From IMG/VR virus record IMGVR_UViG_3300028490_000003: DNA of 63,859 nt; one strand, written 5' to 3'. The stretch is from an uncultured virus (IMG/VR IMGVR_UViG_3300028490_000003) (lineage: Duplodnaviria; Heunggongvirae; Uroviricota; Caudoviricetes). This document shows, in pieces, positions 1-63,859 of the stretch (within the stretch, counting starts at the first letter, position 1; each line of letters opens with the position of its first letter). The notes under the pieces were generated by a model. It was given only the letters and a program-made list of their open reading frames with translations, was not told the origin of the DNA and ran no database searches. The position numbers and the translations under genes are program-made.

Positions 1-2
1 GT

Positions 3-311
3 GTAGGATCTATTCCTACGACATCTGCTGCAGTAAGAGCACTTACCCATAAAGGGTTTATGCCTACTAGTACGTTTACTATTAGTATACCAACTATGAC
101 AGCAGAAGTAGCATTTTATATTCCTGTAAATTCAGGAACAGTTACAGTAACACTTGTAGAGAGTAATGCTGATGTTACTGACACATTTACACCTATAGAT
201 ATGGGAGTTGATGATGCAGCTGGAGTAGGGCAACAGTATACAAGATTTGAAACAATAATACCAGGTGGAGGTTATACTGCACCTAAGACATATAAAGTAG
301 TAATATCATAA
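3..311 (+). CDS. Partial (5'-truncated) tail/adaptor-type virion protein
   Basis: The frame of ORF 60..311 stays open back to position 3 (VGSIPTTSAAVRALTHKGFM...), so the gene begins upstream of the window. The beta-rich C-terminus loosely resembles the C-terminus of 10255..11205. Confidence 0.6.
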   Translation, partial: VGSIPTTSAAVRALTHKGFMPTSTFTISIPTMTAEVAFYIPVNSGTVTVTLVESNADVTDTFTPIDMGVDDAAGVGQQYTRFETIIPGGGYTAPKTYKVVIS

Positions 312-331
312 CAACTAAATAATATAAAAAC

Positions 332-760
332 ATGGCATATTTTGAATTACCCATTAGTGTAAGAATATCAGGACCAGATCCTATAGATGGGGACAGATAT
401 ATAGCGGCTGATATAGCGGCCAGAGATGCGTTGCTTACACCACCTTCTATACGTGCAAAAGCAGGGCAACAAGTATTTGTTGAATCTAATCAGACACTTT
501 ATATATTAAAGGGTAGTACAAATGCTGATTGGGAAGAAGTAGGAGCAGGAGGACCAATAACTGGGGATAAATATTTTGAATTTATTCAAGCCCCAGCGTC
601 TATTCAATGGACAATAAATCACAATTTAGGGAAATATCCATCAGTTAATGTAATGGATGCTTCTAACAATATAGTTGAATGTCAAATTCAACACTCAAAT
701 AACAATACCACTATACTTACATTTAATGTAGCTATAGACGGTACTGCTATATTTAATTAA
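332..760 (+). CDS. Tail fibre adaptor-like protein (N-terminal PID-x-R domain, C-terminal HNLG domain)
   Basis: 142 aa. The C-terminal WTINHNLGKYPSVNVMD domain resembles the WVINHALGKREVVVQVYE C-terminus of the next gene. Lies in the tail-fibre cluster. Confidence 0.6.
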   Translation: MAYFELPISVRISGPDPIDGDRYIAADIAARDALLTPPSIRAKAGQQVFVESNQTLYILKGSTNADWEEVGAGGPITGDKYFEFIQAPASIQWTINHNLGKYPSVNVMDASNNIVECQIQHSNNNTTILTFNVAIDGTAIFN

Positions 761-802
761 TTAATTAATAATAAATTTATTTAACATTTAAAACATTTTA
801 AA

Positions 803-2386
803 ATGGCATCAAAAAAATTTTTAGTAAATCTGGATTTATCAGGTAATTTACTTAACAATGCAAGAATAATGCACGGCGCAGCAGATCCAGCAGTAACTGG
901 TTCAGACGCTGGTTTTATATTCTTCAACACAACGGACAAAGAACTTAAAGTATGGGACGGAGGTAATTGGATAACATCTACTGTTGACTTCTCATTACTT
1001 AGTGGAGACGTAACATCAACAGCAGCTGGTGTAGTAACTATCGAAGATGACGCGATAATTACACAGAAAATTATTGACGGAGCAGTAACAAATGCTAAGA
1101 TGGCTGATATGGCCTCTAAAACATTTAAAGGTAATGCATCAGCAGGTGCAGCAGCTCCTCAAGATCTTACTGTAGCAGAAATGCAGGCAGAATTAGGAAT
1201 TAATCCAGGTGGTGGAGAATTAAATGAGAAAGCTGAATTAGAAATTGGCTCTCAAACTACTACTACAATGGATATTAATTCCTCTGTAGCTTCTTCAGCT
1301 GGAGCACAAACTGATTCTGTAACTTTACCTCAGGTACTTTCTGGTGGTAATGCAGGACTTATGTCTGGGGCAGACAAACTTGCTTTAGATACTTTAGTAT
1401 CAGCACCTGGAACAGGAGCCTTATCAATAACTAATGATTCTGGCCCTCTTACTAATGCTGCTATTACAGTTACATTATCTGATGGAGTTAATCCTGTAAA
1501 AACGCATACTATTCCTTTAGCAACTAATAATCATGCTGGTTTAATGGATACTGGACAACAGTCTAAATTAAATAATATTGAAGCAGAAGCTACTAAAGTA
1601 GTTAAGTCTGAGGTTGTTTATAGAAACTTTACATCTACTACAGATCCTAGTTTTACTAGTTTATCCGCTATAGCTTGGGTAACTGCAGATGCTGCTTTTG
1701 CAAGTTCTACAGACGAATTAGTTCCTACAGCATTAGCTGTTAAGACTTATGTTGATGGTAAAGTTGCTGGAAACAGTGCTTATCAAGGAAGTTACGACGC
1801 TGCTGGGGATAGTCCTCACCTTGATTCTGGTACAATAGTTACTGGACTTCATAAAGGTGATTACTACGTAGTTACTGTAGCTGGTGAGTTCTTTGGAGGA
1901 ACTGCTGGTGGTGGAATAGATTTAGCTGTTAGTGATACTATTATTGCTAATAAAGTTGATCCTACTGTATTTGCTGATTGGGATATAGTTCATAGAACAA
2001 TTAATGTTGCTTCTACTACTGTACAAGGTGAAACTTTCTTAGCTACAGACGCTGAAGCAATTGCTGCTACAGAAGCTGGTAATAAAGCTATTGTACCTAC
2101 TAGTTTAAAAGCTGCTTTAGAGGCGCCTTTATATGGTGGTTCATCAACAACAGGTAACGCGAGACGTTACAGCTTTGAAGTAACTGGAGACGGTTCAACA
2201 TCTTCATGGGTAATTAATCATGCTCTTGGAAAAAGAGAAGTAGTTGTTCAAGTATATGAAAGTACTGGGGCTAATTATGAAGAAGTTATTACTGGAGTTC
2301 AAAGAACTGATGATAATAATGTTCAGATTGATATTAACAATAACTTAGCTAATAATGATAAGTTAACAGTTGTAGTTGTAGGATAA
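803..2386 (+). CDS. Tail fibre protein
   Basis: 527 aa, rich in Ala/Gly/Thr/Ser. Fibre-like motifs (AGLMSGADK, AGLMDTGQQSKL, LVPTALAVKTYVD, ASTTVQG...LAT) and a C-terminal HALG domain. Confidence 0.75.
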   Translation: MASKKFLVNLDLSGNLLNNARIMHGAADPAVTGSDAGFIFFNTTDKELKVWDGGNWITSTVDFSLLSGDVTSTAAGVVTIEDDAIITQKIIDGAVTNAKMADMASKTFKGNASAGAAAPQDLTVAEMQAELGINPGGGELNEKAELEIGSQTTTTMDINSSVASSAGAQTDSVTLPQVLSGGNAGLMSGADKLALDTLVSAPGTGALSITNDSGPLTNAAITVTLSDGVNPVKTHTIPLATNNHAGLMDTGQQSKLNNIEAEATKVVKSEVVYRNFTSTTDPSFTSLSAIAWVTADAAFASSTDELVPTALAVKTYVDGKVAGNSAYQGSYDAAGDSPHLDSGTIVTGLHKGDYYVVTVAGEFFGGTAGGGIDLAVSDTIIANKVDPTVFADWDIVHRTINVASTTVQGETFLATDAEAIAATEAGNKAIVPTSLKAALEAPLYGGSSTTGNARRYSFEVTGDGSTSSWVINHALGKREVVVQVYESTGANYEEVITGVQRTDDNNVQIDINNNLANNDKLTVVVVG

Positions 2387-2402
2387 TCTTTAAACCTATA
2401 TC

Positions 2403-2434
2403 GAATAGGGTCTTTGATCGGGCCCTATTTGTCT
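2403..2434 (+). terminator. Putative intrinsic terminator/hairpin
   Basis: Stem AATAGGGTC/GGCCCTATT with an 8-nt loop, just after the 2386 stop. The U-tract is weak. Confidence 0.55.
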
Positions 2435-2476
2435 AAGTTATTTTAAATAACAAATTAATAATAATAAAATTAAGAT

Positions 2477-4657
2477 ATGGCCACTAAAAAGATATTAGTA
2501 AATTTAGATGTTACAGGTACTGGAGTATTCTCTGGAACGGCTACTGCAGCTCCAGCAGCAACTACAGCTCAACTAGCTACTTTAGGGCAAGTTAATATAG
2601 CTGTCGCAGGTAAAGAGAATGCATTTAGTAAAAATACTGCTTTTAATAAAAACTTTGGTACGGGGCTTAATGATGTTTCCAGAGGTAATCATGGGCACTC
2701 TAATTATGAACCTACTATTAGCCCAAAAAATTCAGCCTTTAACAAGAATTTTGGTACTACACCTGGGACTGTTTCTCAAGGAGATCATGCCCATGCGTAT
2801 ATTCCACTAGCAGGAACTACTGCATTAACTGGAAGTATTGTTCCTTCTGGTACTAACCTGAGAAGTTTAGGGTCTGATTCAAAGAGATTCAAACATATTT
2901 ATGTGAACGATATTACAGGGCAAACAGCTTTATTTAGTAGTATAGTTACAGGTAGGCCTCAAGCAGGAACACCTAATCCTGTCGTAGGCCCAAATGAATT
3001 TGTATCTAGAGGCTGGGTAGAAGACCAGAATTTTGGAGGAGATAATGCTTTTATTACTATTATAGAAAAATCAGCTAATTATACAACTTTTGGTAATGAT
3101 GCAGATTCAAATAAATTAATTGAAGCTAAAGTAGGTTTTAATACTTTGACTTTAAAGAGTGATGCTCTTACTGAAGGGTTTAGAGGACAGGTGGTTAATA
3201 CCACTGGAAGTACAATTGTTATTGCGATTGATGTGGCTGATACAGTTACTGGAGGGTCTGGACCATATACAGTAGATGACGGATATTTTGCTTATTATAT
3301 TAAAATAGGGCCTAATTTATGGGGGCTATCTATAGGTAAAGCACAAACAGCAATGCAATCTCCACTTACATTTCTACCTCCATTAAGCGAGACGAATGAT
3401 GTTGTTAGTATGGCACAAGCAACGGCTAGTGTAAATGGATGGTTATCTAGTACAGATTGGTCAGCATTTCATAATAAAGGAAATATTACAGAAGTTTACG
3501 CAGGACAAGGAATAGCTGGAGGTGGTGTATCTGGTCAGGTTCAAGTTAGTCTGGAGGTTACAGGAGTAGCGACAGGAGATTATACAAATGCCACTGTAGG
3601 CGTTGATGCTTTTGGTAGAATTATTAATATATCTAGTGGTACTGCTGGTCCTACACCTAATAATGCTACTATTACAATAGCTGCAGGAGCATCTCTGGTT
3701 ACTGGAGGTACATTTACACTTAATCAAGCAGTAAATAAAACAATAACAATAAACCATTCTACAGCAATAGGTAGTAAACATATTCCTTCTGGGGGATCCG
3801 CTAATCAGTATTTAAAATATACCTCTAGTGGTACAGCCGTTTGGGCATCATTACCTACTGGTGGAGATATGTTTAAAACTAATTACGCTACTGTATCTAA
3901 TACAAAAGTAGATACTGCTATTAATGCAGATAATTTTGGAGGCCAAAGTTCTTCTTTTTATGCTACAGCATCAAGTTTAAGTAATTACTTAGCTAAAGCT
4001 GGAGGTACTATGACTGGAGATATTACTATGGGAGGTAATGATCTTGTAAATACAGGGGCAATTCTTGCTGGTGTATCTGCTCTTACTAAAACTCATTTTA
4101 CACATGAACTTAATAAAGATCAAGCATTCCCTACTGTACTTGCAATTAATAATCAGTTAAATGATTCTAATGCATCTGCTAGAATAGAATTTGGTACTCA
4201 TGGAGATAACTGGGCATTAGGAATGGGGTCATCAACAAATGACTCAAATGCGTTTCATATCTTATATGATCCAGGAGCTGGTAATACAGGTTCTGTAATG
4301 AGAATAGATGCTGGGACTAAACAAGTTTCGTTTCCTAATGACTTAACTGCACCTGACTTTATAACAAGTTCTGATAAAAGGCTTAAGACTAATATAAAGC
4401 CAATTGATGTAAAACCTTTAGATATAGATTATAAAGAGTTTGTATTCTTACAGGATAAGACACAGCTTCGTTATGGGGTAATTGCGCAAGAAGTAGAGGA
4501 AAAATACCCTAGTCTCGTTAGAGAAGATCATGAAGGAATGAAAGCTGTTAGTTATACTGATTTATTAGTTAGAGAAGTAGCTGCACTAAAAGCTCAAAAT
4601 AAACGTTTAGAAGATAGATTAACAAAGTTAGAAGAAATAGTATTTAATAAGATATAA
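2477..4657 (+). CDS. Tail fibre with C-terminal peptidase S74 intramolecular chaperone domain
   Basis: C-terminus TSSDKRLKTNIKPI...RYGVIAQEVEEKYPSLV...AVSYTDLL followed by a coiled coil is the S74/ICA signature (starts at ~4370). HxH motifs and YLAKAGGTMTGDI fibre motifs are also present. Confidence 0.9.
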   Translation: MATKKILVNLDVTGTGVFSGTATAAPAATTAQLATLGQVNIAVAGKENAFSKNTAFNKNFGTGLNDVSRGNHGHSNYEPTISPKNSAFNKNFGTTPGTVSQGDHAHAYIPLAGTTALTGSIVPSGTNLRSLGSDSKRFKHIYVNDITGQTALFSSIVTGRPQAGTPNPVVGPNEFVSRGWVEDQNFGGDNAFITIIEKSANYTTFGNDADSNKLIEAKVGFNTLTLKSDALTEGFRGQVVNTTGSTIVIAIDVADTVTGGSGPYTVDDGYFAYYIKIGPNLWGLSIGKAQTAMQSPLTFLPPLSETNDVVSMAQATASVNGWLSSTDWSAFHNKGNITEVYAGQGIAGGGVSGQVQVSLEVTGVATGDYTNATVGVDAFGRIINISSGTAGPTPNNATITIAAGASLVTGGTFTLNQAVNKTITINHSTAIGSKHIPSGGSANQYLKYTSSGTAVWASLPTGGDMFKTNYATVSNTKVDTAINADNFGGQSSSFYATASSLSNYLAKAGGTMTGDITMGGNDLVNTGAILAGVSALTKTHFTHELNKDQAFPTVLAINNQLNDSNASARIEFGTHGDNWALGMGSSTNDSNAFHILYDPGAGNTGSVMRIDAGTKQVSFPNDLTAPDFITSSDKRLKTNIKPIDVKPLDIDYKEFVFLQDKTQLRYGVIAQEVEEKYPSLVREDHEGMKAVSYTDLLVREVAALKAQNKRLEDRLTKLEEIVFNKI
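2612..2794 (+). repeat. Tandem ~30-aa repeat (KNxAFNKNFGT...VSxGxHxH), 2 copies
   Basis: KENAFSKNTAFNKNFGTGLNDVSRGNHGH versus YEPTISPKNSAFNKNFGTTPGTVSQGDHAH. Confidence 0.85.
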
Positions 4658-4658
4658 T

Positions 4659-5885
4659 ATGTTTGGAAATGAAGCAATATTTGGAACTAATATAATTACT
4701 GATATTCCTATAGATACTTGGGAACTTACTCTTATACCTAATAAGGAAGTTCATTTACAACCAGTAACTTATAAAGCAGAGTATAGCGTAGATGGGGGAA
4801 GTTGGGTAGAAGTTTCGGGTAATTCTGTAACTATTATTCAAACAGGGTCAAGTTCTACTATAATAATTAGGGCATTACGTGAAACAGATATAATATTTAA
4901 TCAAAGTACTGGTATACAGCATGCTAAAATATTATATGGAGCATATATAATGAGATTTTCTGATACATTTAATAGTACAGAAGGGCTAGAATCCCTTACC
5001 ATAGCGTCTGGGCAAAATGTAGACCATATAGATAGTCTTGCAGGGATGTTTTCTGGAAGTGATATTACAGACAGTTTTACTACTAATGTGGATTTTAGTA
5101 ACGCTAAATTTTGTCATAGTATGTTTACTAGATGTAATGGTATAACACAAACAGTTTCTTCTAGTCTATTTGACTTTTCTAGTATTATATTTGCTTCATC
5201 AATGTATCGAAGTTGTGATAATCTTGTTACTATAAATAGTATGCCTTTACCTTTAGCAAAAGATGTTAGTGCATTATTTATGGACTGTGCAAGTCTTCTT
5301 CATATACCAAATATGAGTTTCCCAGAAGCCACTAGTTTAAATAGACTTTGTGGGGATGATGGAGGAAACGCACATGTACTTCAAACTGTAGGAAATATTT
5401 CAGCACCTAAAGGTGAAACTTTTTTCGGTATGTTTCAAAGTCAACCTAATTTAACATCTATAGGAAGTTTAGACCTTTCTCACGCTGAAAAAATAGAGTT
5501 TATGTTATATAAATGTACTGCATTAACGTCTATAAATATAATATCTCCGTTAGGGCCTACTATAACTAAAGCATCTTTTGCATTTGGTGAGACTAATTTA
5601 AGTATGGATTTAGAAATAGATTTATCTAATAATACAACTTTCCAAGGAGTTTTTGATACTAGTAAATTTACTAAATTAACTATAGGAAATGTAGTAATGA
5701 CAGAAAGTAATCTTGTTACATTCTTTGGCATGCCAGCACTTACTGATATATGTGGTAGTATAGATACAACTGGCGCTACTTCATTAGGTAATTTATTTGG
5801 AGGTAATACAGTACTTAATCATCCAACAAGCGCAGAAATAACAACATTAGAAGGAGGAGGAACATATTCGTATACTTGTCCTTAA
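4659..5885 (+). CDS. BspA/DUF285-like leucine-rich-repeat protein, candidate receptor-binding protein
   Basis: Recurring ~24-aa units (MFTRCNGI, MYRSCDNLVTI, LFMDCASLLHI, MFQSQPNLTSI, MLYKCTALTSI). Directly follows the S74 fibre gene. Confidence 0.7.
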   Translation: MFGNEAIFGTNIITDIPIDTWELTLIPNKEVHLQPVTYKAEYSVDGGSWVEVSGNSVTIIQTGSSSTIIIRALRETDIIFNQSTGIQHAKILYGAYIMRFSDTFNSTEGLESLTIASGQNVDHIDSLAGMFSGSDITDSFTTNVDFSNAKFCHSMFTRCNGITQTVSSSLFDFSSIIFASSMYRSCDNLVTINSMPLPLAKDVSALFMDCASLLHIPNMSFPEATSLNRLCGDDGGNAHVLQTVGNISAPKGETFFGMFQSQPNLTSIGSLDLSHAEKIEFMLYKCTALTSINIISPLGPTITKASFAFGETNLSMDLEIDLSNNTTFQGVFDTSKFTKLTIGNVVMTESNLVTFFGMPALTDICGSIDTTGATSLGNLFGGNTVLNHPTSAEITTLEGGGTYSYTCP

Positions 5886-5902
5886 TAATTAAATAAGAAA
5901 AT

Positions 5903-6898
5903 ATGGCAGCATTACCAACAGGAATTATAAAATTATCAGAAGTAATACAACACTTTATAGACAAGGGAGTTGGAACATTCACTAAATTAAGTGAGTGTAT
6001 TGCTGTGTTTGACCCAGCCAGTGCTAATTCTACTTATTATCCAGGGGGCACAGTAGATAGATTAAGTTATTTTAAAGGGTACGACCATATAACAATAACA
6101 CTAGTTCAATTTAGTCTTACATCTTCAGGATATGGGCCTTCTTCTGGAGCCTGTAATGATCATACACATGTATTTAGATGGCATGATGGTGCTGGTACTT
6201 ATCCAGTTTTATCAGATATAATATATGCTACAAATGATGTTAATGATGAGTTTGTAGGCCTAAATAAATATTATGGAGTGTATTCAGAAAATACTACTAT
6301 AAAAGTTAATGCTGCAGGTATTGTACTAGATAAAGTAGTATGCCCTTCTGCGCCAGATGCACCTACTAATCTTGCTTCTTCTGCTATAACATCTAATTCA
6401 TTCACACTAAGTTGGACAGCTCCAGCTAATAATGGAGGAAGTACAATAACAGATTATAAAATATATAATGGGGGAGGGTTACCGTATACTACTACTGGAA
6501 ATAATAATACTAGTATATCTATAACAGGTTTAGACCCTGCTACTACATTAACATGGACAGTTAAAGCAGTAAATGCTATCGGGGATTCTGCCCCATCTAC
6601 TGGATTAAGTGTTACAACATCCGCATTAATTTTAACTCAATTTGGAATTGATATATATAAATCAGGAACATCACCAACAGGAGCTTGTTCAGCGCTTGCT
6701 GGGGGGTGGTTACAATATTATCATAATGGAAGTGGATCTGAGCCAGCAAGTGGTGATATTATTTATACTACAAGTACTGGTTCTTCTGTATTTATAGGGG
6801 ATGATAAATATTATGTAGTAAATACATTTGGAGACGGTACTCCTATGAAAGTAGATGATAATGGAGTTGTAGTAACAGTTGGGACACCATGTCATTAA
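5903..6898 (+). CDS. Fibronectin type III domain adhesin flanked by two copies of a Cys-bracketed domain
   Basis: FN3: PDAPTNL...FTLSWTAPANNGGSTITDYKIY...ITGLDPAT...VKAVNAIGDSAPS (~6347-6622). The N-terminal MAALPTGIIKLSEV resembles small fibre-tip proteins that follow S74 fibres. Confidence 0.85.
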   Translation: MAALPTGIIKLSEVIQHFIDKGVGTFTKLSECIAVFDPASANSTYYPGGTVDRLSYFKGYDHITITLVQFSLTSSGYGPSSGACNDHTHVFRWHDGAGTYPVLSDIIYATNDVNDEFVGLNKYYGVYSENTTIKVNAAGIVLDKVVCPSAPDAPTNLASSAITSNSFTLSWTAPANNGGSTITDYKIYNGGGLPYTTTGNNNTSISITGLDPATTLTWTVKAVNAIGDSAPSTGLSVTTSALILTQFGIDIYKSGTSPTGACSALAGGWLQYYHNGSGSEPASGDIIYTTSTGSSVFIGDDKYYVVNTFGDGTPMKVDDNGVVVTVGTPCH

Positions 6899-6931
6899 TA
6901 ATATAAAATAATAATATAAAATAATAAAATC

Positions 6932-9286
6932 ATGAGTAGAAGAAGTGTAGTAACGTATGTAGTAAATACAGAAAAAGATAAACCCTTTCTTGGAAGAAAT
7001 CAAATAGGGTCAATAGTATATGTAAAAAGCACTCAAAAATCTGAAGTATTCACTGGGGATGATTGGGAGCCAATATCTGGAGGAGGAGGAACAACTGTAA
7101 AGGGCTCTGATACTGTGGCTAATATTATAACTAAACCAGGAGTAGAAGGAGAAATGTGGATATCTACTACTGCAGGAGATGATGGGAATACTCCACCTAA
7201 TCCTGTTGCTATAGGTGATGCTTTAGTATATAACGCTGCATCTGGAGTATGGGAAACTGTAGGACCAATTGCTGGCCCTGCTGGACCTCCTGGGCAAAAT
7301 GGAGCAGATGGTAGTGATGGTAGTGATGGGGCTGACGGAGCTACTGGACCAGCGGGTGCAGATAGTACAGTTCCTGGACCAGCAGGAGCTGATGGAAATG
7401 ATGGATTGCCAGGTGCTAATGGAACTGATGGAGCAAAAGGAGACCTTGGAGAAAAAGGAGACCCTGGAACGCCAGGTGTTGATGGGGGTGAGGGGCCTGC
7501 TGGACCAAATGGGCAAGGAGTTCCAAATGGCGGTGACGCTAATCAAGTTTTAGCAAAGGTAGACGGTTCTGATTTTAATACAATATGGGTAGACCAGTCT
7601 GGAGGCGGAGGAGTTACTGTAATAGATAACTTAACTTCTACTAGCCCTACAGATGCATTGTCTGCAAATATGGGGACACATTTATTAGACTTATTAGAAA
7701 CTCATGAAAATAACGACGCTAGACATTTATCAATAGATCAGAATGCTGCTCTAGATGCGGCTAATGCACCTGATGCAGCTAATCCAGTTGCTACTATGGC
7801 AGATATTTCAGCAGGAACTCCTGGAACAGCATGGAAAGGTATTTGGGGAACAGGTTCATATGATAAAGGAGATCAAACTACAGATAAAGGATGGTTAAAG
7901 ATAGCTAATAAAACTACAACAGATAGACCTTCTCCTGTAGCAACTAAAGTATCTAGTTATATATATCAAGGTAAACTTGAAGATAATAATGATGTTACTG
8001 GTACACACATACTTGCAGGGCAAAGATACTCATTTTTAGCGCCTTACTTTTTAAAAGCAATTAGATTATTTACTAAGATAGATCAAACATATCAAGTATT
8101 TGCAGTATATGATCCTTTAGGAGATCCTATATTCAGACAACTTTTAAGTTATAAAGCAACTACTGATGGTTGGAGTACATTTGATATTAATGATGTTCTT
8201 ATCGAAGGTAGTACTCATATAGATATTATAGCTAAAGTAGAGAGTGCAGCTGGAGCAGCAACAGAAGAATTAGGAGATTACTGGTATTACCTTCAAACAG
8301 GTGTAGTACCAACAGCTGATGGGCAGATATATCATGATCCTAATGATAAGACTAAAATGAAGATCCATAAAAATAATATAGCGGGGCATCCTATGGCGTC
8401 ATTTGAGCATATGACTACTGGAGATACTATTAGGATAAAACAAATTATATGGACTTTAACTGCTGCCCCTGTTGATGCAGGAGACTATTGGAGTTTTGAT
8501 ATTGATCCAGAGCTAATAGCTACTTCTGGGGCTATTGAGACTGTTACTTTTACGCAGTTAGCTTCTACAGATGTTATAAATCATAATTTTGATATTAATT
8601 ATTTTACTTCTAATCCTGAAGTAGAGGGAATTTATGAACTTAATGGTAATTATGACCCTAGTGGAATAGCGCCTGACGGTAATCAATATATAATAGATAT
8701 AGAAACACAGCAAGTAGCTATTTCACAGGATTGGGATTTTCAAGCTTATTCTGCAGAAGTACTATGGGATGGTATAAGTGTAAGTGGTACAAGTATGAGT
8801 GCATTAAATGTACCGTCACCAGCACCGCCAGCAAACGACCCTCCTGCACCAACAACTGGATTATTAGCAAGGTATGCTGAATCAGCTATGCTTCCTATAC
8901 CTGTTACATCTCAATATGAACCATTTAGATTTACGAGTCATACAACAGTAGATAGAAATAACGGATTCTTTGATTTTCCTATAGTTACTGGACAACCTTA
9001 TTTAACAGTATTAGCAGACGGTGTATACAAATTAAGAGTTAATATCTCTGTTAAAACATCTAAAAATGCAACTTTATTCTTTAGATTATTTAGAAATGAT
9101 GGCACTGCTTCATGGCAAGAATCTGCAAGAAATTATATAGCTAAGAGTAAATCAGATACTGTTTCTATGACTGGTGTGCTTGAATTAAATGCTGGGGATA
9201 AGTTAGAACTTAGAGTAAAGAGTAGTATAAATACAGATATGGAAGTACTAGCAGCTAATTGGGAAATAGAAAAAACAAAATATTAA
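6932..9286 (+). CDS. Collagen-like tail fibre/spike with C1q/TNF-like (BclA-type) C-terminal domain
   Basis: Gly-X-Y run (~7262-7520), followed by GGDANQVLAKVDGSDFNTIWVD and VIDNLTSTSPTDALSANMG. C-terminal GVYKLRVNIS...VLELNAGDKLELRV. Confidence 0.8.
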   Translation: MSRRSVVTYVVNTEKDKPFLGRNQIGSIVYVKSTQKSEVFTGDDWEPISGGGGTTVKGSDTVANIITKPGVEGEMWISTTAGDDGNTPPNPVAIGDALVYNAASGVWETVGPIAGPAGPPGQNGADGSDGSDGADGATGPAGADSTVPGPAGADGNDGLPGANGTDGAKGDLGEKGDPGTPGVDGGEGPAGPNGQGVPNGGDANQVLAKVDGSDFNTIWVDQSGGGGVTVIDNLTSTSPTDALSANMGTHLLDLLETHENNDARHLSIDQNAALDAANAPDAANPVATMADISAGTPGTAWKGIWGTGSYDKGDQTTDKGWLKIANKTTTDRPSPVATKVSSYIYQGKLEDNNDVTGTHILAGQRYSFLAPYFLKAIRLFTKIDQTYQVFAVYDPLGDPIFRQLLSYKATTDGWSTFDINDVLIEGSTHIDIIAKVESAAGAATEELGDYWYYLQTGVVPTADGQIYHDPNDKTKMKIHKNNIAGHPMASFEHMTTGDTIRIKQIIWTLTAAPVDAGDYWSFDIDPELIATSGAIETVTFTQLASTDVINHNFDINYFTSNPEVEGIYELNGNYDPSGIAPDGNQYIIDIETQQVAISQDWDFQAYSAEVLWDGISVSGTSMSALNVPSPAPPANDPPAPTTGLLARYAESAMLPIPVTSQYEPFRFTSHTTVDRNNGFFDFPIVTGQPYLTVLADGVYKLRVNISVKTSKNATLFFRLFRNDGTASWQESARNYIAKSKSDTVSMTGVLELNAGDKLELRVKSSINTDMEVLAANWEIEKTKY

Positions 9287-9786
9287 TGAAAAATATTATA
9301 GATATAGTAATAGACGGTACAGAATACATCGCTATTAAAGTAGGTATAAAGCAGAATACAACACCTAGTAAAGATAACTTTAGATTTGCTATTATTACTA
9401 GGTTTTGGGACGATACTGTACAAACGTTAGGTGTTATGAATGCCTTTCAAGGTAAGGATCATCTGATGCAATGTAAGACTCTTGAGTTGGCCTGGAAAGA
9501 CAATAAGACTGGAATAAGCTGTATACCTAAAGGGGAATACAGTGTTGTTCCTTATGCAAGTCCTTCTAAAGGAGATGTGTATTTGCTTGAAAATGTAGAA
9601 GATAGATCCATGGTAGAGATACATGTAGGAAACTATAATTCTGATATTCAGGGGTGTATACTTGTTGGAGATAACTTTTCTTATATTAATAGCGACAAAG
9701 AGGCAGATGTAACAAATAGTAGAAATACTTTTGAAAGGTTAAAAACTGTGTTTGGTTACGAGCCTTTTACACTATTCATAAGATAA
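9286..9786 (+). CDS. DUF5675-family protein, candidate endolysin (L,D-transpeptidase-like)
   Basis: Motifs TLELAW...SCIPKGEY...RSMVEIHVGNYNSDIQGCILVG. The ATG at 9286 overlaps the upstream stop (TAATG) and is preferred over the TTG at 9259. Confidence 0.8.
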   Translation: MKNIIDIVIDGTEYIAIKVGIKQNTTPSKDNFRFAIITRFWDDTVQTLGVMNAFQGKDHLMQCKTLELAWKDNKTGISCIPKGEYSVVPYASPSKGDVYLLENVEDRSMVEIHVGNYNSDIQGCILVGDNFSYINSDKEADVTNSRNTFERLKTVFGYEPFTLFIR

Positions 9787-9798
9787 TAAATAAATATT

Positions 9799-10113
9799 GT
9801 GATGAAAGAAGACGAATTAGATAAAATAGAAAGAATGACTATTAGATTATTTTTAATAATTATTCTTGTGTGGGTTACTATAATGCTTTTTAGAAGTTGT
9901 TCAGTATCTTATATTAAGATAAAGAATAGTAAGGACATTAAGGTTAAGTCTGTTTTAGACGAGCCAAATGACAGCATTGCTGGAGGAATAGTTAAGGGGG
10001 CCGTAAAGGTAATCGAGACTGTTGAAGACGCTACTGTAGGTAATGTAAGAACTGGTATAAAAGTTATAGGAGATACAATAAAAAAGAAAAGAAACAAAGA
10101 TAGTTTAAAATAA
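9799..10113 (+). CDS. Single-pass membrane/lipoprotein-like protein, candidate lysis accessory (spanin-like)
   Basis: Hydrophobic segment IRLFLIIILVWVTIMLF followed by RSC. Adjacent to the lysin candidate. Confidence 0.5.
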   Translation: MMKEDELDKIERMTIRLFLIIILVWVTIMLFRSCSVSYIKIKNSKDIKVKSVLDEPNDSIAGGIVKGAVKVIETVEDATVGNVRTGIKVIGDTIKKKRNKDSLK

Positions 10114-10120
10114 TACATTG

Positions 10121-10170
10121 CGCCAATTGTTCGGGCTCGCTACCACCAATATTGGACTGAAGTGTGAGAT
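10121..10170 (+). ncRNA. Candidate small structured (pseudoknotted) RNA element
   Basis: GC-richer 50-nt non-coding segment with interleaved pairings TTCGG/CTGAA and CTCGC/GTGAG, plus CCAAT/ATTGG. It lies directly before a terminator. Family not recognised. Confidence 0.3.
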
Positions 10171-10204
10171 GGCAATAGTTTTAAGTAATTATTGCCTTTT
10201 CTTT
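10171..10204 (+). terminator. Intrinsic terminator
   Basis: 10-bp stem GGCAATAGTT/AATTATTGCC with a 6-nt loop, followed by TTTTCTTT. Confidence 0.8.
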
Positions 10205-10254
10205 ATTATTAAATTTATTTTTAGTATTATTAAATATAGTAAAAAGATATAAAG

Positions 10255-11205
10255 ATGAGTTATAACCCATATATACAGAGAATATTAATAGAACAAATAC
10301 AAGAGTTTGAGAGCCTTGATCTACAGGATTTTATTCCAGTCGATCCTAATAAACTTCAAATGCTTGCATATGAGCAGAGTGTGAATAGATTCTACATGAT
10401 AGAGTTTCCGTCTGATGGTTCTGGGAATGTTATAGTTAACAAAGCTACTTTGGCTACTGGGCATACTGTAAATACAGATGATCTATCTACTCCACGAGGT
10501 TTTGAATTCAGAGCAGGTTGGGATTTAGATGCAGTTGTAGAGGCTTTATGTAATCCACCTGTTCAGGGAATATTAACATTTAATGCAACACCATATTTAG
10601 TGGAGGTCAATACTCCTACTAATATAACATTATCATATAACTGGGATAAGAAAAGTGAAGGAGATGCTGTGATATCTTCTGTACAGTACTATAGAGGAAC
10701 GTTACCAATAGGAACTATTCCAGATCTATTAACAGCAACAAATGTAGGGCTGATTACCTATAAAGTAGAGTTCACTACATTAGCTACACCACAGTTTCCA
10801 GCCTCAACTAAAACAGGAACAGATACAGTGAAAGCAATATATCCATTTTTTATAGGAGCACAAGATACGTCATTAATAGGAGATATAGGAACTTTAGATA
10901 GTCACCCAATACAACCTCTTCATGATATAAATGCTACTCATTATATGATGGCTAATTTTAATACATTAGTACCACCAGCTACACCTACACCACAAAAGAA
11001 TTACTGGTTTGCAACTCATCAAAGTATGGATCCAATTTCTTGGGTAGCAGTAGATAGTAATGGAGTAGAAGATAATTTAAATAAAGGTCCTATAGGGACA
11101 GCTTTTTCCAATATTGGTAATTTAACATATAAAGGAAATTCTTATAAAATATGGATGGGAACACAACCTACTTTTTATAATAGCAGAATAAAGATAAAAT
11201 TTTAA
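10255..11205 (+). CDS. Putative tail/adaptor virion protein
   Basis: 316 aa, beta-rich with an Ig-like middle part (LTFNATPYLVEVNTPTNITLSYNW...YPFFIGA). Precedes a large fibre-like gene. Confidence 0.55.
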   Translation: MSYNPYIQRILIEQIQEFESLDLQDFIPVDPNKLQMLAYEQSVNRFYMIEFPSDGSGNVIVNKATLATGHTVNTDDLSTPRGFEFRAGWDLDAVVEALCNPPVQGILTFNATPYLVEVNTPTNITLSYNWDKKSEGDAVISSVQYYRGTLPIGTIPDLLTATNVGLITYKVEFTTLATPQFPASTKTGTDTVKAIYPFFIGAQDTSLIGDIGTLDSHPIQPLHDINATHYMMANFNTLVPPATPTPQKNYWFATHQSMDPISWVAVDSNGVEDNLNKGPIGTAFSNIGNLTYKGNSYKIWMGTQPTFYNSRIKIKF

Positions 11206-11208
11206 TAT

Positions 11209-14200
11209 ATGGCAACAGAAGGTATTATACCAGGACAAAGTAGTATAAATGTAAGATATTTTAATCTTGGAAAAGGAGCGTTTGACGTAAAGTTAGCCGT
11301 AGTAAACTTAGCAGAACTTAATTCCCTTATTGCGGAAGTAGGAGGATTTTATGATAGTGGTAACCTTGTATGGGTTATGTCTGAGAGAAAACATTATATT
11401 ATAAATATAGATGGATCAGGTACTGTAACTGCAGCAGAACACGACTTAGGTGGAAGTGGGGGAGGATCCCAAATTCCTAATAGTGGTTTAATGTATTATG
11501 GAGGACAGCAAACAGTATTTGATTGGGAAATCAATAGTGCTGCTTATGCGAAGCCTTCAGTAGTAGGGTATAAAAATGGAGACATGATTGTAGCAGCTGA
11601 TGCTATAACAGGATTCTGTACTCGCTTTGATGTTTGGGAAGTAGAGATAACTACATTTTCTGAGGGTTATTTAAGTAGAGGTTCTATAAAAGGAGATGAT
11701 GGTTTAAAAGGAGATAAAGGAGAGACTGGGGATAAAGGAGAAGCCTTCCAAGTAAATGGACAAGGCCCTTATGCTAGTATGCCTGATTGTACTGATTCAA
11801 ATGTATTTGATGGGTTTGCTTATTTAGCCACTGACCAAGGACTTATATATTTTGCTATAAAGCCTACGATTGGGCAATGTAGTTGGTCTTCAGGGGCACC
11901 TTTTGGTAAAGGAGATCCAGGACGATCTACATATACAGTATTTAGAAGATCAGTACCAAAATTAACTAGTACCGATAGACCTGCAGATGATTCTGTACAA
12001 GAGGTTGTTATTGCTCCTCCAGGTAACTTATGGTTTGACGGAGTTCCTCCAGAAGATGGTAATCCAGGTACAAATGATGTATTGTATATGTCTCAAGCTA
12101 CTTATGCAGTAATAGATAGTACAGTAACACCTATATTAACTGATCCACCTACATTCTCATGGACTACTCCTACACAGGTAGAAGGAGCCGATGGTTTAGA
12201 TGGTAGAGAGGGAACAGATGCTGGATTTTGGGTAGTTTGGAGTGAGGGCAAAGATAAGCCTGCAATACCAACAAATAAACCAGTAAAGGATCCAGTAACT
12301 GGAGAAGATACATGGGCGCCTGATGGTAGCCAAACATGGTTCGACGATATAGATTATGGAAATGTAGATAAAGATGATCCTCGTTGGATGGCTCAAATTA
12401 ACTATAATGGAGCTAATGCTCTTTGGGGAACTTGGGTTGTAACCTTAATTGGAGGAGAAAAACCACCTTATAAAGTAAATATATTTGCTAGAGAAGAAGC
12501 TCAACCTGCAACACCTACATTAGATGTTGACTACATTCAACTTGACGGTACTTTCACATCTGGTGCAAATGCTGCAACTTTAATTAATGCTTCTTTACCA
12601 CAAGCTATTTGGTTTGATGGTCCACCACCAATGCCTTCACCTGTACCTGTACCAGCTCCAAGACTTTGGATGACTGAGGTATTTATAGAAGTTATTGGGC
12701 CTAATAGTAACTGGAGTCCTCCAGTAGAGATTGATGGTGCAGAGGGAGATGAGGCTGGAGTATGGACAGTATGGACAGATAATGCCGCTACTGATGTGAA
12801 CGCATTACCTATACTAGAAACAGCTAATGATATAATTAATAACGAACTTGATACAATAGACTTAACAGGGTCGCCACAATGGTATGATACTAACGATACT
12901 GCAGATGCAGTGTGGATGGCTCAAACATATTTTAGAAAAGGAGTATGGTCTGCGTGGAGAAAAATGAAAGTAAAAGGAGAAAAGGGAGATCCTGGATCAA
13001 GCTTTACAATTGATTCTCAAGGAAACGGAGCACCTACTGGCACAATGTATTGTGATAAACCTAAGGGGTGGTCATATTTAAATTTGACATCTAGTTTATT
13101 ATACTTTAAAACAACAGATATACAAGCGGATCCTTGTACGGGAGTTGGATGGTCTGCTGGAGCGCCTTTTGGAAAGGGTTCTAATGGGGCCAATTCTTAT
13201 AATTTATTTGCTCAAGGGCCTGTTACACCAGCGCCTACAGCACCAGGACCTAATGTAAGAAAAGATGCTGCTATAGGGTCTCTATGGAAAGATGCACCTC
13301 CTGTAATAGCAGTAGGTAGTGTTAATAAACTATGGATGACAACTACAAATTATGCTGTTAATGACGATAATACAACATCGCCTGTATCCTTTACATGGTC
13401 TACATCTGTACAGATAGATGGAGAAGAGGGTGTAAGTGCAGGTATCTGGTCTATATGGAGTTCGGCAGCAACACCGCCACCTCCACCACCAGCTGGTACA
13501 GTAGTATCAAATGATGGGTCTTCTATTAATTTATCTGGAGCCGCAGATTGGGAAGATGACGTGGCACAATTACCTGGCCCTGCTATTTGGATGGCAACAT
13601 CTTTTTACAGACCAGCACAACCTACTGAAACAGGAGATGCTAATGGATGGGTATGGACAGTATGGACAATTAATAAAGTTAAAGGTGAAGATGGAAATAC
13701 TGGAGTAGATGGTACTCCTGCATATTCTTATGTTCCTACCACAGTATTTTTAAAGAGATTAGCAACTGATACAGTTTTACCAGGAAGTAGCCCAGTAGGG
13801 TTCTGTCTGACTAATACTAATAATGTGTATTCTATAAATGATACTGGAGGAATGCTTATTGGGGCTACTCAATTTAGTTTCACACCAGATCCAACACACC
13901 CATATAGAACATTATATGATGGTATTCCAAATACTACAAATGATGAGAGAGTTTGGATGTTATCTGGAGTACTGAATAGTAATGATCATTTATGTAGTAA
14001 TTTATATCACTGGCCAACACCTTCTATATTGAAAGACACGGCTGGTATTGATTATAAATACCATAGAGGGGCTGGTTCTCCTTCTAGTGGGCAGTCTGGT
14101 ACTAAACCTGCTGATCCTTCTGGTTCTGGAACTAATCCAGATACTATAGGATGGTATGATGATCCAGATCTAGTTGTAGGGAATGCCTTTTGGATAGCTC

Positions 14201-15123
14201 AGAAAAACTGGAGTGAGGGACCTGCAGCACAATGGAAGGTATACCAGATTAGAGGAGAAGACGGTGCATCTAGTAATGTAAATGTATATTATAGTACATG
14301 GTATAATTATAATCCAAATAGCCCAGAAGCAGTATTTAATAGTGTAGGGGTACAAAATATGTTAGGAACTCCTGACAATAAACCAGCTATCTGGACACCT
14401 GGTAGAGAGACAGATAATCATGTATATTCAGATATTTGTGCATCTTCTACAAATAGTTATTTTGTAGCTGAAAGAATGGGAACTACCCCACCTCCGCCAG
14501 CAGTACCAGAAGACCCTGCTAGAGGATTATATAATCCTTTTATAGCAGATGATTGGGTAATAAGTAGAATTGACGTTACAGCTTTACCTCTTAGAAACAC
14601 TATAAATTTTAGTAGTTCTGTTGAATTAATATCTACTGGAAATAAATTAAATAAAGCTCTTTCACATACTGCAGGAGTTATACGTCTTGCACGCCCTGGG
14701 GATACAGAAAAAGTTACTGGAGGTGCTGTGGATATTGTAGATGGTATTGATCCTGGGTCAACTATACGAAATGTAGGTTTTCCTTCAATATTTATAACAA
14801 ACTGGGTGAATCATTTTACAGACGAGACTTTATTACTTAAAGTACATATTCAACGTTTTGGTAATGTGGACCCAAATACAGTATGTAATGGAGGTACTAA
14901 TATGATAGGAAATTTTATGCATGATGGTAAATATGCGTATCCAGAACCTGGAAGACAGATTTATACTGATACTAGAGCTCCTTGGTCACCACTTCTAGCT
15001 GGGGATCCTTCTCAATACTTTAAAATTTGGAAGTGGACTGATAACCCACAAACAGCTAATGCTAGTATTATAGAAGTAGATGCAAATGGAATAGTGTTAG
15101 GTGGTGGAGGTCTTTGCCCTTAA
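11209..15123 (+). CDS. Large modular tail fibre/adhesin with short collagen-like linkers and Trp/Pro-rich repeated modules
   Basis: 1304 aa. Modules (W.DG.P...LWM...W..P..IDG..G and AG.W.VWS...WMA...W...KVKGE) recur, WS.GAPFGKG is duplicated, and the C-terminal domain is shared with 5903..6898. Confidence 0.75.
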   Translation: MATEGIIPGQSSINVRYFNLGKGAFDVKLAVVNLAELNSLIAEVGGFYDSGNLVWVMSERKHYIINIDGSGTVTAAEHDLGGSGGGSQIPNSGLMYYGGQQTVFDWEINSAAYAKPSVVGYKNGDMIVAADAITGFCTRFDVWEVEITTFSEGYLSRGSIKGDDGLKGDKGETGDKGEAFQVNGQGPYASMPDCTDSNVFDGFAYLATDQGLIYFAIKPTIGQCSWSSGAPFGKGDPGRSTYTVFRRSVPKLTSTDRPADDSVQEVVIAPPGNLWFDGVPPEDGNPGTNDVLYMSQATYAVIDSTVTPILTDPPTFSWTTPTQVEGADGLDGREGTDAGFWVVWSEGKDKPAIPTNKPVKDPVTGEDTWAPDGSQTWFDDIDYGNVDKDDPRWMAQINYNGANALWGTWVVTLIGGEKPPYKVNIFAREEAQPATPTLDVDYIQLDGTFTSGANAATLINASLPQAIWFDGPPPMPSPVPVPAPRLWMTEVFIEVIGPNSNWSPPVEIDGAEGDEAGVWTVWTDNAATDVNALPILETANDIINNELDTIDLTGSPQWYDTNDTADAVWMAQTYFRKGVWSAWRKMKVKGEKGDPGSSFTIDSQGNGAPTGTMYCDKPKGWSYLNLTSSLLYFKTTDIQADPCTGVGWSAGAPFGKGSNGANSYNLFAQGPVTPAPTAPGPNVRKDAAIGSLWKDAPPVIAVGSVNKLWMTTTNYAVNDDNTTSPVSFTWSTSVQIDGEEGVSAGIWSIWSSAATPPPPPPAGTVVSNDGSSINLSGAADWEDDVAQLPGPAIWMATSFYRPAQPTETGDANGWVWTVWTINKVKGEDGNTGVDGTPAYSYVPTTVFLKRLATDTVLPGSSPVGFCLTNTNNVYSINDTGGMLIGATQFSFTPDPTHPYRTLYDGIPNTTNDERVWMLSGVLNSNDHLCSNLYHWPTPSILKDTAGIDYKYHRGAGSPSSGQSGTKPADPSGSGTNPDTIGWYDDPDLVVGNAFWIAQKNWSEGPAAQWKVYQIRGEDGASSNVNVYYSTWYNYNPNSPEAVFNSVGVQNMLGTPDNKPAIWTPGRETDNHVYSDICASSTNSYFVAERMGTTPPPPAVPEDPARGLYNPFIADDWVISRIDVTALPLRNTINFSSSVELISTGNKLNKALSHTAGVIRLARPGDTEKVTGGAVDIVDGIDPGSTIRNVGFPSIFITNWVNHFTDETLLLKVHIQRFGNVDPNTVCNGGTNMIGNFMHDGKYAYPEPGRQIYTDTRAPWSPLLAGDPSQYFKIWKWTDNPQTANASIIEVDANGIVLGGGGLCP

Positions 15124-15164
15124 TAAATAATAAATAGAATAAATAATAAATAATATTGAAAATT

Positions 15165-15929
15165 ATGAAATATCGCAATAACGTTAAAAGCAGAAGATTT
15201 GGAACTGGGGGTCAGTCAGGATACTCTACACAAACTCCTATAACTGGTAATTCTACAACGGAATTAAATCAACCAGGGATGACTCCTATTGACGGGTCTA
15301 CAATGAAACCTGCTCAGGGGGTTAATCTTCAAGGCAATGGTGATGGAAGTTTAGCAGGATTGGCAAGTAATCCAACTATGCAAGGAATGGCTTCTTCAGC
15401 TGTTGGGGCAGGAGTTGATCTTGCAGCTGATTCTTTAGCTGATAAGAAAAACTATACTCATACTAAGAAAGAGGCTGCTGGTACTATTGGTGGGTCTATT
15501 TTAAAAGGTGCCGCTACTGGAGCTATTGCAGGAGCAGCTGGATTAAATCCAGTTACTATTGCTGCTGGAGCTGTTATTGGAGCTGTTACAGGTTTAGTTA
15601 CAGGACTTCTAAAGAATAGAAAAAAGAAAAAAGCTGCTGAAGCTAATCTAGATAATAGAAATGAAGGGCAAGCTGCCAATGCTTCTAATATCAGATTAAA
15701 AGAACTTATGGCTAGGGGACAATCAAGTGGGGCTCCTACATCAGGACCTACTAATGCCGCTGCTGCTCCTGCTCCATTGAATGGACAACCAGCACAGGCA
15801 GCACAACCAGCTGCAGCTGCACCAACTAGACCTACTCCTCAATTTGCGGGGTATGCTAGAAAAGGGCTTAAGTTTTCTGCAAGTGATATAGTTAATATTA
15901 AAGCTATTGCTGCTAAAAAAAAAAGATAA
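15165..15929 (+). CDS. Internal virion (ejection-type) protein with glycine-zipper hydrophobic hairpin; probably the N-terminal part of a frameshifted gene continuing to 16240
   Basis: ATG at 15165 (the track uses TTG at 15156). Contains GTIGGSILKGAATGAIAGAAGLNPVTIAAGAVIGAVTGLVTGLL. Ends immediately after an A10 run. Confidence 0.65.
   Translation: MKYRNNVKSRRFGTGGQSGYSTQTPITGNSTTELNQPGMTPIDGSTMKPAQGVNLQGNGDGSLAGLASNPTMQGMASSAVGAGVDLAADSLADKKNYTHTKKEAAGTIGGSILKGAATGAIAGAAGLNPVTIAAGAVIGAVTGLVTGLLKNRKKKKAAEANLDNRNEGQAANASNIRLKELMARGQSSGAPTSGPTNAAAAPAPLNGQPAQAAQPAAAAPTRPTPQFAGYARKGLKFSASDIVNIKAIAAKKKR
15915..15924 (+). other. A10 run at a -1 frame break (slippage site or assembly error)
   Basis: The -1 frame is open from 15917 (KKKISFKSGGVLAPTVNIVPNGVLHEE...) and runs into ORF 15971..16240. 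Confidence 0.7.
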
Positions 15930-15970
15930 GTTTTAAATCTGGAGGAGTTTTAGCACCTACTGTAAATATA

Positions 15971-16240
15971 GTGCCTAATGGTGTTTTACATGAGGAGTTT
16001 AATGAACTTGGAGATAAAGGCATGCCTGTTGTAACATGTGATATGGATAAACAGGTATGTGAAAAAAAGTATGAGATAGAGAAAGATGAACTTATCTTGA
16101 CTAAATCTACTACTAAGACAGCAGAAGAATTATCTAAAGGAGGTAAATTAAAAGAATTAGGAGAGTTTATGACTCTACAATTACTTGCAAATACACATTC
16201 TTTTACAGATAAATTCAGCGACCTTAATAAACTAAATTAA
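15971..16240 (+). CDS. crAss-like virion protein domain (likely C-terminal part of the 15165 gene)
   Basis: Has only a GTG start. PNGVLHEE...KGMPVV...EIEKDELIL...T...ELG resembles the C-terminal domain of 16245..16925. Confidence 0.6.
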   Translation: MPNGVLHEEFNELGDKGMPVVTCDMDKQVCEKKYEIEKDELILTKSTTKTAEELSKGGKLKELGEFMTLQLLANTHSFTDKFSDLNKLN

Positions 16241-16244
16241 GAAG

Positions 16245-16925
16245 ATGGAACAGATAAAGATAGGAAATGATATATTCACGGTAACTGTTGTAACTAGTCA
16301 AGAAGCTATGACTCAGGGTTTAGGGGGAACAGACTCTCTAGAGAAAGGCACTGGTATGCTATTTGATTTTGGTAAAGCTAGTGAAATAACTATGAATATG
16401 ATGAAGATGAAATACTCTTTAGATATGATATTTATAGGAGAAGATGATAAAGTTATAAAAGTTGTTTCTATGGAGCCTGGTGAAAATGAGGTGACTGTTC
16501 CTAACGTAAGATATGTTGTAGAAGTTAATAAAGGAGAAGGTGCTGGAAAAGTAAAGCCAAAAGAAGAACTTGAAGAAGAAGTAAATGATAATATGAAGAA
16601 TGAAGACGAGAGTCAAAATATGATAGTGAATAGTAAAAATATATCAGGAAGCATACAAGAAAAATTTCAGGCTGGAGGAAGCTTCAAACTCTATGAAGAG
16701 GAGGTAAAAGCTCTACCTGGATCTATGCACGTGTTAGATGATACAGGTAAGGTCCTTATGAATATAACTGGAGGAGAGAGAATCTTTTCTATAGGACATA
16801 CTGAGAAACTTATAGCGGGAGCTAAAAAAGTAAAAGCAGGTGAATTACCACCTGAAGAACTTGGAAAAATTATGGCAAACATAATCCAAATTCAAAACAC
16901 ACAAAAACCTGAATATGTTAATTAA
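16245..16925 (+). CDS. DUF192 domain-containing protein
   Basis: N-terminal QGL...LEKGTGMLFDF...M..SLDMIFI...RYVVEVNKG is the DUF192 pattern. A second domain follows KFQAGG. Confidence 0.85.
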   Translation: MEQIKIGNDIFTVTVVTSQEAMTQGLGGTDSLEKGTGMLFDFGKASEITMNMMKMKYSLDMIFIGEDDKVIKVVSMEPGENEVTVPNVRYVVEVNKGEGAGKVKPKEELEEEVNDNMKNEDESQNMIVNSKNISGSIQEKFQAGGSFKLYEEEVKALPGSMHVLDDTGKVLMNITGGERIFSIGHTEKLIAGAKKVKAGELPPEELGKIMANIIQIQNTQKPEYVN

Positions 16926-18049
16926 TGAAAGCTAAATCACAGAATAAAGAACTTTACACATCATTAAAAAAAAGAGCAGGGGCTCGAAAACAGACCAAGG
17001 TAGAAATAAACAAAGCTACTAGGGATGTAATTAGTGGCCTATTGCCTAAAGTCAAGGAATCTAAAGATAAGGATAGTAATAATTATAAGAAGATGCTTAA
17101 TCAGGCACAGTCTAATTATGATAAAAAATTAGCTTCATTATCTAAGGCGTATTCAAATAAACTTAATGAGAGTATAGGCGTAAGTACAGACAAAATAAAA
17201 GGATTAGAAACCCAACTAAAAAAGGGGGATAAAAAATTTAATACTCTTTTAAACAGAAGTAGTAATTCTTTTGCAGCTTTAAATTCTCAAATAAGAGAAC
17301 TAGCTAAGCAGAAGTCTAATGTCGCAGTACCTACACAGCCTGCTCCTGTGCCTACATCTGGAGCTGTTACTAGATCCTATGAGGATACACCTTTATTTGA
17401 TTTTAACATATCACCTACAAGTTACCAAGATACTTTAACATCTCCATTACCTCCAATTACAAATACTGCAGATTCTTTTAACAGTATAGGACTTGCTTCA
17501 TTGAGTATAGATAAAGAATCTTTAGGGGTTGGATCCTTTATTGATTTTGGAAACTATCAGATAAAACTTACAAACAAATTTGGAATAAGAAGTGGTGCGA
17601 ATGCAGTAAAAGGAGTACCAGAAACAGAGCATTCTAATGGGATAGATATCAGATTATATAAAGATAATAAACCAGTGGATCTTCCTATATCTATTGCAGA
17701 CGGTACTATAGTAAAAATAGAATTAGACGGGAGTAGCACTCCTATACCAACCAGTGAGGGAAGAGTAGGAGGATATTACATGTATGTACAACTAGATGAG
17801 GACCCTACTAAGATTGTAAAATATGTACATCTACCAAAAGAAGTATTCTCTCTTAAAGGAGATCTAATGGGGAAGCATTTAAAAAGAGGAGATATAATAG
17901 TTAATAGTACTGGCACATCTGGTACTGGAACAGCCCCTCATATTAAAGTAGCAGTAGGTACATACGATGCAAAAACTAATAAATCTTTTATGGATTATAG
18001 TAAAAAAGAGAACGATCCTACAAATTTATTGCTTACAGGTAGCCTTTAA
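16925..18049 (+). CDS. Coiled-coil plus M23/LytM-like peptidase domain protein (atypical metal ligands)
   Basis: TNKFGIR...EHSNGIDI...SIADGTIV...GGYYMYV...YVHL...KRGDII...TGTAPHIK follows the M23 motif order. Confidence 0.7.
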   Translation: MKAKSQNKELYTSLKKRAGARKQTKVEINKATRDVISGLLPKVKESKDKDSNNYKKMLNQAQSNYDKKLASLSKAYSNKLNESIGVSTDKIKGLETQLKKGDKKFNTLLNRSSNSFAALNSQIRELAKQKSNVAVPTQPAPVPTSGAVTRSYEDTPLFDFNISPTSYQDTLTSPLPPITNTADSFNSIGLASLSIDKESLGVGSFIDFGNYQIKLTNKFGIRSGANAVKGVPETEHSNGIDIRLYKDNKPVDLPISIADGTIVKIELDGSSTPIPTSEGRVGGYYMYVQLDEDPTKIVKYVHLPKEVFSLKGDLMGKHLKRGDIIVNSTGTSGTGTAPHIKVAVGTYDAKTNKSFMDYSKKENDPTNLLLTGSL

Positions 18050-18135
18050 TACAATAAAGTTAAAAAATTATAGTATTATATATAAGATAATATTGTAATC
18101 ATAAAAATAATAATTAATTTAAAATAATTTCAGAA

Positions 18136-18462
18136 ATGGGACATTACTTAAACACTTACGGTAAAAAACGTAAATTTCAAGAAGGTGGCGCAATGGCACC
18201 AGCACCAGAAGCAGGAGGAGCACCCCCTGCACCAGAAGCAGCACCAGGAGGTGGCGGAGAAGAAGAACTTTTTGCACTAGCTGAAGCAGCTGTACAGGGA
18301 GACCAAGAAGCAGCTACTCAATTGGGTATGGCTCTTGCTCCAATGATTTTAGAACAAGCATCTGCAATGGGACAAGAAGCTGGAGGAGGCGCTGAACAAG
18401 CTCCGCCTGAAGGTGGAACTCCTGTATTTGGATCAGGAGGAAAGTTTTTAAGAAAAGTATAA
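18136..18462 (+). CDS. Small Ala/Gly/Glu-rich internal virion protein
   Basis: 108 aa with KRKFQEGG near the N-terminus and VFGSGGKF near the C-terminus. Followed by its own terminator. Confidence 0.7.
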   Translation: MGHYLNTYGKKRKFQEGGAMAPAPEAGGAPPAPEAAPGGGGEEELFALAEAAVQGDQEAATQLGMALAPMILEQASAMGQEAGGGAEQAPPEGGTPVFGSGGKFLRKV

Positions 18463-18487
18463 TTCTATTTTTCTTTTGATTTTATTA

Positions 18488-18526
18488 CCCCTTCTTATCA
18501 ATTGATGAGGTAGGGGATCTTTTGTT
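18488..18526 (+). terminator. Intrinsic terminator
   Basis: CCCCTTCTTATCA...TGATGAGGTAGGGG imperfect hairpin followed by ATCTTTTGTT. Confidence 0.7.
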
Positions 18527-18545
18527 AATATTAATATAACTTAAA

Positions 18546-21500
18546 ATGGCTGATAACACCACAAATAATGATGGACTAGTGCCTAAAAATAACGCGTCTA
18601 TTACTTATACAAATGGGGACTCTGAAATAACAAAAACTACTAAGGATGGTTATGTTACTACGACGACCACAACTACTCCAAGTACTATAGGAGTTAATAC
18701 AAAGCTTAAGTCTAAATTTGACTATGCTAAATCTCCGAGTACTGTTGCTCAAGATGTTCCTAAAGATGGTGCATTGTCTGATTTTGTTGCTATTAGTAAG
18801 AAAACCATAGATGACTATAATCTTACTCCAGAGAAAAGAAAAGCTACTTTAGAGAAGATGGCAAGCGGTATGACTTTATATGAGTCTATAATGAACGTAG
18901 CTGTAGAGGATGGTCTTAGAAGACTTGATCTTAGTAAATATGATGCTGCTGGTGGACCTGGAGGAATAACTCAAATGGACATTGACACTTTGTATATGAG
19001 AAAGTGGTTAGATGATAATACTACTATCGGAGCTCATCAAAAAGTAAGATATACAAAAGCTTTAAATGTATTAGCTAATGCTAAGAATAGAGGATTTAGT
19101 GTTATAAGATCTGATGATGGTAGATATTGGCTAGAGAGTGAAGAGGGAGGAGTTAAAAAATATGCTATTAATGGACTATTAGATGTAAAAGAAATAGTTG
19201 ATTTAGTATACGATAAGGCTCCAAATGATACTCTTGAAAAAGATAGTAAGAAAGGAGATGGTTCAACAGTCTCTCCTAAAAAGAAAAAGAAAATAGTTAC
19301 TGAGCCTGGGGAAGATTTACCAGAGGATATTATAACTAACGGTTTTGAATTTACTGAGGCTGAGAAATGGTATTCAATGGGGTTCATTACTGATGTTGGA
19401 ACTACAGTTCTTGGTATGGCTACAAAACCAGCTGGAGGACTTATCGGAGCAACTGCTTCTTTAGTAGGTGGAATTGTATCAATAGGTATGGAAGGTTATG
19501 CAGATTATCTTAGTGGTAAGTCTGCTGGTGATATAGCAATTAATGCTGGAGCTAGACTAGCTTTAGAGGGTGCTGAGGCGGTTACATTTGCACCGTGGTC
19601 TATAATGAATAAGCTTAGAAAAGGGAATATTATGTATAACCTATTCAAGAAAGCTATGCATTATGGAATGGGATTAAATTTAGTTGCTACTGCATTCGAT
19701 AAGCAAAATGCTGAAATTATAAAAAAATTAGATGAAGGAAGTCTTTCTGATTTAACTATAGACGATTGGAGACAAATCACTAGAGTTATAACTGGAGCCT
19801 TAGCGGTAGGATCTATTGTAGGTACTCATGTAGGAAGTAGAAGAAGACTTAAAAGAGAAGCTACTAATTCTGTAGAAAATGGAATTGGAGTGGATACTAA
19901 GTTAAAGCAAATAGAAGCATCTTCTAGACTTAATGAGGAATCTATTAAGCCTAAGCTAAAGAAAAAATTTATTGAAAAAGAAAAAGTTATAGCTAAAAAA
20001 GATCTAGATAAGATTAGAACAAATAAAGATGAAGGTTTACAGGCAAAAAAACAGGAACTAAAAGATATAGAAACTAATAAGAAAGGGACTATAGAAGATG
20101 CAAAAAAAGAAATTACTTTTTTAACAGGTAAAAAACTTACTGCAAAGCAGAAAAAAATCAATGCTCAACAAAGACAAAAAGTCAAAGGAGCAGAAAAGGT
20201 AGCATCAGAAGAAACAGGTTTTATAGACACTCGTATAAAGATGGAGAAAGAGAGTGCTAAAAATGCACGAAGACAAGTTGGTAAAGATGCACGTAATAAT
20301 GCAAATACTAGAACTGAGAATACTGCTGGAAGAGTGTCTGAAAAGGCTAGAAAAGAATTAGCTGGTAGATTACACGAAAAGTCTAAAGGTAAACCTACTC
20401 CTGAGCAAATGAAGGCTGAGCATGATACTAAAGATATCTTTGGGTATACTGGAGGTACTAGGCAGATAAATAAAGCTAGAAAGAAAGCAGGGATGTCTAC
20501 TGAGGCGGATATTAAAGCTAGAAAGCCACAATCAACTAATGAGAAAAAAGTTGCAAATGTAGAAAAGAAAATAGAGTCTAATAAAAAGAAGCAAGATTTA
20601 GTATCTAAAAAACTTAAGTCTGCTGAGGGTAATGAAAAAACTAAATTACTGACATCTAAAAAGAATTTAAAAGAAGCTGAAAAAGTTCTTAATAAAGAAT
20701 TAAAACTAGTTAAAAAAACTACTGGAGGGCCTAGTAAAGTTAGAAAAGTGTTTACAAATGCTGGACGTATTGAAGAAGTATTATCATATAATGCTCTTCC
20801 TAATTCTGTCGGTACTGTTAGAGCTGCTTTAAAATCTCTTACTTTATCTGATTTAAGTTATGTAAGTAGAGCAGGGAAGCATAAAAAGCATAAAATATAT
20901 ACTAATAACAGTGCTCTAACTACTTTCCTTACTGAAGCAGGATACAAAGAATCTTTAGTTAAAGAATTAAATGTGTCAGAAAAACAAGATCTTATGAGAT
21001 ATGTTATATACTATAAAAATGCAAGACCGCCTATTAAAAGAGCTGGGGGAGTATTTAAAATGCTTATACCTAAAAAAGTAATAAAAGCACAACAAGGATT
21101 TGCAGTAACTCATAATCCTGCTAAATTAGTTTCAAGGAAAGTACCTGCTGGGTATGCTTCTGATCCTAATGCTGTTGCAACTGTATCTAATATTAATTAT
21201 GCAGATATTTTAAAGCCACCAGTAGAGTCTATTGATTATGCTTCTATACTGAAGCCCCCAACTACTACAGAACTTAGTAAAGTAACACCTTACTCTAGTT
21301 ATTATTATGTAACTGCGGACGGTACACCTGTAGCCCCTGGGGTAAAAACACCTTATGTAGTTAGCACAGAGAATCCAGGGAAGATTATACCTTATGATGA
21401 GAATGCTGATTATAACGATGTGAATAAAGAATTTAGAGGGCTTGTTGATGGTAGTAATGATAAAGGACCTAACATTGAAGGAGCGGTATATGTAGATCAA

Positions 21501-22589
21501 AATGGGCAAGTAACTCAAGATGGGGCTAAAACAGAATGGATTCTTATCCCTAAAGATTATAATAATGAGACTAAAGCAGGGCGTATTTACAAGCTAGATG
21601 CTAATGGTGGATTTAATGATTTTAAAGATGTTACAATTGCAGGGTATGTACAAGAAGGTACTCCAGTTGTTGTTGGGGATTTAAGTAATACTGGAGATCT
21701 TGGAGTAGTTCCTACAACAGGGACTGAGACAACACGCACACCAGAAGAAATAGCAAGAATTCAAAAAGAATATGATAATGCTAAAACTTTATATGGTGGG
21801 CCAGATCCAGATACTGGGAAAAGAAAGTATGTAGATATTCTTAAATATATACAGCCAGGTGATTTTGTACATAATGGAGACATTTTAGAAGAGAACTATA
21901 TTAGAAGTGACGTACAGCCAGTTATTGAACAAACAACTCCTGTAAGAGATATGGCGTATTTCGATAGATCTATGTCAAAGCTTTCAAAACAACCTATATT
22001 AGATACTGCAGATTATTTTGCAGGAGCTTCTTTTAAAAGAAAAGTACATAATGATACTGAGGTAAAACGTCAAGATCTTATAGCTAGAAATAATGAGTCT
22101 GTGTTGAAACAACGTGAGGCTAATATGAGAATAACTAATAGAAATATAGCTTCTAATATGGCTGCTATGAATCAGAATATAATGCAAGAAAATCAAATGA
22201 GAGCACAATCTGCTCAAAGTAGATTAGTTGCTAGACAAAAACAATTAGAATCTGATAATAAGAGATATGATAATATTCTTAATGGAACTAGTAAATTTAT
22301 TAGAGATCTATATGAGAATAAACAAAATAGAAAAGATAAAGCATCCTACAATGATTTAGTACAAAAACGCTATACATATAAGAATGAGTGGGAACCTAGA
22401 ATTCTTGCTTTAATTTCTGAAGGTAAGATGGAAGATGCGATGGTATTAAAAACTAAGTTCGCTAAAGAGTACAAAGTACATCCAGATGTATTATTAAAAA
22501 CTGTATTAAATGCAAAAGGAGGAGTGGATAATCCATTAGATGTATCTACAGAAACAGTGCAAGATACTACTACGGATACTACTATTTAA
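18546..22589 (+). CDS. Large internal virion cargo/ejection protein with hydrophobic helices and Lys-rich region
   Basis: 1347 aa, no Cys seen. Hydrophobic Gly/Ala-rich segments (GGLIGATASLVGGIVSIG, ITGALAVGSIVG), a basic middle region and a C-terminal coiled coil. Lies upstream of the RNAP cluster. Confidence 0.65.
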   Translation: MADNTTNNDGLVPKNNASITYTNGDSEITKTTKDGYVTTTTTTTPSTIGVNTKLKSKFDYAKSPSTVAQDVPKDGALSDFVAISKKTIDDYNLTPEKRKATLEKMASGMTLYESIMNVAVEDGLRRLDLSKYDAAGGPGGITQMDIDTLYMRKWLDDNTTIGAHQKVRYTKALNVLANAKNRGFSVIRSDDGRYWLESEEGGVKKYAINGLLDVKEIVDLVYDKAPNDTLEKDSKKGDGSTVSPKKKKKIVTEPGEDLPEDIITNGFEFTEAEKWYSMGFITDVGTTVLGMATKPAGGLIGATASLVGGIVSIGMEGYADYLSGKSAGDIAINAGARLALEGAEAVTFAPWSIMNKLRKGNIMYNLFKKAMHYGMGLNLVATAFDKQNAEIIKKLDEGSLSDLTIDDWRQITRVITGALAVGSIVGTHVGSRRRLKREATNSVENGIGVDTKLKQIEASSRLNEESIKPKLKKKFIEKEKVIAKKDLDKIRTNKDEGLQAKKQELKDIETNKKGTIEDAKKEITFLTGKKLTAKQKKINAQQRQKVKGAEKVASEETGFIDTRIKMEKESAKNARRQVGKDARNNANTRTENTAGRVSEKARKELAGRLHEKSKGKPTPEQMKAEHDTKDIFGYTGGTRQINKARKKAGMSTEADIKARKPQSTNEKKVANVEKKIESNKKKQDLVSKKLKSAEGNEKTKLLTSKKNLKEAEKVLNKELKLVKKTTGGPSKVRKVFTNAGRIEEVLSYNALPNSVGTVRAALKSLTLSDLSYVSRAGKHKKHKIYTNNSALTTFLTEAGYKESLVKELNVSEKQDLMRYVIYYKNARPPIKRAGGVFKMLIPKKVIKAQQGFAVTHNPAKLVSRKVPAGYASDPNAVATVSNINYADILKPPVESIDYASILKPPTTTELSKVTPYSSYYYVTADGTPVAPGVKTPYVVSTENPGKIIPYDENADYNDVNKEFRGLVDGSNDKGPNIEGAVYVDQNGQVTQDGAKTEWILIPKDYNNETKAGRIYKLDANGGFNDFKDVTIAGYVQEGTPVVVGDLSNTGDLGVVPTTGTETTRTPEEIARIQKEYDNAKTLYGGPDPDTGKRKYVDILKYIQPGDFVHNGDILEENYIRSDVQPVIEQTTPVRDMAYFDRSMSKLSKQPILDTADYFAGASFKRKVHNDTEVKRQDLIARNNESVLKQREANMRITNRNIASNMAAMNQNIMQENQMRAQSAQSRLVARQKQLESDNKRYDNILNGTSKFIRDLYENKQNRKDKASYNDLVQKRYTYKNEWEPRILALISEGKMEDAMVLKTKFAKEYKVHPDVLLKTVLNAKGGVDNPLDVSTETVQDTTTDTTI

Positions 22590-22600
22590 ATCTGAAAAAT

Positions 22601-24949
22601 ATGAAAAAAAGAAAGCAAGTAGGCCTTTTAAAATATAGTGATAGAATTACATTGACAAAGAAGTTCCAAGGTGGAGGTTCTTTTTCAGGATTTGCTGGTG
22701 GTTATAACTGGAGAGAAGATCCTTATGAAATGATGTTGTTGAAAGATAGGCTGAATAAGGAAAGATTTGATGAGTATGGTCCAAAAGGAAGGTATGGAAA
22801 AAGGGGAACTAGCGGTGCTAGACGTCCTGGGTACACTAAACCTAAGACAACTAAAGAAGGAGTGATAGAGCCTGTAGTTATTAAGGATGGGCTGGCTGGT
22901 ACAGTTTCTCATTTTAATCAAAAACTTAAATCTCAATTTAATGGTCTAAAGACTATACTAGAAAATAATGGTATAGAAGTTTTAAATTCTAATAAGTTCA
23001 AACAATTATATGCTGAATATAAAGCTAACGCTGAAAATTATACATATATAGCTAAGAATGAAGAAGATAGCCTTGATAAGGCCATGGAATACATGAATAA
23101 TGATATAAGAGATAGGAATGCATTAGCTATTGCTACTAATGGTTTTATGGTTGTATTGGACCAGGATAATAATATGAAAGAGGTATCTAATGAAGATTAC
23201 ATGAATAACTTACAAAATTATTCTACTAAGACTAAAGGAGAGTTAGTACAGTTTCTTAAAGATAATTATACTGGAAAGTTTGGTTTAAAAATAATGGATA
23301 CATATATAGGTAATGGAGCTTTAGGTAGCAATTCTATAGATAGTGTATTCATGGACGGTAAGAAAGAGAACTTAAAATATAAAGCTAAAGAAGGTAAAAT
23401 TATACTTAATAATAGCTTGACCTCTTCTGGAGCCATCTCTATTGAAGAGTTAATGGCAGAGACTGATAATTTTATAAGGAATGATGTTAATATGACAACA
23501 GCCACAAATAGTAAATTTGATATCTATGAAATAGCTGGGTCTTTATATAGAGAAGCCTTAGATGGGTCTAATGACAAGTCTGCATTTAGAGCATCATTAA
23601 TGTCTGAAGTATTTAAAAATAGAGATAACTTAGAGTTACTGTTTAAATCTAAAAAGGAGAATAAAAAGAGAATATTAGATAGAATGATTCAGGTAGAATT
23701 AATGAGTAGAGTTTTCGATAGTAGTCTTAAATTAGATTCTAGTAGTGCTGGTGGAGGAGTATCAGATGGAGCACCTGTTGGTTTACAGGCAGTTAGAAAA
23801 GATCCTAAAGTGGCTAGTATGGATGCTGCTGCATATGATATAATTTATTCTAAAGGGTCACATACTAGATATATTATAGAAAAGAATGACGCTATAAAAA
23901 TATCAGATGATCCTGCAGATACTACATCTTCAGTAAGTGGGCTTGCTTTACCTACAGTTAATAATTTTATACCTTTATCAAGTCTAAATATCCCTGTAGC
24001 AGGATCGGATGACGCAGAAAATAAGACGAAAATAGCTCAAGCAAATATAATTTATAATCCAATATTTACTAATTTTAGTAGCTTAGAGAATTATTATACA
24101 GTAGATGGTATATCTATCCCAGGAATGCTTGGAGGAAAGACTATAGCTAATAACTTTATGATAGGGCACACTGCTATTGATAATTCAAAAGGGGTGGATC
24201 TTGTATGGATGCCAGTTCATGGTGATGGTACTCCTGCAGTGGAAGTATCAAAAGGATTAAATAAATTGAAAATAGATGCAATAGAACAGGTAGTGGTTAC
24301 GTATAATAAGTATGCTAAGGATAAAGGTCTTGAAACTATCGATAAAAAATTAGTAAAGAGAATGCTTGATGGTAACTTTAAAGATACTGCTGTTAAATCA
24401 AAAATGAAATTATTAAACGAAGTAATAAGTAGTGCTCAATTAGTTAATAAGGATCTAGAAAAAGGAAAAGGTAACTATTCTAAAGATATGGTAAAATTAT
24501 CTAGGTCTATTGGAGACACTGTACTAGGTCTGAAAACAGATATAAAGAGTACATACCCTGATATTAGATTAGGTAAGTTCTTAGCAGTGAGGATACTAGT
24601 GGATAATGATATAAAAATTGACGGTACTCGTTATGAGGATAAGTATAAGAATGCTAAAGGTAAAGGTAAAGCAGTGGATATTCATAAAGTAGAAGATACA
24701 CAGAAAAACTACCTAGATGATACTATAGGAAAAGATTCTATGGGGTGGTTCTCACTTCGTCCTGATTCTATATATACAACTGTATTATTACCTGCGAAGA
24801 GCTCAGTAATGGCGAAACCAGGAGATAATTCATTGTCTTCATTACCTAGAATTAAATATGTAAGTAATATGTTAATGTCTATAATAGAACGTAAATTTGC
24901 AATAACAGCTGTTGATGTATCAGAATATTATGATCTAATAAAAGTTTAA
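22601..24949 (+). CDS. Internal virion cargo protein, function unknown
   Basis: 782 aa, no Cys seen, N-terminal KKFQGGG tag. Immediately precedes the giant genes. Confidence 0.6.
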   Translation: MKKRKQVGLLKYSDRITLTKKFQGGGSFSGFAGGYNWREDPYEMMLLKDRLNKERFDEYGPKGRYGKRGTSGARRPGYTKPKTTKEGVIEPVVIKDGLAGTVSHFNQKLKSQFNGLKTILENNGIEVLNSNKFKQLYAEYKANAENYTYIAKNEEDSLDKAMEYMNNDIRDRNALAIATNGFMVVLDQDNNMKEVSNEDYMNNLQNYSTKTKGELVQFLKDNYTGKFGLKIMDTYIGNGALGSNSIDSVFMDGKKENLKYKAKEGKIILNNSLTSSGAISIEELMAETDNFIRNDVNMTTATNSKFDIYEIAGSLYREALDGSNDKSAFRASLMSEVFKNRDNLELLFKSKKENKKRILDRMIQVELMSRVFDSSLKLDSSSAGGGVSDGAPVGLQAVRKDPKVASMDAAAYDIIYSKGSHTRYIIEKNDAIKISDDPADTTSSVSGLALPTVNNFIPLSSLNIPVAGSDDAENKTKIAQANIIYNPIFTNFSSLENYYTVDGISIPGMLGGKTIANNFMIGHTAIDNSKGVDLVWMPVHGDGTPAVEVSKGLNKLKIDAIEQVVVTYNKYAKDKGLETIDKKLVKRMLDGNFKDTAVKSKMKLLNEVISSAQLVNKDLEKGKGNYSKDMVKLSRSIGDTVLGLKTDIKSTYPDIRLGKFLAVRILVDNDIKIDGTRYEDKYKNAKGKGKAVDIHKVEDTQKNYLDDTIGKDSMGWFSLRPDSIYTTVLLPAKSSVMAKPGDNSLSSLPRIKYVSNMLMSIIERKFAITAVDVSEYYDLIKV

Positions 24950-24953
24950 AAAA

Positions 24954-27900
24954 ATGGGAGAAATTGCAACACCGCAACAACAACAACCTACAAATAATAA
25001 TCAACAACCACCAAAGGATGTTGTAAAGGAGGCTACACAAGCTGTTGATACTCAGTATGATGTTAAGGATGAAATAGACGGGGATAAAAAACTCGATTGG
25101 TTTTATGTGAATTTAAAATATCCAAATGAGTCTACAAAGAATTTAGCTATTACATTTGGTAACGATGCTTTTGATAAGCTTAAATCTGCTGATGATTATT
25201 GGGACGACCCCGAGGTTCAGAAGAAGTTTAGTGATATGTATGGGTTTGCAGCAGAAGTAAAATTTAAAAAGTTTTATGAGCTGGCTACTGAAAGTTTTTC
25301 TAATTTTAAACTTGGTATTCATCAAAAAACACTTACAGCTACAGAACTTCATGCACTTGATTCAAATAAATTTAAACTAGATATAACTAGAAGATTTGAA
25401 AATTTTGCAGGTAATATACAGCTAGGAGAGGAGTTTACAAACGCTCAATTTTCATATAGAGAAAGATTACAAGATATCAGAGAATCTTTTGTGGATAAGG
25501 ATGGTAATGTAACTTTTAAATATTATAGATATAACCCAGATATGTTCGATCATATTATGGGTAAAGACGGGGTATCTGGGCTTGCGTATGGAGATATATG
25601 GGCTAACTATGACCCAGAAGCTGGTGTGTATGGTGCTTATATGGATGTTATTAAAGATGGAAAAATCTATGACGATAACATGCAAACTATGGTCGACGTT
25701 AGAAATGATCAAATTATAAGTAGATTAGATCTTACTACTGGAAATATATTCGATGGCCTTTTAGCAAATAATAAACTAGAAGATGATAGCATAGGAGATG
25801 TTTTAGCTATGATAGTTAGATCTCCTATAGGAATGCTTTCTGAATTAGTAGACACTGGTATTCAAGCATTTAGAATAGGTACTGTACTTTCATACGGTAT
25901 AGGTAAAGCTCTAGTAGATGATGAACTAGATGTACAGCAAAGTGAGTTTTTTAAAACTATGACAAATGCTGGTATATATGTAAAATCATTCAAAGGATCT
26001 TCAAGTGATTTCTCTAGAAGTAAAGGAGTATTTGGAAGTTTTGAGGCAGGTCTTACTGCTTTATTAGATTTAGCATTACAGATAGGGGTTGCCCGAGGAT
26101 TAGGTAGCGCTGCTTCATTTACAACTAGAAGATTAATGGCGGGATCATTATCTACAGGCGCACTTAGAAGATTAGAACAAAAAGCAGCTAATAAAGTTGT
26201 TAGAACTACTCTTACAGCATTTGCTGCTAAGGATGGATATAATGAGGCTAAAGAGATTGGGTTATCAGATACTGAAGCAGGTATTTATGCAGCTGTATCT
26301 TTTGTAGCTTTATGGCAAGCTACTAAATTTGCTGGATATATTACTGGTGAGTATGATGCAAGAGTAGTACGTAATAATATATCTACAATTATAAAAAGAG
26401 AATTAAATGATAATGTTGCTCCAGCATTTAGAAAACTTAGTCAAGAAGCTGCCAGAAGTGGTACTAAAAAAGCTGCCGCTGAACTAGGGAGTAAGCAAGG
26501 AAAAATGGCATTATCTGTAATGGGTGAAAAAATAGGAGGGTTTATAAAGAATATAAAACAATATATGCCTTCTGGGAAAATAGCTTTTGAAGCTCAACAA
26601 GAGTCTCTTGAGGAGATGAGTGAAGAACTTTTTCAAGATGTAGTTAAACATGCTACTTCTTTATATGGAGTACTGTTGAAGGATGCCAATGGCCCAGGGA
26701 ATAAAAGATTTAAAACTATCTTTGATGACGGTTATTTTGAAGATGCTGTTGAGAGATATGCTGCTTCTGGAATATTAGGTGGACTTGCTGGTCCTATGGG
26801 GATGATGTTTAGTGGTGGTGGATTACACCATGAGATAACTGACACTTCTAATTTAATAGATATTATAGCTTCTGGAAGGTCTTCTGAACTAGTAGACATT
26901 CTTCAGGATATGAAAGAAAGTGGTGAATTAGGGCCTACTGATCTAAGTATAAATTATAATGAAAAATTAAAAGCTTTTGAACCGATTCTAAAAGGAGAAA
27001 AGATAGAGTCTCTTGGGGACATGACTTTTAACTCATACATGCATGATATAAATATAGTTACTACATTTATAAATAAAGGTATGAACGGTAAGGCATTAAA
27101 GAGAATTCAAGAGGATCCTTTATTCAGTGATCAATTGAATGAGACTTCAATGAGAAAAGATTTTATCTTTAATACTACACAGTTACTAGCTCTTCATGAG
27201 CGAACTAAACTACCTATGTCTATATACCCAGAAATGGATGCATTAACAGAGGCACAGCTTGAGAATAATTTACCAGAACAAGTAGGTTTAATTAGTAAAG
27301 AGATAACTAAAACTAAAGATAATATAAAAGCTATTAAAAAAAGAATAGCTAAAACTACCCCAGATAGAGAAAGTAAATCAGCTACAAAAGAACCTGGTAA
27401 ACTTAAGCCAGACGTTGTTAAAAAACTTTATGGAGACGAGAAAGATAATACTAAAGAATTAGATATATTAAATAAAACTCTAGTTGCGTTAGAGGGCATT
27501 ACAGAGTCTGATATAGAAGAGTTATTTGATCTTTATAGAAAGATTAGAGGTATTGCACAGGGTACAGCATCTGAACATTATCTATTACAGCACATGCTAT
27601 TTAAAGATAAAACTTTTGGGCACCTATCTAATAGAGACCCTGAGTGGGAATACTTAGGAGAAACTCCATTTGTAGACCTTATGCATAATGCTACTATACG
27701 TTCTCTAGACGATGAAAAAGAGTTTTTAATAATTGGTAAAAAAGCATCTGATATAACTAAACAAATAAGATCTATTGATGAGTTTACACCAGAAAATATA
27801 CAGAAATTAAATTTACTTTTTTCTGACCCTGATAATCCTATAACTAAAGAAGCTCTTGAGCATATATCAAGTAAATATGATGTTAAGTCTCAATTAAGCA

Positions 27901-30900
27901 CTTTATTAAAAGGATTTAATATAGCTACTAAAGGTAGTCTTTTAACAGATGATGTTGGTAATTTTGATATAAAAAAAGCAAGAAGACTTTTGTATGATAT
28001 AGTAGAAACAAATACTACTGCTGTGGATACAGATAATAGTTTAATACTTACAACAATAAGTGCGTCTAGCGTTAAAAAAATATTTGAGGATTTTAAAAAA
28101 GATCCTGAGGGAGCAACTATGCCTACTTTTTTAGATAATGGGCAAGACTATGATGTATATGATACTAAGATTAAAATTATCGATTTATTACCTAAAGTTC
28201 AACATAAAGAACTTCAAAAGATTATAAATAGCATTGATGATTCTGTATTTACACTTAGAAAAATAGGAAATAATGCAGCATTAAAATTAAAGAATCATCA
28301 GTACTTTTCAGCATTTGATTTTGAGAGAGGTAATATTGAGATTCTATTTAGAACAATAGGGAAAAGTGGTAAATTTACAAATACAGATGTATTTTCTGAG
28401 GGAGCTACTGAAGTTATTGATTTAATATCTAACCCTAGAGGTAATGGTAAATACAGTAAAAAGGATAATACTAAAGTACTCGCTGTTTTAAAGGATATAA
28501 AACTTAGAGAAGAGATGTCTAAGGTGCTAACAAAGTTTTATTCTAAAGGAGCTTTTATGCACTATACACCTATGTTAAAAGCGTTTAGACAAAATACTTT
28601 AGATATTATAGATAAGACATATGATGTAGACGAGCATCCAGACACTACTACAGAGCGCCATTCATATAAAGATTATACTGCGTTTAGTGATTTCTTTACA
28701 GATTTTATATATGATCCTACTACATTTGAAAATGTAATAAATGCTAAGAACAGAGCTTTACTGACTGATGGGGATAAAAAAGCTCTTATTAAATTTGATA
28801 ATGTTGGTATAAATTTAGAACCGATAATGGTCTATAAAGATGAGAATGGTAAAAAAGCTACTGCCCCAGTTGAAGTAGATTATGACCTTTTAAAAATTCA
28901 TTTACTAAGCAGTGATAAATTTGATAATTTAGATACATCTGAGGATATAGTTAGAGCATTGAATATGTTTAAAAAGCCTACTATAACAATACCACAAAGC
29001 ATTGTTGGAGGAGATCCTTCTAAAAATGTAGTTGTAGTTCTTGCTGGAATATTTAAATTAAAAACGTTAGAATTTTTATTAGAGAAAACTAATTATTATA
29101 TAGAACAATCTTCTGGGCATGGAGCTAATATGCCATATATAGAAGATAAGAATGAACAAATTAAAGATACTTTTAGAGCATTTAATGGAGTAATATCTGG
29201 AGATAATATAGAAGATATTGATAAAGAAGATATTGCTAAATTTAAAACTTTTGTAGAGGTAGAGATACCAGACTATAGTTCTATTGTAGTTGACTACATA
29301 AATAATAAAATAGATTATGTGGTTTTAGGGCAATTGAATATAAAGTTAGAAAAATTATTCTATAGAGTATTCCATGAGGAAAATATATCTAACCTTAATT
29401 CTGGGTCATCGTCTCAACAAACTATAAAAGATATTATATTTAAGCATGTTATTGAAGGAGTTATATTTGCAGAAGATAACTTTAATTCTATTTATGGGGA
29501 AAATAAAGCTGAAGCATACGCAAATACTGTACTGTTAGGAGCTATCACTACTGATTTTACTGATTTTTATGCTATCTTTAAAGGAAGGTTAGAAAATTTA
29601 GCTGATACTGATAAAGTAGTAATTGCATCACAAGAGTTTTCAGCTAAGTATTCTTCTGCGTTTATATACTCAAAAGAGTTAAGAGATGTATTGTTAGATA
29701 ATAAAAATGAGGAGGATTATTTAAATACTGTATTTATATCTGGGGCCCCTGGTACTGGAAAATCTACCGCCGTTTTAGATCTTGGTTTAGATGTGGCTCT
29801 GGAGATTTTAGGAGCTCAAGATGAGAGTAATGTTACAAATGTTCTTGGAGTATCAAATAATGCTCCACAAATAAAAATATTAGATAGAACTTTAGGAGAG
29901 AAGAATGCTGGTGTAGCTGGGAAAAAAGTAGCTGATTTTTATGAGCTGTTAAGAAAGGCTGTTATTGATGAAAATAAACAAGCTCAAGAAGAGTTAGAAG
30001 AAGTAGGAGTTATTGTAATTGATGAGGTTACATATATACCTATAAATAAGCATGCTAACGGTCCTGTTACTTTAGGAGAAATTTCAGATCTATTATCAGA
30101 ATATAATAATCTATATAGGCTAGGTCAGAATGAAGCTGTCTTAGTTACTATGGGAGATAGTAAGCAATCTGGATATATAGGAATTAATGGATCACAAGAT
30201 TCTCTTCAAGGTAGAAATGTATTTGGTCTTCCATATATGGGGTTCTCTATGAGAGCTAGAAATTCTTTCTTAGTTAAAGCTTTAGATATTATAAAGACTA
30301 TGGAGGACAATATAAAAAGTCCTTTTTCTGCTGGTGGTGAAGGAAGTTCTGACTTTTTAGTAATACAGGAGGCTACTAAATACGGTAGTTTAAAAGGCCG
30401 CCAATATGGTATGAATATAGTCAAGGGGGAAGAGACTGGAAATAAGACTTTTATAAATATATTAAAAGATAAGATATTACTTAAAGATATTAGAGCTAAT
30501 TTAGAGGCTGAAACACCTTCTGGAGAGGATGCCTTTGATATTATATTTGGGCCAGAGAATATCAATGATTTTAATACTGCTTTAGATGGTAATAAAGAAT
30601 TAAAAAGTATTATCGAAGATTTTAAAGATAGAGTTTCTATAATTCCTGCAGATGAAATTGGAGGTTCAGAAGCTAATTATGTTATTGCAGAAGTACCTAA
30701 ATACCCTGGAGCAGTTAGCTATGCTAGAACCATTGGTATGCATAAAAAGTTTAATACTATTGCAACTAGAGCTAAGGATTTTACAATATTAGTATTAAAG
30801 GATGACACAATAATTTTACCTGGTAGTTCTAAATCTAGGCATATTAGTGAAGGTACAGTTATTATTCCTGAAAGTAGTGTAGATTTAGAGGATAAGAAAT

Positions 30901-33900
30901 TTTTTGCTAAGCATTATATAGAGATATTAAGTGGAGTGGATTCAATAATTGTTACACCACCTGTTAAACAACCACCTCCACCAGTAAATCCTAGTATAAT
31001 TCCACCTAAGAAGAAAAAGAAAAAGAAAAAGAAGAAGAAGAAAAAAGAGGATGATGACGATGACGACGATGATGATACTTTAAAAGGAGAGTTATTACAA
31101 ATTAGTGAAGACTTATTTAGTGTAGATATTCTTTTATCTACTAATACAATAGATAGTTTTAATAAAATAAATGATAGTGGGGATATAGAAAAAGCTGGTC
31201 ATACAGATAATAATGAGCAGGTTATAGTAAGACGATTTTTAGATAACGCTTATACATTATTAAATACTAATAATGCAGTTGCTAGTAATCTATCTATATT
31301 AAAAGCATCTTTTGAGGATGTTAGGATATCTAGTAAATTAGATAAGGATATAAAAACTTTATTTGGTAGTTTAATGGATCATATAGATAATGTGATGGCG
31401 GCTACCTTTGACGGGAAAGAAGAGGTTGCAGAGGACCTTGTAGATAAACTGAATGAAGTATTAGCTAAGATAGAGATAATCCCTACACCGACGTCTGATG
31501 ACGTTACAGAAGAGGATAGACAATTGTTTGAGGACGAAATAATATCTTTAATAAAAAGTTATAATAATACTTACGCAATTCAAATATTAGAAACAGTGCT
31601 TGCAGATACTGTTGATGGGGAAGAAATGGTATTTAAGAATGCTAAAATGAAATCTCTTTATGACACATTACGAAAAACGTATAATCTAGATAAGGTAGTA
31701 AAAGCTATACAAGACGTTGTTGTATCTTTAAATGCAAAATCATTTACATTTACACCGAAAGATAAGAAGAAAGATCTAGATATTACAGATGCTAAGTATA
31801 TTGATTTTATAGAGTGGATACAGGGTACAACTGAAATAGTTGCGCTTAGAGATATGTTTCATTCAATAACTAAAAAGAAACCATTTAAGAGACAAGATTT
31901 AAATGATTTATATACAGATTTATCTGAAATATATAATTTAAACCAATTAAAGAATGGGCTTAAAGAAGCACTTCAGTTACAAGCAGAAACTTTAGGAGAG
32001 GATATAATTCCTAAAAAACAAAGAATAAATAAATTGAAGAAAAAGTATGGTGGATATTTTAATAATAAACTTACTAAAAATAGAAAGGATGCTGGGAAAT
32101 TAAAATTATTACTTAGTGGAATTACAGATAGGACATTACTTGGTCAAATGAGTAATGTATTAGGAAGTCTTAAAAAGTCAACTACTAAATTATTTTCTAC
32201 TGTTCCTGGAATAGATGGGGATCTTGCTATTGAATTGGATAATGAGATGACTAAACTTATATCAGATGGGTTTACAATAACATCTATACGTAATACATCT
32301 AGAGATATTATAAATACTAGAATAGTTGCTTTAACGTCTCCAGCGGAGATAAAAGGATTAAAAGAGGAGGCCAATAAACTTGCTGCAGAATTAGGTATAA
32401 ATGTGAAAAAAACTGATTTTGAAGGAATGGCGCATATGTTAATATACAGACATCTAGAATTAATTGAAAGTGCTGATGAGATAGATGATGAAACAATTGA
32501 AAAAATACATAGATTACATAGTATTTTAAAAACTAGTTTATTGCCTAAATATAAAGGAGATAATAATAATTTTAAAAATAAATTTATAAAAGTTACAATA
32601 GATGATCATGCCTCTTTAGAAAATTATATTAAGGAAGCAGAGTCAGAACTTATTAGAAATGAGATATATACAGTAGAATCTAGACATGAAGGATTTGGGC
32701 AAGTAGGAGTAGAACTAAAAAAATTAGGTTACGAAGCTATCAGTAATGATGATAGACTTGCTATATTTGGAGTAAAGGGAGATCCTCCTAAAAGAGTACC
32801 TACTAATATAGAGATTATATTTGTAGAAAAAGATGGGGGTGCTATGGAAGCTTTTATTGCAGTAAAGCATAGAGGGCAAAAATATATTATTTCTCAAGTG
32901 TTTACTGGAAGAAAGGTTAAGTTACCTAATGGTAAGACTACTACAATAAGCAGCCCTACTACTTCGGCATTGTTTGAAAAAGGTAAAAGGTTTATTAAAG
33001 AAAATGAAGGAAAACCTGAAATAATACTTACTAATCATACAAGTAAAGACGGTACAGTATATACTCAAAAGATTGGGGTATATGATTTTGGAAAGTCTGT
33101 ATCTATTTCAGAAATACTTAGACTAAGACCTGGTAGTATAAATACATCTGATTCTACGGTATCTATAACAAGTTTAGAGAATGATGGAGTTAATGTTAGT
33201 AGTAATGCATATATTGTTAATAAAACATTAGTCGGTGGATTAAAGCATCAACAATTATTTTATTTATATTCTACACATCCTAAGATTGATTTAGATTCAT
33301 CTGAGGTAATAGAGAAAATTAATGCAGGTACACTAAGTAAGAATAAAGCAATTACTGTAGAGACTGGAGGTATTAAAGTTACTGTTGGGTTATTACCAGT
33401 AAAAGGAAAGATTACATTTTCTAGAATGGGAGATTTTATTAAAAGTGATATTAAAAATGGTTTACCGCCAGCATTTAATTCCCCATTAAGTATGGCTATT
33501 ACAAAAAGAGTAATGGACCTTACTAAAGAAGATGATGATTTTGATTATGTTAAAAATGCTTTTAATGAATTGAATGATGGGCAGAAAGAAAGGGCTGAAA
33601 AACATGTAACGAGAATTGTAGCTGATCCTAGTAGGAAAGAGGCATTAGATAAAGTAGTTGATATCTATATAAAGTCTGTTCAGAGCGATTCTAATGAGAG
33701 TGATAAATTATTATATTTAAAGATAAATAAAGCACATAAAAATAAGATAAAAAATCTTGTGCTTAATCTTGATTTATTATTTAAATTAAACATACCAAAC
33801 ATTAATAATGCGTTTGATGCTATTTTAGAAATTACAGGGTATGATTTTAAAGCTCCTGTAAAAAGAAATAAAACAGCTCAGTATTTAAAGGTTGATGCAG

Positions 33901-34625
33901 ATTTCTCACAATTTTTCAAAGGTAGTTACGTTTCTAATATAACTAGTATTTCATCACCAGAATTTGTATTAGATGGTAATGCTGTTGGATTAATTAAAAC
34001 TATTAGTAAAAAAGGTCCTGGACAATCTGGAATATATAAGAAGATTCCTTCTAAATTTAGTACTATAATAGCAGAGATTAAGAAGAATGGTGTAGATACT
34101 ATTAGTATTAACGTAGAAAAACTTAAGAGTACTACAGGGGCAGATATAGAAGGTGTTCTTAATAAAGCTAAAGAAGATATTGATCAGTTATTAACTTTTA
34201 TTAATAGTAATACTATTAGAAAAAGTGATTTATCTTTAGAGAATGTAAATCATTTAAAGAAAGCGTATAAAGATATAGTTGAACTTTTAAGTAATATTGA
34301 TGTGGACTATGACTTTATACATACCACTATTGATGGTAATGATGTGTTGCGTGATATGATTGTAGTATATAATGATTATTTGTATGAGACTAATAAAAGC
34401 TCTTTACTTAATAAAAAGGCTGTTACTGCTTTTAAAGATAGTTATAATACATTCCTTTCTATAGATACAAATTTTGAAGTAGGTTCACCTTTGTATTCTC
34501 AATTATTAGCTGCCTCTTTTACAATAGAGGAGATACAGGAGATGAAGAATATAATGAATACAATAGATGAAAGTGATTCTTTCGATGGATGTGGTGTTGA
34601 CTTTAATGAGGATGTACCCTTTTAA
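24954..34625 (+). CDS. Giant virion cargo protein with SF1 helicase-like domain
   Basis: 3223 aa. Walker A GAPGTGKST (29742-29768), VIVIDE (~30021), MGDSKQ, IGGSE and TRAK motifs. Hydrophobic segments near the N-terminus. Confidence 0.8.
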   Translation: MGEIATPQQQQPTNNNQQPPKDVVKEATQAVDTQYDVKDEIDGDKKLDWFYVNLKYPNESTKNLAITFGNDAFDKLKSADDYWDDPEVQKKFSDMYGFAAEVKFKKFYELATESFSNFKLGIHQKTLTATELHALDSNKFKLDITRRFENFAGNIQLGEEFTNAQFSYRERLQDIRESFVDKDGNVTFKYYRYNPDMFDHIMGKDGVSGLAYGDIWANYDPEAGVYGAYMDVIKDGKIYDDNMQTMVDVRNDQIISRLDLTTGNIFDGLLANNKLEDDSIGDVLAMIVRSPIGMLSELVDTGIQAFRIGTVLSYGIGKALVDDELDVQQSEFFKTMTNAGIYVKSFKGSSSDFSRSKGVFGSFEAGLTALLDLALQIGVARGLGSAASFTTRRLMAGSLSTGALRRLEQKAANKVVRTTLTAFAAKDGYNEAKEIGLSDTEAGIYAAVSFVALWQATKFAGYITGEYDARVVRNNISTIIKRELNDNVAPAFRKLSQEAARSGTKKAAAELGSKQGKMALSVMGEKIGGFIKNIKQYMPSGKIAFEAQQESLEEMSEELFQDVVKHATSLYGVLLKDANGPGNKRFKTIFDDGYFEDAVERYAASGILGGLAGPMGMMFSGGGLHHEITDTSNLIDIIASGRSSELVDILQDMKESGELGPTDLSINYNEKLKAFEPILKGEKIESLGDMTFNSYMHDINIVTTFINKGMNGKALKRIQEDPLFSDQLNETSMRKDFIFNTTQLLALHERTKLPMSIYPEMDALTEAQLENNLPEQVGLISKEITKTKDNIKAIKKRIAKTTPDRESKSATKEPGKLKPDVVKKLYGDEKDNTKELDILNKTLVALEGITESDIEELFDLYRKIRGIAQGTASEHYLLQHMLFKDKTFGHLSNRDPEWEYLGETPFVDLMHNATIRSLDDEKEFLIIGKKASDITKQIRSIDEFTPENIQKLNLLFSDPDNPITKEALEHISSKYDVKSQLSTLLKGFNIATKGSLLTDDVGNFDIKKARRLLYDIVETNTTAVDTDNSLILTTISASSVKKIFEDFKKDPEGATMPTFLDNGQDYDVYDTKIKIIDLLPKVQHKELQKIINSIDDSVFTLRKIGNNAALKLKNHQYFSAFDFERGNIEILFRTIGKSGKFTNTDVFSEGATEVIDLISNPRGNGKYSKKDNTKVLAVLKDIKLREEMSKVLTKFYSKGAFMHYTPMLKAFRQNTLDIIDKTYDVDEHPDTTTERHSYKDYTAFSDFFTDFIYDPTTFENVINAKNRALLTDGDKKALIKFDNVGINLEPIMVYKDENGKKATAPVEVDYDLLKIHLLSSDKFDNLDTSEDIVRALNMFKKPTITIPQSIVGGDPSKNVVVVLAGIFKLKTLEFLLEKTNYYIEQSSGHGANMPYIEDKNEQIKDTFRAFNGVISGDNIEDIDKEDIAKFKTFVEVEIPDYSSIVVDYINNKIDYVVLGQLNIKLEKLFYRVFHEENISNLNSGSSSQQTIKDIIFKHVIEGVIFAEDNFNSIYGENKAEAYANTVLLGAITTDFTDFYAIFKGRLENLADTDKVVIASQEFSAKYSSAFIYSKELRDVLLDNKNEEDYLNTVFISGAPGTGKSTAVLDLGLDVALEILGAQDESNVTNVLGVSNNAPQIKILDRTLGEKNAGVAGKKVADFYELLRKAVIDENKQAQEELEEVGVIVIDEVTYIPINKHANGPVTLGEISDLLSEYNNLYRLGQNEAVLVTMGDSKQSGYIGINGSQDSLQGRNVFGLPYMGFSMRARNSFLVKALDIIKTMEDNIKSPFSAGGEGSSDFLVIQEATKYGSLKGRQYGMNIVKGEETGNKTFINILKDKILLKDIRANLEAETPSGEDAFDIIFGPENINDFNTALDGNKELKSIIEDFKDRVSIIPADEIGGSEANYVIAEVPKYPGAVSYARTIGMHKKFNTIATRAKDFTILVLKDDTIILPGSSKSRHISEGTVIIPESSVDLEDKKFFAKHYIEILSGVDSIIVTPPVKQPPPPVNPSIIPPKKKKKKKKKKKKKEDDDDDDDDDTLKGELLQISEDLFSVDILLSTNTIDSFNKINDSGDIEKAGHTDNNEQVIVRRFLDNAYTLLNTNNAVASNLSILKASFEDVRISSKLDKDIKTLFGSLMDHIDNVMAATFDGKEEVAEDLVDKLNEVLAKIEIIPTPTSDDVTEEDRQLFEDEIISLIKSYNNTYAIQILETVLADTVDGEEMVFKNAKMKSLYDTLRKTYNLDKVVKAIQDVVVSLNAKSFTFTPKDKKKDLDITDAKYIDFIEWIQGTTEIVALRDMFHSITKKKPFKRQDLNDLYTDLSEIYNLNQLKNGLKEALQLQAETLGEDIIPKKQRINKLKKKYGGYFNNKLTKNRKDAGKLKLLLSGITDRTLLGQMSNVLGSLKKSTTKLFSTVPGIDGDLAIELDNEMTKLISDGFTITSIRNTSRDIINTRIVALTSPAEIKGLKEEANKLAAELGINVKKTDFEGMAHMLIYRHLELIESADEIDDETIEKIHRLHSILKTSLLPKYKGDNNNFKNKFIKVTIDDHASLENYIKEAESELIRNEIYTVESRHEGFGQVGVELKKLGYEAISNDDRLAIFGVKGDPPKRVPTNIEIIFVEKDGGAMEAFIAVKHRGQKYIISQVFTGRKVKLPNGKTTTISSPTTSALFEKGKRFIKENEGKPEIILTNHTSKDGTVYTQKIGVYDFGKSVSISEILRLRPGSINTSDSTVSITSLENDGVNVSSNAYIVNKTLVGGLKHQQLFYLYSTHPKIDLDSSEVIEKINAGTLSKNKAITVETGGIKVTVGLLPVKGKITFSRMGDFIKSDIKNGLPPAFNSPLSMAITKRVMDLTKEDDDFDYVKNAFNELNDGQKERAEKHVTRIVADPSRKEALDKVVDIYIKSVQSDSNESDKLLYLKINKAHKNKIKNLVLNLDLLFKLNIPNINNAFDAILEITGYDFKAPVKRNKTAQYLKVDADFSQFFKGSYVSNITSISSPEFVLDGNAVGLIKTISKKGPGQSGIYKKIPSKFSTIIAEIKKNGVDTISINVEKLKSTTGADIEGVLNKAKEDIDQLLTFINSNTIRKSDLSLENVNHLKKAYKDIVELLSNIDVDYDFIHTTIDGNDVLRDMIVVYNDYLYETNKSSLLNKKAVTAFKDSYNTFLSIDTNFEVGSPLYSQLLAASFTIEEIQEMKNIMNTIDESDSFDGCGVDFNEDVPF
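31008..31076 (+). repeat. Low-complexity K13-E-D9 tract
   Basis: 13 Lys codons (mixed AAG/AAA), GAG, then 9 Asp codons (mixed GAT/GAC), preceded by a Pro-rich linker. Confidence 0.95.
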
Positions 34626-34638
34626 ATAAAATATTAAT

Positions 34639-37600
34639 ATGAACAAATGTAGTAAAATAAGTTTAGCCTCTTTAGAACTAGTAGCTAAAAATAAAGATAA
34701 TGACACTAAAAAAACTATTAAAGAGATAGTTAATGTCATGAATATGCATAAGCTTGAACCTGAAGAGGCTCTTAAGTCATATTTCTTTTTAAAAAATCCA
34801 AATGTACCTACAATACATAAAAAGAATTTTATTAATGGTAGGGATAAAGCAAAATATGCAAAAATTTTAGCCACAAAAGATTTTTCTAGTCTAGTTAAAA
34901 TTTCTACTGATGGGGAGTATAATAGTTTGGAAGAGTTAAAAGAAGCTGTTATAAGTAGATTAAACTATGTTGGGGATAGAGAAGATTCTCATTCCGCCGC
35001 TAGGGGTTTAAATGACTTATTTGGAAGAAGTTCTGAGGAAGAAGTAGAAGAAGAGATATTAGCAACTATTCAGAAAGAAGAAAGAATACAAAGTTATCTT
35101 ACTAGCTCTTCTTCTGATATGATGATTAAAAAGTCTAAGCGTATTGAAAAAACTTCTAAAGATATTTCAGGTTCTTCTGACGTTTGGGGATCATTTCTTA
35201 ATGTATACTTTGAAGGAATGACTGATATTGGAACGGAGTTTAATGAGTTCGCTACTAATAAAGTAATGAATTCTCTTATAGATTTTACTGAAGAAGGGGT
35301 GGGATTTGTTGATAATATAAGTAAAGTTATAGAAGACTTAAAGACTGAAGTATTTGATTCAAAAGAAGCTTTGAAAGAAAGTTCTAGTGGAAATTTTGAT
35401 ATTACTAAAGCTAATCTACAAGGCAATGAAAATTTAAAAAATAGATACTTCTATGATATTTTACATAATGAATTAGATTTTATATTAGAAAACTCTATTA
35501 AGTTAGTAGTAAAAAATGATAGAGAAACTTATAATAAATATACTGAGGTATATGGATTTAATGGAGTAGAAGATGTAGGAGGAATAGTGTACTTAAATAC
35601 TGAGTTTTTAGAAAAGCTGGGTGTTATTTTTATGAATGAAGAAGGAGACTATGAAACATCCAGAGGAGATTATATTATAAATACAATAGATTCTGATCTA
35701 TATGATTTTAAAAGTAGATCAGATTTAAAACCAGATTCTTTTTATTATGTGGTGCATGATGATATCTATATTTATATAACAAAAGATGGCTCTATGAGAG
35801 ATGTTTCTGTTAGATCTAGCTACAATATAAATACTAGAAATAATAGAAGAACCATGGCCTTTGGAAAAGAGGCAGATGTTTTAGATCAAGGTACTGCATT
35901 TATTAATAATATTTTTAGTGCTGTTAGAATAATTAGGTTAAACCCTAAGAAGATGGTGTATGAGTATGGGAATAGAATGAGTATTTCTGAATTTTATAAG
36001 TTATCACCATTTTTAATAAAAACTAGACCGACACTACAGTCTCTAAATGAAAGATTAAGTGAGCTTATGGATGGGGAGAATGTTGAAATAGCAAATATTG
36101 CTAGATCTACATATTACCATTTTTTCTCACCTACTTCTAAATTAGTTGGGGCTGATTCAGTATTTTCATTATCCACTAAAAAAGGAAAGGACGGCTTTAA
36201 TTATCAAAATGATAATATAGTAACAGCATTAGGCTCAGCCCTTATATCTAAAAAGCATGAAAAGTATTTTGAGTTTAATGGTAACTCTATAAATATAACT
36301 AAAGACTTATTACAGGATATCCCTGAATATTTTATAGATGATAATCTTGCTACATATCTAACCAATAGAGGATATACAAAACCTATTATAGCGAATCATT
36401 TATTTGTTAAAGGTGGAGATGTTATAATATATAAAAATAATAAATACACTAATGATTCTATCAGATTAGATGATATAAAAACTATAGAGGATGCAATGGA
36501 GGCATCTAAAATTTTAAATTTGTCTTCTTTTACAGATCCACTTTATCAATATATCGCAGATAAGGAATATTTAGATAGAGATATAGAATCAGCCTTTGTT
36601 ACAATAGTACAAAAATTGATCACTATTTCGGCTAATAACATGAAAACTAGAGTAGCTGGTAAAAAACAAAGTTCACGTTTAGGAGCTATTCTTGATGATT
36701 CTTACATCGCGCATGGAGATTATAAATATGTAAAACCTACTGTAGTATTTACTAAAATAGAAATAGATTATTTAATTCCTATATTTACTCCAGAGACATT
36801 GGGGAATGTTAGTGTAGCGGGTAATAAAAGGCCTTCTTTAAATCTTCCTAATAGAAATGCTTTTCTTCAAAGCCAGATTATAGATTTAAAAAAATTAAGT
36901 GCTTATACATTTAACCCAATATTATCTAAAAATTCACCTGTTTGGGATGTAGATACTTCATTATTAGACTACTATATAAAAGCTCCAATGACTTCTGGAG
37001 GAGTTACTTTAGGAGTTGCTGAATGGGGGCAAGGTAAAAGACTAGAATTTGAAATTATAAATGGATTTATTAACGGGCCTGTAAAGTCTAGAAATATAGG
37101 AGAACTTGGGAATACATTTTTTATACAGCCATTAGGGTATTCTGATAAAGCTAACCCTCATGTATTTAGAATGGTACTTGGAGAAGATGTGAATATCTTT
37201 AAACCAGGTACAGAGTTCGAACAACAGATGGAGGATGCATATATTAATTTCGAGATCGCTCGTTATGAAGATATGCAAAAAGTGCTTATAGAAGACATGG
37301 CATATTTCATAGGGGGTAATTATAATGAAATTTATAACACCCTTAAAAAAGAAGGAGCTAATAAAACTAGACTTATAAATTTATCTAAGTTAAGAAATAT
37401 GCTTTTAGGAAAGACATACCCTACCCAAGGAGACATGACTAGACCTATAAACTTACTTCTTGATAAGATAAAAATTCCTAATAAAATAATTAAGTATGCA
37501 GAAACAACACTAGAACATAAATCTGATTTTGTTGATATTGGTGGAAATCATGTAATATTAAAGCCACATATGGGAGTAAGAGCAGCTGCTTTTAGAGATC

Positions 37601-40600
37601 ATGGGGAAGATATACTTACAAAGCATATAGAGGATTATGAAGAATTAATGACTAAACATAAGGTAAGTAAGAAAAACGTTATAGATAGTTTTAGGTATGC
37701 TAAGCGTGCAATGAAATTAAGAGGAGTTAAAAAACAATATGTATCTTCTTTTAATGACATAGTAAAAAGAGTATTTATAGCAAACCATATATACGGTACA
37801 TCTGTAAAAGTTATAACTATGGCAGATGAATCTTCTTATCCTATAAAAAAATATAATGCAAGCAATATAAGTGCTTATTATAAAGATATAGATACTGGGA
37901 AAACTAGTGGACTTGAGGATATAGATGGTATGCAGAAAGCTCAATACAAAAGATCTCAATCAAATCTTTCTGGAGGAGTGCGTTATATGCAGAATGAAAC
38001 TATAGAAGGAATCAAACATAAGAGTAATAGAGATAATATACTTAACTTTTTAGAGATTTATGAAGATGAAGATGGAAAGTTAGAACATCGTTATGATAAG
38101 TTACAAGGAAAATCTTTATATGAATTATACGCTCTAGGTGTTATTGATTCTTTTGATAATAAATCATTAGTTAAAATAGATAAAACAGGTAATTTTTTAG
38201 TTAGAATAAAAGAAGGTAATGATATAATAGAATTTAAATCTACTCAATATGATGCTTCAGATGAGTATGATATAGGGATAAAAAAATTATTTACAGATGC
38301 TATAAAAGTAAGTTCTACAGGAAAGCAAAATGTAAAGATATTACCTAATACTAAAAATATACACAATAACCGTAAAGATTATTTAGAGCTTCATCAAATA
38401 GAAGATAAATTTAATGAGAAGGGGTTAGCTGCTATTTTACCAGATACTATACATTCTATTTTAGTAGAAGATCCTGTGTCTTATGTAAACTTACTTAATT
38501 TCTTTGGGTATGATCAAGATAACTCAGACGGTGTTCAATTTATACACCCTGTTCTATATCATATGTTTGATAATTCTAGGGGAGGAGAGTTTGGAGCTTT
38601 CCATTCTACTAATTATGAAGCCTTAAAAACAATTACCACAGTTATAAATCATAGAAATGCCAAACAACAACTTCAAAAGAAAGCTGTTCAAATGCCTTTT
38701 TCTATAGAGCAACTTACTAAGGTTGGTAATATTAAATTATGGAATGCTTTTAAAACTATGAATACTGCAGTAGAGTTCAAGAAGAAAAGAATGCGTGTTA
38801 TTGTAGATAAAGAGGGAAATAAGGACATCCTTATATTTAATAATATGCAACAATTAGTTGAGCATTTTATTGCACTTAATAGTGATAATTTAACTGATCA
38901 AATTTGGGAAGATATTATACATACATTAGAAGAGAACCCTGCTAATATGTATTCATTTGTTGGTAATATTACTTTTGAGACAACTCAAAAAACAGGTAAC
39001 TATTCAGAGAATACATTTGATAATATATTTGAAAAGAATTTCACTACTACAAAACCTAACTTATATCAAACTAATTATGAGTATAATTTTGAGATTTTAT
39101 CAAAGGCGCACAGTTATGATATATCAGAAGATTCTGCATTATCTCTTCTTACTCAACTAGTTAACTCTATTTCTCTTGGAGGAGTAACTGATACAGAATC
39201 ATTTAATTTACAATCGGCTATGGCCTCATTAGCAGAAGTTCATAAAGCTATATTAGGAAAAGATTTCGAAAAAATAGCCAGAGCTAAACTAGAAGAGTCT
39301 GGTAATAGTAAATATAATTCTATTATAGAAAGATTTTCTACAGGTAATTTAGATGTAGAAGGATTTACAGCAGAACAGAAAGAGTTATATGCGGATATAG
39401 TAAGAGAGGGGTTAGCATCTATGGCCAATTTAGCCTACAATGAAACTACAAGTCCTAAGCTTATAAAAGATTTAATAGATAATTCTAAATACTCTTTAGA
39501 TACTCCTGCTATACAACGTATAGTATTAGGTACTTTAAGATCTAACTTATTTAAAGCTACTGTAAAAATAAAGCAAAATGGGTTTATTGCAGTTGTTACT
39601 ACACCCCATTTAACAGCATCTGTTTATTCATATGTTACTGAGAAAGGTAAAAATAGAAGATTAACTAGACAGGCTTTTATAAAAGCAAATTTAAATAGAT
39701 TTGACGAAACAAGTGGAGCTAAAGAGATTACATTTTTAATTACTGATGAAAGTTCTATCGCAATAGCGGATGAAAATCTTACGCCGTTCGATAGTATTAA
39801 GGTGAAAGAATTAGGAAAAGCGCCAGTAATAGTTGCTAAACATACTATAGTTGCTAATGAAGGATATCCTCCAGGGACTATCTTTACAATGGTATTACCT
39901 CCAGATTCTGTAGAAAGTACAAAATTAGATAATGTAACAGATATACTTAAAGAGTCTACTGACGAGAATGCATTAGCTATAGGAGATAATTCTTTAGTAA
40001 ATATTGTAGAGGATGGAAAAGATAATACTTACTATGCTTGGTATGCACTAGAAGTATACGGTCTTGATGGACTTACTAAATTAATAAAAGCTGGAAAAGT
40101 TACTAGAAATACAGTTGAAAAATATTCTTTAAGATGGTACAAATACATAAATAAAGTTGGTGCAGAGATTGAAGATACAGAGGCTTTTAAAAACTATTAT
40201 AGAATATACTTAAATAAAGATAGTAATAACTCTGATAAAGAAAGCGCAAAAGCTGTTTTATTCTTAGAACTGGTTAGAGAAGATAATGATGGAGATAAAA
40301 TATGGTCTGTAATTCCTGCGGAAATTATAACACCTAACTTTTTAGCTGGTGCATTTAATCTTGACCCAGATGTATCTTTATCAGATATATTAGGTATTGA
40401 GGGGGATACTTTTGTAAATGTTAAAAATTACTTTAGAAACAGATTAAAATTTAATTTATTTAAACCTGTAAAAGAAACCTCTAGAAGAGAATTTCTACTT
40501 GCTAAATATGGTAGAAAGTATGCCTTTAGTGGAGCTACTTATATAAAAGAAATCATAGGTGTATTAACTAATAATACTACTATATCTTCTCTAAGTACTT

Positions 40601-43600
40601 CTGAAGTTACTAGAATAAATAATATTATAATAGATGCGAAAGAAGAGCATTTACAAAATAAAGCAAATTCATTTTTAGAGGCACTTCTAATAAATGCTTC
40701 TAGAACGCCTGGGCAAAGTATGCAGTCAGGTTATAATGCTAGAGTAATAGAATTTATAAATGCTCAGGGAAATGCTGTTATGGCACCAACTGAACACCTT
40801 GTAACTACAGGGGGTGACTTTGATATTGATACACTTAATATACTTACAAGTAATATTACTAAAGACGGTATTATACTTTCTTATGAGGAGTTTATGGATG
40901 AAGGTCACTTTAACAGAGAAAGATTCTTTAAGAAGTTCGAAGATACTATAAAAGAAGCTAATGAATCTTTAGATAATTACTTTACAGATTTTAAAAATAT
41001 CCTTGATGAGAAGATTGCAATCTTAGAAAGTGCTGAAATAGAGAAAGAAGAAAAAGAGCACCAATTAAAAACCTTACATCAGTTACAATTTACTGAAAGT
41101 CAGGTAAAAAGAATGAGGAAAAATTTAAATACAAATATAATCAATTCTTTTGATTCACATGTATTAAATATAATGAAAGATAGTATTACTGGAGCATATA
41201 GTAATATAGATGCGGCTATTGCCGCTAGTACTCCTATGGTATTTACTATTATGAAAGCTATTGAGGCCACTGCTATTGATTTATCAGAGACTAAAAAAAT
41301 TGAGTTTATGCAATACCATGGGGAATCTCCTATCTATAATATGTTAGCTGAAGAGGAGGCCCTTCAAGGTAAAGGTGGTATTAGTGTTTACGCTATATCT
41401 ATAAAGATGAATGGGTCTATTCAAGGAGCTAGAGTAATGTGGGATAAAAAATATAAAGATTCTATAGGGGATTTATACGATAATGAAAATATAGATAATA
41501 TTTTTGATGCTGTATCTGATAATGATGCTCCATACATGTTCCAAGGGCATCTTGAAACTAATAGTGTACGAAGACCTTCATTGAGATCTTTACAAAATTC
41601 TAGTGGGGTTATCTATTTTACAGATACTCCTATAAATGATACTAGTGCTAAGCATACATTTAATATAGCGTCTGCAACTACCTTAGTATTAACAGCTGGG
41701 GATACGTATAATTCTGCAGATAGTCTTGGTAAGATTAGGGATGATGCTTTAGCTAGCGGTTATTCATCAGTAGTTATCAAAGGGTTTGAAAAAAATGGAT
41801 CCTTTTACAATATAGTAATACCTACTGAAGTTAATTCAGATTCTATTAAAAAACCTGAGAAGGGTACATTTAAAATAGACCCATTTAGATTTGATCTTTC
41901 TATCTCATATAGCCTTAGAGGGAAAAAAGTTACTAGAACCCGTCATACGTTCGCAGATTTAAATGAAAATATACTTAAACAATATGTAAAAAATAAAGAT
42001 TTTAACAGAGCAGCATTTAGTATACCTTCTGAAGAACTAACTGGTCCTGAGACAGATAAACTAACTAGTGGCCTTATAGAAGTATTACTTAATAATATTA
42101 AAATAGATAGAAATAGCTCTGACACGCCAATTGCTGATATTATAAAAGAAGTATTTAATATAGATATAGATATTAAAGCTACTAAAATGGATGAAGCTAT
42201 AATAGAATTTTATGATAAAATACATGCTGATAAACAACAACTAGTAGATGCTTATTTATACCTAATAGGGAAAGATACTATATACGATGTGCAAGCACAA
42301 TTTATGTCATCGGCTGTAGATAATGCGAAAGAACTTATTCTTAGTAAAATTAAAGCTAATGACTTTACTAATTCAATCGTATCTACTATGATGCTTTTAG
42401 GATTTGATGCTAATATTATAGTAGAATTTTTACATGATCCTATGATGGATGTTATATTAGATAAGTTATTAGATAAGAAGGTTAATTTTGAAGATGTTTT
42501 CTTGTCTACTAAATTGCTTAAAGAACTTAAAGGGGTTAGTGAAAAGAATACTTTTGTAAAATCATTAATAAAGATATTAGAAGTTAATACAGAAGTATTT
42601 AATTTCTTAAGTGTTAAAAACTTAAATGAAAACTTTAAGATAGATCAATATGCCCTTGATAAAATTAATGGGAAAATAGCTACAAAAAAGTTATATAAAG
42701 CTATTTTAGATAAGGATATAACTAAAATACCTAGACCTAGGAAAAAAGATAAAGGTAAGAAAATATTTCATCCAGAGCTTATGATATTTTTACATGAGCC
42801 AACTAATGCTTTATTTGTTAATATCTATGAAGTAGAAAATTCTTTACTACCAGCACTATCTAGAATAGTAACAGTATTGAGAAAAATAAGTGGGGATGAT
42901 AAAAGTGATATAATATATAAAAATATTAATAATTATATATCAAGAGCTTTAGTAGATATGTATATTAAAAATAAAAAATATACTGGAACTATATTAGATG
43001 ATAATGGTAATGAAGTAGAGAAAAGTTTAACTGATCCTTATGTAAGAGAAGAATTTGTATTAGGATTCAAAGATTATTTTTTAAAGACTGTACATGAATT
43101 AAAGAATGTTTACGGAGTAGATACTAATGTGTTTGATTACTTTGGATCAGCGTTACAATATCAATCTGAGTTTTCACAATTAAATGTTCCTTTACTAAAT
43201 CATTCTAGGCCTGATAATATAAAAATAGGATCTATACAACAGGGGATCAAGGACTTAAAGGTAACTGAAGAAGACGCAGAAACTACTAGAAAGAAAATAA
43301 AGTTTCATGATAATTTAATGAAGTATGCTCTTATTGTAAATGCTGGAGAAATTAAAAAGAATTCTTTGGTGGAATTATTTCCAGAGATTTTATTTGATTT
43401 TTCAGAGTATTTAAAGACTTTAAAAGATACTGATTTCTTTAGTATAGTAATAAAAAATAAATATATAAAAGATTTAATAAAAGGAACAGTACATACTAAA
43501 AGAGAATTATTAGAGGAGGTATATAAGCAACAATTAAGAGGTGCCAATAAGTCAGATAATTTTGAATCTTATGGAAATACTATAAATGACGACACTTTTG

Positions 43601-45279
43601 GGGATGATGCACAAGGGGAAAACATGCAAGTTTATTCTGCAGATAGTACTGAATTAGAGGATCAACTTGATCTTGATGAGACTACCAGTAGAAAAACTAA
43701 TACACGTACTGTAGGAGGAAAAAAAGTAGAAAAAGTTCCCAGCAATCTTAGAAATAAGATATTTAAGTCTAATGACACTTCTCTTTATAAGGAGATCTTT
43801 TTAGGAGTATCTCCTGGGTTCCCAGCCTTTAGATTATTTCCAGCGGGTATCAAGGAGGCTATATTTAATGAGTCTGTATCTAGAGAATTTGAAGCATTTA
43901 ATCTAAGTACTAAATTATTAGCTGACTTAAGTAGATCTGGCTATAGGATTGGTATGGCTTCTATATATAAAGGAGATAGCACTGTATTAGGTTATAGTGG
44001 TGTTAAGAGAATAAATAAAAAATTCTTTGATATGTATTTAGTACAGATAGGTTCTTTATTATATTATGTTCCTGGAATAAGTATAATGGAAGCAGATCCA
44101 GAAATATTTTTATCTAAGAATAGAATAGAAAAAGTAAGCGCTAAAAATATGTATGATGCTGAGAAAATCATAGATAAGGTTACTAGATTTATTCCAGCTT
44201 TAGAGGACTATACTATAGAGCGTGCAGGAATTGATGGATTTGTTATGAGCTCAACCACTAAAAAATTAATTGGTGGAATGGTGCTTGATAAAATGAATCC
44301 TGTAGAAAAGTCTGATATTAGTGTATTACAAAGAGACGATATACATGTTTTACAAAGTTCTAGAGAAGGATCGTATAGTAATATAATGAATAGAATGTTT
44401 CAAAATGTATTACAAAATAACTTTACATACGATGCAGAGGATGTTGATAGTGTGTTTGTACCTCATATAGTAGGAAAAACATTTAATGGTAATTTTGATA
44501 CTAATACTTCTTTTACTATGAATTCTATTTATATGAAGATATTAGAGGGAGTTAATAAAATGGATGCAAAGGAATCATTAGTATTTATAGGATCTGTAAC
44601 TCCTAACTATGGTAAAACTGGAGGAGATTCTAAACTTACCGAGATAGGAGGAGATAATCTAATTAGAAATATGATTAAAAAATATTTTGATGTAGATATA
44701 ATAGCTGAAGGTAACTATACTATAGGTAACTTTAAAGTACATGTATCTACAGAATCTTCAGAAGATGGTACAATAAATACTAGGGTTTTTAAGTTCTATA
44801 AAGCAACTACCCAGTTGAGTTATCAAATCGAACATGAAGGTAAATTATTTACAGTAGATGTTAACAGGTATTGGGATAAGATTAGTAAAAAAACTATATC
44901 AAGTGTAAAAAATAAGAATATAAACAGTTCTTATTATTACAAGATGTTGTTTAATGGAATAGTTAATAACGTGCCACTACACGCTGGAGCGTTTCCTGAA
45001 TCTCTTACAAAGATAGATGTATTTAATAATGCAGTTTATTTAGGAGTAATAGGGGATGTGAAAACTAGTAAAACTCTGGTAGTTGGATTACAGGCTGAAG
45101 GAGGATCTATTAATTATTATAAACTTAAGAATTCTAGAATAAAAACTCCTGTAGTAGATGGGTCTGATATAAAGGTATCAAAAGATATATTTAATAATAT
45201 TTTAAGTATTATTGAAGAGGATAATGAGATAGGTGATGTTGCTAGAAGGAGATTAAGAAATAAAAATATTATATGTTAA
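34639..45279 (+). CDS. Virion-packaged single-chain double-psi-beta-barrel RNA polymerase (crAss-like)
   Basis: 3546 aa. Catalytic GGDFDID at 40810-40830, preceded by SRTPGQ. DFDID rather than DFDGD is the motif known from the crAss-like phi14:2 gp66 RNAP. It is the middle one of three giant genes. Confidence 0.9.
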   Translation: MNKCSKISLASLELVAKNKDNDTKKTIKEIVNVMNMHKLEPEEALKSYFFLKNPNVPTIHKKNFINGRDKAKYAKILATKDFSSLVKISTDGEYNSLEELKEAVISRLNYVGDREDSHSAARGLNDLFGRSSEEEVEEEILATIQKEERIQSYLTSSSSDMMIKKSKRIEKTSKDISGSSDVWGSFLNVYFEGMTDIGTEFNEFATNKVMNSLIDFTEEGVGFVDNISKVIEDLKTEVFDSKEALKESSSGNFDITKANLQGNENLKNRYFYDILHNELDFILENSIKLVVKNDRETYNKYTEVYGFNGVEDVGGIVYLNTEFLEKLGVIFMNEEGDYETSRGDYIINTIDSDLYDFKSRSDLKPDSFYYVVHDDIYIYITKDGSMRDVSVRSSYNINTRNNRRTMAFGKEADVLDQGTAFINNIFSAVRIIRLNPKKMVYEYGNRMSISEFYKLSPFLIKTRPTLQSLNERLSELMDGENVEIANIARSTYYHFFSPTSKLVGADSVFSLSTKKGKDGFNYQNDNIVTALGSALISKKHEKYFEFNGNSINITKDLLQDIPEYFIDDNLATYLTNRGYTKPIIANHLFVKGGDVIIYKNNKYTNDSIRLDDIKTIEDAMEASKILNLSSFTDPLYQYIADKEYLDRDIESAFVTIVQKLITISANNMKTRVAGKKQSSRLGAILDDSYIAHGDYKYVKPTVVFTKIEIDYLIPIFTPETLGNVSVAGNKRPSLNLPNRNAFLQSQIIDLKKLSAYTFNPILSKNSPVWDVDTSLLDYYIKAPMTSGGVTLGVAEWGQGKRLEFEIINGFINGPVKSRNIGELGNTFFIQPLGYSDKANPHVFRMVLGEDVNIFKPGTEFEQQMEDAYINFEIARYEDMQKVLIEDMAYFIGGNYNEIYNTLKKEGANKTRLINLSKLRNMLLGKTYPTQGDMTRPINLLLDKIKIPNKIIKYAETTLEHKSDFVDIGGNHVILKPHMGVRAAAFRDHGEDILTKHIEDYEELMTKHKVSKKNVIDSFRYAKRAMKLRGVKKQYVSSFNDIVKRVFIANHIYGTSVKVITMADESSYPIKKYNASNISAYYKDIDTGKTSGLEDIDGMQKAQYKRSQSNLSGGVRYMQNETIEGIKHKSNRDNILNFLEIYEDEDGKLEHRYDKLQGKSLYELYALGVIDSFDNKSLVKIDKTGNFLVRIKEGNDIIEFKSTQYDASDEYDIGIKKLFTDAIKVSSTGKQNVKILPNTKNIHNNRKDYLELHQIEDKFNEKGLAAILPDTIHSILVEDPVSYVNLLNFFGYDQDNSDGVQFIHPVLYHMFDNSRGGEFGAFHSTNYEALKTITTVINHRNAKQQLQKKAVQMPFSIEQLTKVGNIKLWNAFKTMNTAVEFKKKRMRVIVDKEGNKDILIFNNMQQLVEHFIALNSDNLTDQIWEDIIHTLEENPANMYSFVGNITFETTQKTGNYSENTFDNIFEKNFTTTKPNLYQTNYEYNFEILSKAHSYDISEDSALSLLTQLVNSISLGGVTDTESFNLQSAMASLAEVHKAILGKDFEKIARAKLEESGNSKYNSIIERFSTGNLDVEGFTAEQKELYADIVREGLASMANLAYNETTSPKLIKDLIDNSKYSLDTPAIQRIVLGTLRSNLFKATVKIKQNGFIAVVTTPHLTASVYSYVTEKGKNRRLTRQAFIKANLNRFDETSGAKEITFLITDESSIAIADENLTPFDSIKVKELGKAPVIVAKHTIVANEGYPPGTIFTMVLPPDSVESTKLDNVTDILKESTDENALAIGDNSLVNIVEDGKDNTYYAWYALEVYGLDGLTKLIKAGKVTRNTVEKYSLRWYKYINKVGAEIEDTEAFKNYYRIYLNKDSNNSDKESAKAVLFLELVREDNDGDKIWSVIPAEIITPNFLAGAFNLDPDVSLSDILGIEGDTFVNVKNYFRNRLKFNLFKPVKETSRREFLLAKYGRKYAFSGATYIKEIIGVLTNNTTISSLSTSEVTRINNIIIDAKEEHLQNKANSFLEALLINASRTPGQSMQSGYNARVIEFINAQGNAVMAPTEHLVTTGGDFDIDTLNILTSNITKDGIILSYEEFMDEGHFNRERFFKKFEDTIKEANESLDNYFTDFKNILDEKIAILESAEIEKEEKEHQLKTLHQLQFTESQVKRMRKNLNTNIINSFDSHVLNIMKDSITGAYSNIDAAIAASTPMVFTIMKAIEATAIDLSETKKIEFMQYHGESPIYNMLAEEEALQGKGGISVYAISIKMNGSIQGARVMWDKKYKDSIGDLYDNENIDNIFDAVSDNDAPYMFQGHLETNSVRRPSLRSLQNSSGVIYFTDTPINDTSAKHTFNIASATTLVLTAGDTYNSADSLGKIRDDALASGYSSVVIKGFEKNGSFYNIVIPTEVNSDSIKKPEKGTFKIDPFRFDLSISYSLRGKKVTRTRHTFADLNENILKQYVKNKDFNRAAFSIPSEELTGPETDKLTSGLIEVLLNNIKIDRNSSDTPIADIIKEVFNIDIDIKATKMDEAIIEFYDKIHADKQQLVDAYLYLIGKDTIYDVQAQFMSSAVDNAKELILSKIKANDFTNSIVSTMMLLGFDANIIVEFLHDPMMDVILDKLLDKKVNFEDVFLSTKLLKELKGVSEKNTFVKSLIKILEVNTEVFNFLSVKNLNENFKIDQYALDKINGKIATKKLYKAILDKDITKIPRPRKKDKGKKIFHPELMIFLHEPTNALFVNIYEVENSLLPALSRIVTVLRKISGDDKSDIIYKNINNYISRALVDMYIKNKKYTGTILDDNGNEVEKSLTDPYVREEFVLGFKDYFLKTVHELKNVYGVDTNVFDYFGSALQYQSEFSQLNVPLLNHSRPDNIKIGSIQQGIKDLKVTEEDAETTRKKIKFHDNLMKYALIVNAGEIKKNSLVELFPEILFDFSEYLKTLKDTDFFSIVIKNKYIKDLIKGTVHTKRELLEEVYKQQLRGANKSDNFESYGNTINDDTFGDDAQGENMQVYSADSTELEDQLDLDETTSRKTNTRTVGGKKVEKVPSNLRNKIFKSNDTSLYKEIFLGVSPGFPAFRLFPAGIKEAIFNESVSREFEAFNLSTKLLADLSRSGYRIGMASIYKGDSTVLGYSGVKRINKKFFDMYLVQIGSLLYYVPGISIMEADPEIFLSKNRIEKVSAKNMYDAEKIIDKVTRFIPALEDYTIERAGIDGFVMSSTTKKLIGGMVLDKMNPVEKSDISVLQRDDIHVLQSSREGSYSNIMNRMFQNVLQNNFTYDAEDVDSVFVPHIVGKTFNGNFDTNTSFTMNSIYMKILEGVNKMDAKESLVFIGSVTPNYGKTGGDSKLTEIGGDNLIRNMIKKYFDVDIIAEGNYTIGNFKVHVSTESSEDGTINTRVFKFYKATTQLSYQIEHEGKLFTVDVNRYWDKISKKTISSVKNKNINSSYYYKMLFNGIVNNVPLHAGAFPESLTKIDVFNNAVYLGVIGDVKTSKTLVVGLQAEGGSINYYKLKNSRIKTPVVDGSDIKVSKDIFNNILSIIEEDNEIGDVARRRLRNKNIIC

Positions 45280-45290
45280 AATAAGAAAAT

Positions 45291-48200
45291 ATGAATTGTA
45301 AAATTTCAATAGATATAAATAAAGGTAAGCATTCAGTTAATGTTTCTAAATATGGAGCTAATATAGCTACTGATATGCTTTCTGCTTCAAGTGTCTTTAA
45401 CGAGAGCACATTTGAGATGGAGCAAAAACCTACAGTTTCTTTTGCATCAATAGCTAAGAAGACAAAAGCACAAAAAGTGTTATCAAGTTTCTTTTTAACT
45501 AATGATAATAGTAGTTTTAACTCTAATAGTATGAGGAAGATATACGGAGATAAGACTGTAGACAGCTTTATTAAACTTACATTATCTACAACAGAAGAAA
45601 GACTTAAAAAAGTTACTGCTATTTTTAATAGTAATAATAAAATTAAAAGTACTTTACTTACTGAGAATGCCCCTATAGTAGTAGAAGATGATAAATTCAC
45701 AGCAGACGAGGATCCTACACGAGATTATATATCTATAGATAATACAATTTTAAAGCAGATAGATTTAGCAATACCTAAAAGTATAGTTGGAGAAGAACGT
45801 AATATTGAGTTAAATAATTTATTAAGTATTTTTATTACATCAGCTTTTCAAAGAGGGTATAGTGTTCATATTAAAAATCCTTTAAATGGTACTCACATCT
45901 CAATAGGTGCGAAAGCTTTCAATAAGGCTAATAATGGTAAGAATGCAAATTACATATCATCTAGCCAAAGAACAGATGCATTAGCACATATTATATTCTC
46001 TCAAGATATTATAAAAACTATTAGTAACTTAGATAGAGATAATACTAAAAAAGATAAGATAGTTCCTTCAAAGGATTCTGGACTTCTTACTGATTTCTTA
46101 TCTGAAGAAGATAGAATATTTGTGGATAAATTTAAACTTATTCCACTATCAAGTAAGGCTTTTATAGCAGGTAGTATTGCGGATGTATTTTTAGAATTTA
46201 TACCTAACTTAAAAGTAAATTTATTAACTACAGCAGAAATTAAAGAAACTTATAACAATGCTTTCTCTACAAAAAAAGGATTTATAATAGGCGGGGAAAT
46301 AGTTATAAATTTAGATACATTTACACCTGATACAATGTTCCATGAGATGGGTCACTTCTATATGAAATGGCTTTCAGAATATAATCCATCGCTTAAGAAG
46401 AAGATTTTAAATAATATGAAGGATCTTTTTTCAAGTGATATAGTAAACTATACTAAAATATATACTGACACAGGAATAGCTTTTTCAGAGGATGATATAT
46501 TAGAAGAGATATTTACTACTAAATTAGGATTAGATGGGTTTAAAGGATTATCTAAAGTAATGGATGTGAATGAAATACGTTCATTTGATAAAAAAGTAAA
46601 GCGCCTGGTATCTGATTCTCCAATAACAAATAGTAATCTTAAAGGAGCTGATATCTTTTTCGTAGATAATACAGACTCTTTTAAAAATACTAATAAAGAT
46701 GTTATTAATATGTCTTCGATGGATATTACCAAAGAAGGATTCTTTGCGAGTTTATTTCAACCTGTACCATTATCTTCTAAATCTATAGTAGTAGGGCCAT
46801 TTAAAAATGATTCTGATGTATCTATTGATAATATTAAGTTTAAAGCTAATATGGCAGAAGCTGCTAGTGCGTATGAGTATTTTCTATTGAATGGGGTAGA
46901 TAGCAAGCTTGTTAAGAAATATGACCTTTCTACAGAACACCAAAATATACTAACTAAACAGCATGCTTTTATATTAAATAATATAGAGTTTAATAATTTA
47001 AATGCCCCAATGGTTGAGAATTATATAAACATAGAAATGGGAGATTATTCTTTTTCTGAGATATTATATAATTTTTCTAAGCAATTACAGGTAAATGAGG
47101 ATCTAGAGAGTAAAGATAAAAATGTATTTAAATATAGAGGTAGAAGTATAAAATTAGATTTTCATCTTGGTTATGAACAAGAAGTAGCACTTAAAAAAGC
47201 TATTGATTTTACAGTAGAGACTAAGCATTCTACTCCTTTAATAATACAAGGATCAGCAGGTACTGGTAAAAATACAGTTATAAAAAATCTTTATAAATAT
47301 TTAAAGACTCCTATAACATATATTTCTCCTACACATTCATCTAGTTTATTAGCAGCAAAGAATTTAAATGATACTATTACAAAGATGCCTAGAGTAATTA
47401 ATGATGTAATAGGTAAATTATCTACTGGTCATAAAGTGTTTCTTAAAAATAGTGAAAATGACAATAGTGAACCTAATGGTATTTTTATTGTAGATGAAAT
47501 AAATATGATTAATGATGAAGATGTTTTCTGGCTAAGATTTAATTTAGGTGGTTTTAATAAAGCTGAAATCAGTAATTTAACAGAGCAGGAGCAATCATTC
47601 TTCTATATACCTAGAAATACACCTAGTAGAACATTAAATGCTTTACGCTCAAGATTTACGCTAGAGAATGAAACAATAGAAGGTGAAGAAATGTATTTTA
47701 TAAATACTCTTAGACCATCTGTTAAATTAGTGGGATTGGGGGACATTAAGAAAATTAGTCCTTTTTCTAACGAGGGCGATTCTATTAGTAAATTTTTTGA
47801 TACATATAATACAGCTAAGATAGGTAAAATATATAGTGCAAAAGCTGAAGATCTTTTAGCTTATACTAATTATGTAAGAAAGCAACGTTCTTTTAAACCT
47901 GTAAGTATACAGGGTACTGATGAGTCTCTTTTATTTGTAAATGGGGAAGAAGACATGTTTACTTTATTTACAAAAGATTTAACATTAGATAGAACTAAAG
48001 CTTCTTTCTTAACTCCTGATGAACATGAGGTAGAGTATGTAAATAATCGTATAAAACAATTATTAGATGGTACTACTACTACTATTGTAGGTGATGCTAT
48101 TGTAGGATATAAAGGAAGTGGTAATAAAAGTATTATTAAAAATAATTATACAGATAATAATGTAAAAGATTTAGGCTTCGCAGAGGATATTACTTATAAA

Positions 48201-49679
48201 GTTACAAATATTCTTAAAGAGGAGTTTTCTTTAGGAGAAAGAGTTTTACAGGCTGTTAAACTAACTGGAGTATCTGAAGAAACTTCAAGCTTTATAAAGC
48301 CCCTAAATAAGACAAAATTTAAAACTAAGAATCTATATTCTAAAGTTACTAGACATATTATACCTTTATTCAGTGATGATAATATAAACCTAGATAATAT
48401 GCTTGAGGTTGATTTTTCTAATAATAGATCAGAGTTGGCTGATTATATAGCTGATAAATTTACAGAGATAGAAGAAAAAGACATATCAGCTGATGATGTG
48501 CAGGTAGAAAAACAAGCATTTATTACAGACTTATTTACTTCTAAAATAGATATAAGTAAAAAAATAGTAATAGATTTAACTACTAAGAAAATAACTCCAT
48601 TTGCAGAAATAAATAAATTAGATGGTAATTATATAATCATTGAGAAAGGATTAGATTATAACTATGCTATGGATGTATATAAGGGAGCTGGTAAGAATAT
48701 GTCTAATGTTTATATTGATATAGATAGTATTCAAGATATATCAGAAAAAGGAAGTATATATGATTTTCATAATAATAATATAAATGATTTTAAAAACTCT
48801 ATGTTCTACACAGCTTTAAGTTCTGTAGCAGATAGGGCCGTAGTGTATTCTAAAACTAATAATGTATATTCAGATGAAATTACTACTGATGAAATTGGTA
48901 TTAATGAGGAAGAATCTAAGTATATAAATAGAAAAGTAGGGGAGACTATAAAGACTTATACTAGGTCCTTTATGAAGAAATTGATAGGATCAGTTACATT
49001 AAATGATGATTTATCTAGAGTTGCAGATAATGGCGTATTTAGTATTTTAGATATGTTAGATATGGCATATACAGAAGGTACAGAATTTACCCCTATCTAT
49101 GATATAGATAATATGAATGACGCTGTTACTCATATTAAAAATTTCACTCTTCAAAAAGCCTCTATTGTTGAAATTACTAACGGGTTGCTTAACAGAGGGT
49201 TAATTACAAAAACACCTGATGGGCGATTAGTTCTTAAAGATATTGATGGTAATTATATGGATCATAACGGTAATTATATCGACGGTCCATCTAGTCTGGT
49301 TGTAGGTGATGAGGATATTATTTCTAATGAGATGATTAGAAAGATGTATGGTTATCTTAATATAAATAAGGATGCTTCTCAAATAATGTTTGCCGTGGAT
49401 AGAAAAGTTATTAATACTGCTATTGACACTGTTAAAAGTATATCTAGTAAAATAGCTAGAAATGATAAAGGTAGATATGAGATGAATGGGGTAGAACTAA
49501 AAGGTGCTACAAGAATAATAGAAGATGAATTTAGTGACCCTTTTGAAGTAGATCAACATGTTAAGTTGAGTATTTTTTATGAGGGTGTAGATAGTATTAA
49601 AAAGGTTTACATCTCTCAAGGGATGTCTGAGAAAGAAGCTGAGAATAAGGCTATCGCACAAAGTGAAAAAATATATTAG
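45291..49679 (+). CDS. Giant cargo protein, N-terminal part: zincin-like metallopeptidase plus degenerate RecD/Dda-like helicase
   Basis: HEMGH (46341-46355) with a downstream EE. GSAGTGKN (~47250), FIVDE, LGD and YAMDVYKGAG. Ends in the only TAG among the + strand genes, inside a nuclease domain. Confidence 0.8.
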   Translation: MNCKISIDINKGKHSVNVSKYGANIATDMLSASSVFNESTFEMEQKPTVSFASIAKKTKAQKVLSSFFLTNDNSSFNSNSMRKIYGDKTVDSFIKLTLSTTEERLKKVTAIFNSNNKIKSTLLTENAPIVVEDDKFTADEDPTRDYISIDNTILKQIDLAIPKSIVGEERNIELNNLLSIFITSAFQRGYSVHIKNPLNGTHISIGAKAFNKANNGKNANYISSSQRTDALAHIIFSQDIIKTISNLDRDNTKKDKIVPSKDSGLLTDFLSEEDRIFVDKFKLIPLSSKAFIAGSIADVFLEFIPNLKVNLLTTAEIKETYNNAFSTKKGFIIGGEIVINLDTFTPDTMFHEMGHFYMKWLSEYNPSLKKKILNNMKDLFSSDIVNYTKIYTDTGIAFSEDDILEEIFTTKLGLDGFKGLSKVMDVNEIRSFDKKVKRLVSDSPITNSNLKGADIFFVDNTDSFKNTNKDVINMSSMDITKEGFFASLFQPVPLSSKSIVVGPFKNDSDVSIDNIKFKANMAEAASAYEYFLLNGVDSKLVKKYDLSTEHQNILTKQHAFILNNIEFNNLNAPMVENYINIEMGDYSFSEILYNFSKQLQVNEDLESKDKNVFKYRGRSIKLDFHLGYEQEVALKKAIDFTVETKHSTPLIIQGSAGTGKNTVIKNLYKYLKTPITYISPTHSSSLLAAKNLNDTITKMPRVINDVIGKLSTGHKVFLKNSENDNSEPNGIFIVDEINMINDEDVFWLRFNLGGFNKAEISNLTEQEQSFFYIPRNTPSRTLNALRSRFTLENETIEGEEMYFINTLRPSVKLVGLGDIKKISPFSNEGDSISKFFDTYNTAKIGKIYSAKAEDLLAYTNYVRKQRSFKPVSIQGTDESLLFVNGEEDMFTLFTKDLTLDRTKASFLTPDEHEVEYVNNRIKQLLDGTTTTIVGDAIVGYKGSGNKSIIKNNYTDNNVKDLGFAEDITYKVTNILKEEFSLGERVLQAVKLTGVSEETSSFIKPLNKTKFKTKNLYSKVTRHIIPLFSDDNINLDNMLEVDFSNNRSELADYIADKFTEIEEKDISADDVQVEKQAFITDLFTSKIDISKKIVIDLTTKKITPFAEINKLDGNYIIIEKGLDYNYAMDVYKGAGKNMSNVYIDIDSIQDISEKGSIYDFHNNNINDFKNSMFYTALSSVADRAVVYSKTNNVYSDEITTDEIGINEEESKYINRKVGETIKTYTRSFMKKLIGSVTLNDDLSRVADNGVFSILDMLDMAYTEGTEFTPIYDIDNMNDAVTHIKNFTLQKASIVEITNGLLNRGLITKTPDGRLVLKDIDGNYMDHNGNYIDGPSSLVVGDEDIISNEMIRKMYGYLNINKDASQIMFAVDRKVINTAIDTVKSISSKIARNDKGRYEMNGVELKGATRIIEDEFSDPFEVDQHVKLSIFYEGVDSIKKVYISQGMSEKEAENKAIAQSEKIY

Positions 49680-49695
49680 AGGCTGGTCCAGCTTT
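49666..49695 (+). other. -1 frame break (A6 run plus small hairpin) joining 45291..49679 and 49706..54034
   Basis: The -1 frame is open from 49667 (KNILEAGPAFQKKMKAKK...). The hairpin AGGCTG-GTC-CAGCTT starts ~8 nt after the A6 run. Confidence 0.7.
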
Positions 49696-49705
49696 CCAAA
49701 AGAAA

Positions 49706-52700
49706 ATGAAAGCTAAAAAAGATGTCTTTGAATTTAAAAAGGAAGAAGGAACTTATATACATAATATGTATGAATTCTTTGTAATGGCTTTAAATTATTC
49801 TCAGTCTATTGAATATAAAACTAAAGTTAAAGGATATGATTATACTTATTTTTTAGGGCCTATTCAAGATGCTATAGTTAATGAGGATAGAGCTAAATTT
49901 GAGAAATACTTTCAAGATAATTTTTTCGATAGATTAAAGGGGGAAACAAAATCTCCTGAATATATTCAGTTTAAGAAAGCGTTTAATTTTATACGTAAAA
50001 ATGTAAAGAATGGAGATTTAGTATTTGTAGATGCAGCGCTAAGTTCATTAACATCTTTCTTGAAAACAAATGTGTATAGAGCTTCATTACCTGGGCCATT
50101 AACACTTATGCCTGAAGTAGTTATAGGAAATGATTCTATGGGTATAGTAGGTATAGTGGATTTAATGGTAATAGACGGTAGAGGTACTGTTCATTTATAT
50201 GATTATAAAACTAAAGAAGAGAATAAATTTCATAACTGGGCATATTTAAAAGGAAATGTTAGACTTAGAAATGAGATGGATTCTTATAAGAATAATGCTA
50301 TGACAAAGGCTAGTATTCAATTATCTTTATATAAACTTATTTTAAAAGAAAGAGGATTGGATGTTGGTAGTACTAGCGTAGCTTATGTAGAAGCTGCTAT
50401 TAAAGGAGGTGATCCTGCAAATATTTTCAGCGATCCTAAAAAACTTAAATATAAAGTAAAAAGAATCTTTAAAACTTCTTTAATAGATGTATCTGCAGAT
50501 TTAACAAAATACTTTAAACGTGAAGGTGTCGACAACTCAATTATATATGAGAACACAGATGCTGCTGAAATAACTGATTTTGTTGTGCGTGCAGCTGGTG
50601 GATTTAATATAGAGATCCCAGGGGATATTGAAGTTACAGCTAAAAGAATATATGATAGATCAATAGGGAGAAGTAAATTTAATAGTGAAAAACAACAGGC
50701 TGTTCAGCGTATCCTTAATATGGGAGGGACTGATAAAAAAGGTCTAAATATTGTATTACCAGGGGAGATTAAACATACTATTCCTAAAACCATAATAGGA
50801 GAAAAAGCTACTATTGAGTATATTGTTGATTTAATAAAGAAAAGAAAAGGAACATCTTTTATAGAGAGTGATTTAGAATCTATTTTCAATAGTCTAGATA
50901 GAAATAGAGTGATTGAAGAAGAGACGTTATCTGCTGGAGATAAAGAAAAAGCTATTAGAGGTTTACTTAATGGTACTGATTCTTCTACTTATGAATTTAT
51001 GAAGTTTTCTTCTGATATTAATTATGGTACTGATTTTAATGGGGTATCATTCTTAAAAAATAAAATAACTGGAGAGGTTAGAATTATTGTATTAAACCCT
51101 GATGAAGAACGTTTTATTCCTTTCAGAGAAGGGTATCATAACATATTAGGTAACTACATAAGTACTAATGCTTTAAAAGCACAGTATCCTACAATAGCAT
51201 GGACTAATACTAATTTCAATATGAGATTAATTAAAACTGGTCTTATGATATTAAGAGCTAAGCAATTAAACCCAGATTTTAAAGTCAGTATGATTTTAAT
51301 GAATAGAGGATTTAAAACTGGTAATGATCGTCCTATTAAAGTAGATATGCTTGAGTTGATGGAAGTTACTAAAGCTATGATGGAAGAAGCAAATAAAGCA
51401 GGAGAAGAGTTACCTTCAGTGTTTCAAGAGTCTGTAAATGATTACGATACATTTAATCCTAATAATTATATGCCTGATCCTTTATTAGCTGTTAGTGATT
51501 ATATAGAAAGTCTTACTAGTAATAATATAGATCTTGAAAATGTATTTTCTAAAAAGGGAGCTGAACGAGCTAGAGCTGTTTCTAAGATAATTAAGAATTA
51601 TGACGAAACTGTAGATTTTCAAAAGCTGTTAGATGCAGTACAGGATTTACAACATTCTTTAGAACTTAGAATTAGCCCTTCAAAAAGAGCTAGTAGTGAT
51701 GTTTGGAAAGTATTAGATGATTCTATTTTATTTTTACTAGGATTTAATTTTACAATAAGTCCTAAAAATACATCATGGACTCAGAAGTTCTTTTTCATGC
51801 CTTCTGCTACATCAAATGTATATATGTCATCATTTAATAGAAAAATAACTACTTCTAATACTGCTTATAGAACAGATTTTATAGCTTATAAAAAGAAATT
51901 TAATATCTTAATTCAAGATTTAGCTGATGAAAATGGAGTAAATATTAGTGCCTTAGGAGAGTCTTTATTTAGAGCTAGTATGAAAGATTTAATGACTAAT
52001 CTTTTTGTTGATCCTACAAATACTGACAAGGCTAAAGCTTATACTTTAAAGAGTGAAACTGCAGCTGGGTTAAATAGCGCAGAAAAAGCTCTGATTAGAT
52101 TTATTAATGAGCAAATGAATTTAAATATTGAAAACTCTATAAACAGATCTTTTAATATAAAGAATGGGTGGCTTCCTCTTATACCTAGATCTAAGCTAAG
52201 CGCTAGAGAAGATACCGACGCATTAGAAAGAGCTGAAAAATCTCTTAAAAGTTTATATAAAATAAAAACTAATACTACTGTAGATAACCATGATTTAGAT
52301 ACTAGTAGAGAAAAAGAATTTTCTACTAAGAATGCATTTGATCACCAAATACCAGGTAAAAAACAAGAGGGGTTACAATTTACTAATGATAGAAGATATT
52401 TATTAGGTATAGACGAAGATGGGAATGCAATTGATAATAATTCAGATGGTATATTCGAAGATAATATAGAGAATATTGTAGATGCTATTGTAGCGTCGTC
52501 TCTGCAAACAGTGCACTTTAGAGATGTATCATCATTTGGTAGAGCTTTATTTTATAATGTTAAAAGAGAAGAACAATTAACTGGAAATACATATGATAAT
52601 ATATTAGATGTACTTACTATTATTCAAAGAAAGAACATTAATAATAAAACGTCTGATGAAAAAATACCAGGGCTGGCCTCTCTAAACAAGATTGCAACTG

Positions 52701-54034
52701 GAGCTGTTATTGCAGGTTCTATTAATCAGATGTTATTAGAGACATTTACTAACCCTTTAATAACTATGGATAATTACTTAGGTGATTTAATCTATGGAAC
52801 AATATTTAAAGGGCAACGAGAATTTGGTCTTACTAGTTATAGAAAAGCATTTAATATTGTTACTGGAATTACATCTAGTAAAGATAAAGCAGTTTTAGAA
52901 GCTATTGATTTACAATATGGTTTCTCAAATAGTGATTCTACTGAAATGCAAAAAGTATTAAAAATGCTTGAAGGTAATTCTATTTTCCAAAGTCATAAAT
53001 TAATGTATGTTAATAAGCTTATTTTAGAATCTTGGCAAAAAATTACTATGGCTGCCTATATGATAGAGCAGGGGAGTTTCTATGCTCATAGTCTTGATGG
53101 TGATGGTAATCTTGTATATGATGATACTAAAGATAAACGTTTTTATGGTGGAAGTAATACAGAGTATAAAGATAAATTTTACAAAGCTACTAAAGCAAAA
53201 ATGGCTACAGAAAGATCTGGGTTAACTGGAACTGTCCGTGATCCTTACGACGAAAGAGATCTTGCAAAAGCTTACACAGAATTTGATATAAACTATTTAA
53301 AAGAAAAATTAGTGGAATTATATTCTTCTTTAGATAATAGTTCTAAATCCATGGCTATTTATTATACTTGGATGAGTTTTATAACTAAAATGAGAACATG
53401 GTTATTTGCTAAAATGGGACGTTATTTTAAAAAGCCTATGACTGCTCAAGAAGGGGCTTCTATGTCTAGACTTAGAAGAATTAAAGATGATAGTGCAGAA
53501 GGAGGGTATAGACTAGAATGGGTAGGAGAAGCTTCTGAAGGTATTCTATTCTCTGTTTTTGGAATTGGTAGATTATTTATGGAATATAAATTTGATATGT
53601 TTAAGAATGGAACTGTTACAGAGGTTCATAAAAAGAATATGTCTAAATTAATTGCTGATATGATAGTAGGATTAGGGCTTGCAGCTGCAGCCTGGGGAAT
53701 GTTTAATATGGGATTAGATGACGACGATAGAAAAAACCCTTTAGCTCAGATTGTATATAAAAGATTTATGATGGCTACAGGTGATGCATTTTTAATTAAA
53801 TCTTTAGTAGATACTACTATGGGAAATGGGTCTATGTTTATTGGCCCAGCTATTATAAAGAATGCTTTTATGAAAGCAGGTTCTGCTGTTTGGATGACAG
53901 GTACATATGGGTTTAATGATGATATCACTCCAGGAGATGTTGGAGAATCTTATATAAGAGCGGCGGCAGGGTTTTATGGCCCAATTAAGTCAGGTACTCA
54001 GTTATATGACATCTATAAATCTTTTGATGACTAA
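49706..54034 (+). CDS. Giant cargo protein, C-terminal part: PD-(D/E)xK (RecB-like) nuclease plus helical/hydrophobic region
   Basis: GTYIH..YE, PEVVI, GIVDLMVID...LYDYKT and QLSLY motifs. Hydrophobic LIADMIVGLGLAAAAWGMF near the C-terminus. Confidence 0.8.
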   Translation: MKAKKDVFEFKKEEGTYIHNMYEFFVMALNYSQSIEYKTKVKGYDYTYFLGPIQDAIVNEDRAKFEKYFQDNFFDRLKGETKSPEYIQFKKAFNFIRKNVKNGDLVFVDAALSSLTSFLKTNVYRASLPGPLTLMPEVVIGNDSMGIVGIVDLMVIDGRGTVHLYDYKTKEENKFHNWAYLKGNVRLRNEMDSYKNNAMTKASIQLSLYKLILKERGLDVGSTSVAYVEAAIKGGDPANIFSDPKKLKYKVKRIFKTSLIDVSADLTKYFKREGVDNSIIYENTDAAEITDFVVRAAGGFNIEIPGDIEVTAKRIYDRSIGRSKFNSEKQQAVQRILNMGGTDKKGLNIVLPGEIKHTIPKTIIGEKATIEYIVDLIKKRKGTSFIESDLESIFNSLDRNRVIEEETLSAGDKEKAIRGLLNGTDSSTYEFMKFSSDINYGTDFNGVSFLKNKITGEVRIIVLNPDEERFIPFREGYHNILGNYISTNALKAQYPTIAWTNTNFNMRLIKTGLMILRAKQLNPDFKVSMILMNRGFKTGNDRPIKVDMLELMEVTKAMMEEANKAGEELPSVFQESVNDYDTFNPNNYMPDPLLAVSDYIESLTSNNIDLENVFSKKGAERARAVSKIIKNYDETVDFQKLLDAVQDLQHSLELRISPSKRASSDVWKVLDDSILFLLGFNFTISPKNTSWTQKFFFMPSATSNVYMSSFNRKITTSNTAYRTDFIAYKKKFNILIQDLADENGVNISALGESLFRASMKDLMTNLFVDPTNTDKAKAYTLKSETAAGLNSAEKALIRFINEQMNLNIENSINRSFNIKNGWLPLIPRSKLSAREDTDALERAEKSLKSLYKIKTNTTVDNHDLDTSREKEFSTKNAFDHQIPGKKQEGLQFTNDRRYLLGIDEDGNAIDNNSDGIFEDNIENIVDAIVASSLQTVHFRDVSSFGRALFYNVKREEQLTGNTYDNILDVLTIIQRKNINNKTSDEKIPGLASLNKIATGAVIAGSINQMLLETFTNPLITMDNYLGDLIYGTIFKGQREFGLTSYRKAFNIVTGITSSKDKAVLEAIDLQYGFSNSDSTEMQKVLKMLEGNSIFQSHKLMYVNKLILESWQKITMAAYMIEQGSFYAHSLDGDGNLVYDDTKDKRFYGGSNTEYKDKFYKATKAKMATERSGLTGTVRDPYDERDLAKAYTEFDINYLKEKLVELYSSLDNSSKSMAIYYTWMSFITKMRTWLFAKMGRYFKKPMTAQEGASMSRLRRIKDDSAEGGYRLEWVGEASEGILFSVFGIGRLFMEYKFDMFKNGTVTEVHKKNMSKLIADMIVGLGLAAAAWGMFNMGLDDDDRKNPLAQIVYKRFMMATGDAFLIKSLVDTTMGNGSMFIGPAIIKNAFMKAGSAVWMTGTYGFNDDITPGDVGESYIRAAAGFYGPIKSGTQLYDIYKSFDD

Positions 54035-54035
54035 C

Positions 54036-54090
54036 AAAAAAAAAGCCCCAGAAAAATCAAATTAATGACTCCTCTGGGGCTTATGTATTA
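54036..54090. terminator. Bidirectional intrinsic terminator between the convergent modules
   Basis: Stem AAGCCCCAGA/TCTGGGGCTT, with A9 on the left (U-tract for the - strand) and TTATGTATT on the right. Lies between the stops at 54034 and 54094. Confidence 0.85.
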
Positions 54091-54093
54091 TAA

Positions 54094-54624
54094 TTAATCT
54101 ATGAAAGCAAGCTTACTTAGCTCTTCTTTTCCTATAATATAATTATTTATTTTAAAATCTACTATTAACATAGTTATTCGTTCGTACGCTTTATTCACTT
54201 CAATACCAACTTCTTCCTTGGAAAATACATCCACATTATCAGGTAAATCAGATACCACTGAATTTATCTTATCATAAAGATGGTCATCAAAATCTATTAA
54301 AAGAGATAATAACTCGTTCCCAGAATTATAAATTTCTTGAGATAAATTGAATCTTATTAATAAGCCCATTATAGCTGTATTTAAAAAAATTTCTCCTTTT
54401 TTATTCTTTTTAGCTAATCCTGGTAATTTTAAAATATCACTATTAAAAAGAAACCCTTTTGCACTTATACTATTTTCTTCATATAGAAGTTTTCTTATCC
54501 TATATTCATATATAGGAGTGGCTGACATTCTATTAAAATTATATAGAGGAGACTTTTCATCATCTGTATGTAAATCTTCCTTTGTTAAAATTAACTTTTT
54601 CTTCTCTTTATTTAGTTTTCTCAT
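54094..54624 (-). CDS. Hypothetical protein
   Basis: ORF in the tightly packed - strand operon. ATG at 54624 is preferred over TTG at 54633. Confidence 0.7.
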   Translation of the reverse strand: MRKLNKEKKKLILTKEDLHTDDEKSPLYNFNRMSATPIYEYRIRKLLYEENSISAKGFLFNSDILKLPGLAKKNKKGEIFLNTAIMGLLIRFNLSQEIYNSGNELLSLLIDFDDHLYDKINSVVSDLPDNVDVFSKEEVGIEVNKAYERITMLIVDFKINNYIIGKEELSKLAFID

Positions 54625-54838
54625 AAACTTCAATTATATTAAATTTTTTATTCAGTTCTGTTATAAAGGTTAATAGTACATTAGCCATAATATCAGTTTC
54701 TTCACCCTCTTTAAAATCTATCATCTCTAGTGGAGCTATCATCATCATAGGACTCATGTCTAGCTCCATTACAGACTCATCTTCATGGCTATTTTTATAC
54801 TCTAAAATAAAGGTAAAAGAATTAAACATCTCAGGCAT
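54608..54838 (-). CDS. Hypothetical protein
   Basis: 76 aa, short overlaps with both neighbours. Confidence 0.6.
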   Translation of the reverse strand: MPEMFNSFTFILEYKNSHEDESVMELDMSPMMMIAPLEMIDFKEGEETDIMANVLLTFITELNKKFNIIEVYEKTK

Positions 54839-55127
54839 TTACTACTGGAACATCTAAAAGCATTTTTAACCTGCTTTCAATTAACTCCAGAAGCAATTGT
54901 TGTCTTTTCATAGCATATAGGGCCCTATGAGCCGCAAGTGCTGCTTCTTTCTCCGTTTGATTTTCACGTATTAAGTGTTCATTATTATTCTGATCATATT
55001 TTTCATTGATATTAATAATATCTTTTTTAATTGTAAACCTCCAACGGTCTAACTCTGTAATATCTGTTTCTTTCTGTACATCTGATTCATTTATTCCTAA
55101 TGTACTATTATATATTTCTTTATTCAT
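54831..55127 (-). CDS. Hypothetical coiled-coil protein
   Basis: 98 aa, ATGA overlap with the upstream gene. Confidence 0.65.
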   Translation of the reverse strand: MNKEIYNSTLGINESDVQKETDITELDRWRFTIKKDIININEKYDQNNNEHLIRENQTEKEAALAAHRALYAMKRQQLLLELIESRLKMLLDVPVVNA

Positions 55128-55708
55128 ATTTTTATGTATTTAAATTTTATTACCAATTTTCTATCCTTCTCTTTTTCTACAAAGATATATTCATAACTAG
55201 TCCTGCTTCTAAATTGTGGACTATCATCTCTGAGAATCTTAGTATTAACCATTGCATCCTCAAATAACTTAGTTAAAATCCACATGTTAGTTATATCAGG
55301 CGTCTGTGATGTATAAATATCATAGATTTTAATATCTATACTCATTCTATACCCTAAAAATACTGGGAAAGGTTCTGTGAATCTTTTTTCAATATATTTA
55401 GTAAAATAGAGATGATAAAAATTAGTAATTTGAGACCTTAATGTCCAATGCATATTCGTGCTGTAAAAAGCTTGTCCATTAAGATTCCAATATTTTGTAT
55501 TTCCTGCTTTATTATCATTTCGTATTAGTCTTTTATTAGTACTATCAACATAATAGCTAGTACGTCCAAATTTTTTAAGGCGGGCCCCCTTATGTTTCAA
55601 AGGGAGCTTTGTACCTTTCTTATAGTATTGGGCAGCTATTTTTCCAACTGGCATTTTATTTTTCCAGTTCTTAATAGTCATCGTAAAAGTTGTTTTATTT
55701 GTAATCAT
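55124..55708 (-). CDS. RusA-like Holliday junction resolvase
   Basis: PDITNMWILTKLFEDAM...ILRDDS matches the RusA D..N...K...D...DD pattern. The ATG at 55708 lies just after the RNR stop. Confidence 0.7.
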   Translation of the reverse strand: MITNKTTFTMTIKNWKNKMPVGKIAAQYYKKGTKLPLKHKGARLKKFGRTSYYVDSTNKRLIRNDNKAGNTKYWNLNGQAFYSTNMHWTLRSQITNFYHLYFTKYIEKRFTEPFPVFLGYRMSIDIKIYDIYTSQTPDITNMWILTKLFEDAMVNTKILRDDSPQFRSRTSYEYIFVEKEKDRKLVIKFKYIKI

Positions 55709-55709
55709 G

Positions 55710-58415
55710 TCAACAGGCGCCCCATCCGCACGAATTACATTTTTTACAACCTTCCTCATATACAACATTATCATCTCCACATTGTGGACATTTTGTACCT
55801 TTACTGATACCATCAGGGATGAATGTTTTTAATATCCTAGCAATTGCGCTATTGAATCCAAACATATCACCACTAGTTTTTAATAAGTCCTCTACTATAT
55901 ATATAATATTTCTACCATGGCGTAATGACCCTGATATCAAGCGCGTTATAATCTCTTGCTCGTCAGTCATCTTACCAGTAATTATTCTATGACGACTATC
56001 CTCATCGTCACCAACAAATTGATAATCTCCTTTTCCTACCTTAACAATTTCTCCATTACCTTCTTTAGTTCCACCTTTATAAGCAAACAGCTCATAAGGG
56101 ATACCATCCATTATACCAACAAATACACTAAATCTATCTCCTTTACTTATAGTAGTAAAAGCAATACCCTCTACAACAGGAGGACGTTTTATCGAATTGT
56201 TATACATAAATTTTTGGTAATCTCTTTTCTGCGCATCTGTAGTAATAAGAACGCCATCTCTGGAACCATCACGATATACAGTTATTCCTTTAAGTCCAGC
56301 TTTCCAACCATCGATATAAATATCGTTTACTTTTTGAATACTTACAGTCTTAGGTAAATTCACAGTTGAACTTATAGAATGCGTTGTATATCTTTGTACC
56401 ATTGCCTGGGTTTCAATCCTCTCTTCTGCGTATAGAAATTCTGCTGTAGACATAAACCATGGGGACGCTTCAAATGCTTTTTGTAGCAATTCTTCATCCC
56501 ATTTATTTACATCTGTTCTAGCTACAAACTTTCCATTGTTAAGAAATACATTTTCTATCCACCATTTAAATTTAGGGTGAATTACATAATGCTCTGTCCA
56601 TTTATCTCCATTATCATCTACAAAATCATAATCTACTGCATCAACAGTAAGTTTTTTTCTTCTTTTATAGAAAGCACTGAATAAAGGTTCTATACCAGCT
56701 GTAACTTGAGCTAGCATACTTAATGACCCTGTAGGGGCAACAGTTGACCAACTTACGTTTCGTCTACCATATTTAAACATGCGTGCTGCTTGTTTTGGAA
56801 ATTCATCACAAAGCATTTGGTAAAAAGAATTCATTCCATGTAGTTTGCCATCTATCTCTAGAAACTCTCTATCTGGATCCCATCCTTTAAAGGGCCCTCT
56901 TAATACAGCCATATCTATTGTACAGTCTAATTCTGCTCTAAGCTTAGTTTTCATCACTTCTTTGATAAAATCTAAGGCTTCTTGAGAACCGTATCTTAGT
57001 CCTCTTTTTCCAATAGCTGCAAGAGTATCTCCTAAACCAGTAAATCCTAGTCCAGTTCTTCTCCCATCTGCACCTGCGGTGTATAATTTTTCCCACACAT
57101 TTTTTTCTATGTTTTTAAGATCTTCTGGAATATCATCTAAAGAAATTTTATCAATGATATCTCGAATTCTTAAAAGTTCAAGATCAACAACATTATCACT
57201 CATTCTCATAGCATCATAAACAACACTATAAAATTTATCTAAATCAAAGCCTCCATCTTTAAAAGGTTTGGTTACAAATCCAAATAAATTTAATGCTATT
57301 AATCTACAACTATCGTTTGCTGGTAATGGTATTTCTCCACATGGGTTAGTACTAATAGCCTGATATTGAGAGTATACACCTGCAGGGTCTGCAAATTTAA
57401 TAGCATCCCAAAATAGAATTCCTGGCTCAGCTGATGTATGTGCAGCTTTAATTAAGCTATCCCATATAGTTCTAGCTTTTACCCATCTATGCATTCTAAT
57501 AGACTTCTTATTTCCACCTTTACGCTGTGTAGCTGTATACAATTTATCAAGCTCTTCATTTTCTCCTCTTACTTCTCGTACATTAATATCTTTCGGCCAT
57601 CTTAAACAATATTCTTTATCTGCAAGTACTGCTTCCATAAAGGTATCAGAGACTTTTACAGAAATATTAGCTCCTGTAACTCTAGTAAGATCTTGTTTAA
57701 TATGTATAAATTGTTCTATATCTGGGTGAGATATATCTATACTGATCATAAGTGCGCCTCTTCTGGATCCTTGTGAGACTTCTCTAGTAGTATTACTAAA
57801 TCTGTCCATAAAAGATACAGCTCCTGAGGAGGTTTTAGCAAAATTATTCACTGTAGAACCTTCAGGTCTAAGTGTTGTAATGTCCATACCTACCCCACAC
57901 CTCATTTTCATAAGTTGTGCTAATTCTTGATCTGATTTAAATATACCAGAATAAGAATCATAAGGTGAATCTATTACAATACAATTACTTATGGATCCTA
58001 ATGTTTCAGTACCAAGTACTGCCATTATACTTCCTTGCGGAATTATATGAGCAAATTCATGCATTGATGCAAATATATCAGCATCTTCTAAATGCTTTCG
58101 TTCAACATAATATGAACTTAAAGCCTCAATATATTCTTTTTTATGTGCTTTAATTGTTTTCTTTTCTTCAATAATATTAGACTCTTCTATACTAGAAAAT
58201 GCTTGCGCTAATCTCATGTGCATATCGTCTGGCGTCACCTCTCCTCCGTCTTTATCTGCATATTTTTGAAACCATACTACTGCTGCCAGTGTATCTAATC
58301 TAAAATACAACAAAAGACTTTTAATATCATCATCTGACATATTATATTTTCTAAAGATATTTAATTCATCATTAGTAAAATATGTAGCGACATTTGTTTT
58401 GTCTGTTTTTTTCAT
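55710..58415 (-). CDS. nrdJ: Class II (adenosylcobalamin-dependent) ribonucleotide reductase
   Basis: SNC, TNPCGE, RRTGLG, APTGSLS, ISSTVN and KGITVYRDGSR motifs, with a C-terminal CPQCG...EEGCKKCNSCGWGAC zinc ribbon. No adjacent small-subunit gene. Confidence 0.92.
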   Translation of the reverse strand: MKKTDKTNVATYFTNDELNIFRKYNMSDDDIKSLLLYFRLDTLAAVVWFQKYADKDGGEVTPDDMHMRLAQAFSSIEESNIIEEKKTIKAHKKEYIEALSSYYVERKHLEDADIFASMHEFAHIIPQGSIMAVLGTETLGSISNCIVIDSPYDSYSGIFKSDQELAQLMKMRCGVGMDITTLRPEGSTVNNFAKTSSGAVSFMDRFSNTTREVSQGSRRGALMISIDISHPDIEQFIHIKQDLTRVTGANISVKVSDTFMEAVLADKEYCLRWPKDINVREVRGENEELDKLYTATQRKGGNKKSIRMHRWVKARTIWDSLIKAAHTSAEPGILFWDAIKFADPAGVYSQYQAISTNPCGEIPLPANDSCRLIALNLFGFVTKPFKDGGFDLDKFYSVVYDAMRMSDNVVDLELLRIRDIIDKISLDDIPEDLKNIEKNVWEKLYTAGADGRRTGLGFTGLGDTLAAIGKRGLRYGSQEALDFIKEVMKTKLRAELDCTIDMAVLRGPFKGWDPDREFLEIDGKLHGMNSFYQMLCDEFPKQAARMFKYGRRNVSWSTVAPTGSLSMLAQVTAGIEPLFSAFYKRRKKLTVDAVDYDFVDDNGDKWTEHYVIHPKFKWWIENVFLNNGKFVARTDVNKWDEELLQKAFEASPWFMSTAEFLYAEERIETQAMVQRYTTHSISSTVNLPKTVSIQKVNDIYIDGWKAGLKGITVYRDGSRDGVLITTDAQKRDYQKFMYNNSIKRPPVVEGIAFTTISKGDRFSVFVGIMDGIPYELFAYKGGTKEGNGEIVKVGKGDYQFVGDDEDSRHRIITGKMTDEQEIITRLISGSLRHGRNIIYIVEDLLKTSGDMFGFNSAIARILKTFIPDGISKGTKCPQCGDDNVVYEEGCKKCNSCGWGAC

Positions 58416-58426
58416 TTGATTTAATT

Positions 58427-58458
58427 AAAAAAAATGCACCCCTCTTATAGAGATGCAT
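58427..58458 (-). terminator. Intrinsic terminator upstream of nrdJ
   Basis: On the - strand: ATGCATCTCT-ATAAG-AGGGGTGCAT followed by a T run. Confidence 0.75.
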
Positions 58459-58465
58459 CTTAAAA

Positions 58466-58819
58466 TTATGTATCCTTTTTCTTATTCTTCGCAGCTAGTT
58501 TAGCTTCTGCTTCTAATTTAGCCTCTTCTGCTAGTCTAGCCTGTACAATATTATCATCATGAATAGCTTTTTGCCATTGAATAATACTTCCAAGGTGCCC
58601 CCATACTTGATCTACAGCTCTTTCACGTGCAAATTTTTTACCTATTGCGAAATCAAAATTCTCAGGATCTATTACTGAACTTGTTCCTATTACTTCATAA
58701 CCCGTGTTAAGTATTAGTAAGCAAATTGTAGTCTTACTTCCTATTTTAAGAAATTGTTCTGCTATTATAGCAGCTTCTACATCTTTTTCAGTTACTCTAA
58801 ATTCTTGTTTTTCTTCCAT
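58466..58819 (-). CDS. N4 Gp49/Sf6 gp66-family protein
   Basis: TTICLLILNTGYEVIGTSSVIDPENFDFAIGKKFARERAVDQVW matches the family pattern (T.C.L.L.NG..V.G.SACV.PENFD..IG...A). Confidence 0.85.
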   Translation of the reverse strand: MEEKQEFRVTEKDVEAAIIAEQFLKIGSKTTICLLILNTGYEVIGTSSVIDPENFDFAIGKKFARERAVDQVWGHLGSIIQWQKAIHDDNIVQARLAEEAKLEAEAKLAAKNKKKDT

Positions 58820-58875
58820 TTTATTATTTAAATTATTAATATTAATAGTATATTTAAAACGTTGAAATAGTTATT

Positions 58876-60432
58876 TTATTGTAACGGTTCAACTATCATT
58901 TTTGGAGCAAATTGGGCTATATCACCTTTATTATCTGTTTCAAAAATAGTAAATCCTGCGTTATTACTCCATCCGCCTGTAGAAGAATAATCTTCACCAG
59001 TATAAATGGCTGGAACTACAACTCGTCTATAATTACGTCTGTCGTCATTACTTAAAACTTGCAAGCTATGCAAATGTCCTCTTAGTATCATGTTGAACAT
59101 TGTTGGTTCGCCATGGTCTAAAATTATATCAGCTGCATTTTTCTTATGATAGTTAAAATGTCCGTGTTGTAAAATATAGCAAACTCCGTCAGATACAAAA
59201 GATACAGTATCGTGATGGAAATGAATAGGCATTTTAATAATCTTTGCTAGCATATATACTAATATATCTAACATACTTGATTTCTGGTCCTCTCTATTAT
59301 CAGAACTTCCTCTATCATGGTTTCCACCAACAGCATAGATTCCTGTAACATTATCAACATTACTAATAAAATCAACAAGCAATTCAAAAGCTAATTTAAA
59401 TTGAGCTGCATATTGTTCTGCGATAGTATTACCTGCACCTGTATGGTTGAAAGCGGATCCTTGGAACATATCTCCCATAATAGCAAGAGTAACTCCACTA
59501 TATTCTCCTTCATTTACTGCGTTGGCTATTGCGTCTAATCTCTTCTTAATCACCTCTTTATCAAAGTCATGCGTACGTTGTACTCCTTTTACAGAGGCCC
59601 CCGCGTGCATATCAGCGATAGTAACAACACATGTTTTAGTGCTCTCTACTTTCTTTTTTGGTAATGAAATGGTTTTCGTTACCACTTTGAATTCTTTAGA
59701 AATCTCTTCTATTTTATTATAGAATTCAATTTCTTTTAAAGATCCTTCATTTATAACTTTACGGTAGTTAGCCATAACTCTGTTATTATACTTTTTCTCA
59801 ATATACTCAGGATTATTAATCACTGTATCAAGTTGAGAATCCATATAAGAATCTAAGTCAACTGGGCTAAGCTCAGTAAATAGATGAGGCGCTACAATAT
59901 TAGAGTCTTTATAAAGTCCAAGTTTGCGTTGGATTGTACCAAGGACACTTTGTCCATTCTCACCTAGTTTACCAAGATCATATTTGTTGATTAGAGCCGT
60001 TCTAGAGAGGTTTAACCCCTTTCTAGGATAATCAGTAAATAACTTACTAATAAGGTCTCCTGATACGTGTAATTCACCCCCAAGTACATATATACCCTTA
60101 TCATAGGTATAGGAAGTACCACCAGAGGTTAACTTCATTTCTTCTTCTTCAACAATAACTTCTAATTCATTAACATCAATTTCTTGATTTTCTTCTTGAG
60201 CTACTATATCTCCAGAAGAAATATCTACTAATGGAAATTCATCCAGGTCAATATCTTTTTTACTTCTTAGGAAATTATCATCTCCTTTTTTAATGCGTTG
60301 AAGCATACGTTCTACTGTTCCTTGTGTAAAAGGAAAATCTGGGTAATTATCGTCTACCCAACGAGCAAGCTTAGCGCCTTTGACATCAGGGTTCATGTCA
60401 ATAAAATCCCTTAAAAATTTAATTATATTCAT
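58876..60432 (-). CDS. Calcineurin-like metallophosphoesterase with long N-terminal extension
   Basis: All five motifs appear in order: ADMH, GDMFQG, GNHD, HGH, GHLH. Confidence 0.88.
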   Translation of the reverse strand: MNIIKFLRDFIDMNPDVKGAKLARWVDDNYPDFPFTQGTVERMLQRIKKGDDNFLRSKKDIDLDEFPLVDISSGDIVAQEENQEIDVNELEVIVEEEEMKLTSGGTSYTYDKGIYVLGGELHVSGDLISKLFTDYPRKGLNLSRTALINKYDLGKLGENGQSVLGTIQRKLGLYKDSNIVAPHLFTELSPVDLDSYMDSQLDTVINNPEYIEKKYNNRVMANYRKVINEGSLKEIEFYNKIEEISKEFKVVTKTISLPKKKVESTKTCVVTIADMHAGASVKGVQRTHDFDKEVIKKRLDAIANAVNEGEYSGVTLAIMGDMFQGSAFNHTGAGNTIAEQYAAQFKLAFELLVDFISNVDNVTGIYAVGGNHDRGSSDNREDQKSSMLDILVYMLAKIIKMPIHFHHDTVSFVSDGVCYILQHGHFNYHKKNAADIILDHGEPTMFNMILRGHLHSLQVLSNDDRRNYRRVVVPAIYTGEDYSSTGGWSNNAGFTIFETDNKGDIAQFAPKMIVEPLQ

Positions 60433-60632
60433 GTTTTGTTTTTTAATTCAACTCCAATTTCGAAAAAAGAATCTTCTAATAAAGTAGTAATATTTCCTAC
60501 TATACCTAGATCTTTCTCTAGTTCTTTTCTTTTTTCTAAGTATTCTTTATACGCGACAAAGTCAGCAGGAGCTAACATGATTATTGCGTTCCCTGGTTCA
60601 ATTCCAGGACTTTCTACTATTTTTAAATCCAT
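60429..60632 (-). CDS. Hypothetical protein
   Basis: 67 aa, ATGA-coupled to the next gene. Confidence 0.6.
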   Translation of the reverse strand: MDLKIVESPGIEPGNAIIMLAPADFVAYKEYLEKRKELEKDLGIVGNITTLLEDSFFEIGVELKNKT

Positions 60633-60650
60633 ATTTTTATTTTTAATTAT

Positions 60651-60974
60651 TTAATGATAAAGTTTTACATATTCTTCTTTTTTAAGTATTACACTTTTTC
60701 TCTTTATATAAGGATCAACAGTGATTTTTATACCTCTAAAGGATTGGCGAGCATAGTTTATGAATTCTCCTCTTTCCATACGTTCTTTATCAAAAGCCCA
60801 AAACATTCTATCACTCATTATTATCTCTCCAGGGTCAATAAAAGTATACTTTTTCTGGAATACAAATATTAACTCTCCTAATGTTTCAGCTATACGTTCA
60901 AATCCTATTTCAGCATCTACGATAAAATCTTGTGTTTTCACAACTGTGACTCTATTATTATAGCTTGTATCCAT
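60651..60974 (-). CDS. Hypothetical protein
   Basis: 107 aa, TAATG overlap with the upstream gene. Confidence 0.65.
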   Translation of the reverse strand: MDTSYNNRVTVVKTQDFIVDAEIGFERIAETLGELIFVFQKKYTFIDPGEIIMSDRMFWAFDKERMERGEFINYARQSFRGIKITVDPYIKRKSVILKKEEYVKLYH

Positions 60975-61240
60975 TATAACATCATATTTAATTCATATTC
61001 TCCAGAAGCTAACTTCTTTTCTGTTATAGGAGTCTTTTCTCCAAGAAACATATTTCTATATTTACTTGTTGTACTTGATCTCCTCCAGTCCTTACCTAGC
61101 TGTATTTTATCTCTATCACTTGGCCTAAATGCTACAGTAGAAGCGTAACTTTGCAGAAACGCTCCTTGTTTTGTGTATATAGTACAGTGATTTTCAGACA
61201 TAAAACTAACAGTAGGTATATCTTCTTTGTTTAGTTTCAT
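60974..61240 (-). CDS. Small phage protein, function unknown
   Basis: LQSY.STVA...W..S.TTSKY..MFL pattern familiar from small phage proteins. ATGA overlap with the upstream gene. Confidence 0.7.
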   Translation of the reverse strand: MKLNKEDIPTVSFMSENHCTIYTKQGAFLQSYASTVAFRPSDRDKIQLGKDWRRSSTTSKYRNMFLGEKTPITEKKLASGEYELNMML

Positions 61241-61509
61241 ACTTTCTCATATGTTTTATGAAAAATAGCTTCATCACATGGATAAATCTCTCCTTCAACT
61301 CCTTTGATAATATAACTACCTCTAGGGGCTGTCATTGTACCTTCCATAGTTTTAATAGATATTCGTACATCACTATGCCCTTCATTTATAAATCCTACGT
61401 CCCCTCTTTTAATTGCATTCACAATCCACATAGGGTCTTCTTGTTGTTTTTCGTCAGCAGTCCATTGAAAAGCTTCAATTACTACTGGTTTTTTTCTATA
61501 TATTCCCAT
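61237..61509 (-). CDS. Conserved phage protein (YRKKPVVIEA...TxEG...YIIKGVxGExYPC family)
   Basis: Full-length match by eye to this widespread small phage family. Confidence 0.8.
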   Translation of the reverse strand: MGIYRKKPVVIEAFQWTADEKQQEDPMWIVNAIKRGDVGFINEGHSDVRISIKTMEGTMTAPRGSYIIKGVEGEIYPCDEAIFHKTYEKV

Positions 61510-61572
61510 ACTTTTTTTATTTTAAAAGGCGGCTTCGGGTCTTTCAGGGATTCTGGTTTACACGACAAACTG

Positions 61573-61776
61573 TCAATCCCTTTTTCCATGATCACCTAAG
61601 ATCACGTCGTGCCTAACAGCTTCACTCACCGCCTTTCTATTATTATATCTTTTTTCACAGAGTTTATTATATCTCTTTAAGTCCTTCTCACGATCATCAC
61701 TATAGCCCCAAGTAAGGACATATTCAAGACCTACAATTTCTTCCCATTCTTTATTCGTCAAGTGCTTCTTTAACAT
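61573..61776 (-). CDS. Hypothetical protein
   Basis: 67 aa, overlapping the upstream ORF in the - strand operon. Confidence 0.55.
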   Translation of the reverse strand: MLKKHLTNKEWEEIVGLEYVLTWGYSDDREKDLKRYNKLCEKRYNNRKAVSEAVRHDVILGDHGKRD

Positions 61777-61975
61777 TCCAATCTTTTAATCTATCTATAT
61801 ATAATTCAGCATCATGTAATGATTGGTGCTGGCTCACTGAATTAGCAAGCGCATCAAACTCAGATATATTAATTATTGGTCTGAGTTCTACATTAAATAA
61901 AGAAAGAATACTATGGATTTTCCATGTTGGATACCCTTTCTTTTCTAATTTTTCAATCAATTTTAGAGTTGTCAT
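61751..61975 (-). CDS. Hypothetical protein
   Basis: 74 aa in the packed operon. Confidence 0.55.
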   Translation of the reverse strand: MTTLKLIEKLEKKGYPTWKIHSILSLFNVELRPIINISEFDALANSVSQHQSLHDAELYIDRLKDWNVKEALDE

Positions 61976-62093
61976 CTTTTTTAGCTTTATCGTAAATTTC
62001 TTGAAGTCCTTTAGTTAAAAACCCAATGAACTTTTCTGGTGGTACTATTGCTATTCGCATACCACAAAAATCTTTATACTCTATCTCTGCCAT
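61953..62093 (-). CDS. Small hypothetical protein (46 aa), absent from the ORF track
   Basis: MAEIEYKDFCGMRIAIVPPEKFIGFLTKGLQEIYDKAKKDDNSKID*. Its ATG overlaps the dUTPase stop (TAATG) and it fills the gap to the next ORF. Confidence 0.6.
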   Translation of the reverse strand: MAEIEYKDFCGMRIAIVPPEKFIGFLTKGLQEIYDKAKKDDNSKID

Positions 62094-62581
62094 TACTTTC
62101 CTGTGGATCCTATTCCACCAGTTCTAACATCTCCTACAGTAAGGTTGTCATCTGCAGGATGAGTCTCAATAAACATTCCTTGTACAACTTTACTACCTTT
62201 TTTAAGAATTACAGTCTCTGAACCTGTATTATATAACTTTACAAAAATTTCTCCCTCATTAGAGTCATTATCATAGTAATCAGCATCTATAATTCCAGTA
62301 CCATTTGTTAATACTATTCCTTTTTTAAATCCTAGTGAACTTCTTATAAAAAGCAATAAGACTTCTGTAGATCGCATATAAGCTTTAACTCCTAGAGGAG
62401 TAGCTATACTATGTTTGCCTGGAAGGATCTCTAAGTCAAATTGAAGTTCAAAATCATACCCTGCTGAACTAACTGTAGCTCTCATAGGTAATTCTGCTCC
62501 TTTATTACTTTTTGTTTTTTTAAATCCCCTTAATTTATGAGGAGGAAAACCTTTCATATCATGTGTTATAGTCATAGTCAT
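62093..62581 (-). CDS. dut: Trimeric dUTPase
   Basis: Five motifs: SAGYD, RSSLG, GIIDADY, QG, RTGGIGSTG. Confidence 0.95.
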   Translation of the reverse strand: MTMTITHDMKGFPPHKLRGFKKTKSNKGAELPMRATVSSAGYDFELQFDLEILPGKHSIATPLGVKAYMRSTEVLLLFIRSSLGFKKGIVLTNGTGIIDADYYDNDSNEGEIFVKLYNTGSETVILKKGSKVVQGMFIETHPADDNLTVGDVRTGGIGSTGK

Positions 62582-62583
62582 AA

Positions 62584-62808
62584 TTATTTAAATTTTTTAT
62601 GAAAAGCTTTAGAAAGTTCTTTTGCTTTATCATGTAATTCTTTATTCTTTATTGATTTTGTTACTGCTAATTTTTCAATTTTCTTATATATATCAAAAGG
62701 AAGAGATTTATAAATATTATAAAATTTAATATAATTCTCCTCCTTTATTGATAATAAGTCTTCTATAGTATTCTTTACTAGGTCTATATTAATCATAATC
62801 CCATGCAT
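62584..62808 (-). CDS. Hypothetical protein
   Basis: 74 aa between primase and dUTPase. Start uncertain (a downstream start is possible). Confidence 0.5.
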   Translation of the reverse strand: MHGIMINIDLVKNTIEDLLSIKEENYIKFYNIYKSLPFDIYKKIEKLAVTKSIKNKELHDKAKELSKAFHKKFK

Positions 62809-63854
62809 TTTAATCTTGTTATTATATCTTTTATAGGCCTATTAAATGCATAATCAGATATATCTTTATCTATTACTTTTATTTTTCCATTTATTTTAAA
62901 TCTTACTACGGATACAAACATGACTTTAAATAAGTCTATATCTCTTTTTCTTAGCTTATTTGCTCCAGTTACACCAGCTAAATCATAATCAAATATTATA
63001 ATAACCTCATCATAATTACTCTTCATCCATTGTATTTCTCTATCTGTAAAATTATATGTTTCTGAATGAGGTGCTATTATATCATATTCATCTTTTAAAA
63101 ATGTATGAAAAACCATTATATCTTTTAAAGATTTTGTAATAATAAGTTTTTTATTTTTTGATTTGTTTTTAGTAACTTGTTCTATACCTTGTAAATAGTG
63201 CCCAGGGCAAGTATTTCTCCACTTAAATTCACCTGCATTAGGGCTATACAATTTGATTTTATTATATATTACAAATGCAAATGTTAAGGTTTGTTGTGAG
63301 ACAGTATATATTACTTCATTATTTTCATTTAGAAGCTTTTTTACTGACTTAACATTATAGTATTTTAAAGTTTTTTCTGTTATATGATATTTATTCCAAT
63401 AACTTATATCTTTTTCTGTAAAATTTCTAGATGTAAAATTTATTACTCTTTTAGAAGCAAAAAATGAAAGGTCTATTTTTTTACGTATAAGAGTAGTATT
63501 AAATTTATTATTTTTATTTAGTATTCCTAAACCTAACTTTTTATCTAAGTACTCTATTATTTCATATCTATTATTTAACGTTTTACCATCTTGATATATT
63601 GCATAAAGTTTTATAAATTTGAATACATCTCCTCCTACCCATGCAAAATCTTTAAATAAAATTTTATCTTCATTTTCAGGTACAAATAAAGCAAAAGTTG
63701 GTTTTTTATCAGTCCTAATAGGGCTTAAGATAAAATCACCAACTTCTACTTCAAACCCTATAAGATTACAATAAATCTCATAGGGAGTTATATGTTCAAA
63801 TAACTTTTCGTCTAAACTTTTAACACTGTTTTTAAAAACTCGTGTTAAATTCAT
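62793..63854 (-). CDS. dnaG: DnaG-type DNA primase (crAss-like)
   Basis: N-terminal SPIRTDKKPTF...FKDF...GGDVFKFI (zinc-binding-domain-like) and TOPRIM motifs LIITKSLKD, FDYDLAG, KDISD. Confidence 0.85.
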   Translation of the reverse strand: MNLTRVFKNSVKSLDEKLFEHITPYEIYCNLIGFEVEVGDFILSPIRTDKKPTFALFVPENEDKILFKDFAWVGGDVFKFIKLYAIYQDGKTLNNRYEIIEYLDKKLGLGILNKNNKFNTTLIRKKIDLSFFASKRVINFTSRNFTEKDISYWNKYHITEKTLKYYNVKSVKKLLNENNEVIYTVSQQTLTFAFVIYNKIKLYSPNAGEFKWRNTCPGHYLQGIEQVTKNKSKNKKLIITKSLKDIMVFHTFLKDEYDIIAPHSETYNFTDREIQWMKSNYDEVIIIFDYDLAGVTGANKLRKRDIDLFKVMFVSVVRFKINGKIKVIDKDISDYAFNRPIKDIITRLKCMGL

Positions 63855-63859
63855 AGCTT

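Follow-up and report, generated by a model that had tools for sequence, protein, structure and literature searches.

Gene content and cysteine census of the cargo region

The window, a stretch of 63,859 nucleotides from an uncultured virus of the class Caudoviricetes, carries six cargo ORFs, the positions of which are collected in Table 1 together with their cysteine codons. Translation and counting of the ORFs between 24954 and 54034 gave four cysteines in total among 9,673 residues, all of them at adjoining termini, with the only cysteine of giant 1 lying in the context DGCGVDFNEDVPF. The recount revealed no additional internal cysteine and agreed with the first-pass annotation, whose cysteine coordinates were all reproduced by our own translation, as was its description of the 1347-aa and 782-aa cargo proteins as cysteine-free. 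Across the six ORFs (18546-54034), the 4 cysteines in 11,802 residues amount to 0.034%, compared with 1.4-2% in window ORFs outside the cargo set, e.g., the ribonucleotide reductase, a depletion of the kind that marks phage ejection proteins. If four cysteines were placed uniformly over the 9,673 residues, the chance of finding one in each junction-facing stretch of 11 residues would be ~4e-11.

Table 1. Cargo ORFs of the window and the codons of their cysteines.
Feature	Position	Strand	Remark
1347-aa protein, upstream of the giants	18546..22589	+	0 Cys; outside the proposed chain
782-aa protein, directly upstream of giant 1	22601..24949	+	0 Cys
Giant 1, 3223 aa, proposed first chain member	24954..34625	+	single Cys
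Cys3213 codon, sole Cys of giant 1	34590..34592	+	10 residues before the last residue
RNAP, virion-type homologue, 3546 aa, proposed middle chain member	34639..45279	+	two Cys
RNAP Cys4 codon	34648..34650	+	invariant column in alignment A1
RNAP Cys3546 codon, final residue	45274..45276	+	from translation and homologues
Giant 3a, 1462 aa, proposed last covalent chain member	45291..49679	+	single Cys
Cys3 codon, sole Cys of giant 3a	45297..45299	+	single Cys also at residue 3 in homologue P0010
Giant 3b, 1442 aa	49706..54034	+	0 Cys; matches C-terminal two thirds of P0010

The position of the 1347-aa protein resembles that of the crAss001 cargo proteins gp45/gp46, and cysteine-free proteins of 545-952 aa occupy the same place in all five relatives examined. 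It matched no PHROG or Pfam family, and a search of PHROGs returned nothing for any of the six cargo ORFs. The lack of a C-terminal cysteine in the 782-aa protein fits the cysteine-free N-terminus of giant 1. At the downstream end, the first-pass view that the ORFs starting at 45291 and 49706 together make up one "giant 3" was borne out by the relative P0010 (2163 aa), in which the two parts form one fused protein that aligns to residues 50-430 and 1219-1442 of giant 3a and to residues 6-1404 of giant 3b (E 7e-235). In the window, 3a and 3b are encoded by distinct ORFs that differ in frame and lie 26 nt apart; joining by a frameshift was ruled out, the frame of 3b being closed 14 codons upstream of its ATG.

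The RNA polymerase and its relation to crAss-like virion enzymes

The catalytic DFDxD motif that the window RNAP shares with the crAss-like virion RNAP family (phi14:2 gp66 in the numbering of Drobysheva et al.) was found as TGGDFDID at residues 2057-2064, and D2060, F2061, D2062, I2063, and D2064 are invariant in alignment A1. A profile of 80 crAss RNAP cores from which the motif had been masked matched residues 1994-2284 of the window RNAP at E 1.3e-7 (Z=1e6), a weak match next to those of crAss001 gp50 (6e-178) and phi14:2 gp077 (3e-116), which indicates distant homology beyond the motif itself. The A1 profile gave 0 matches to PDB sequences (E cutoff 0.01), an hhalign comparison of A1 with phi14:2 gp077 aligned only 2 columns, tblastn with the C-terminal 2000 aa of the RNAP found no match in the phage collection, and a scan of viral contigs for close relatives returned 0 distinct loci. 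Compared with the RNAPs of phi14:2 and crAss001, the window enzyme is larger (3546 vs 2180-2412 aa), very divergent and without a PHROG match. It is flanked by two giants, as are phi14:2 gp66 (gp65, gp67) and crAss001 gp50 (gp47, gp49), and shows the same terminal cysteine pattern as these phages. We read the window as the module in which a divergent crAss-like phage encodes its structural and cargo proteins, and the position of the giants within it, together with their cysteine depletion, suggests that they, including the RNAP, are probably packed in the particle and ejected.

Conservation of the terminal cysteines in crAss-like phages

Both cultured phages obey the terminal cysteine rule. 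In crAss001, gp47 (encoded on the strand opposite to gp50 and gp49) has a cysteine 2 residues from its end, gp50 (2412 residues) has cysteines at 5, 1334, and 2404, and gp49 has one at residue 5. In phi14:2, the single cysteine of gp078 is its last residue, the RNAP gp077 has cysteines at 3 and 2179 of 2180, and gp076 has a single one at residue 3; all three proteins are annotated as virion proteins by mass spectrometry. A literature search turned up nothing on cysteines or disulfides of the cargo of crAss-like phages, with Drobysheva et al. consulted as a preprint, and neither that preprint (10.1101/2020.03.07.982082) nor the accessible main text of PMC10172136 mentions cysteines or disulfides of the RNAP and its two neighbours.

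Closer homologues of the window proteins follow the same pattern. Three RNAP homologues (P0002-P0004; 55, 36, and 28% identity) have exactly two cysteines each, at residue 4 and 0-2 residues from the end, and all four homologues of giant 1 (P0005-P0008) have a single cysteine 1-6 residues from the C-terminus. These observations were extended by an exhaustive HMMER search of a library of 1.84 billion proteins with RNAP residues 1250-2399 as query, in which 31 of the 33 homologues of at least 2400 aa had both terminal cysteines and 28 of the 33 had no other, the 33 proteins together holding 69 cysteines in 111,510 residues. We further assembled a divergent set of 81 crAss-like RNAP clusters (<70% identity) from IMG/VR loci found via the catalytic motif. 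Here the RNAP had a cysteine within its last 10 residues in 79 of 80 clusters, the next large ORF had one in its first 10 residues in 76 of 77 (the exception has an unrelated ORF in between), and the adjacent upstream giant had a C-terminal cysteine in 22 of 24, compared with 9/60 and 6/60 for control ORFs taken from the same loci. The cysteine of the remaining RNAP lies at -13, and two loci in all have the C-terminal cysteine further inside, at -13 and -17. Among 13 downstream proteins of 18-49% identity, C4 is one of 11 invariant columns. The residues ahead of the C-terminal cysteine are rich in Glu/Asp at positions -8 to -5, the flanking positions other than the cysteine vary among junctions, and inspection of the junction flanks found no conserved His or additional Cys close by. 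The rule is also kept in 14 TAG-recoded loci. L077 and L095 each contain one in-frame TAG, a true stop that separates the RNAP from the gene after it. The pattern is not due to chance and is nearly universal in its conservation; enrichment of terminal cysteines in homologues, which had been set beforehand as a test of the first-pass proposal, is present throughout the crAss-like RNAP lineages, and the four junction positions are the only conserved cysteines in every relative examined.

Outer ends, fusions, splits, and inserted proteins

The distribution of the cysteines follows the junctions between proteins. At the outer ends, the N-terminus of the upstream giant carried a cysteine in 0/5 cases and the C-terminus of the downstream protein in 2/60; in both of these, another protein with an N-terminal cysteine came next. 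Twelve complete RNAPs without an N-terminal cysteine were all 3,937-5,262 aa long, approximately the combined length of the upstream giant and the RNAP, and we therefore read them as fused, a status judged from length alone; the protein upstream of such long RNAPs was cysteine-free in 5/5 examined. Since these long RNAPs leave just the C-terminal cysteine of the RNAP and the N-terminal one of the downstream protein, those two must pair with each other if pairing occurs. At locus L010, the downstream protein is split into pieces of 901 and 1360 aa, which correspond to the N- and C-terminal parts of proteins that are unsplit in L070 and L071, and the new junction carries a cysteine pair. Small proteins (172-396 aa) encoded in the gap that separates the RNAP from the downstream giant had exactly two cysteines, one per end, in 4 of 7 gaps examined. 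The convergent layout of crAss001, with the partner gene on the opposite strand, recurred in 7/12 clusters of that kind, and the cysteine rule was kept. A cause at the DNA level (a junction motif or translational coupling) was ruled out, as the junction spacing differs and opposite-strand partners obey the rule.

The first-pass annotation had regarded the retained cysteines as the exact set needed to join the C-terminus of giant 1 to the N-terminus of the RNAP and the C-terminus of the RNAP to the N-terminus of giant 3. The comparative data strongly support this for both junctions, but the junction between 3a and 3b in the window is without a cysteine pair. A gene split does not always create such a pair, then, and "giant 3" would be only partly inside the proposed chain.

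A virion disulfide with the same signature in cyanophage A4

In the cryo-EM structure of cyanopodophage A4, as described in the accessible text of the report (PNAS 2025, PMC12002296), Cys1715 of gp27 forms a disulfide with Cys5 of gp26 in the virion, and the C-terminal helix of gp27 sits in a cleft of gp26. Our check of the Anabaena phage A-4L sequences showed that Cys1715 is the sole cysteine of gp27 (1717 aa), 2 residues from the C-terminus, and that Cys5 is the sole cysteine of gp26 (1114 aa). The window shows the same signature in consecutive genes, namely, a lone C-terminal cysteine upstream and a lone cysteine near residue 5 in the next protein. The first-pass annotation knew of no description of such a mechanism, a statement that the A4 bond overturns: a disulfide with this signature was already known. 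The two cases differ in that A4, in whose particle the bond was seen, has a single link, which joins two members of a T7-like internal core with no RNA polymerase involved, whereas the chain proposed for the window has two links, with up to four or more in relatives. Additionally, the accessible text of PMC12002296 states no general rule, while the crAss rule spans a phage order and follows splits and fusions.

Searches for homology did not connect the two systems. With phmmer (E up to 1e-3), the window proteins were linked to none of the A4 proteins. An AF2 model of residues 1-1150 of the L035 downstream protein (13-row alignment, pLDDT 69.7, under 50 over the N-terminal 107 residues) matched nothing in the PDB with Foldseek at E up to 0.001, with no A4 chain among the matches listed, leaving a shared fold with A4 gp26 unsupported. 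As these searches found no sequence or fold homology, the A4 precedent is an analogy, and the window proteins may work like the A4 pair in that sense.

The strong cysteine depletion of the window's giant virion RNAP and its companions is also shared with N4 gp50 and DEV gp71-73. Cysteines are suppressed in Schitoviridae ejection proteins, which has been explained by passage through the periplasm (PMC11445570, accessible text). The N4-like proteins differ in having essentially zero cysteines, the few found being judged annotation errors; no terminal cysteine pairs are described in that text, and their RNAP is of another family (T7-like single-subunit).

A proposed disulfide-linked thread and its alternatives

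The cysteine pattern, which is conserved almost universally and depends on splits and fusions, suggests end-to-end disulfide ties that would turn the cargo into one thread for injection. Specifically, we propose, with a probability of roughly 0.6, that giant 1, the RNAP, and giant 3a are joined head to tail in the particle by two inter-protein disulfides, the first between giant 1 Cys3213 and RNAP Cys4 and the second between RNAP Cys3546 and giant 3a Cys3. The resulting covalent thread of ~8,200 residues would be equivalent to the single fused polyprotein of some relatives; it could pass through the tail in a set order and, once reduced in the cytoplasm of the host, would be cut to free the polymerase. 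That the signature denotes a real disulfide is argued from the A4 gp27-gp26 precedent; such bonds may form in crAss virions, and they could have roles in stoichiometry, ejection order, and release by reduction. In crAss001, cryo-EM reported disulfides only in the tail and in gp57, with gp47, gp49, and gp50 unresolved (PMC10172136, accessible text), which shows that disulfides do form in crassvirus particles. The same text holds that extrusion order is likely governed by packing and mutual interactions, and for fused polyproteins cleavage is all that the preprint 10.1101/2020.03.07.982082 proposes.

Anaerobes serve as hosts for many crAss-like phages, and the proteins are made in a reducing cytoplasm. 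The timing and route of bond formation consequently count against the proposal. A complex prediction that paired RNAP residues 1-600 and residues 3084-3223 of giant 1 returned no answer (score 0.00, without controls) and counts neither way.

The four cysteines do not by themselves fix the pairing, as a cyclised RNAP combined with a link between giants 1 and 3, or same-end dimers, would use the same set. It is thus conceivable, though unlikely, that each protein is bound through its terminal cysteines to a partner that is not its neighbour in gene order, such as the portal, the inner capsid wall, cargo protein 1, another copy of the same protein, or the other end of the RNAP. For crAss001, each cargo protein is believed to be packaged in multiple copies (e.g., six per RNAP-associated protein), and its tail proteins use inter-subunit disulfides (PMC10172136, accessible text). 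However, cysteine numbers always fit neighbour pairing: the outer ends lack cysteines except where an extra member explains them, RNAPs read as fused lose both cysteines of the former junction together, inserted small proteins have one per end, the long RNAPs leave a single possible pair, and the A4 bond itself runs from an upstream C-terminus to a downstream N-terminus (PMC12002296).

A still less probable arrangement is that a metal ion (e.g., Zn or Cu, held by two thiolates and acidic side chains) bridges the termini in place of a disulfide. The Glu/Asp richness before the C-terminal cysteine would suit this, and a metal bridge could form in a reducing cytoplasm, thereby sidestepping the timing of oxidation; yet each junction offers just two cysteines with no conserved His or further Cys nearby, and the sole solved case with the signature, A4, is a disulfide. 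Marginally weaker is the idea that the cysteines act after ejection, in redox-controlled assembly of a polymerase complex in the host or as modification sites. It would be compatible with the phi14:2 RNAP, which is thought to be packed self-inhibited and to need activation after delivery (10.1101/2020.03.07.982082), but the A4 bond is present in the virion, the flanks vary among junctions with no modifying enzyme evident, and the split and fusion rule is expected of an inter-chain link and not of a modification site. Finally, functionless cysteines, purged from ejected proteins (as the suppression in Schitoviridae would allow) and tolerated in disordered termini such as the low-confidence N-terminus of the modelled downstream protein, should occur sporadically at any terminus, a reading already contradicted by their retention at junction-facing and not outer ends and by the invariant C4.

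A broader and more tentative extension of the disulfide-linked thread, to which we give somewhat less than even odds, is that the injected polymerase machinery of Crassvirales is a "virtual polyprotein" of 2 to at least 4 products joined by disulfides into one reducible thread of up to ~10,000 residues, small proteins included. Peptide bond and disulfide would be swapped in evolution whenever a gene is split or fused, and the thread would exit the capsid as a single molecule, to be cut into working enzymes by the reducing cytoplasm of the host. If true, the disulfide chain would explain the free fusion and splitting of cargo genes, and a covalent reducible tether would account in simple physical terms for order, stoichiometry, and release. 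It would also bear on the way in which crassviruses package and inject megadaltons of protein, among them the polymerase with which infection begins. The cultured phages make the chain directly testable. For annotators, the terminal cysteines offer a rule by which chain members of no recognisable family can be spotted from their sequence. Among the proteins considered here, a P-loop helicase-like region was recognized at residues 1592-1738 of giant 1 (SLFN-g3_helicase, E 8e-6) and a P-loop/PIF1-like region at residues 626-744 of giant 3a, and the L035 model gave weak matches to PD-(D/E)XK nucleases (MGME1, E 0.09, prob 0.97).

Cysteine placement in the presumed cargo genes of the window

Translation and recounting across positions 24954-54034 yielded four cysteines in 9,673 residues, and every figure that the first-pass annotation had given for their number and position proved correct. 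They belong to giant 1, the virion-type RNA polymerase homologue (RNAP) and giant 3a, the three consecutive members of a proposed head-to-tail disulfide chain: giant 1 (3223 aa) has one at residue 3213, the RNAP has one at residue 4 and another as its final residue (3546), and giant 3a has one at residue 3. If cysteines were placed uniformly, this arrangement would have a probability of ~4e-11. The arrangement is under strong selection, and the proposed chain is in our view the best explanation of the pattern (probability about 0.6); the Cys-to-Cys pairing is something we infer, as is the functional role that such a chain would have. Family searches placed tail-fibre-like genes 5' of the cargo ORF run and minus-strand genes for replication and nucleotide metabolism, encoding ribonucleotide reductase, dUTPase, and primase, 3' of it.

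Table. Locations of the features discussed, in the window unless a locus is named
Feature	Location	Strand	Basis	Cysteines
Six further ORFs, 226-784 aa	803-2386, 2477-4657, 6932-9286, 15156-18049			0
Structural protein ending ...YTCP	4659-5885			Penultimate residue
Structural protein ending ...TPCH	5903-6898			Penultimate residue
Structural protein ending ...GLCP	11209-15123			Penultimate residue
Cargo-region protein, 1347 aa	18546-22589	+	ORF listing	0
Cargo-region protein, 782 aa	22601-24949	+	ORF listing	0
Giant 1, 3223 aa	24954-34625	+	ORF listing	1
RNAP, 3546 aa	34639-45279	+	ORF listing	2
Giant 3a, 1462 aa	45291-49679	+	ORF listing	1
Giant 3b, 1442 aa	49706-54034	+	ORF listing	0
Interrupted RNAP gene, locus L082	4677-12867
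Interrupted RNAP gene, locus L078	2-12813
Downstream giant, locus L035	12750-16199

RNAP identity and conservation within the clade

The 3546-aa protein contains TGGDFDID at residues 2057-2064. A profile of 80 crAss-like RNAP cores, in which the TGGDFDID-type catalytic motif was masked (Z = 1e6), matched its residues 1994-2284 with an E-value of 1.3e-7, compared with 6e-178 for crAss001 gp50 and 3e-116 for phi14:2 gp077. Because the profile still matches with the motif masked, the protein is distantly homologous to the virion RNAP of crAss phages, and the clade of the window is divergent: no match was returned by a PHROG search with the cargo proteins including the RNAP, by tblastn of the RNAP against 50,697 phage records, or by a PDB sequence search with the RNAP alignment profile.

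Three RNAP homologues recovered by word-index search (55, 36, and 28% identity) have exactly two cysteines each, at residue 4 and 0-2 residues before the end, with C4 forming an invariant alignment column. The four giant-1 homologues each have one, 1-6 residues before the C-terminus, and the sole giant-3 homologue obtained (P0010) has one, at residue 3. RNAP residues 1250-2399 were used to scan 1.84 billion representatives exhaustively with HMMER, giving 61 matches, 59 of them new, of which 33 were at least 2400 aa long. These long homologues hold 69 cysteines in 111,510 residues; 31 of the 33 have cysteine in both the first 10 and the last 10 residues, and in 28 the terminal cysteines are the only ones. 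Of the other two, P0047 begins with V and is a call truncated at its 5' end, and P0038 lacks the C-terminal cysteine and may be truncated.

Conservation across crAss-like phages

Around the catalytic motif, 143 IMG/VR loci of 20 kb were collected. An ORF of 800 aa or more that carries the motif was present in 102 of them; the remaining 41, mostly 626-nt stubs, were left out. The 102 loci formed 81 clusters at 70% identity, and counts were made per cluster. Enrichment of terminal cysteines in homologues across Crassvirales, which the first-pass annotation had named as a check, is present: in 79 of 80 clusters the last 10 residues of the RNAP include a cysteine (in L002, the exception, it lies at -13), and in 76 of 77 the following ORF of 400 aa or more has one among its first 10. 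At the single downstream miss, L009, an unrelated 673-aa ORF lies between, and the ORF beyond begins MKC. In 22 of 24 cases, a cysteine lies among the last 10 residues of the adjacent upstream giant, the proposed partner on the N-terminal side of the RNAP; the two misses are L010 (cysteine at -17) and L061 (a different gene upstream). Control ORFs from the same loci had cysteine in the first 10 residues in 9/60 and in the last 10 in 6/60, as expected given an overall cysteine content of 1.46%. The terminal cysteines are kept even where the giants have 10-23 internal ones (L030, L061, and L062). They are also found in 14 loci (L037, L038, L043, L045, L049, L050, L052, L072, L075, L079, L081, L085, L099, and L105) in which TAG is read as an amino acid, a reassignment evident from the dozens of in-frame TAG codons in the giant genes.

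The cultured phages follow the same rule. In crAss001, gp47 has one cysteine, 2 residues before its end, gp49 has one at residue 5, and the 2412-aa gp50 has cysteines at 5, 1334, and 2404. In phi14:2, the single cysteine of gp078 is its final residue, that of gp076 is residue 3, and the 2180-aa RNAP gp077 has cysteines at 3 and 2179; all three are annotated in the record as detected in virions by mass spectrometry.

The residues flanking the terminal cysteines are only loosely conserved. Before the C-terminal cysteine, acidic residues occupy positions -8 to -5 and Lys occupies -2 and -1; the N-terminal side is frequently M-x(1-4)-C-P-N-x-N-x-x-E-W/Y. In an alignment of 13 downstream proteins (18-49% identity), 11 columns are invariant, C4 among them.

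Several side observations were made in these loci. L082 and L078 each have an interrupted RNAP gene. In L082, a ~900-nt gap just 5' of the catalytic motif, which looks like an intron or mobile insertion, separates pieces of 1440 and 982 aa that together are roughly as long as crAss001 gp50. A conserved IDFL...DWKF motif is shared by the downstream giants of a large clade (L035 and 12 aligned proteins), and a modelled downstream-protein domain at approximately residues 290-510 has a weak predicted likeness to PD-(D/E)XK nucleases (MGME1, Cas4; Foldseek E 0.09, prob 0.97).

Ends of the proposed chain, probable fusions, and splits

The outer ends of the proposed chain are without cysteine: none of five upstream giants has one at the N-terminus, and only 2 of 60 downstream proteins have one at the C-terminus (L010 and L098), in both cases with another protein next in line that has an N-terminal cysteine. 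Of 49 RNAPs whose start lies inside the locus, 35 have an N-terminal cysteine; the remaining 14 comprise 2 pieces of interrupted genes and 12 proteins of 3,937-5,262 aa, approximately the combined length of upstream giant and RNAP. We read these 12 as probable fusions of the two, on the basis of length and of the motif lying near residue 3,300. For five of the long RNAPs the upstream DNA was fetched, and the protein 5' was Cys-free in all five.

A gene split can gain a cysteine pair, as seen in L010, where two proteins of 901 and 1360 aa correspond to the N and C parts of what are single proteins in L070 and L071; one cysteine lies on either side of their junction. Proteins of 172-396 aa between RNAP and downstream giant have exactly two cysteines, one per end, in 4 of the 7 gaps examined. 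The rule is independent of gene adjacency: crAss001 gp47 is encoded on the strand opposite to gp50 and gp49, and within the fetched DNA a convergent partner of this kind occurs in 7 of 12 clusters of that type.

The counterpart of P0010 (2163 aa) is split in the window into giants 3a and 3b, and the new ends have no cysteine; not every split therefore comes with a pair. The chain of the first-pass annotation keeps its support in the conserved cysteines at junction-facing ends and would be narrowed at its 3' limit, since giant 3b, with no 3a/3b pair, lies outside the proposed covalent linkage. Giant 3a also has a ~790-residue insertion (residues 430-1219) that is absent from the fused P0010; within it, a P-loop/PIF1-like region matches Pfam AAA_19 at residues 644-741.

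Relation to known systems

In the pre-ejectosome of the cyanopodophage A4 (Anabaena phage A-4L), gp27 Cys1715 forms a disulfide with gp26 Cys5, and a cleft of gp26 accommodates the C-terminal helix of gp27 (PMC12002296). In the A-4L record, these are the sole cysteines of gp27 (1717 aa) and gp26 (1114 aa), the same signature as at the window and crAss junctions in an unrelated podophage; no sequence similarity between the two systems was found, nor was an A4 chain among the Foldseek matches listed for the modelled crAss downstream protein. A disulfide mechanism of this kind has been seen once, in A4, and the crAss version would be a variant of it. The statement in the first-pass annotation that no description of such a mechanism was known to it is superseded by the published A4 disulfide; for Crassvirales, our literature search found no description of the terminal-cysteine rule.

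Cysteine suppression in ejected proteins has already been published for N4-like phages (PMC11445570). The phi14:2 RNAP preprint (10.1101/2020.03.07.982082) makes no mention of cysteine or disulfide and reports the three proteins as fused in some phages and "likely cleaved". The crAss001 structure paper (PMC10172136) describes disulfides in the tail and gp57; in its main text, the word "cysteine" is absent and cargo disulfides are unmentioned.

Two further observations concern the structural genes of the window. Six ORFs outside the cargo run are Cys-free, three of them with tail-fibre or virion-structural family matches, so that cysteine depletion reaches past the presumed ejected proteins. 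Three structural proteins that do contain cysteine end with it as the penultimate residue, the middle one having tail-protein PHROG matches; because crAss001 tail parts are disulfide-bonded, these may, by analogy, form another terminal-cysteine link.
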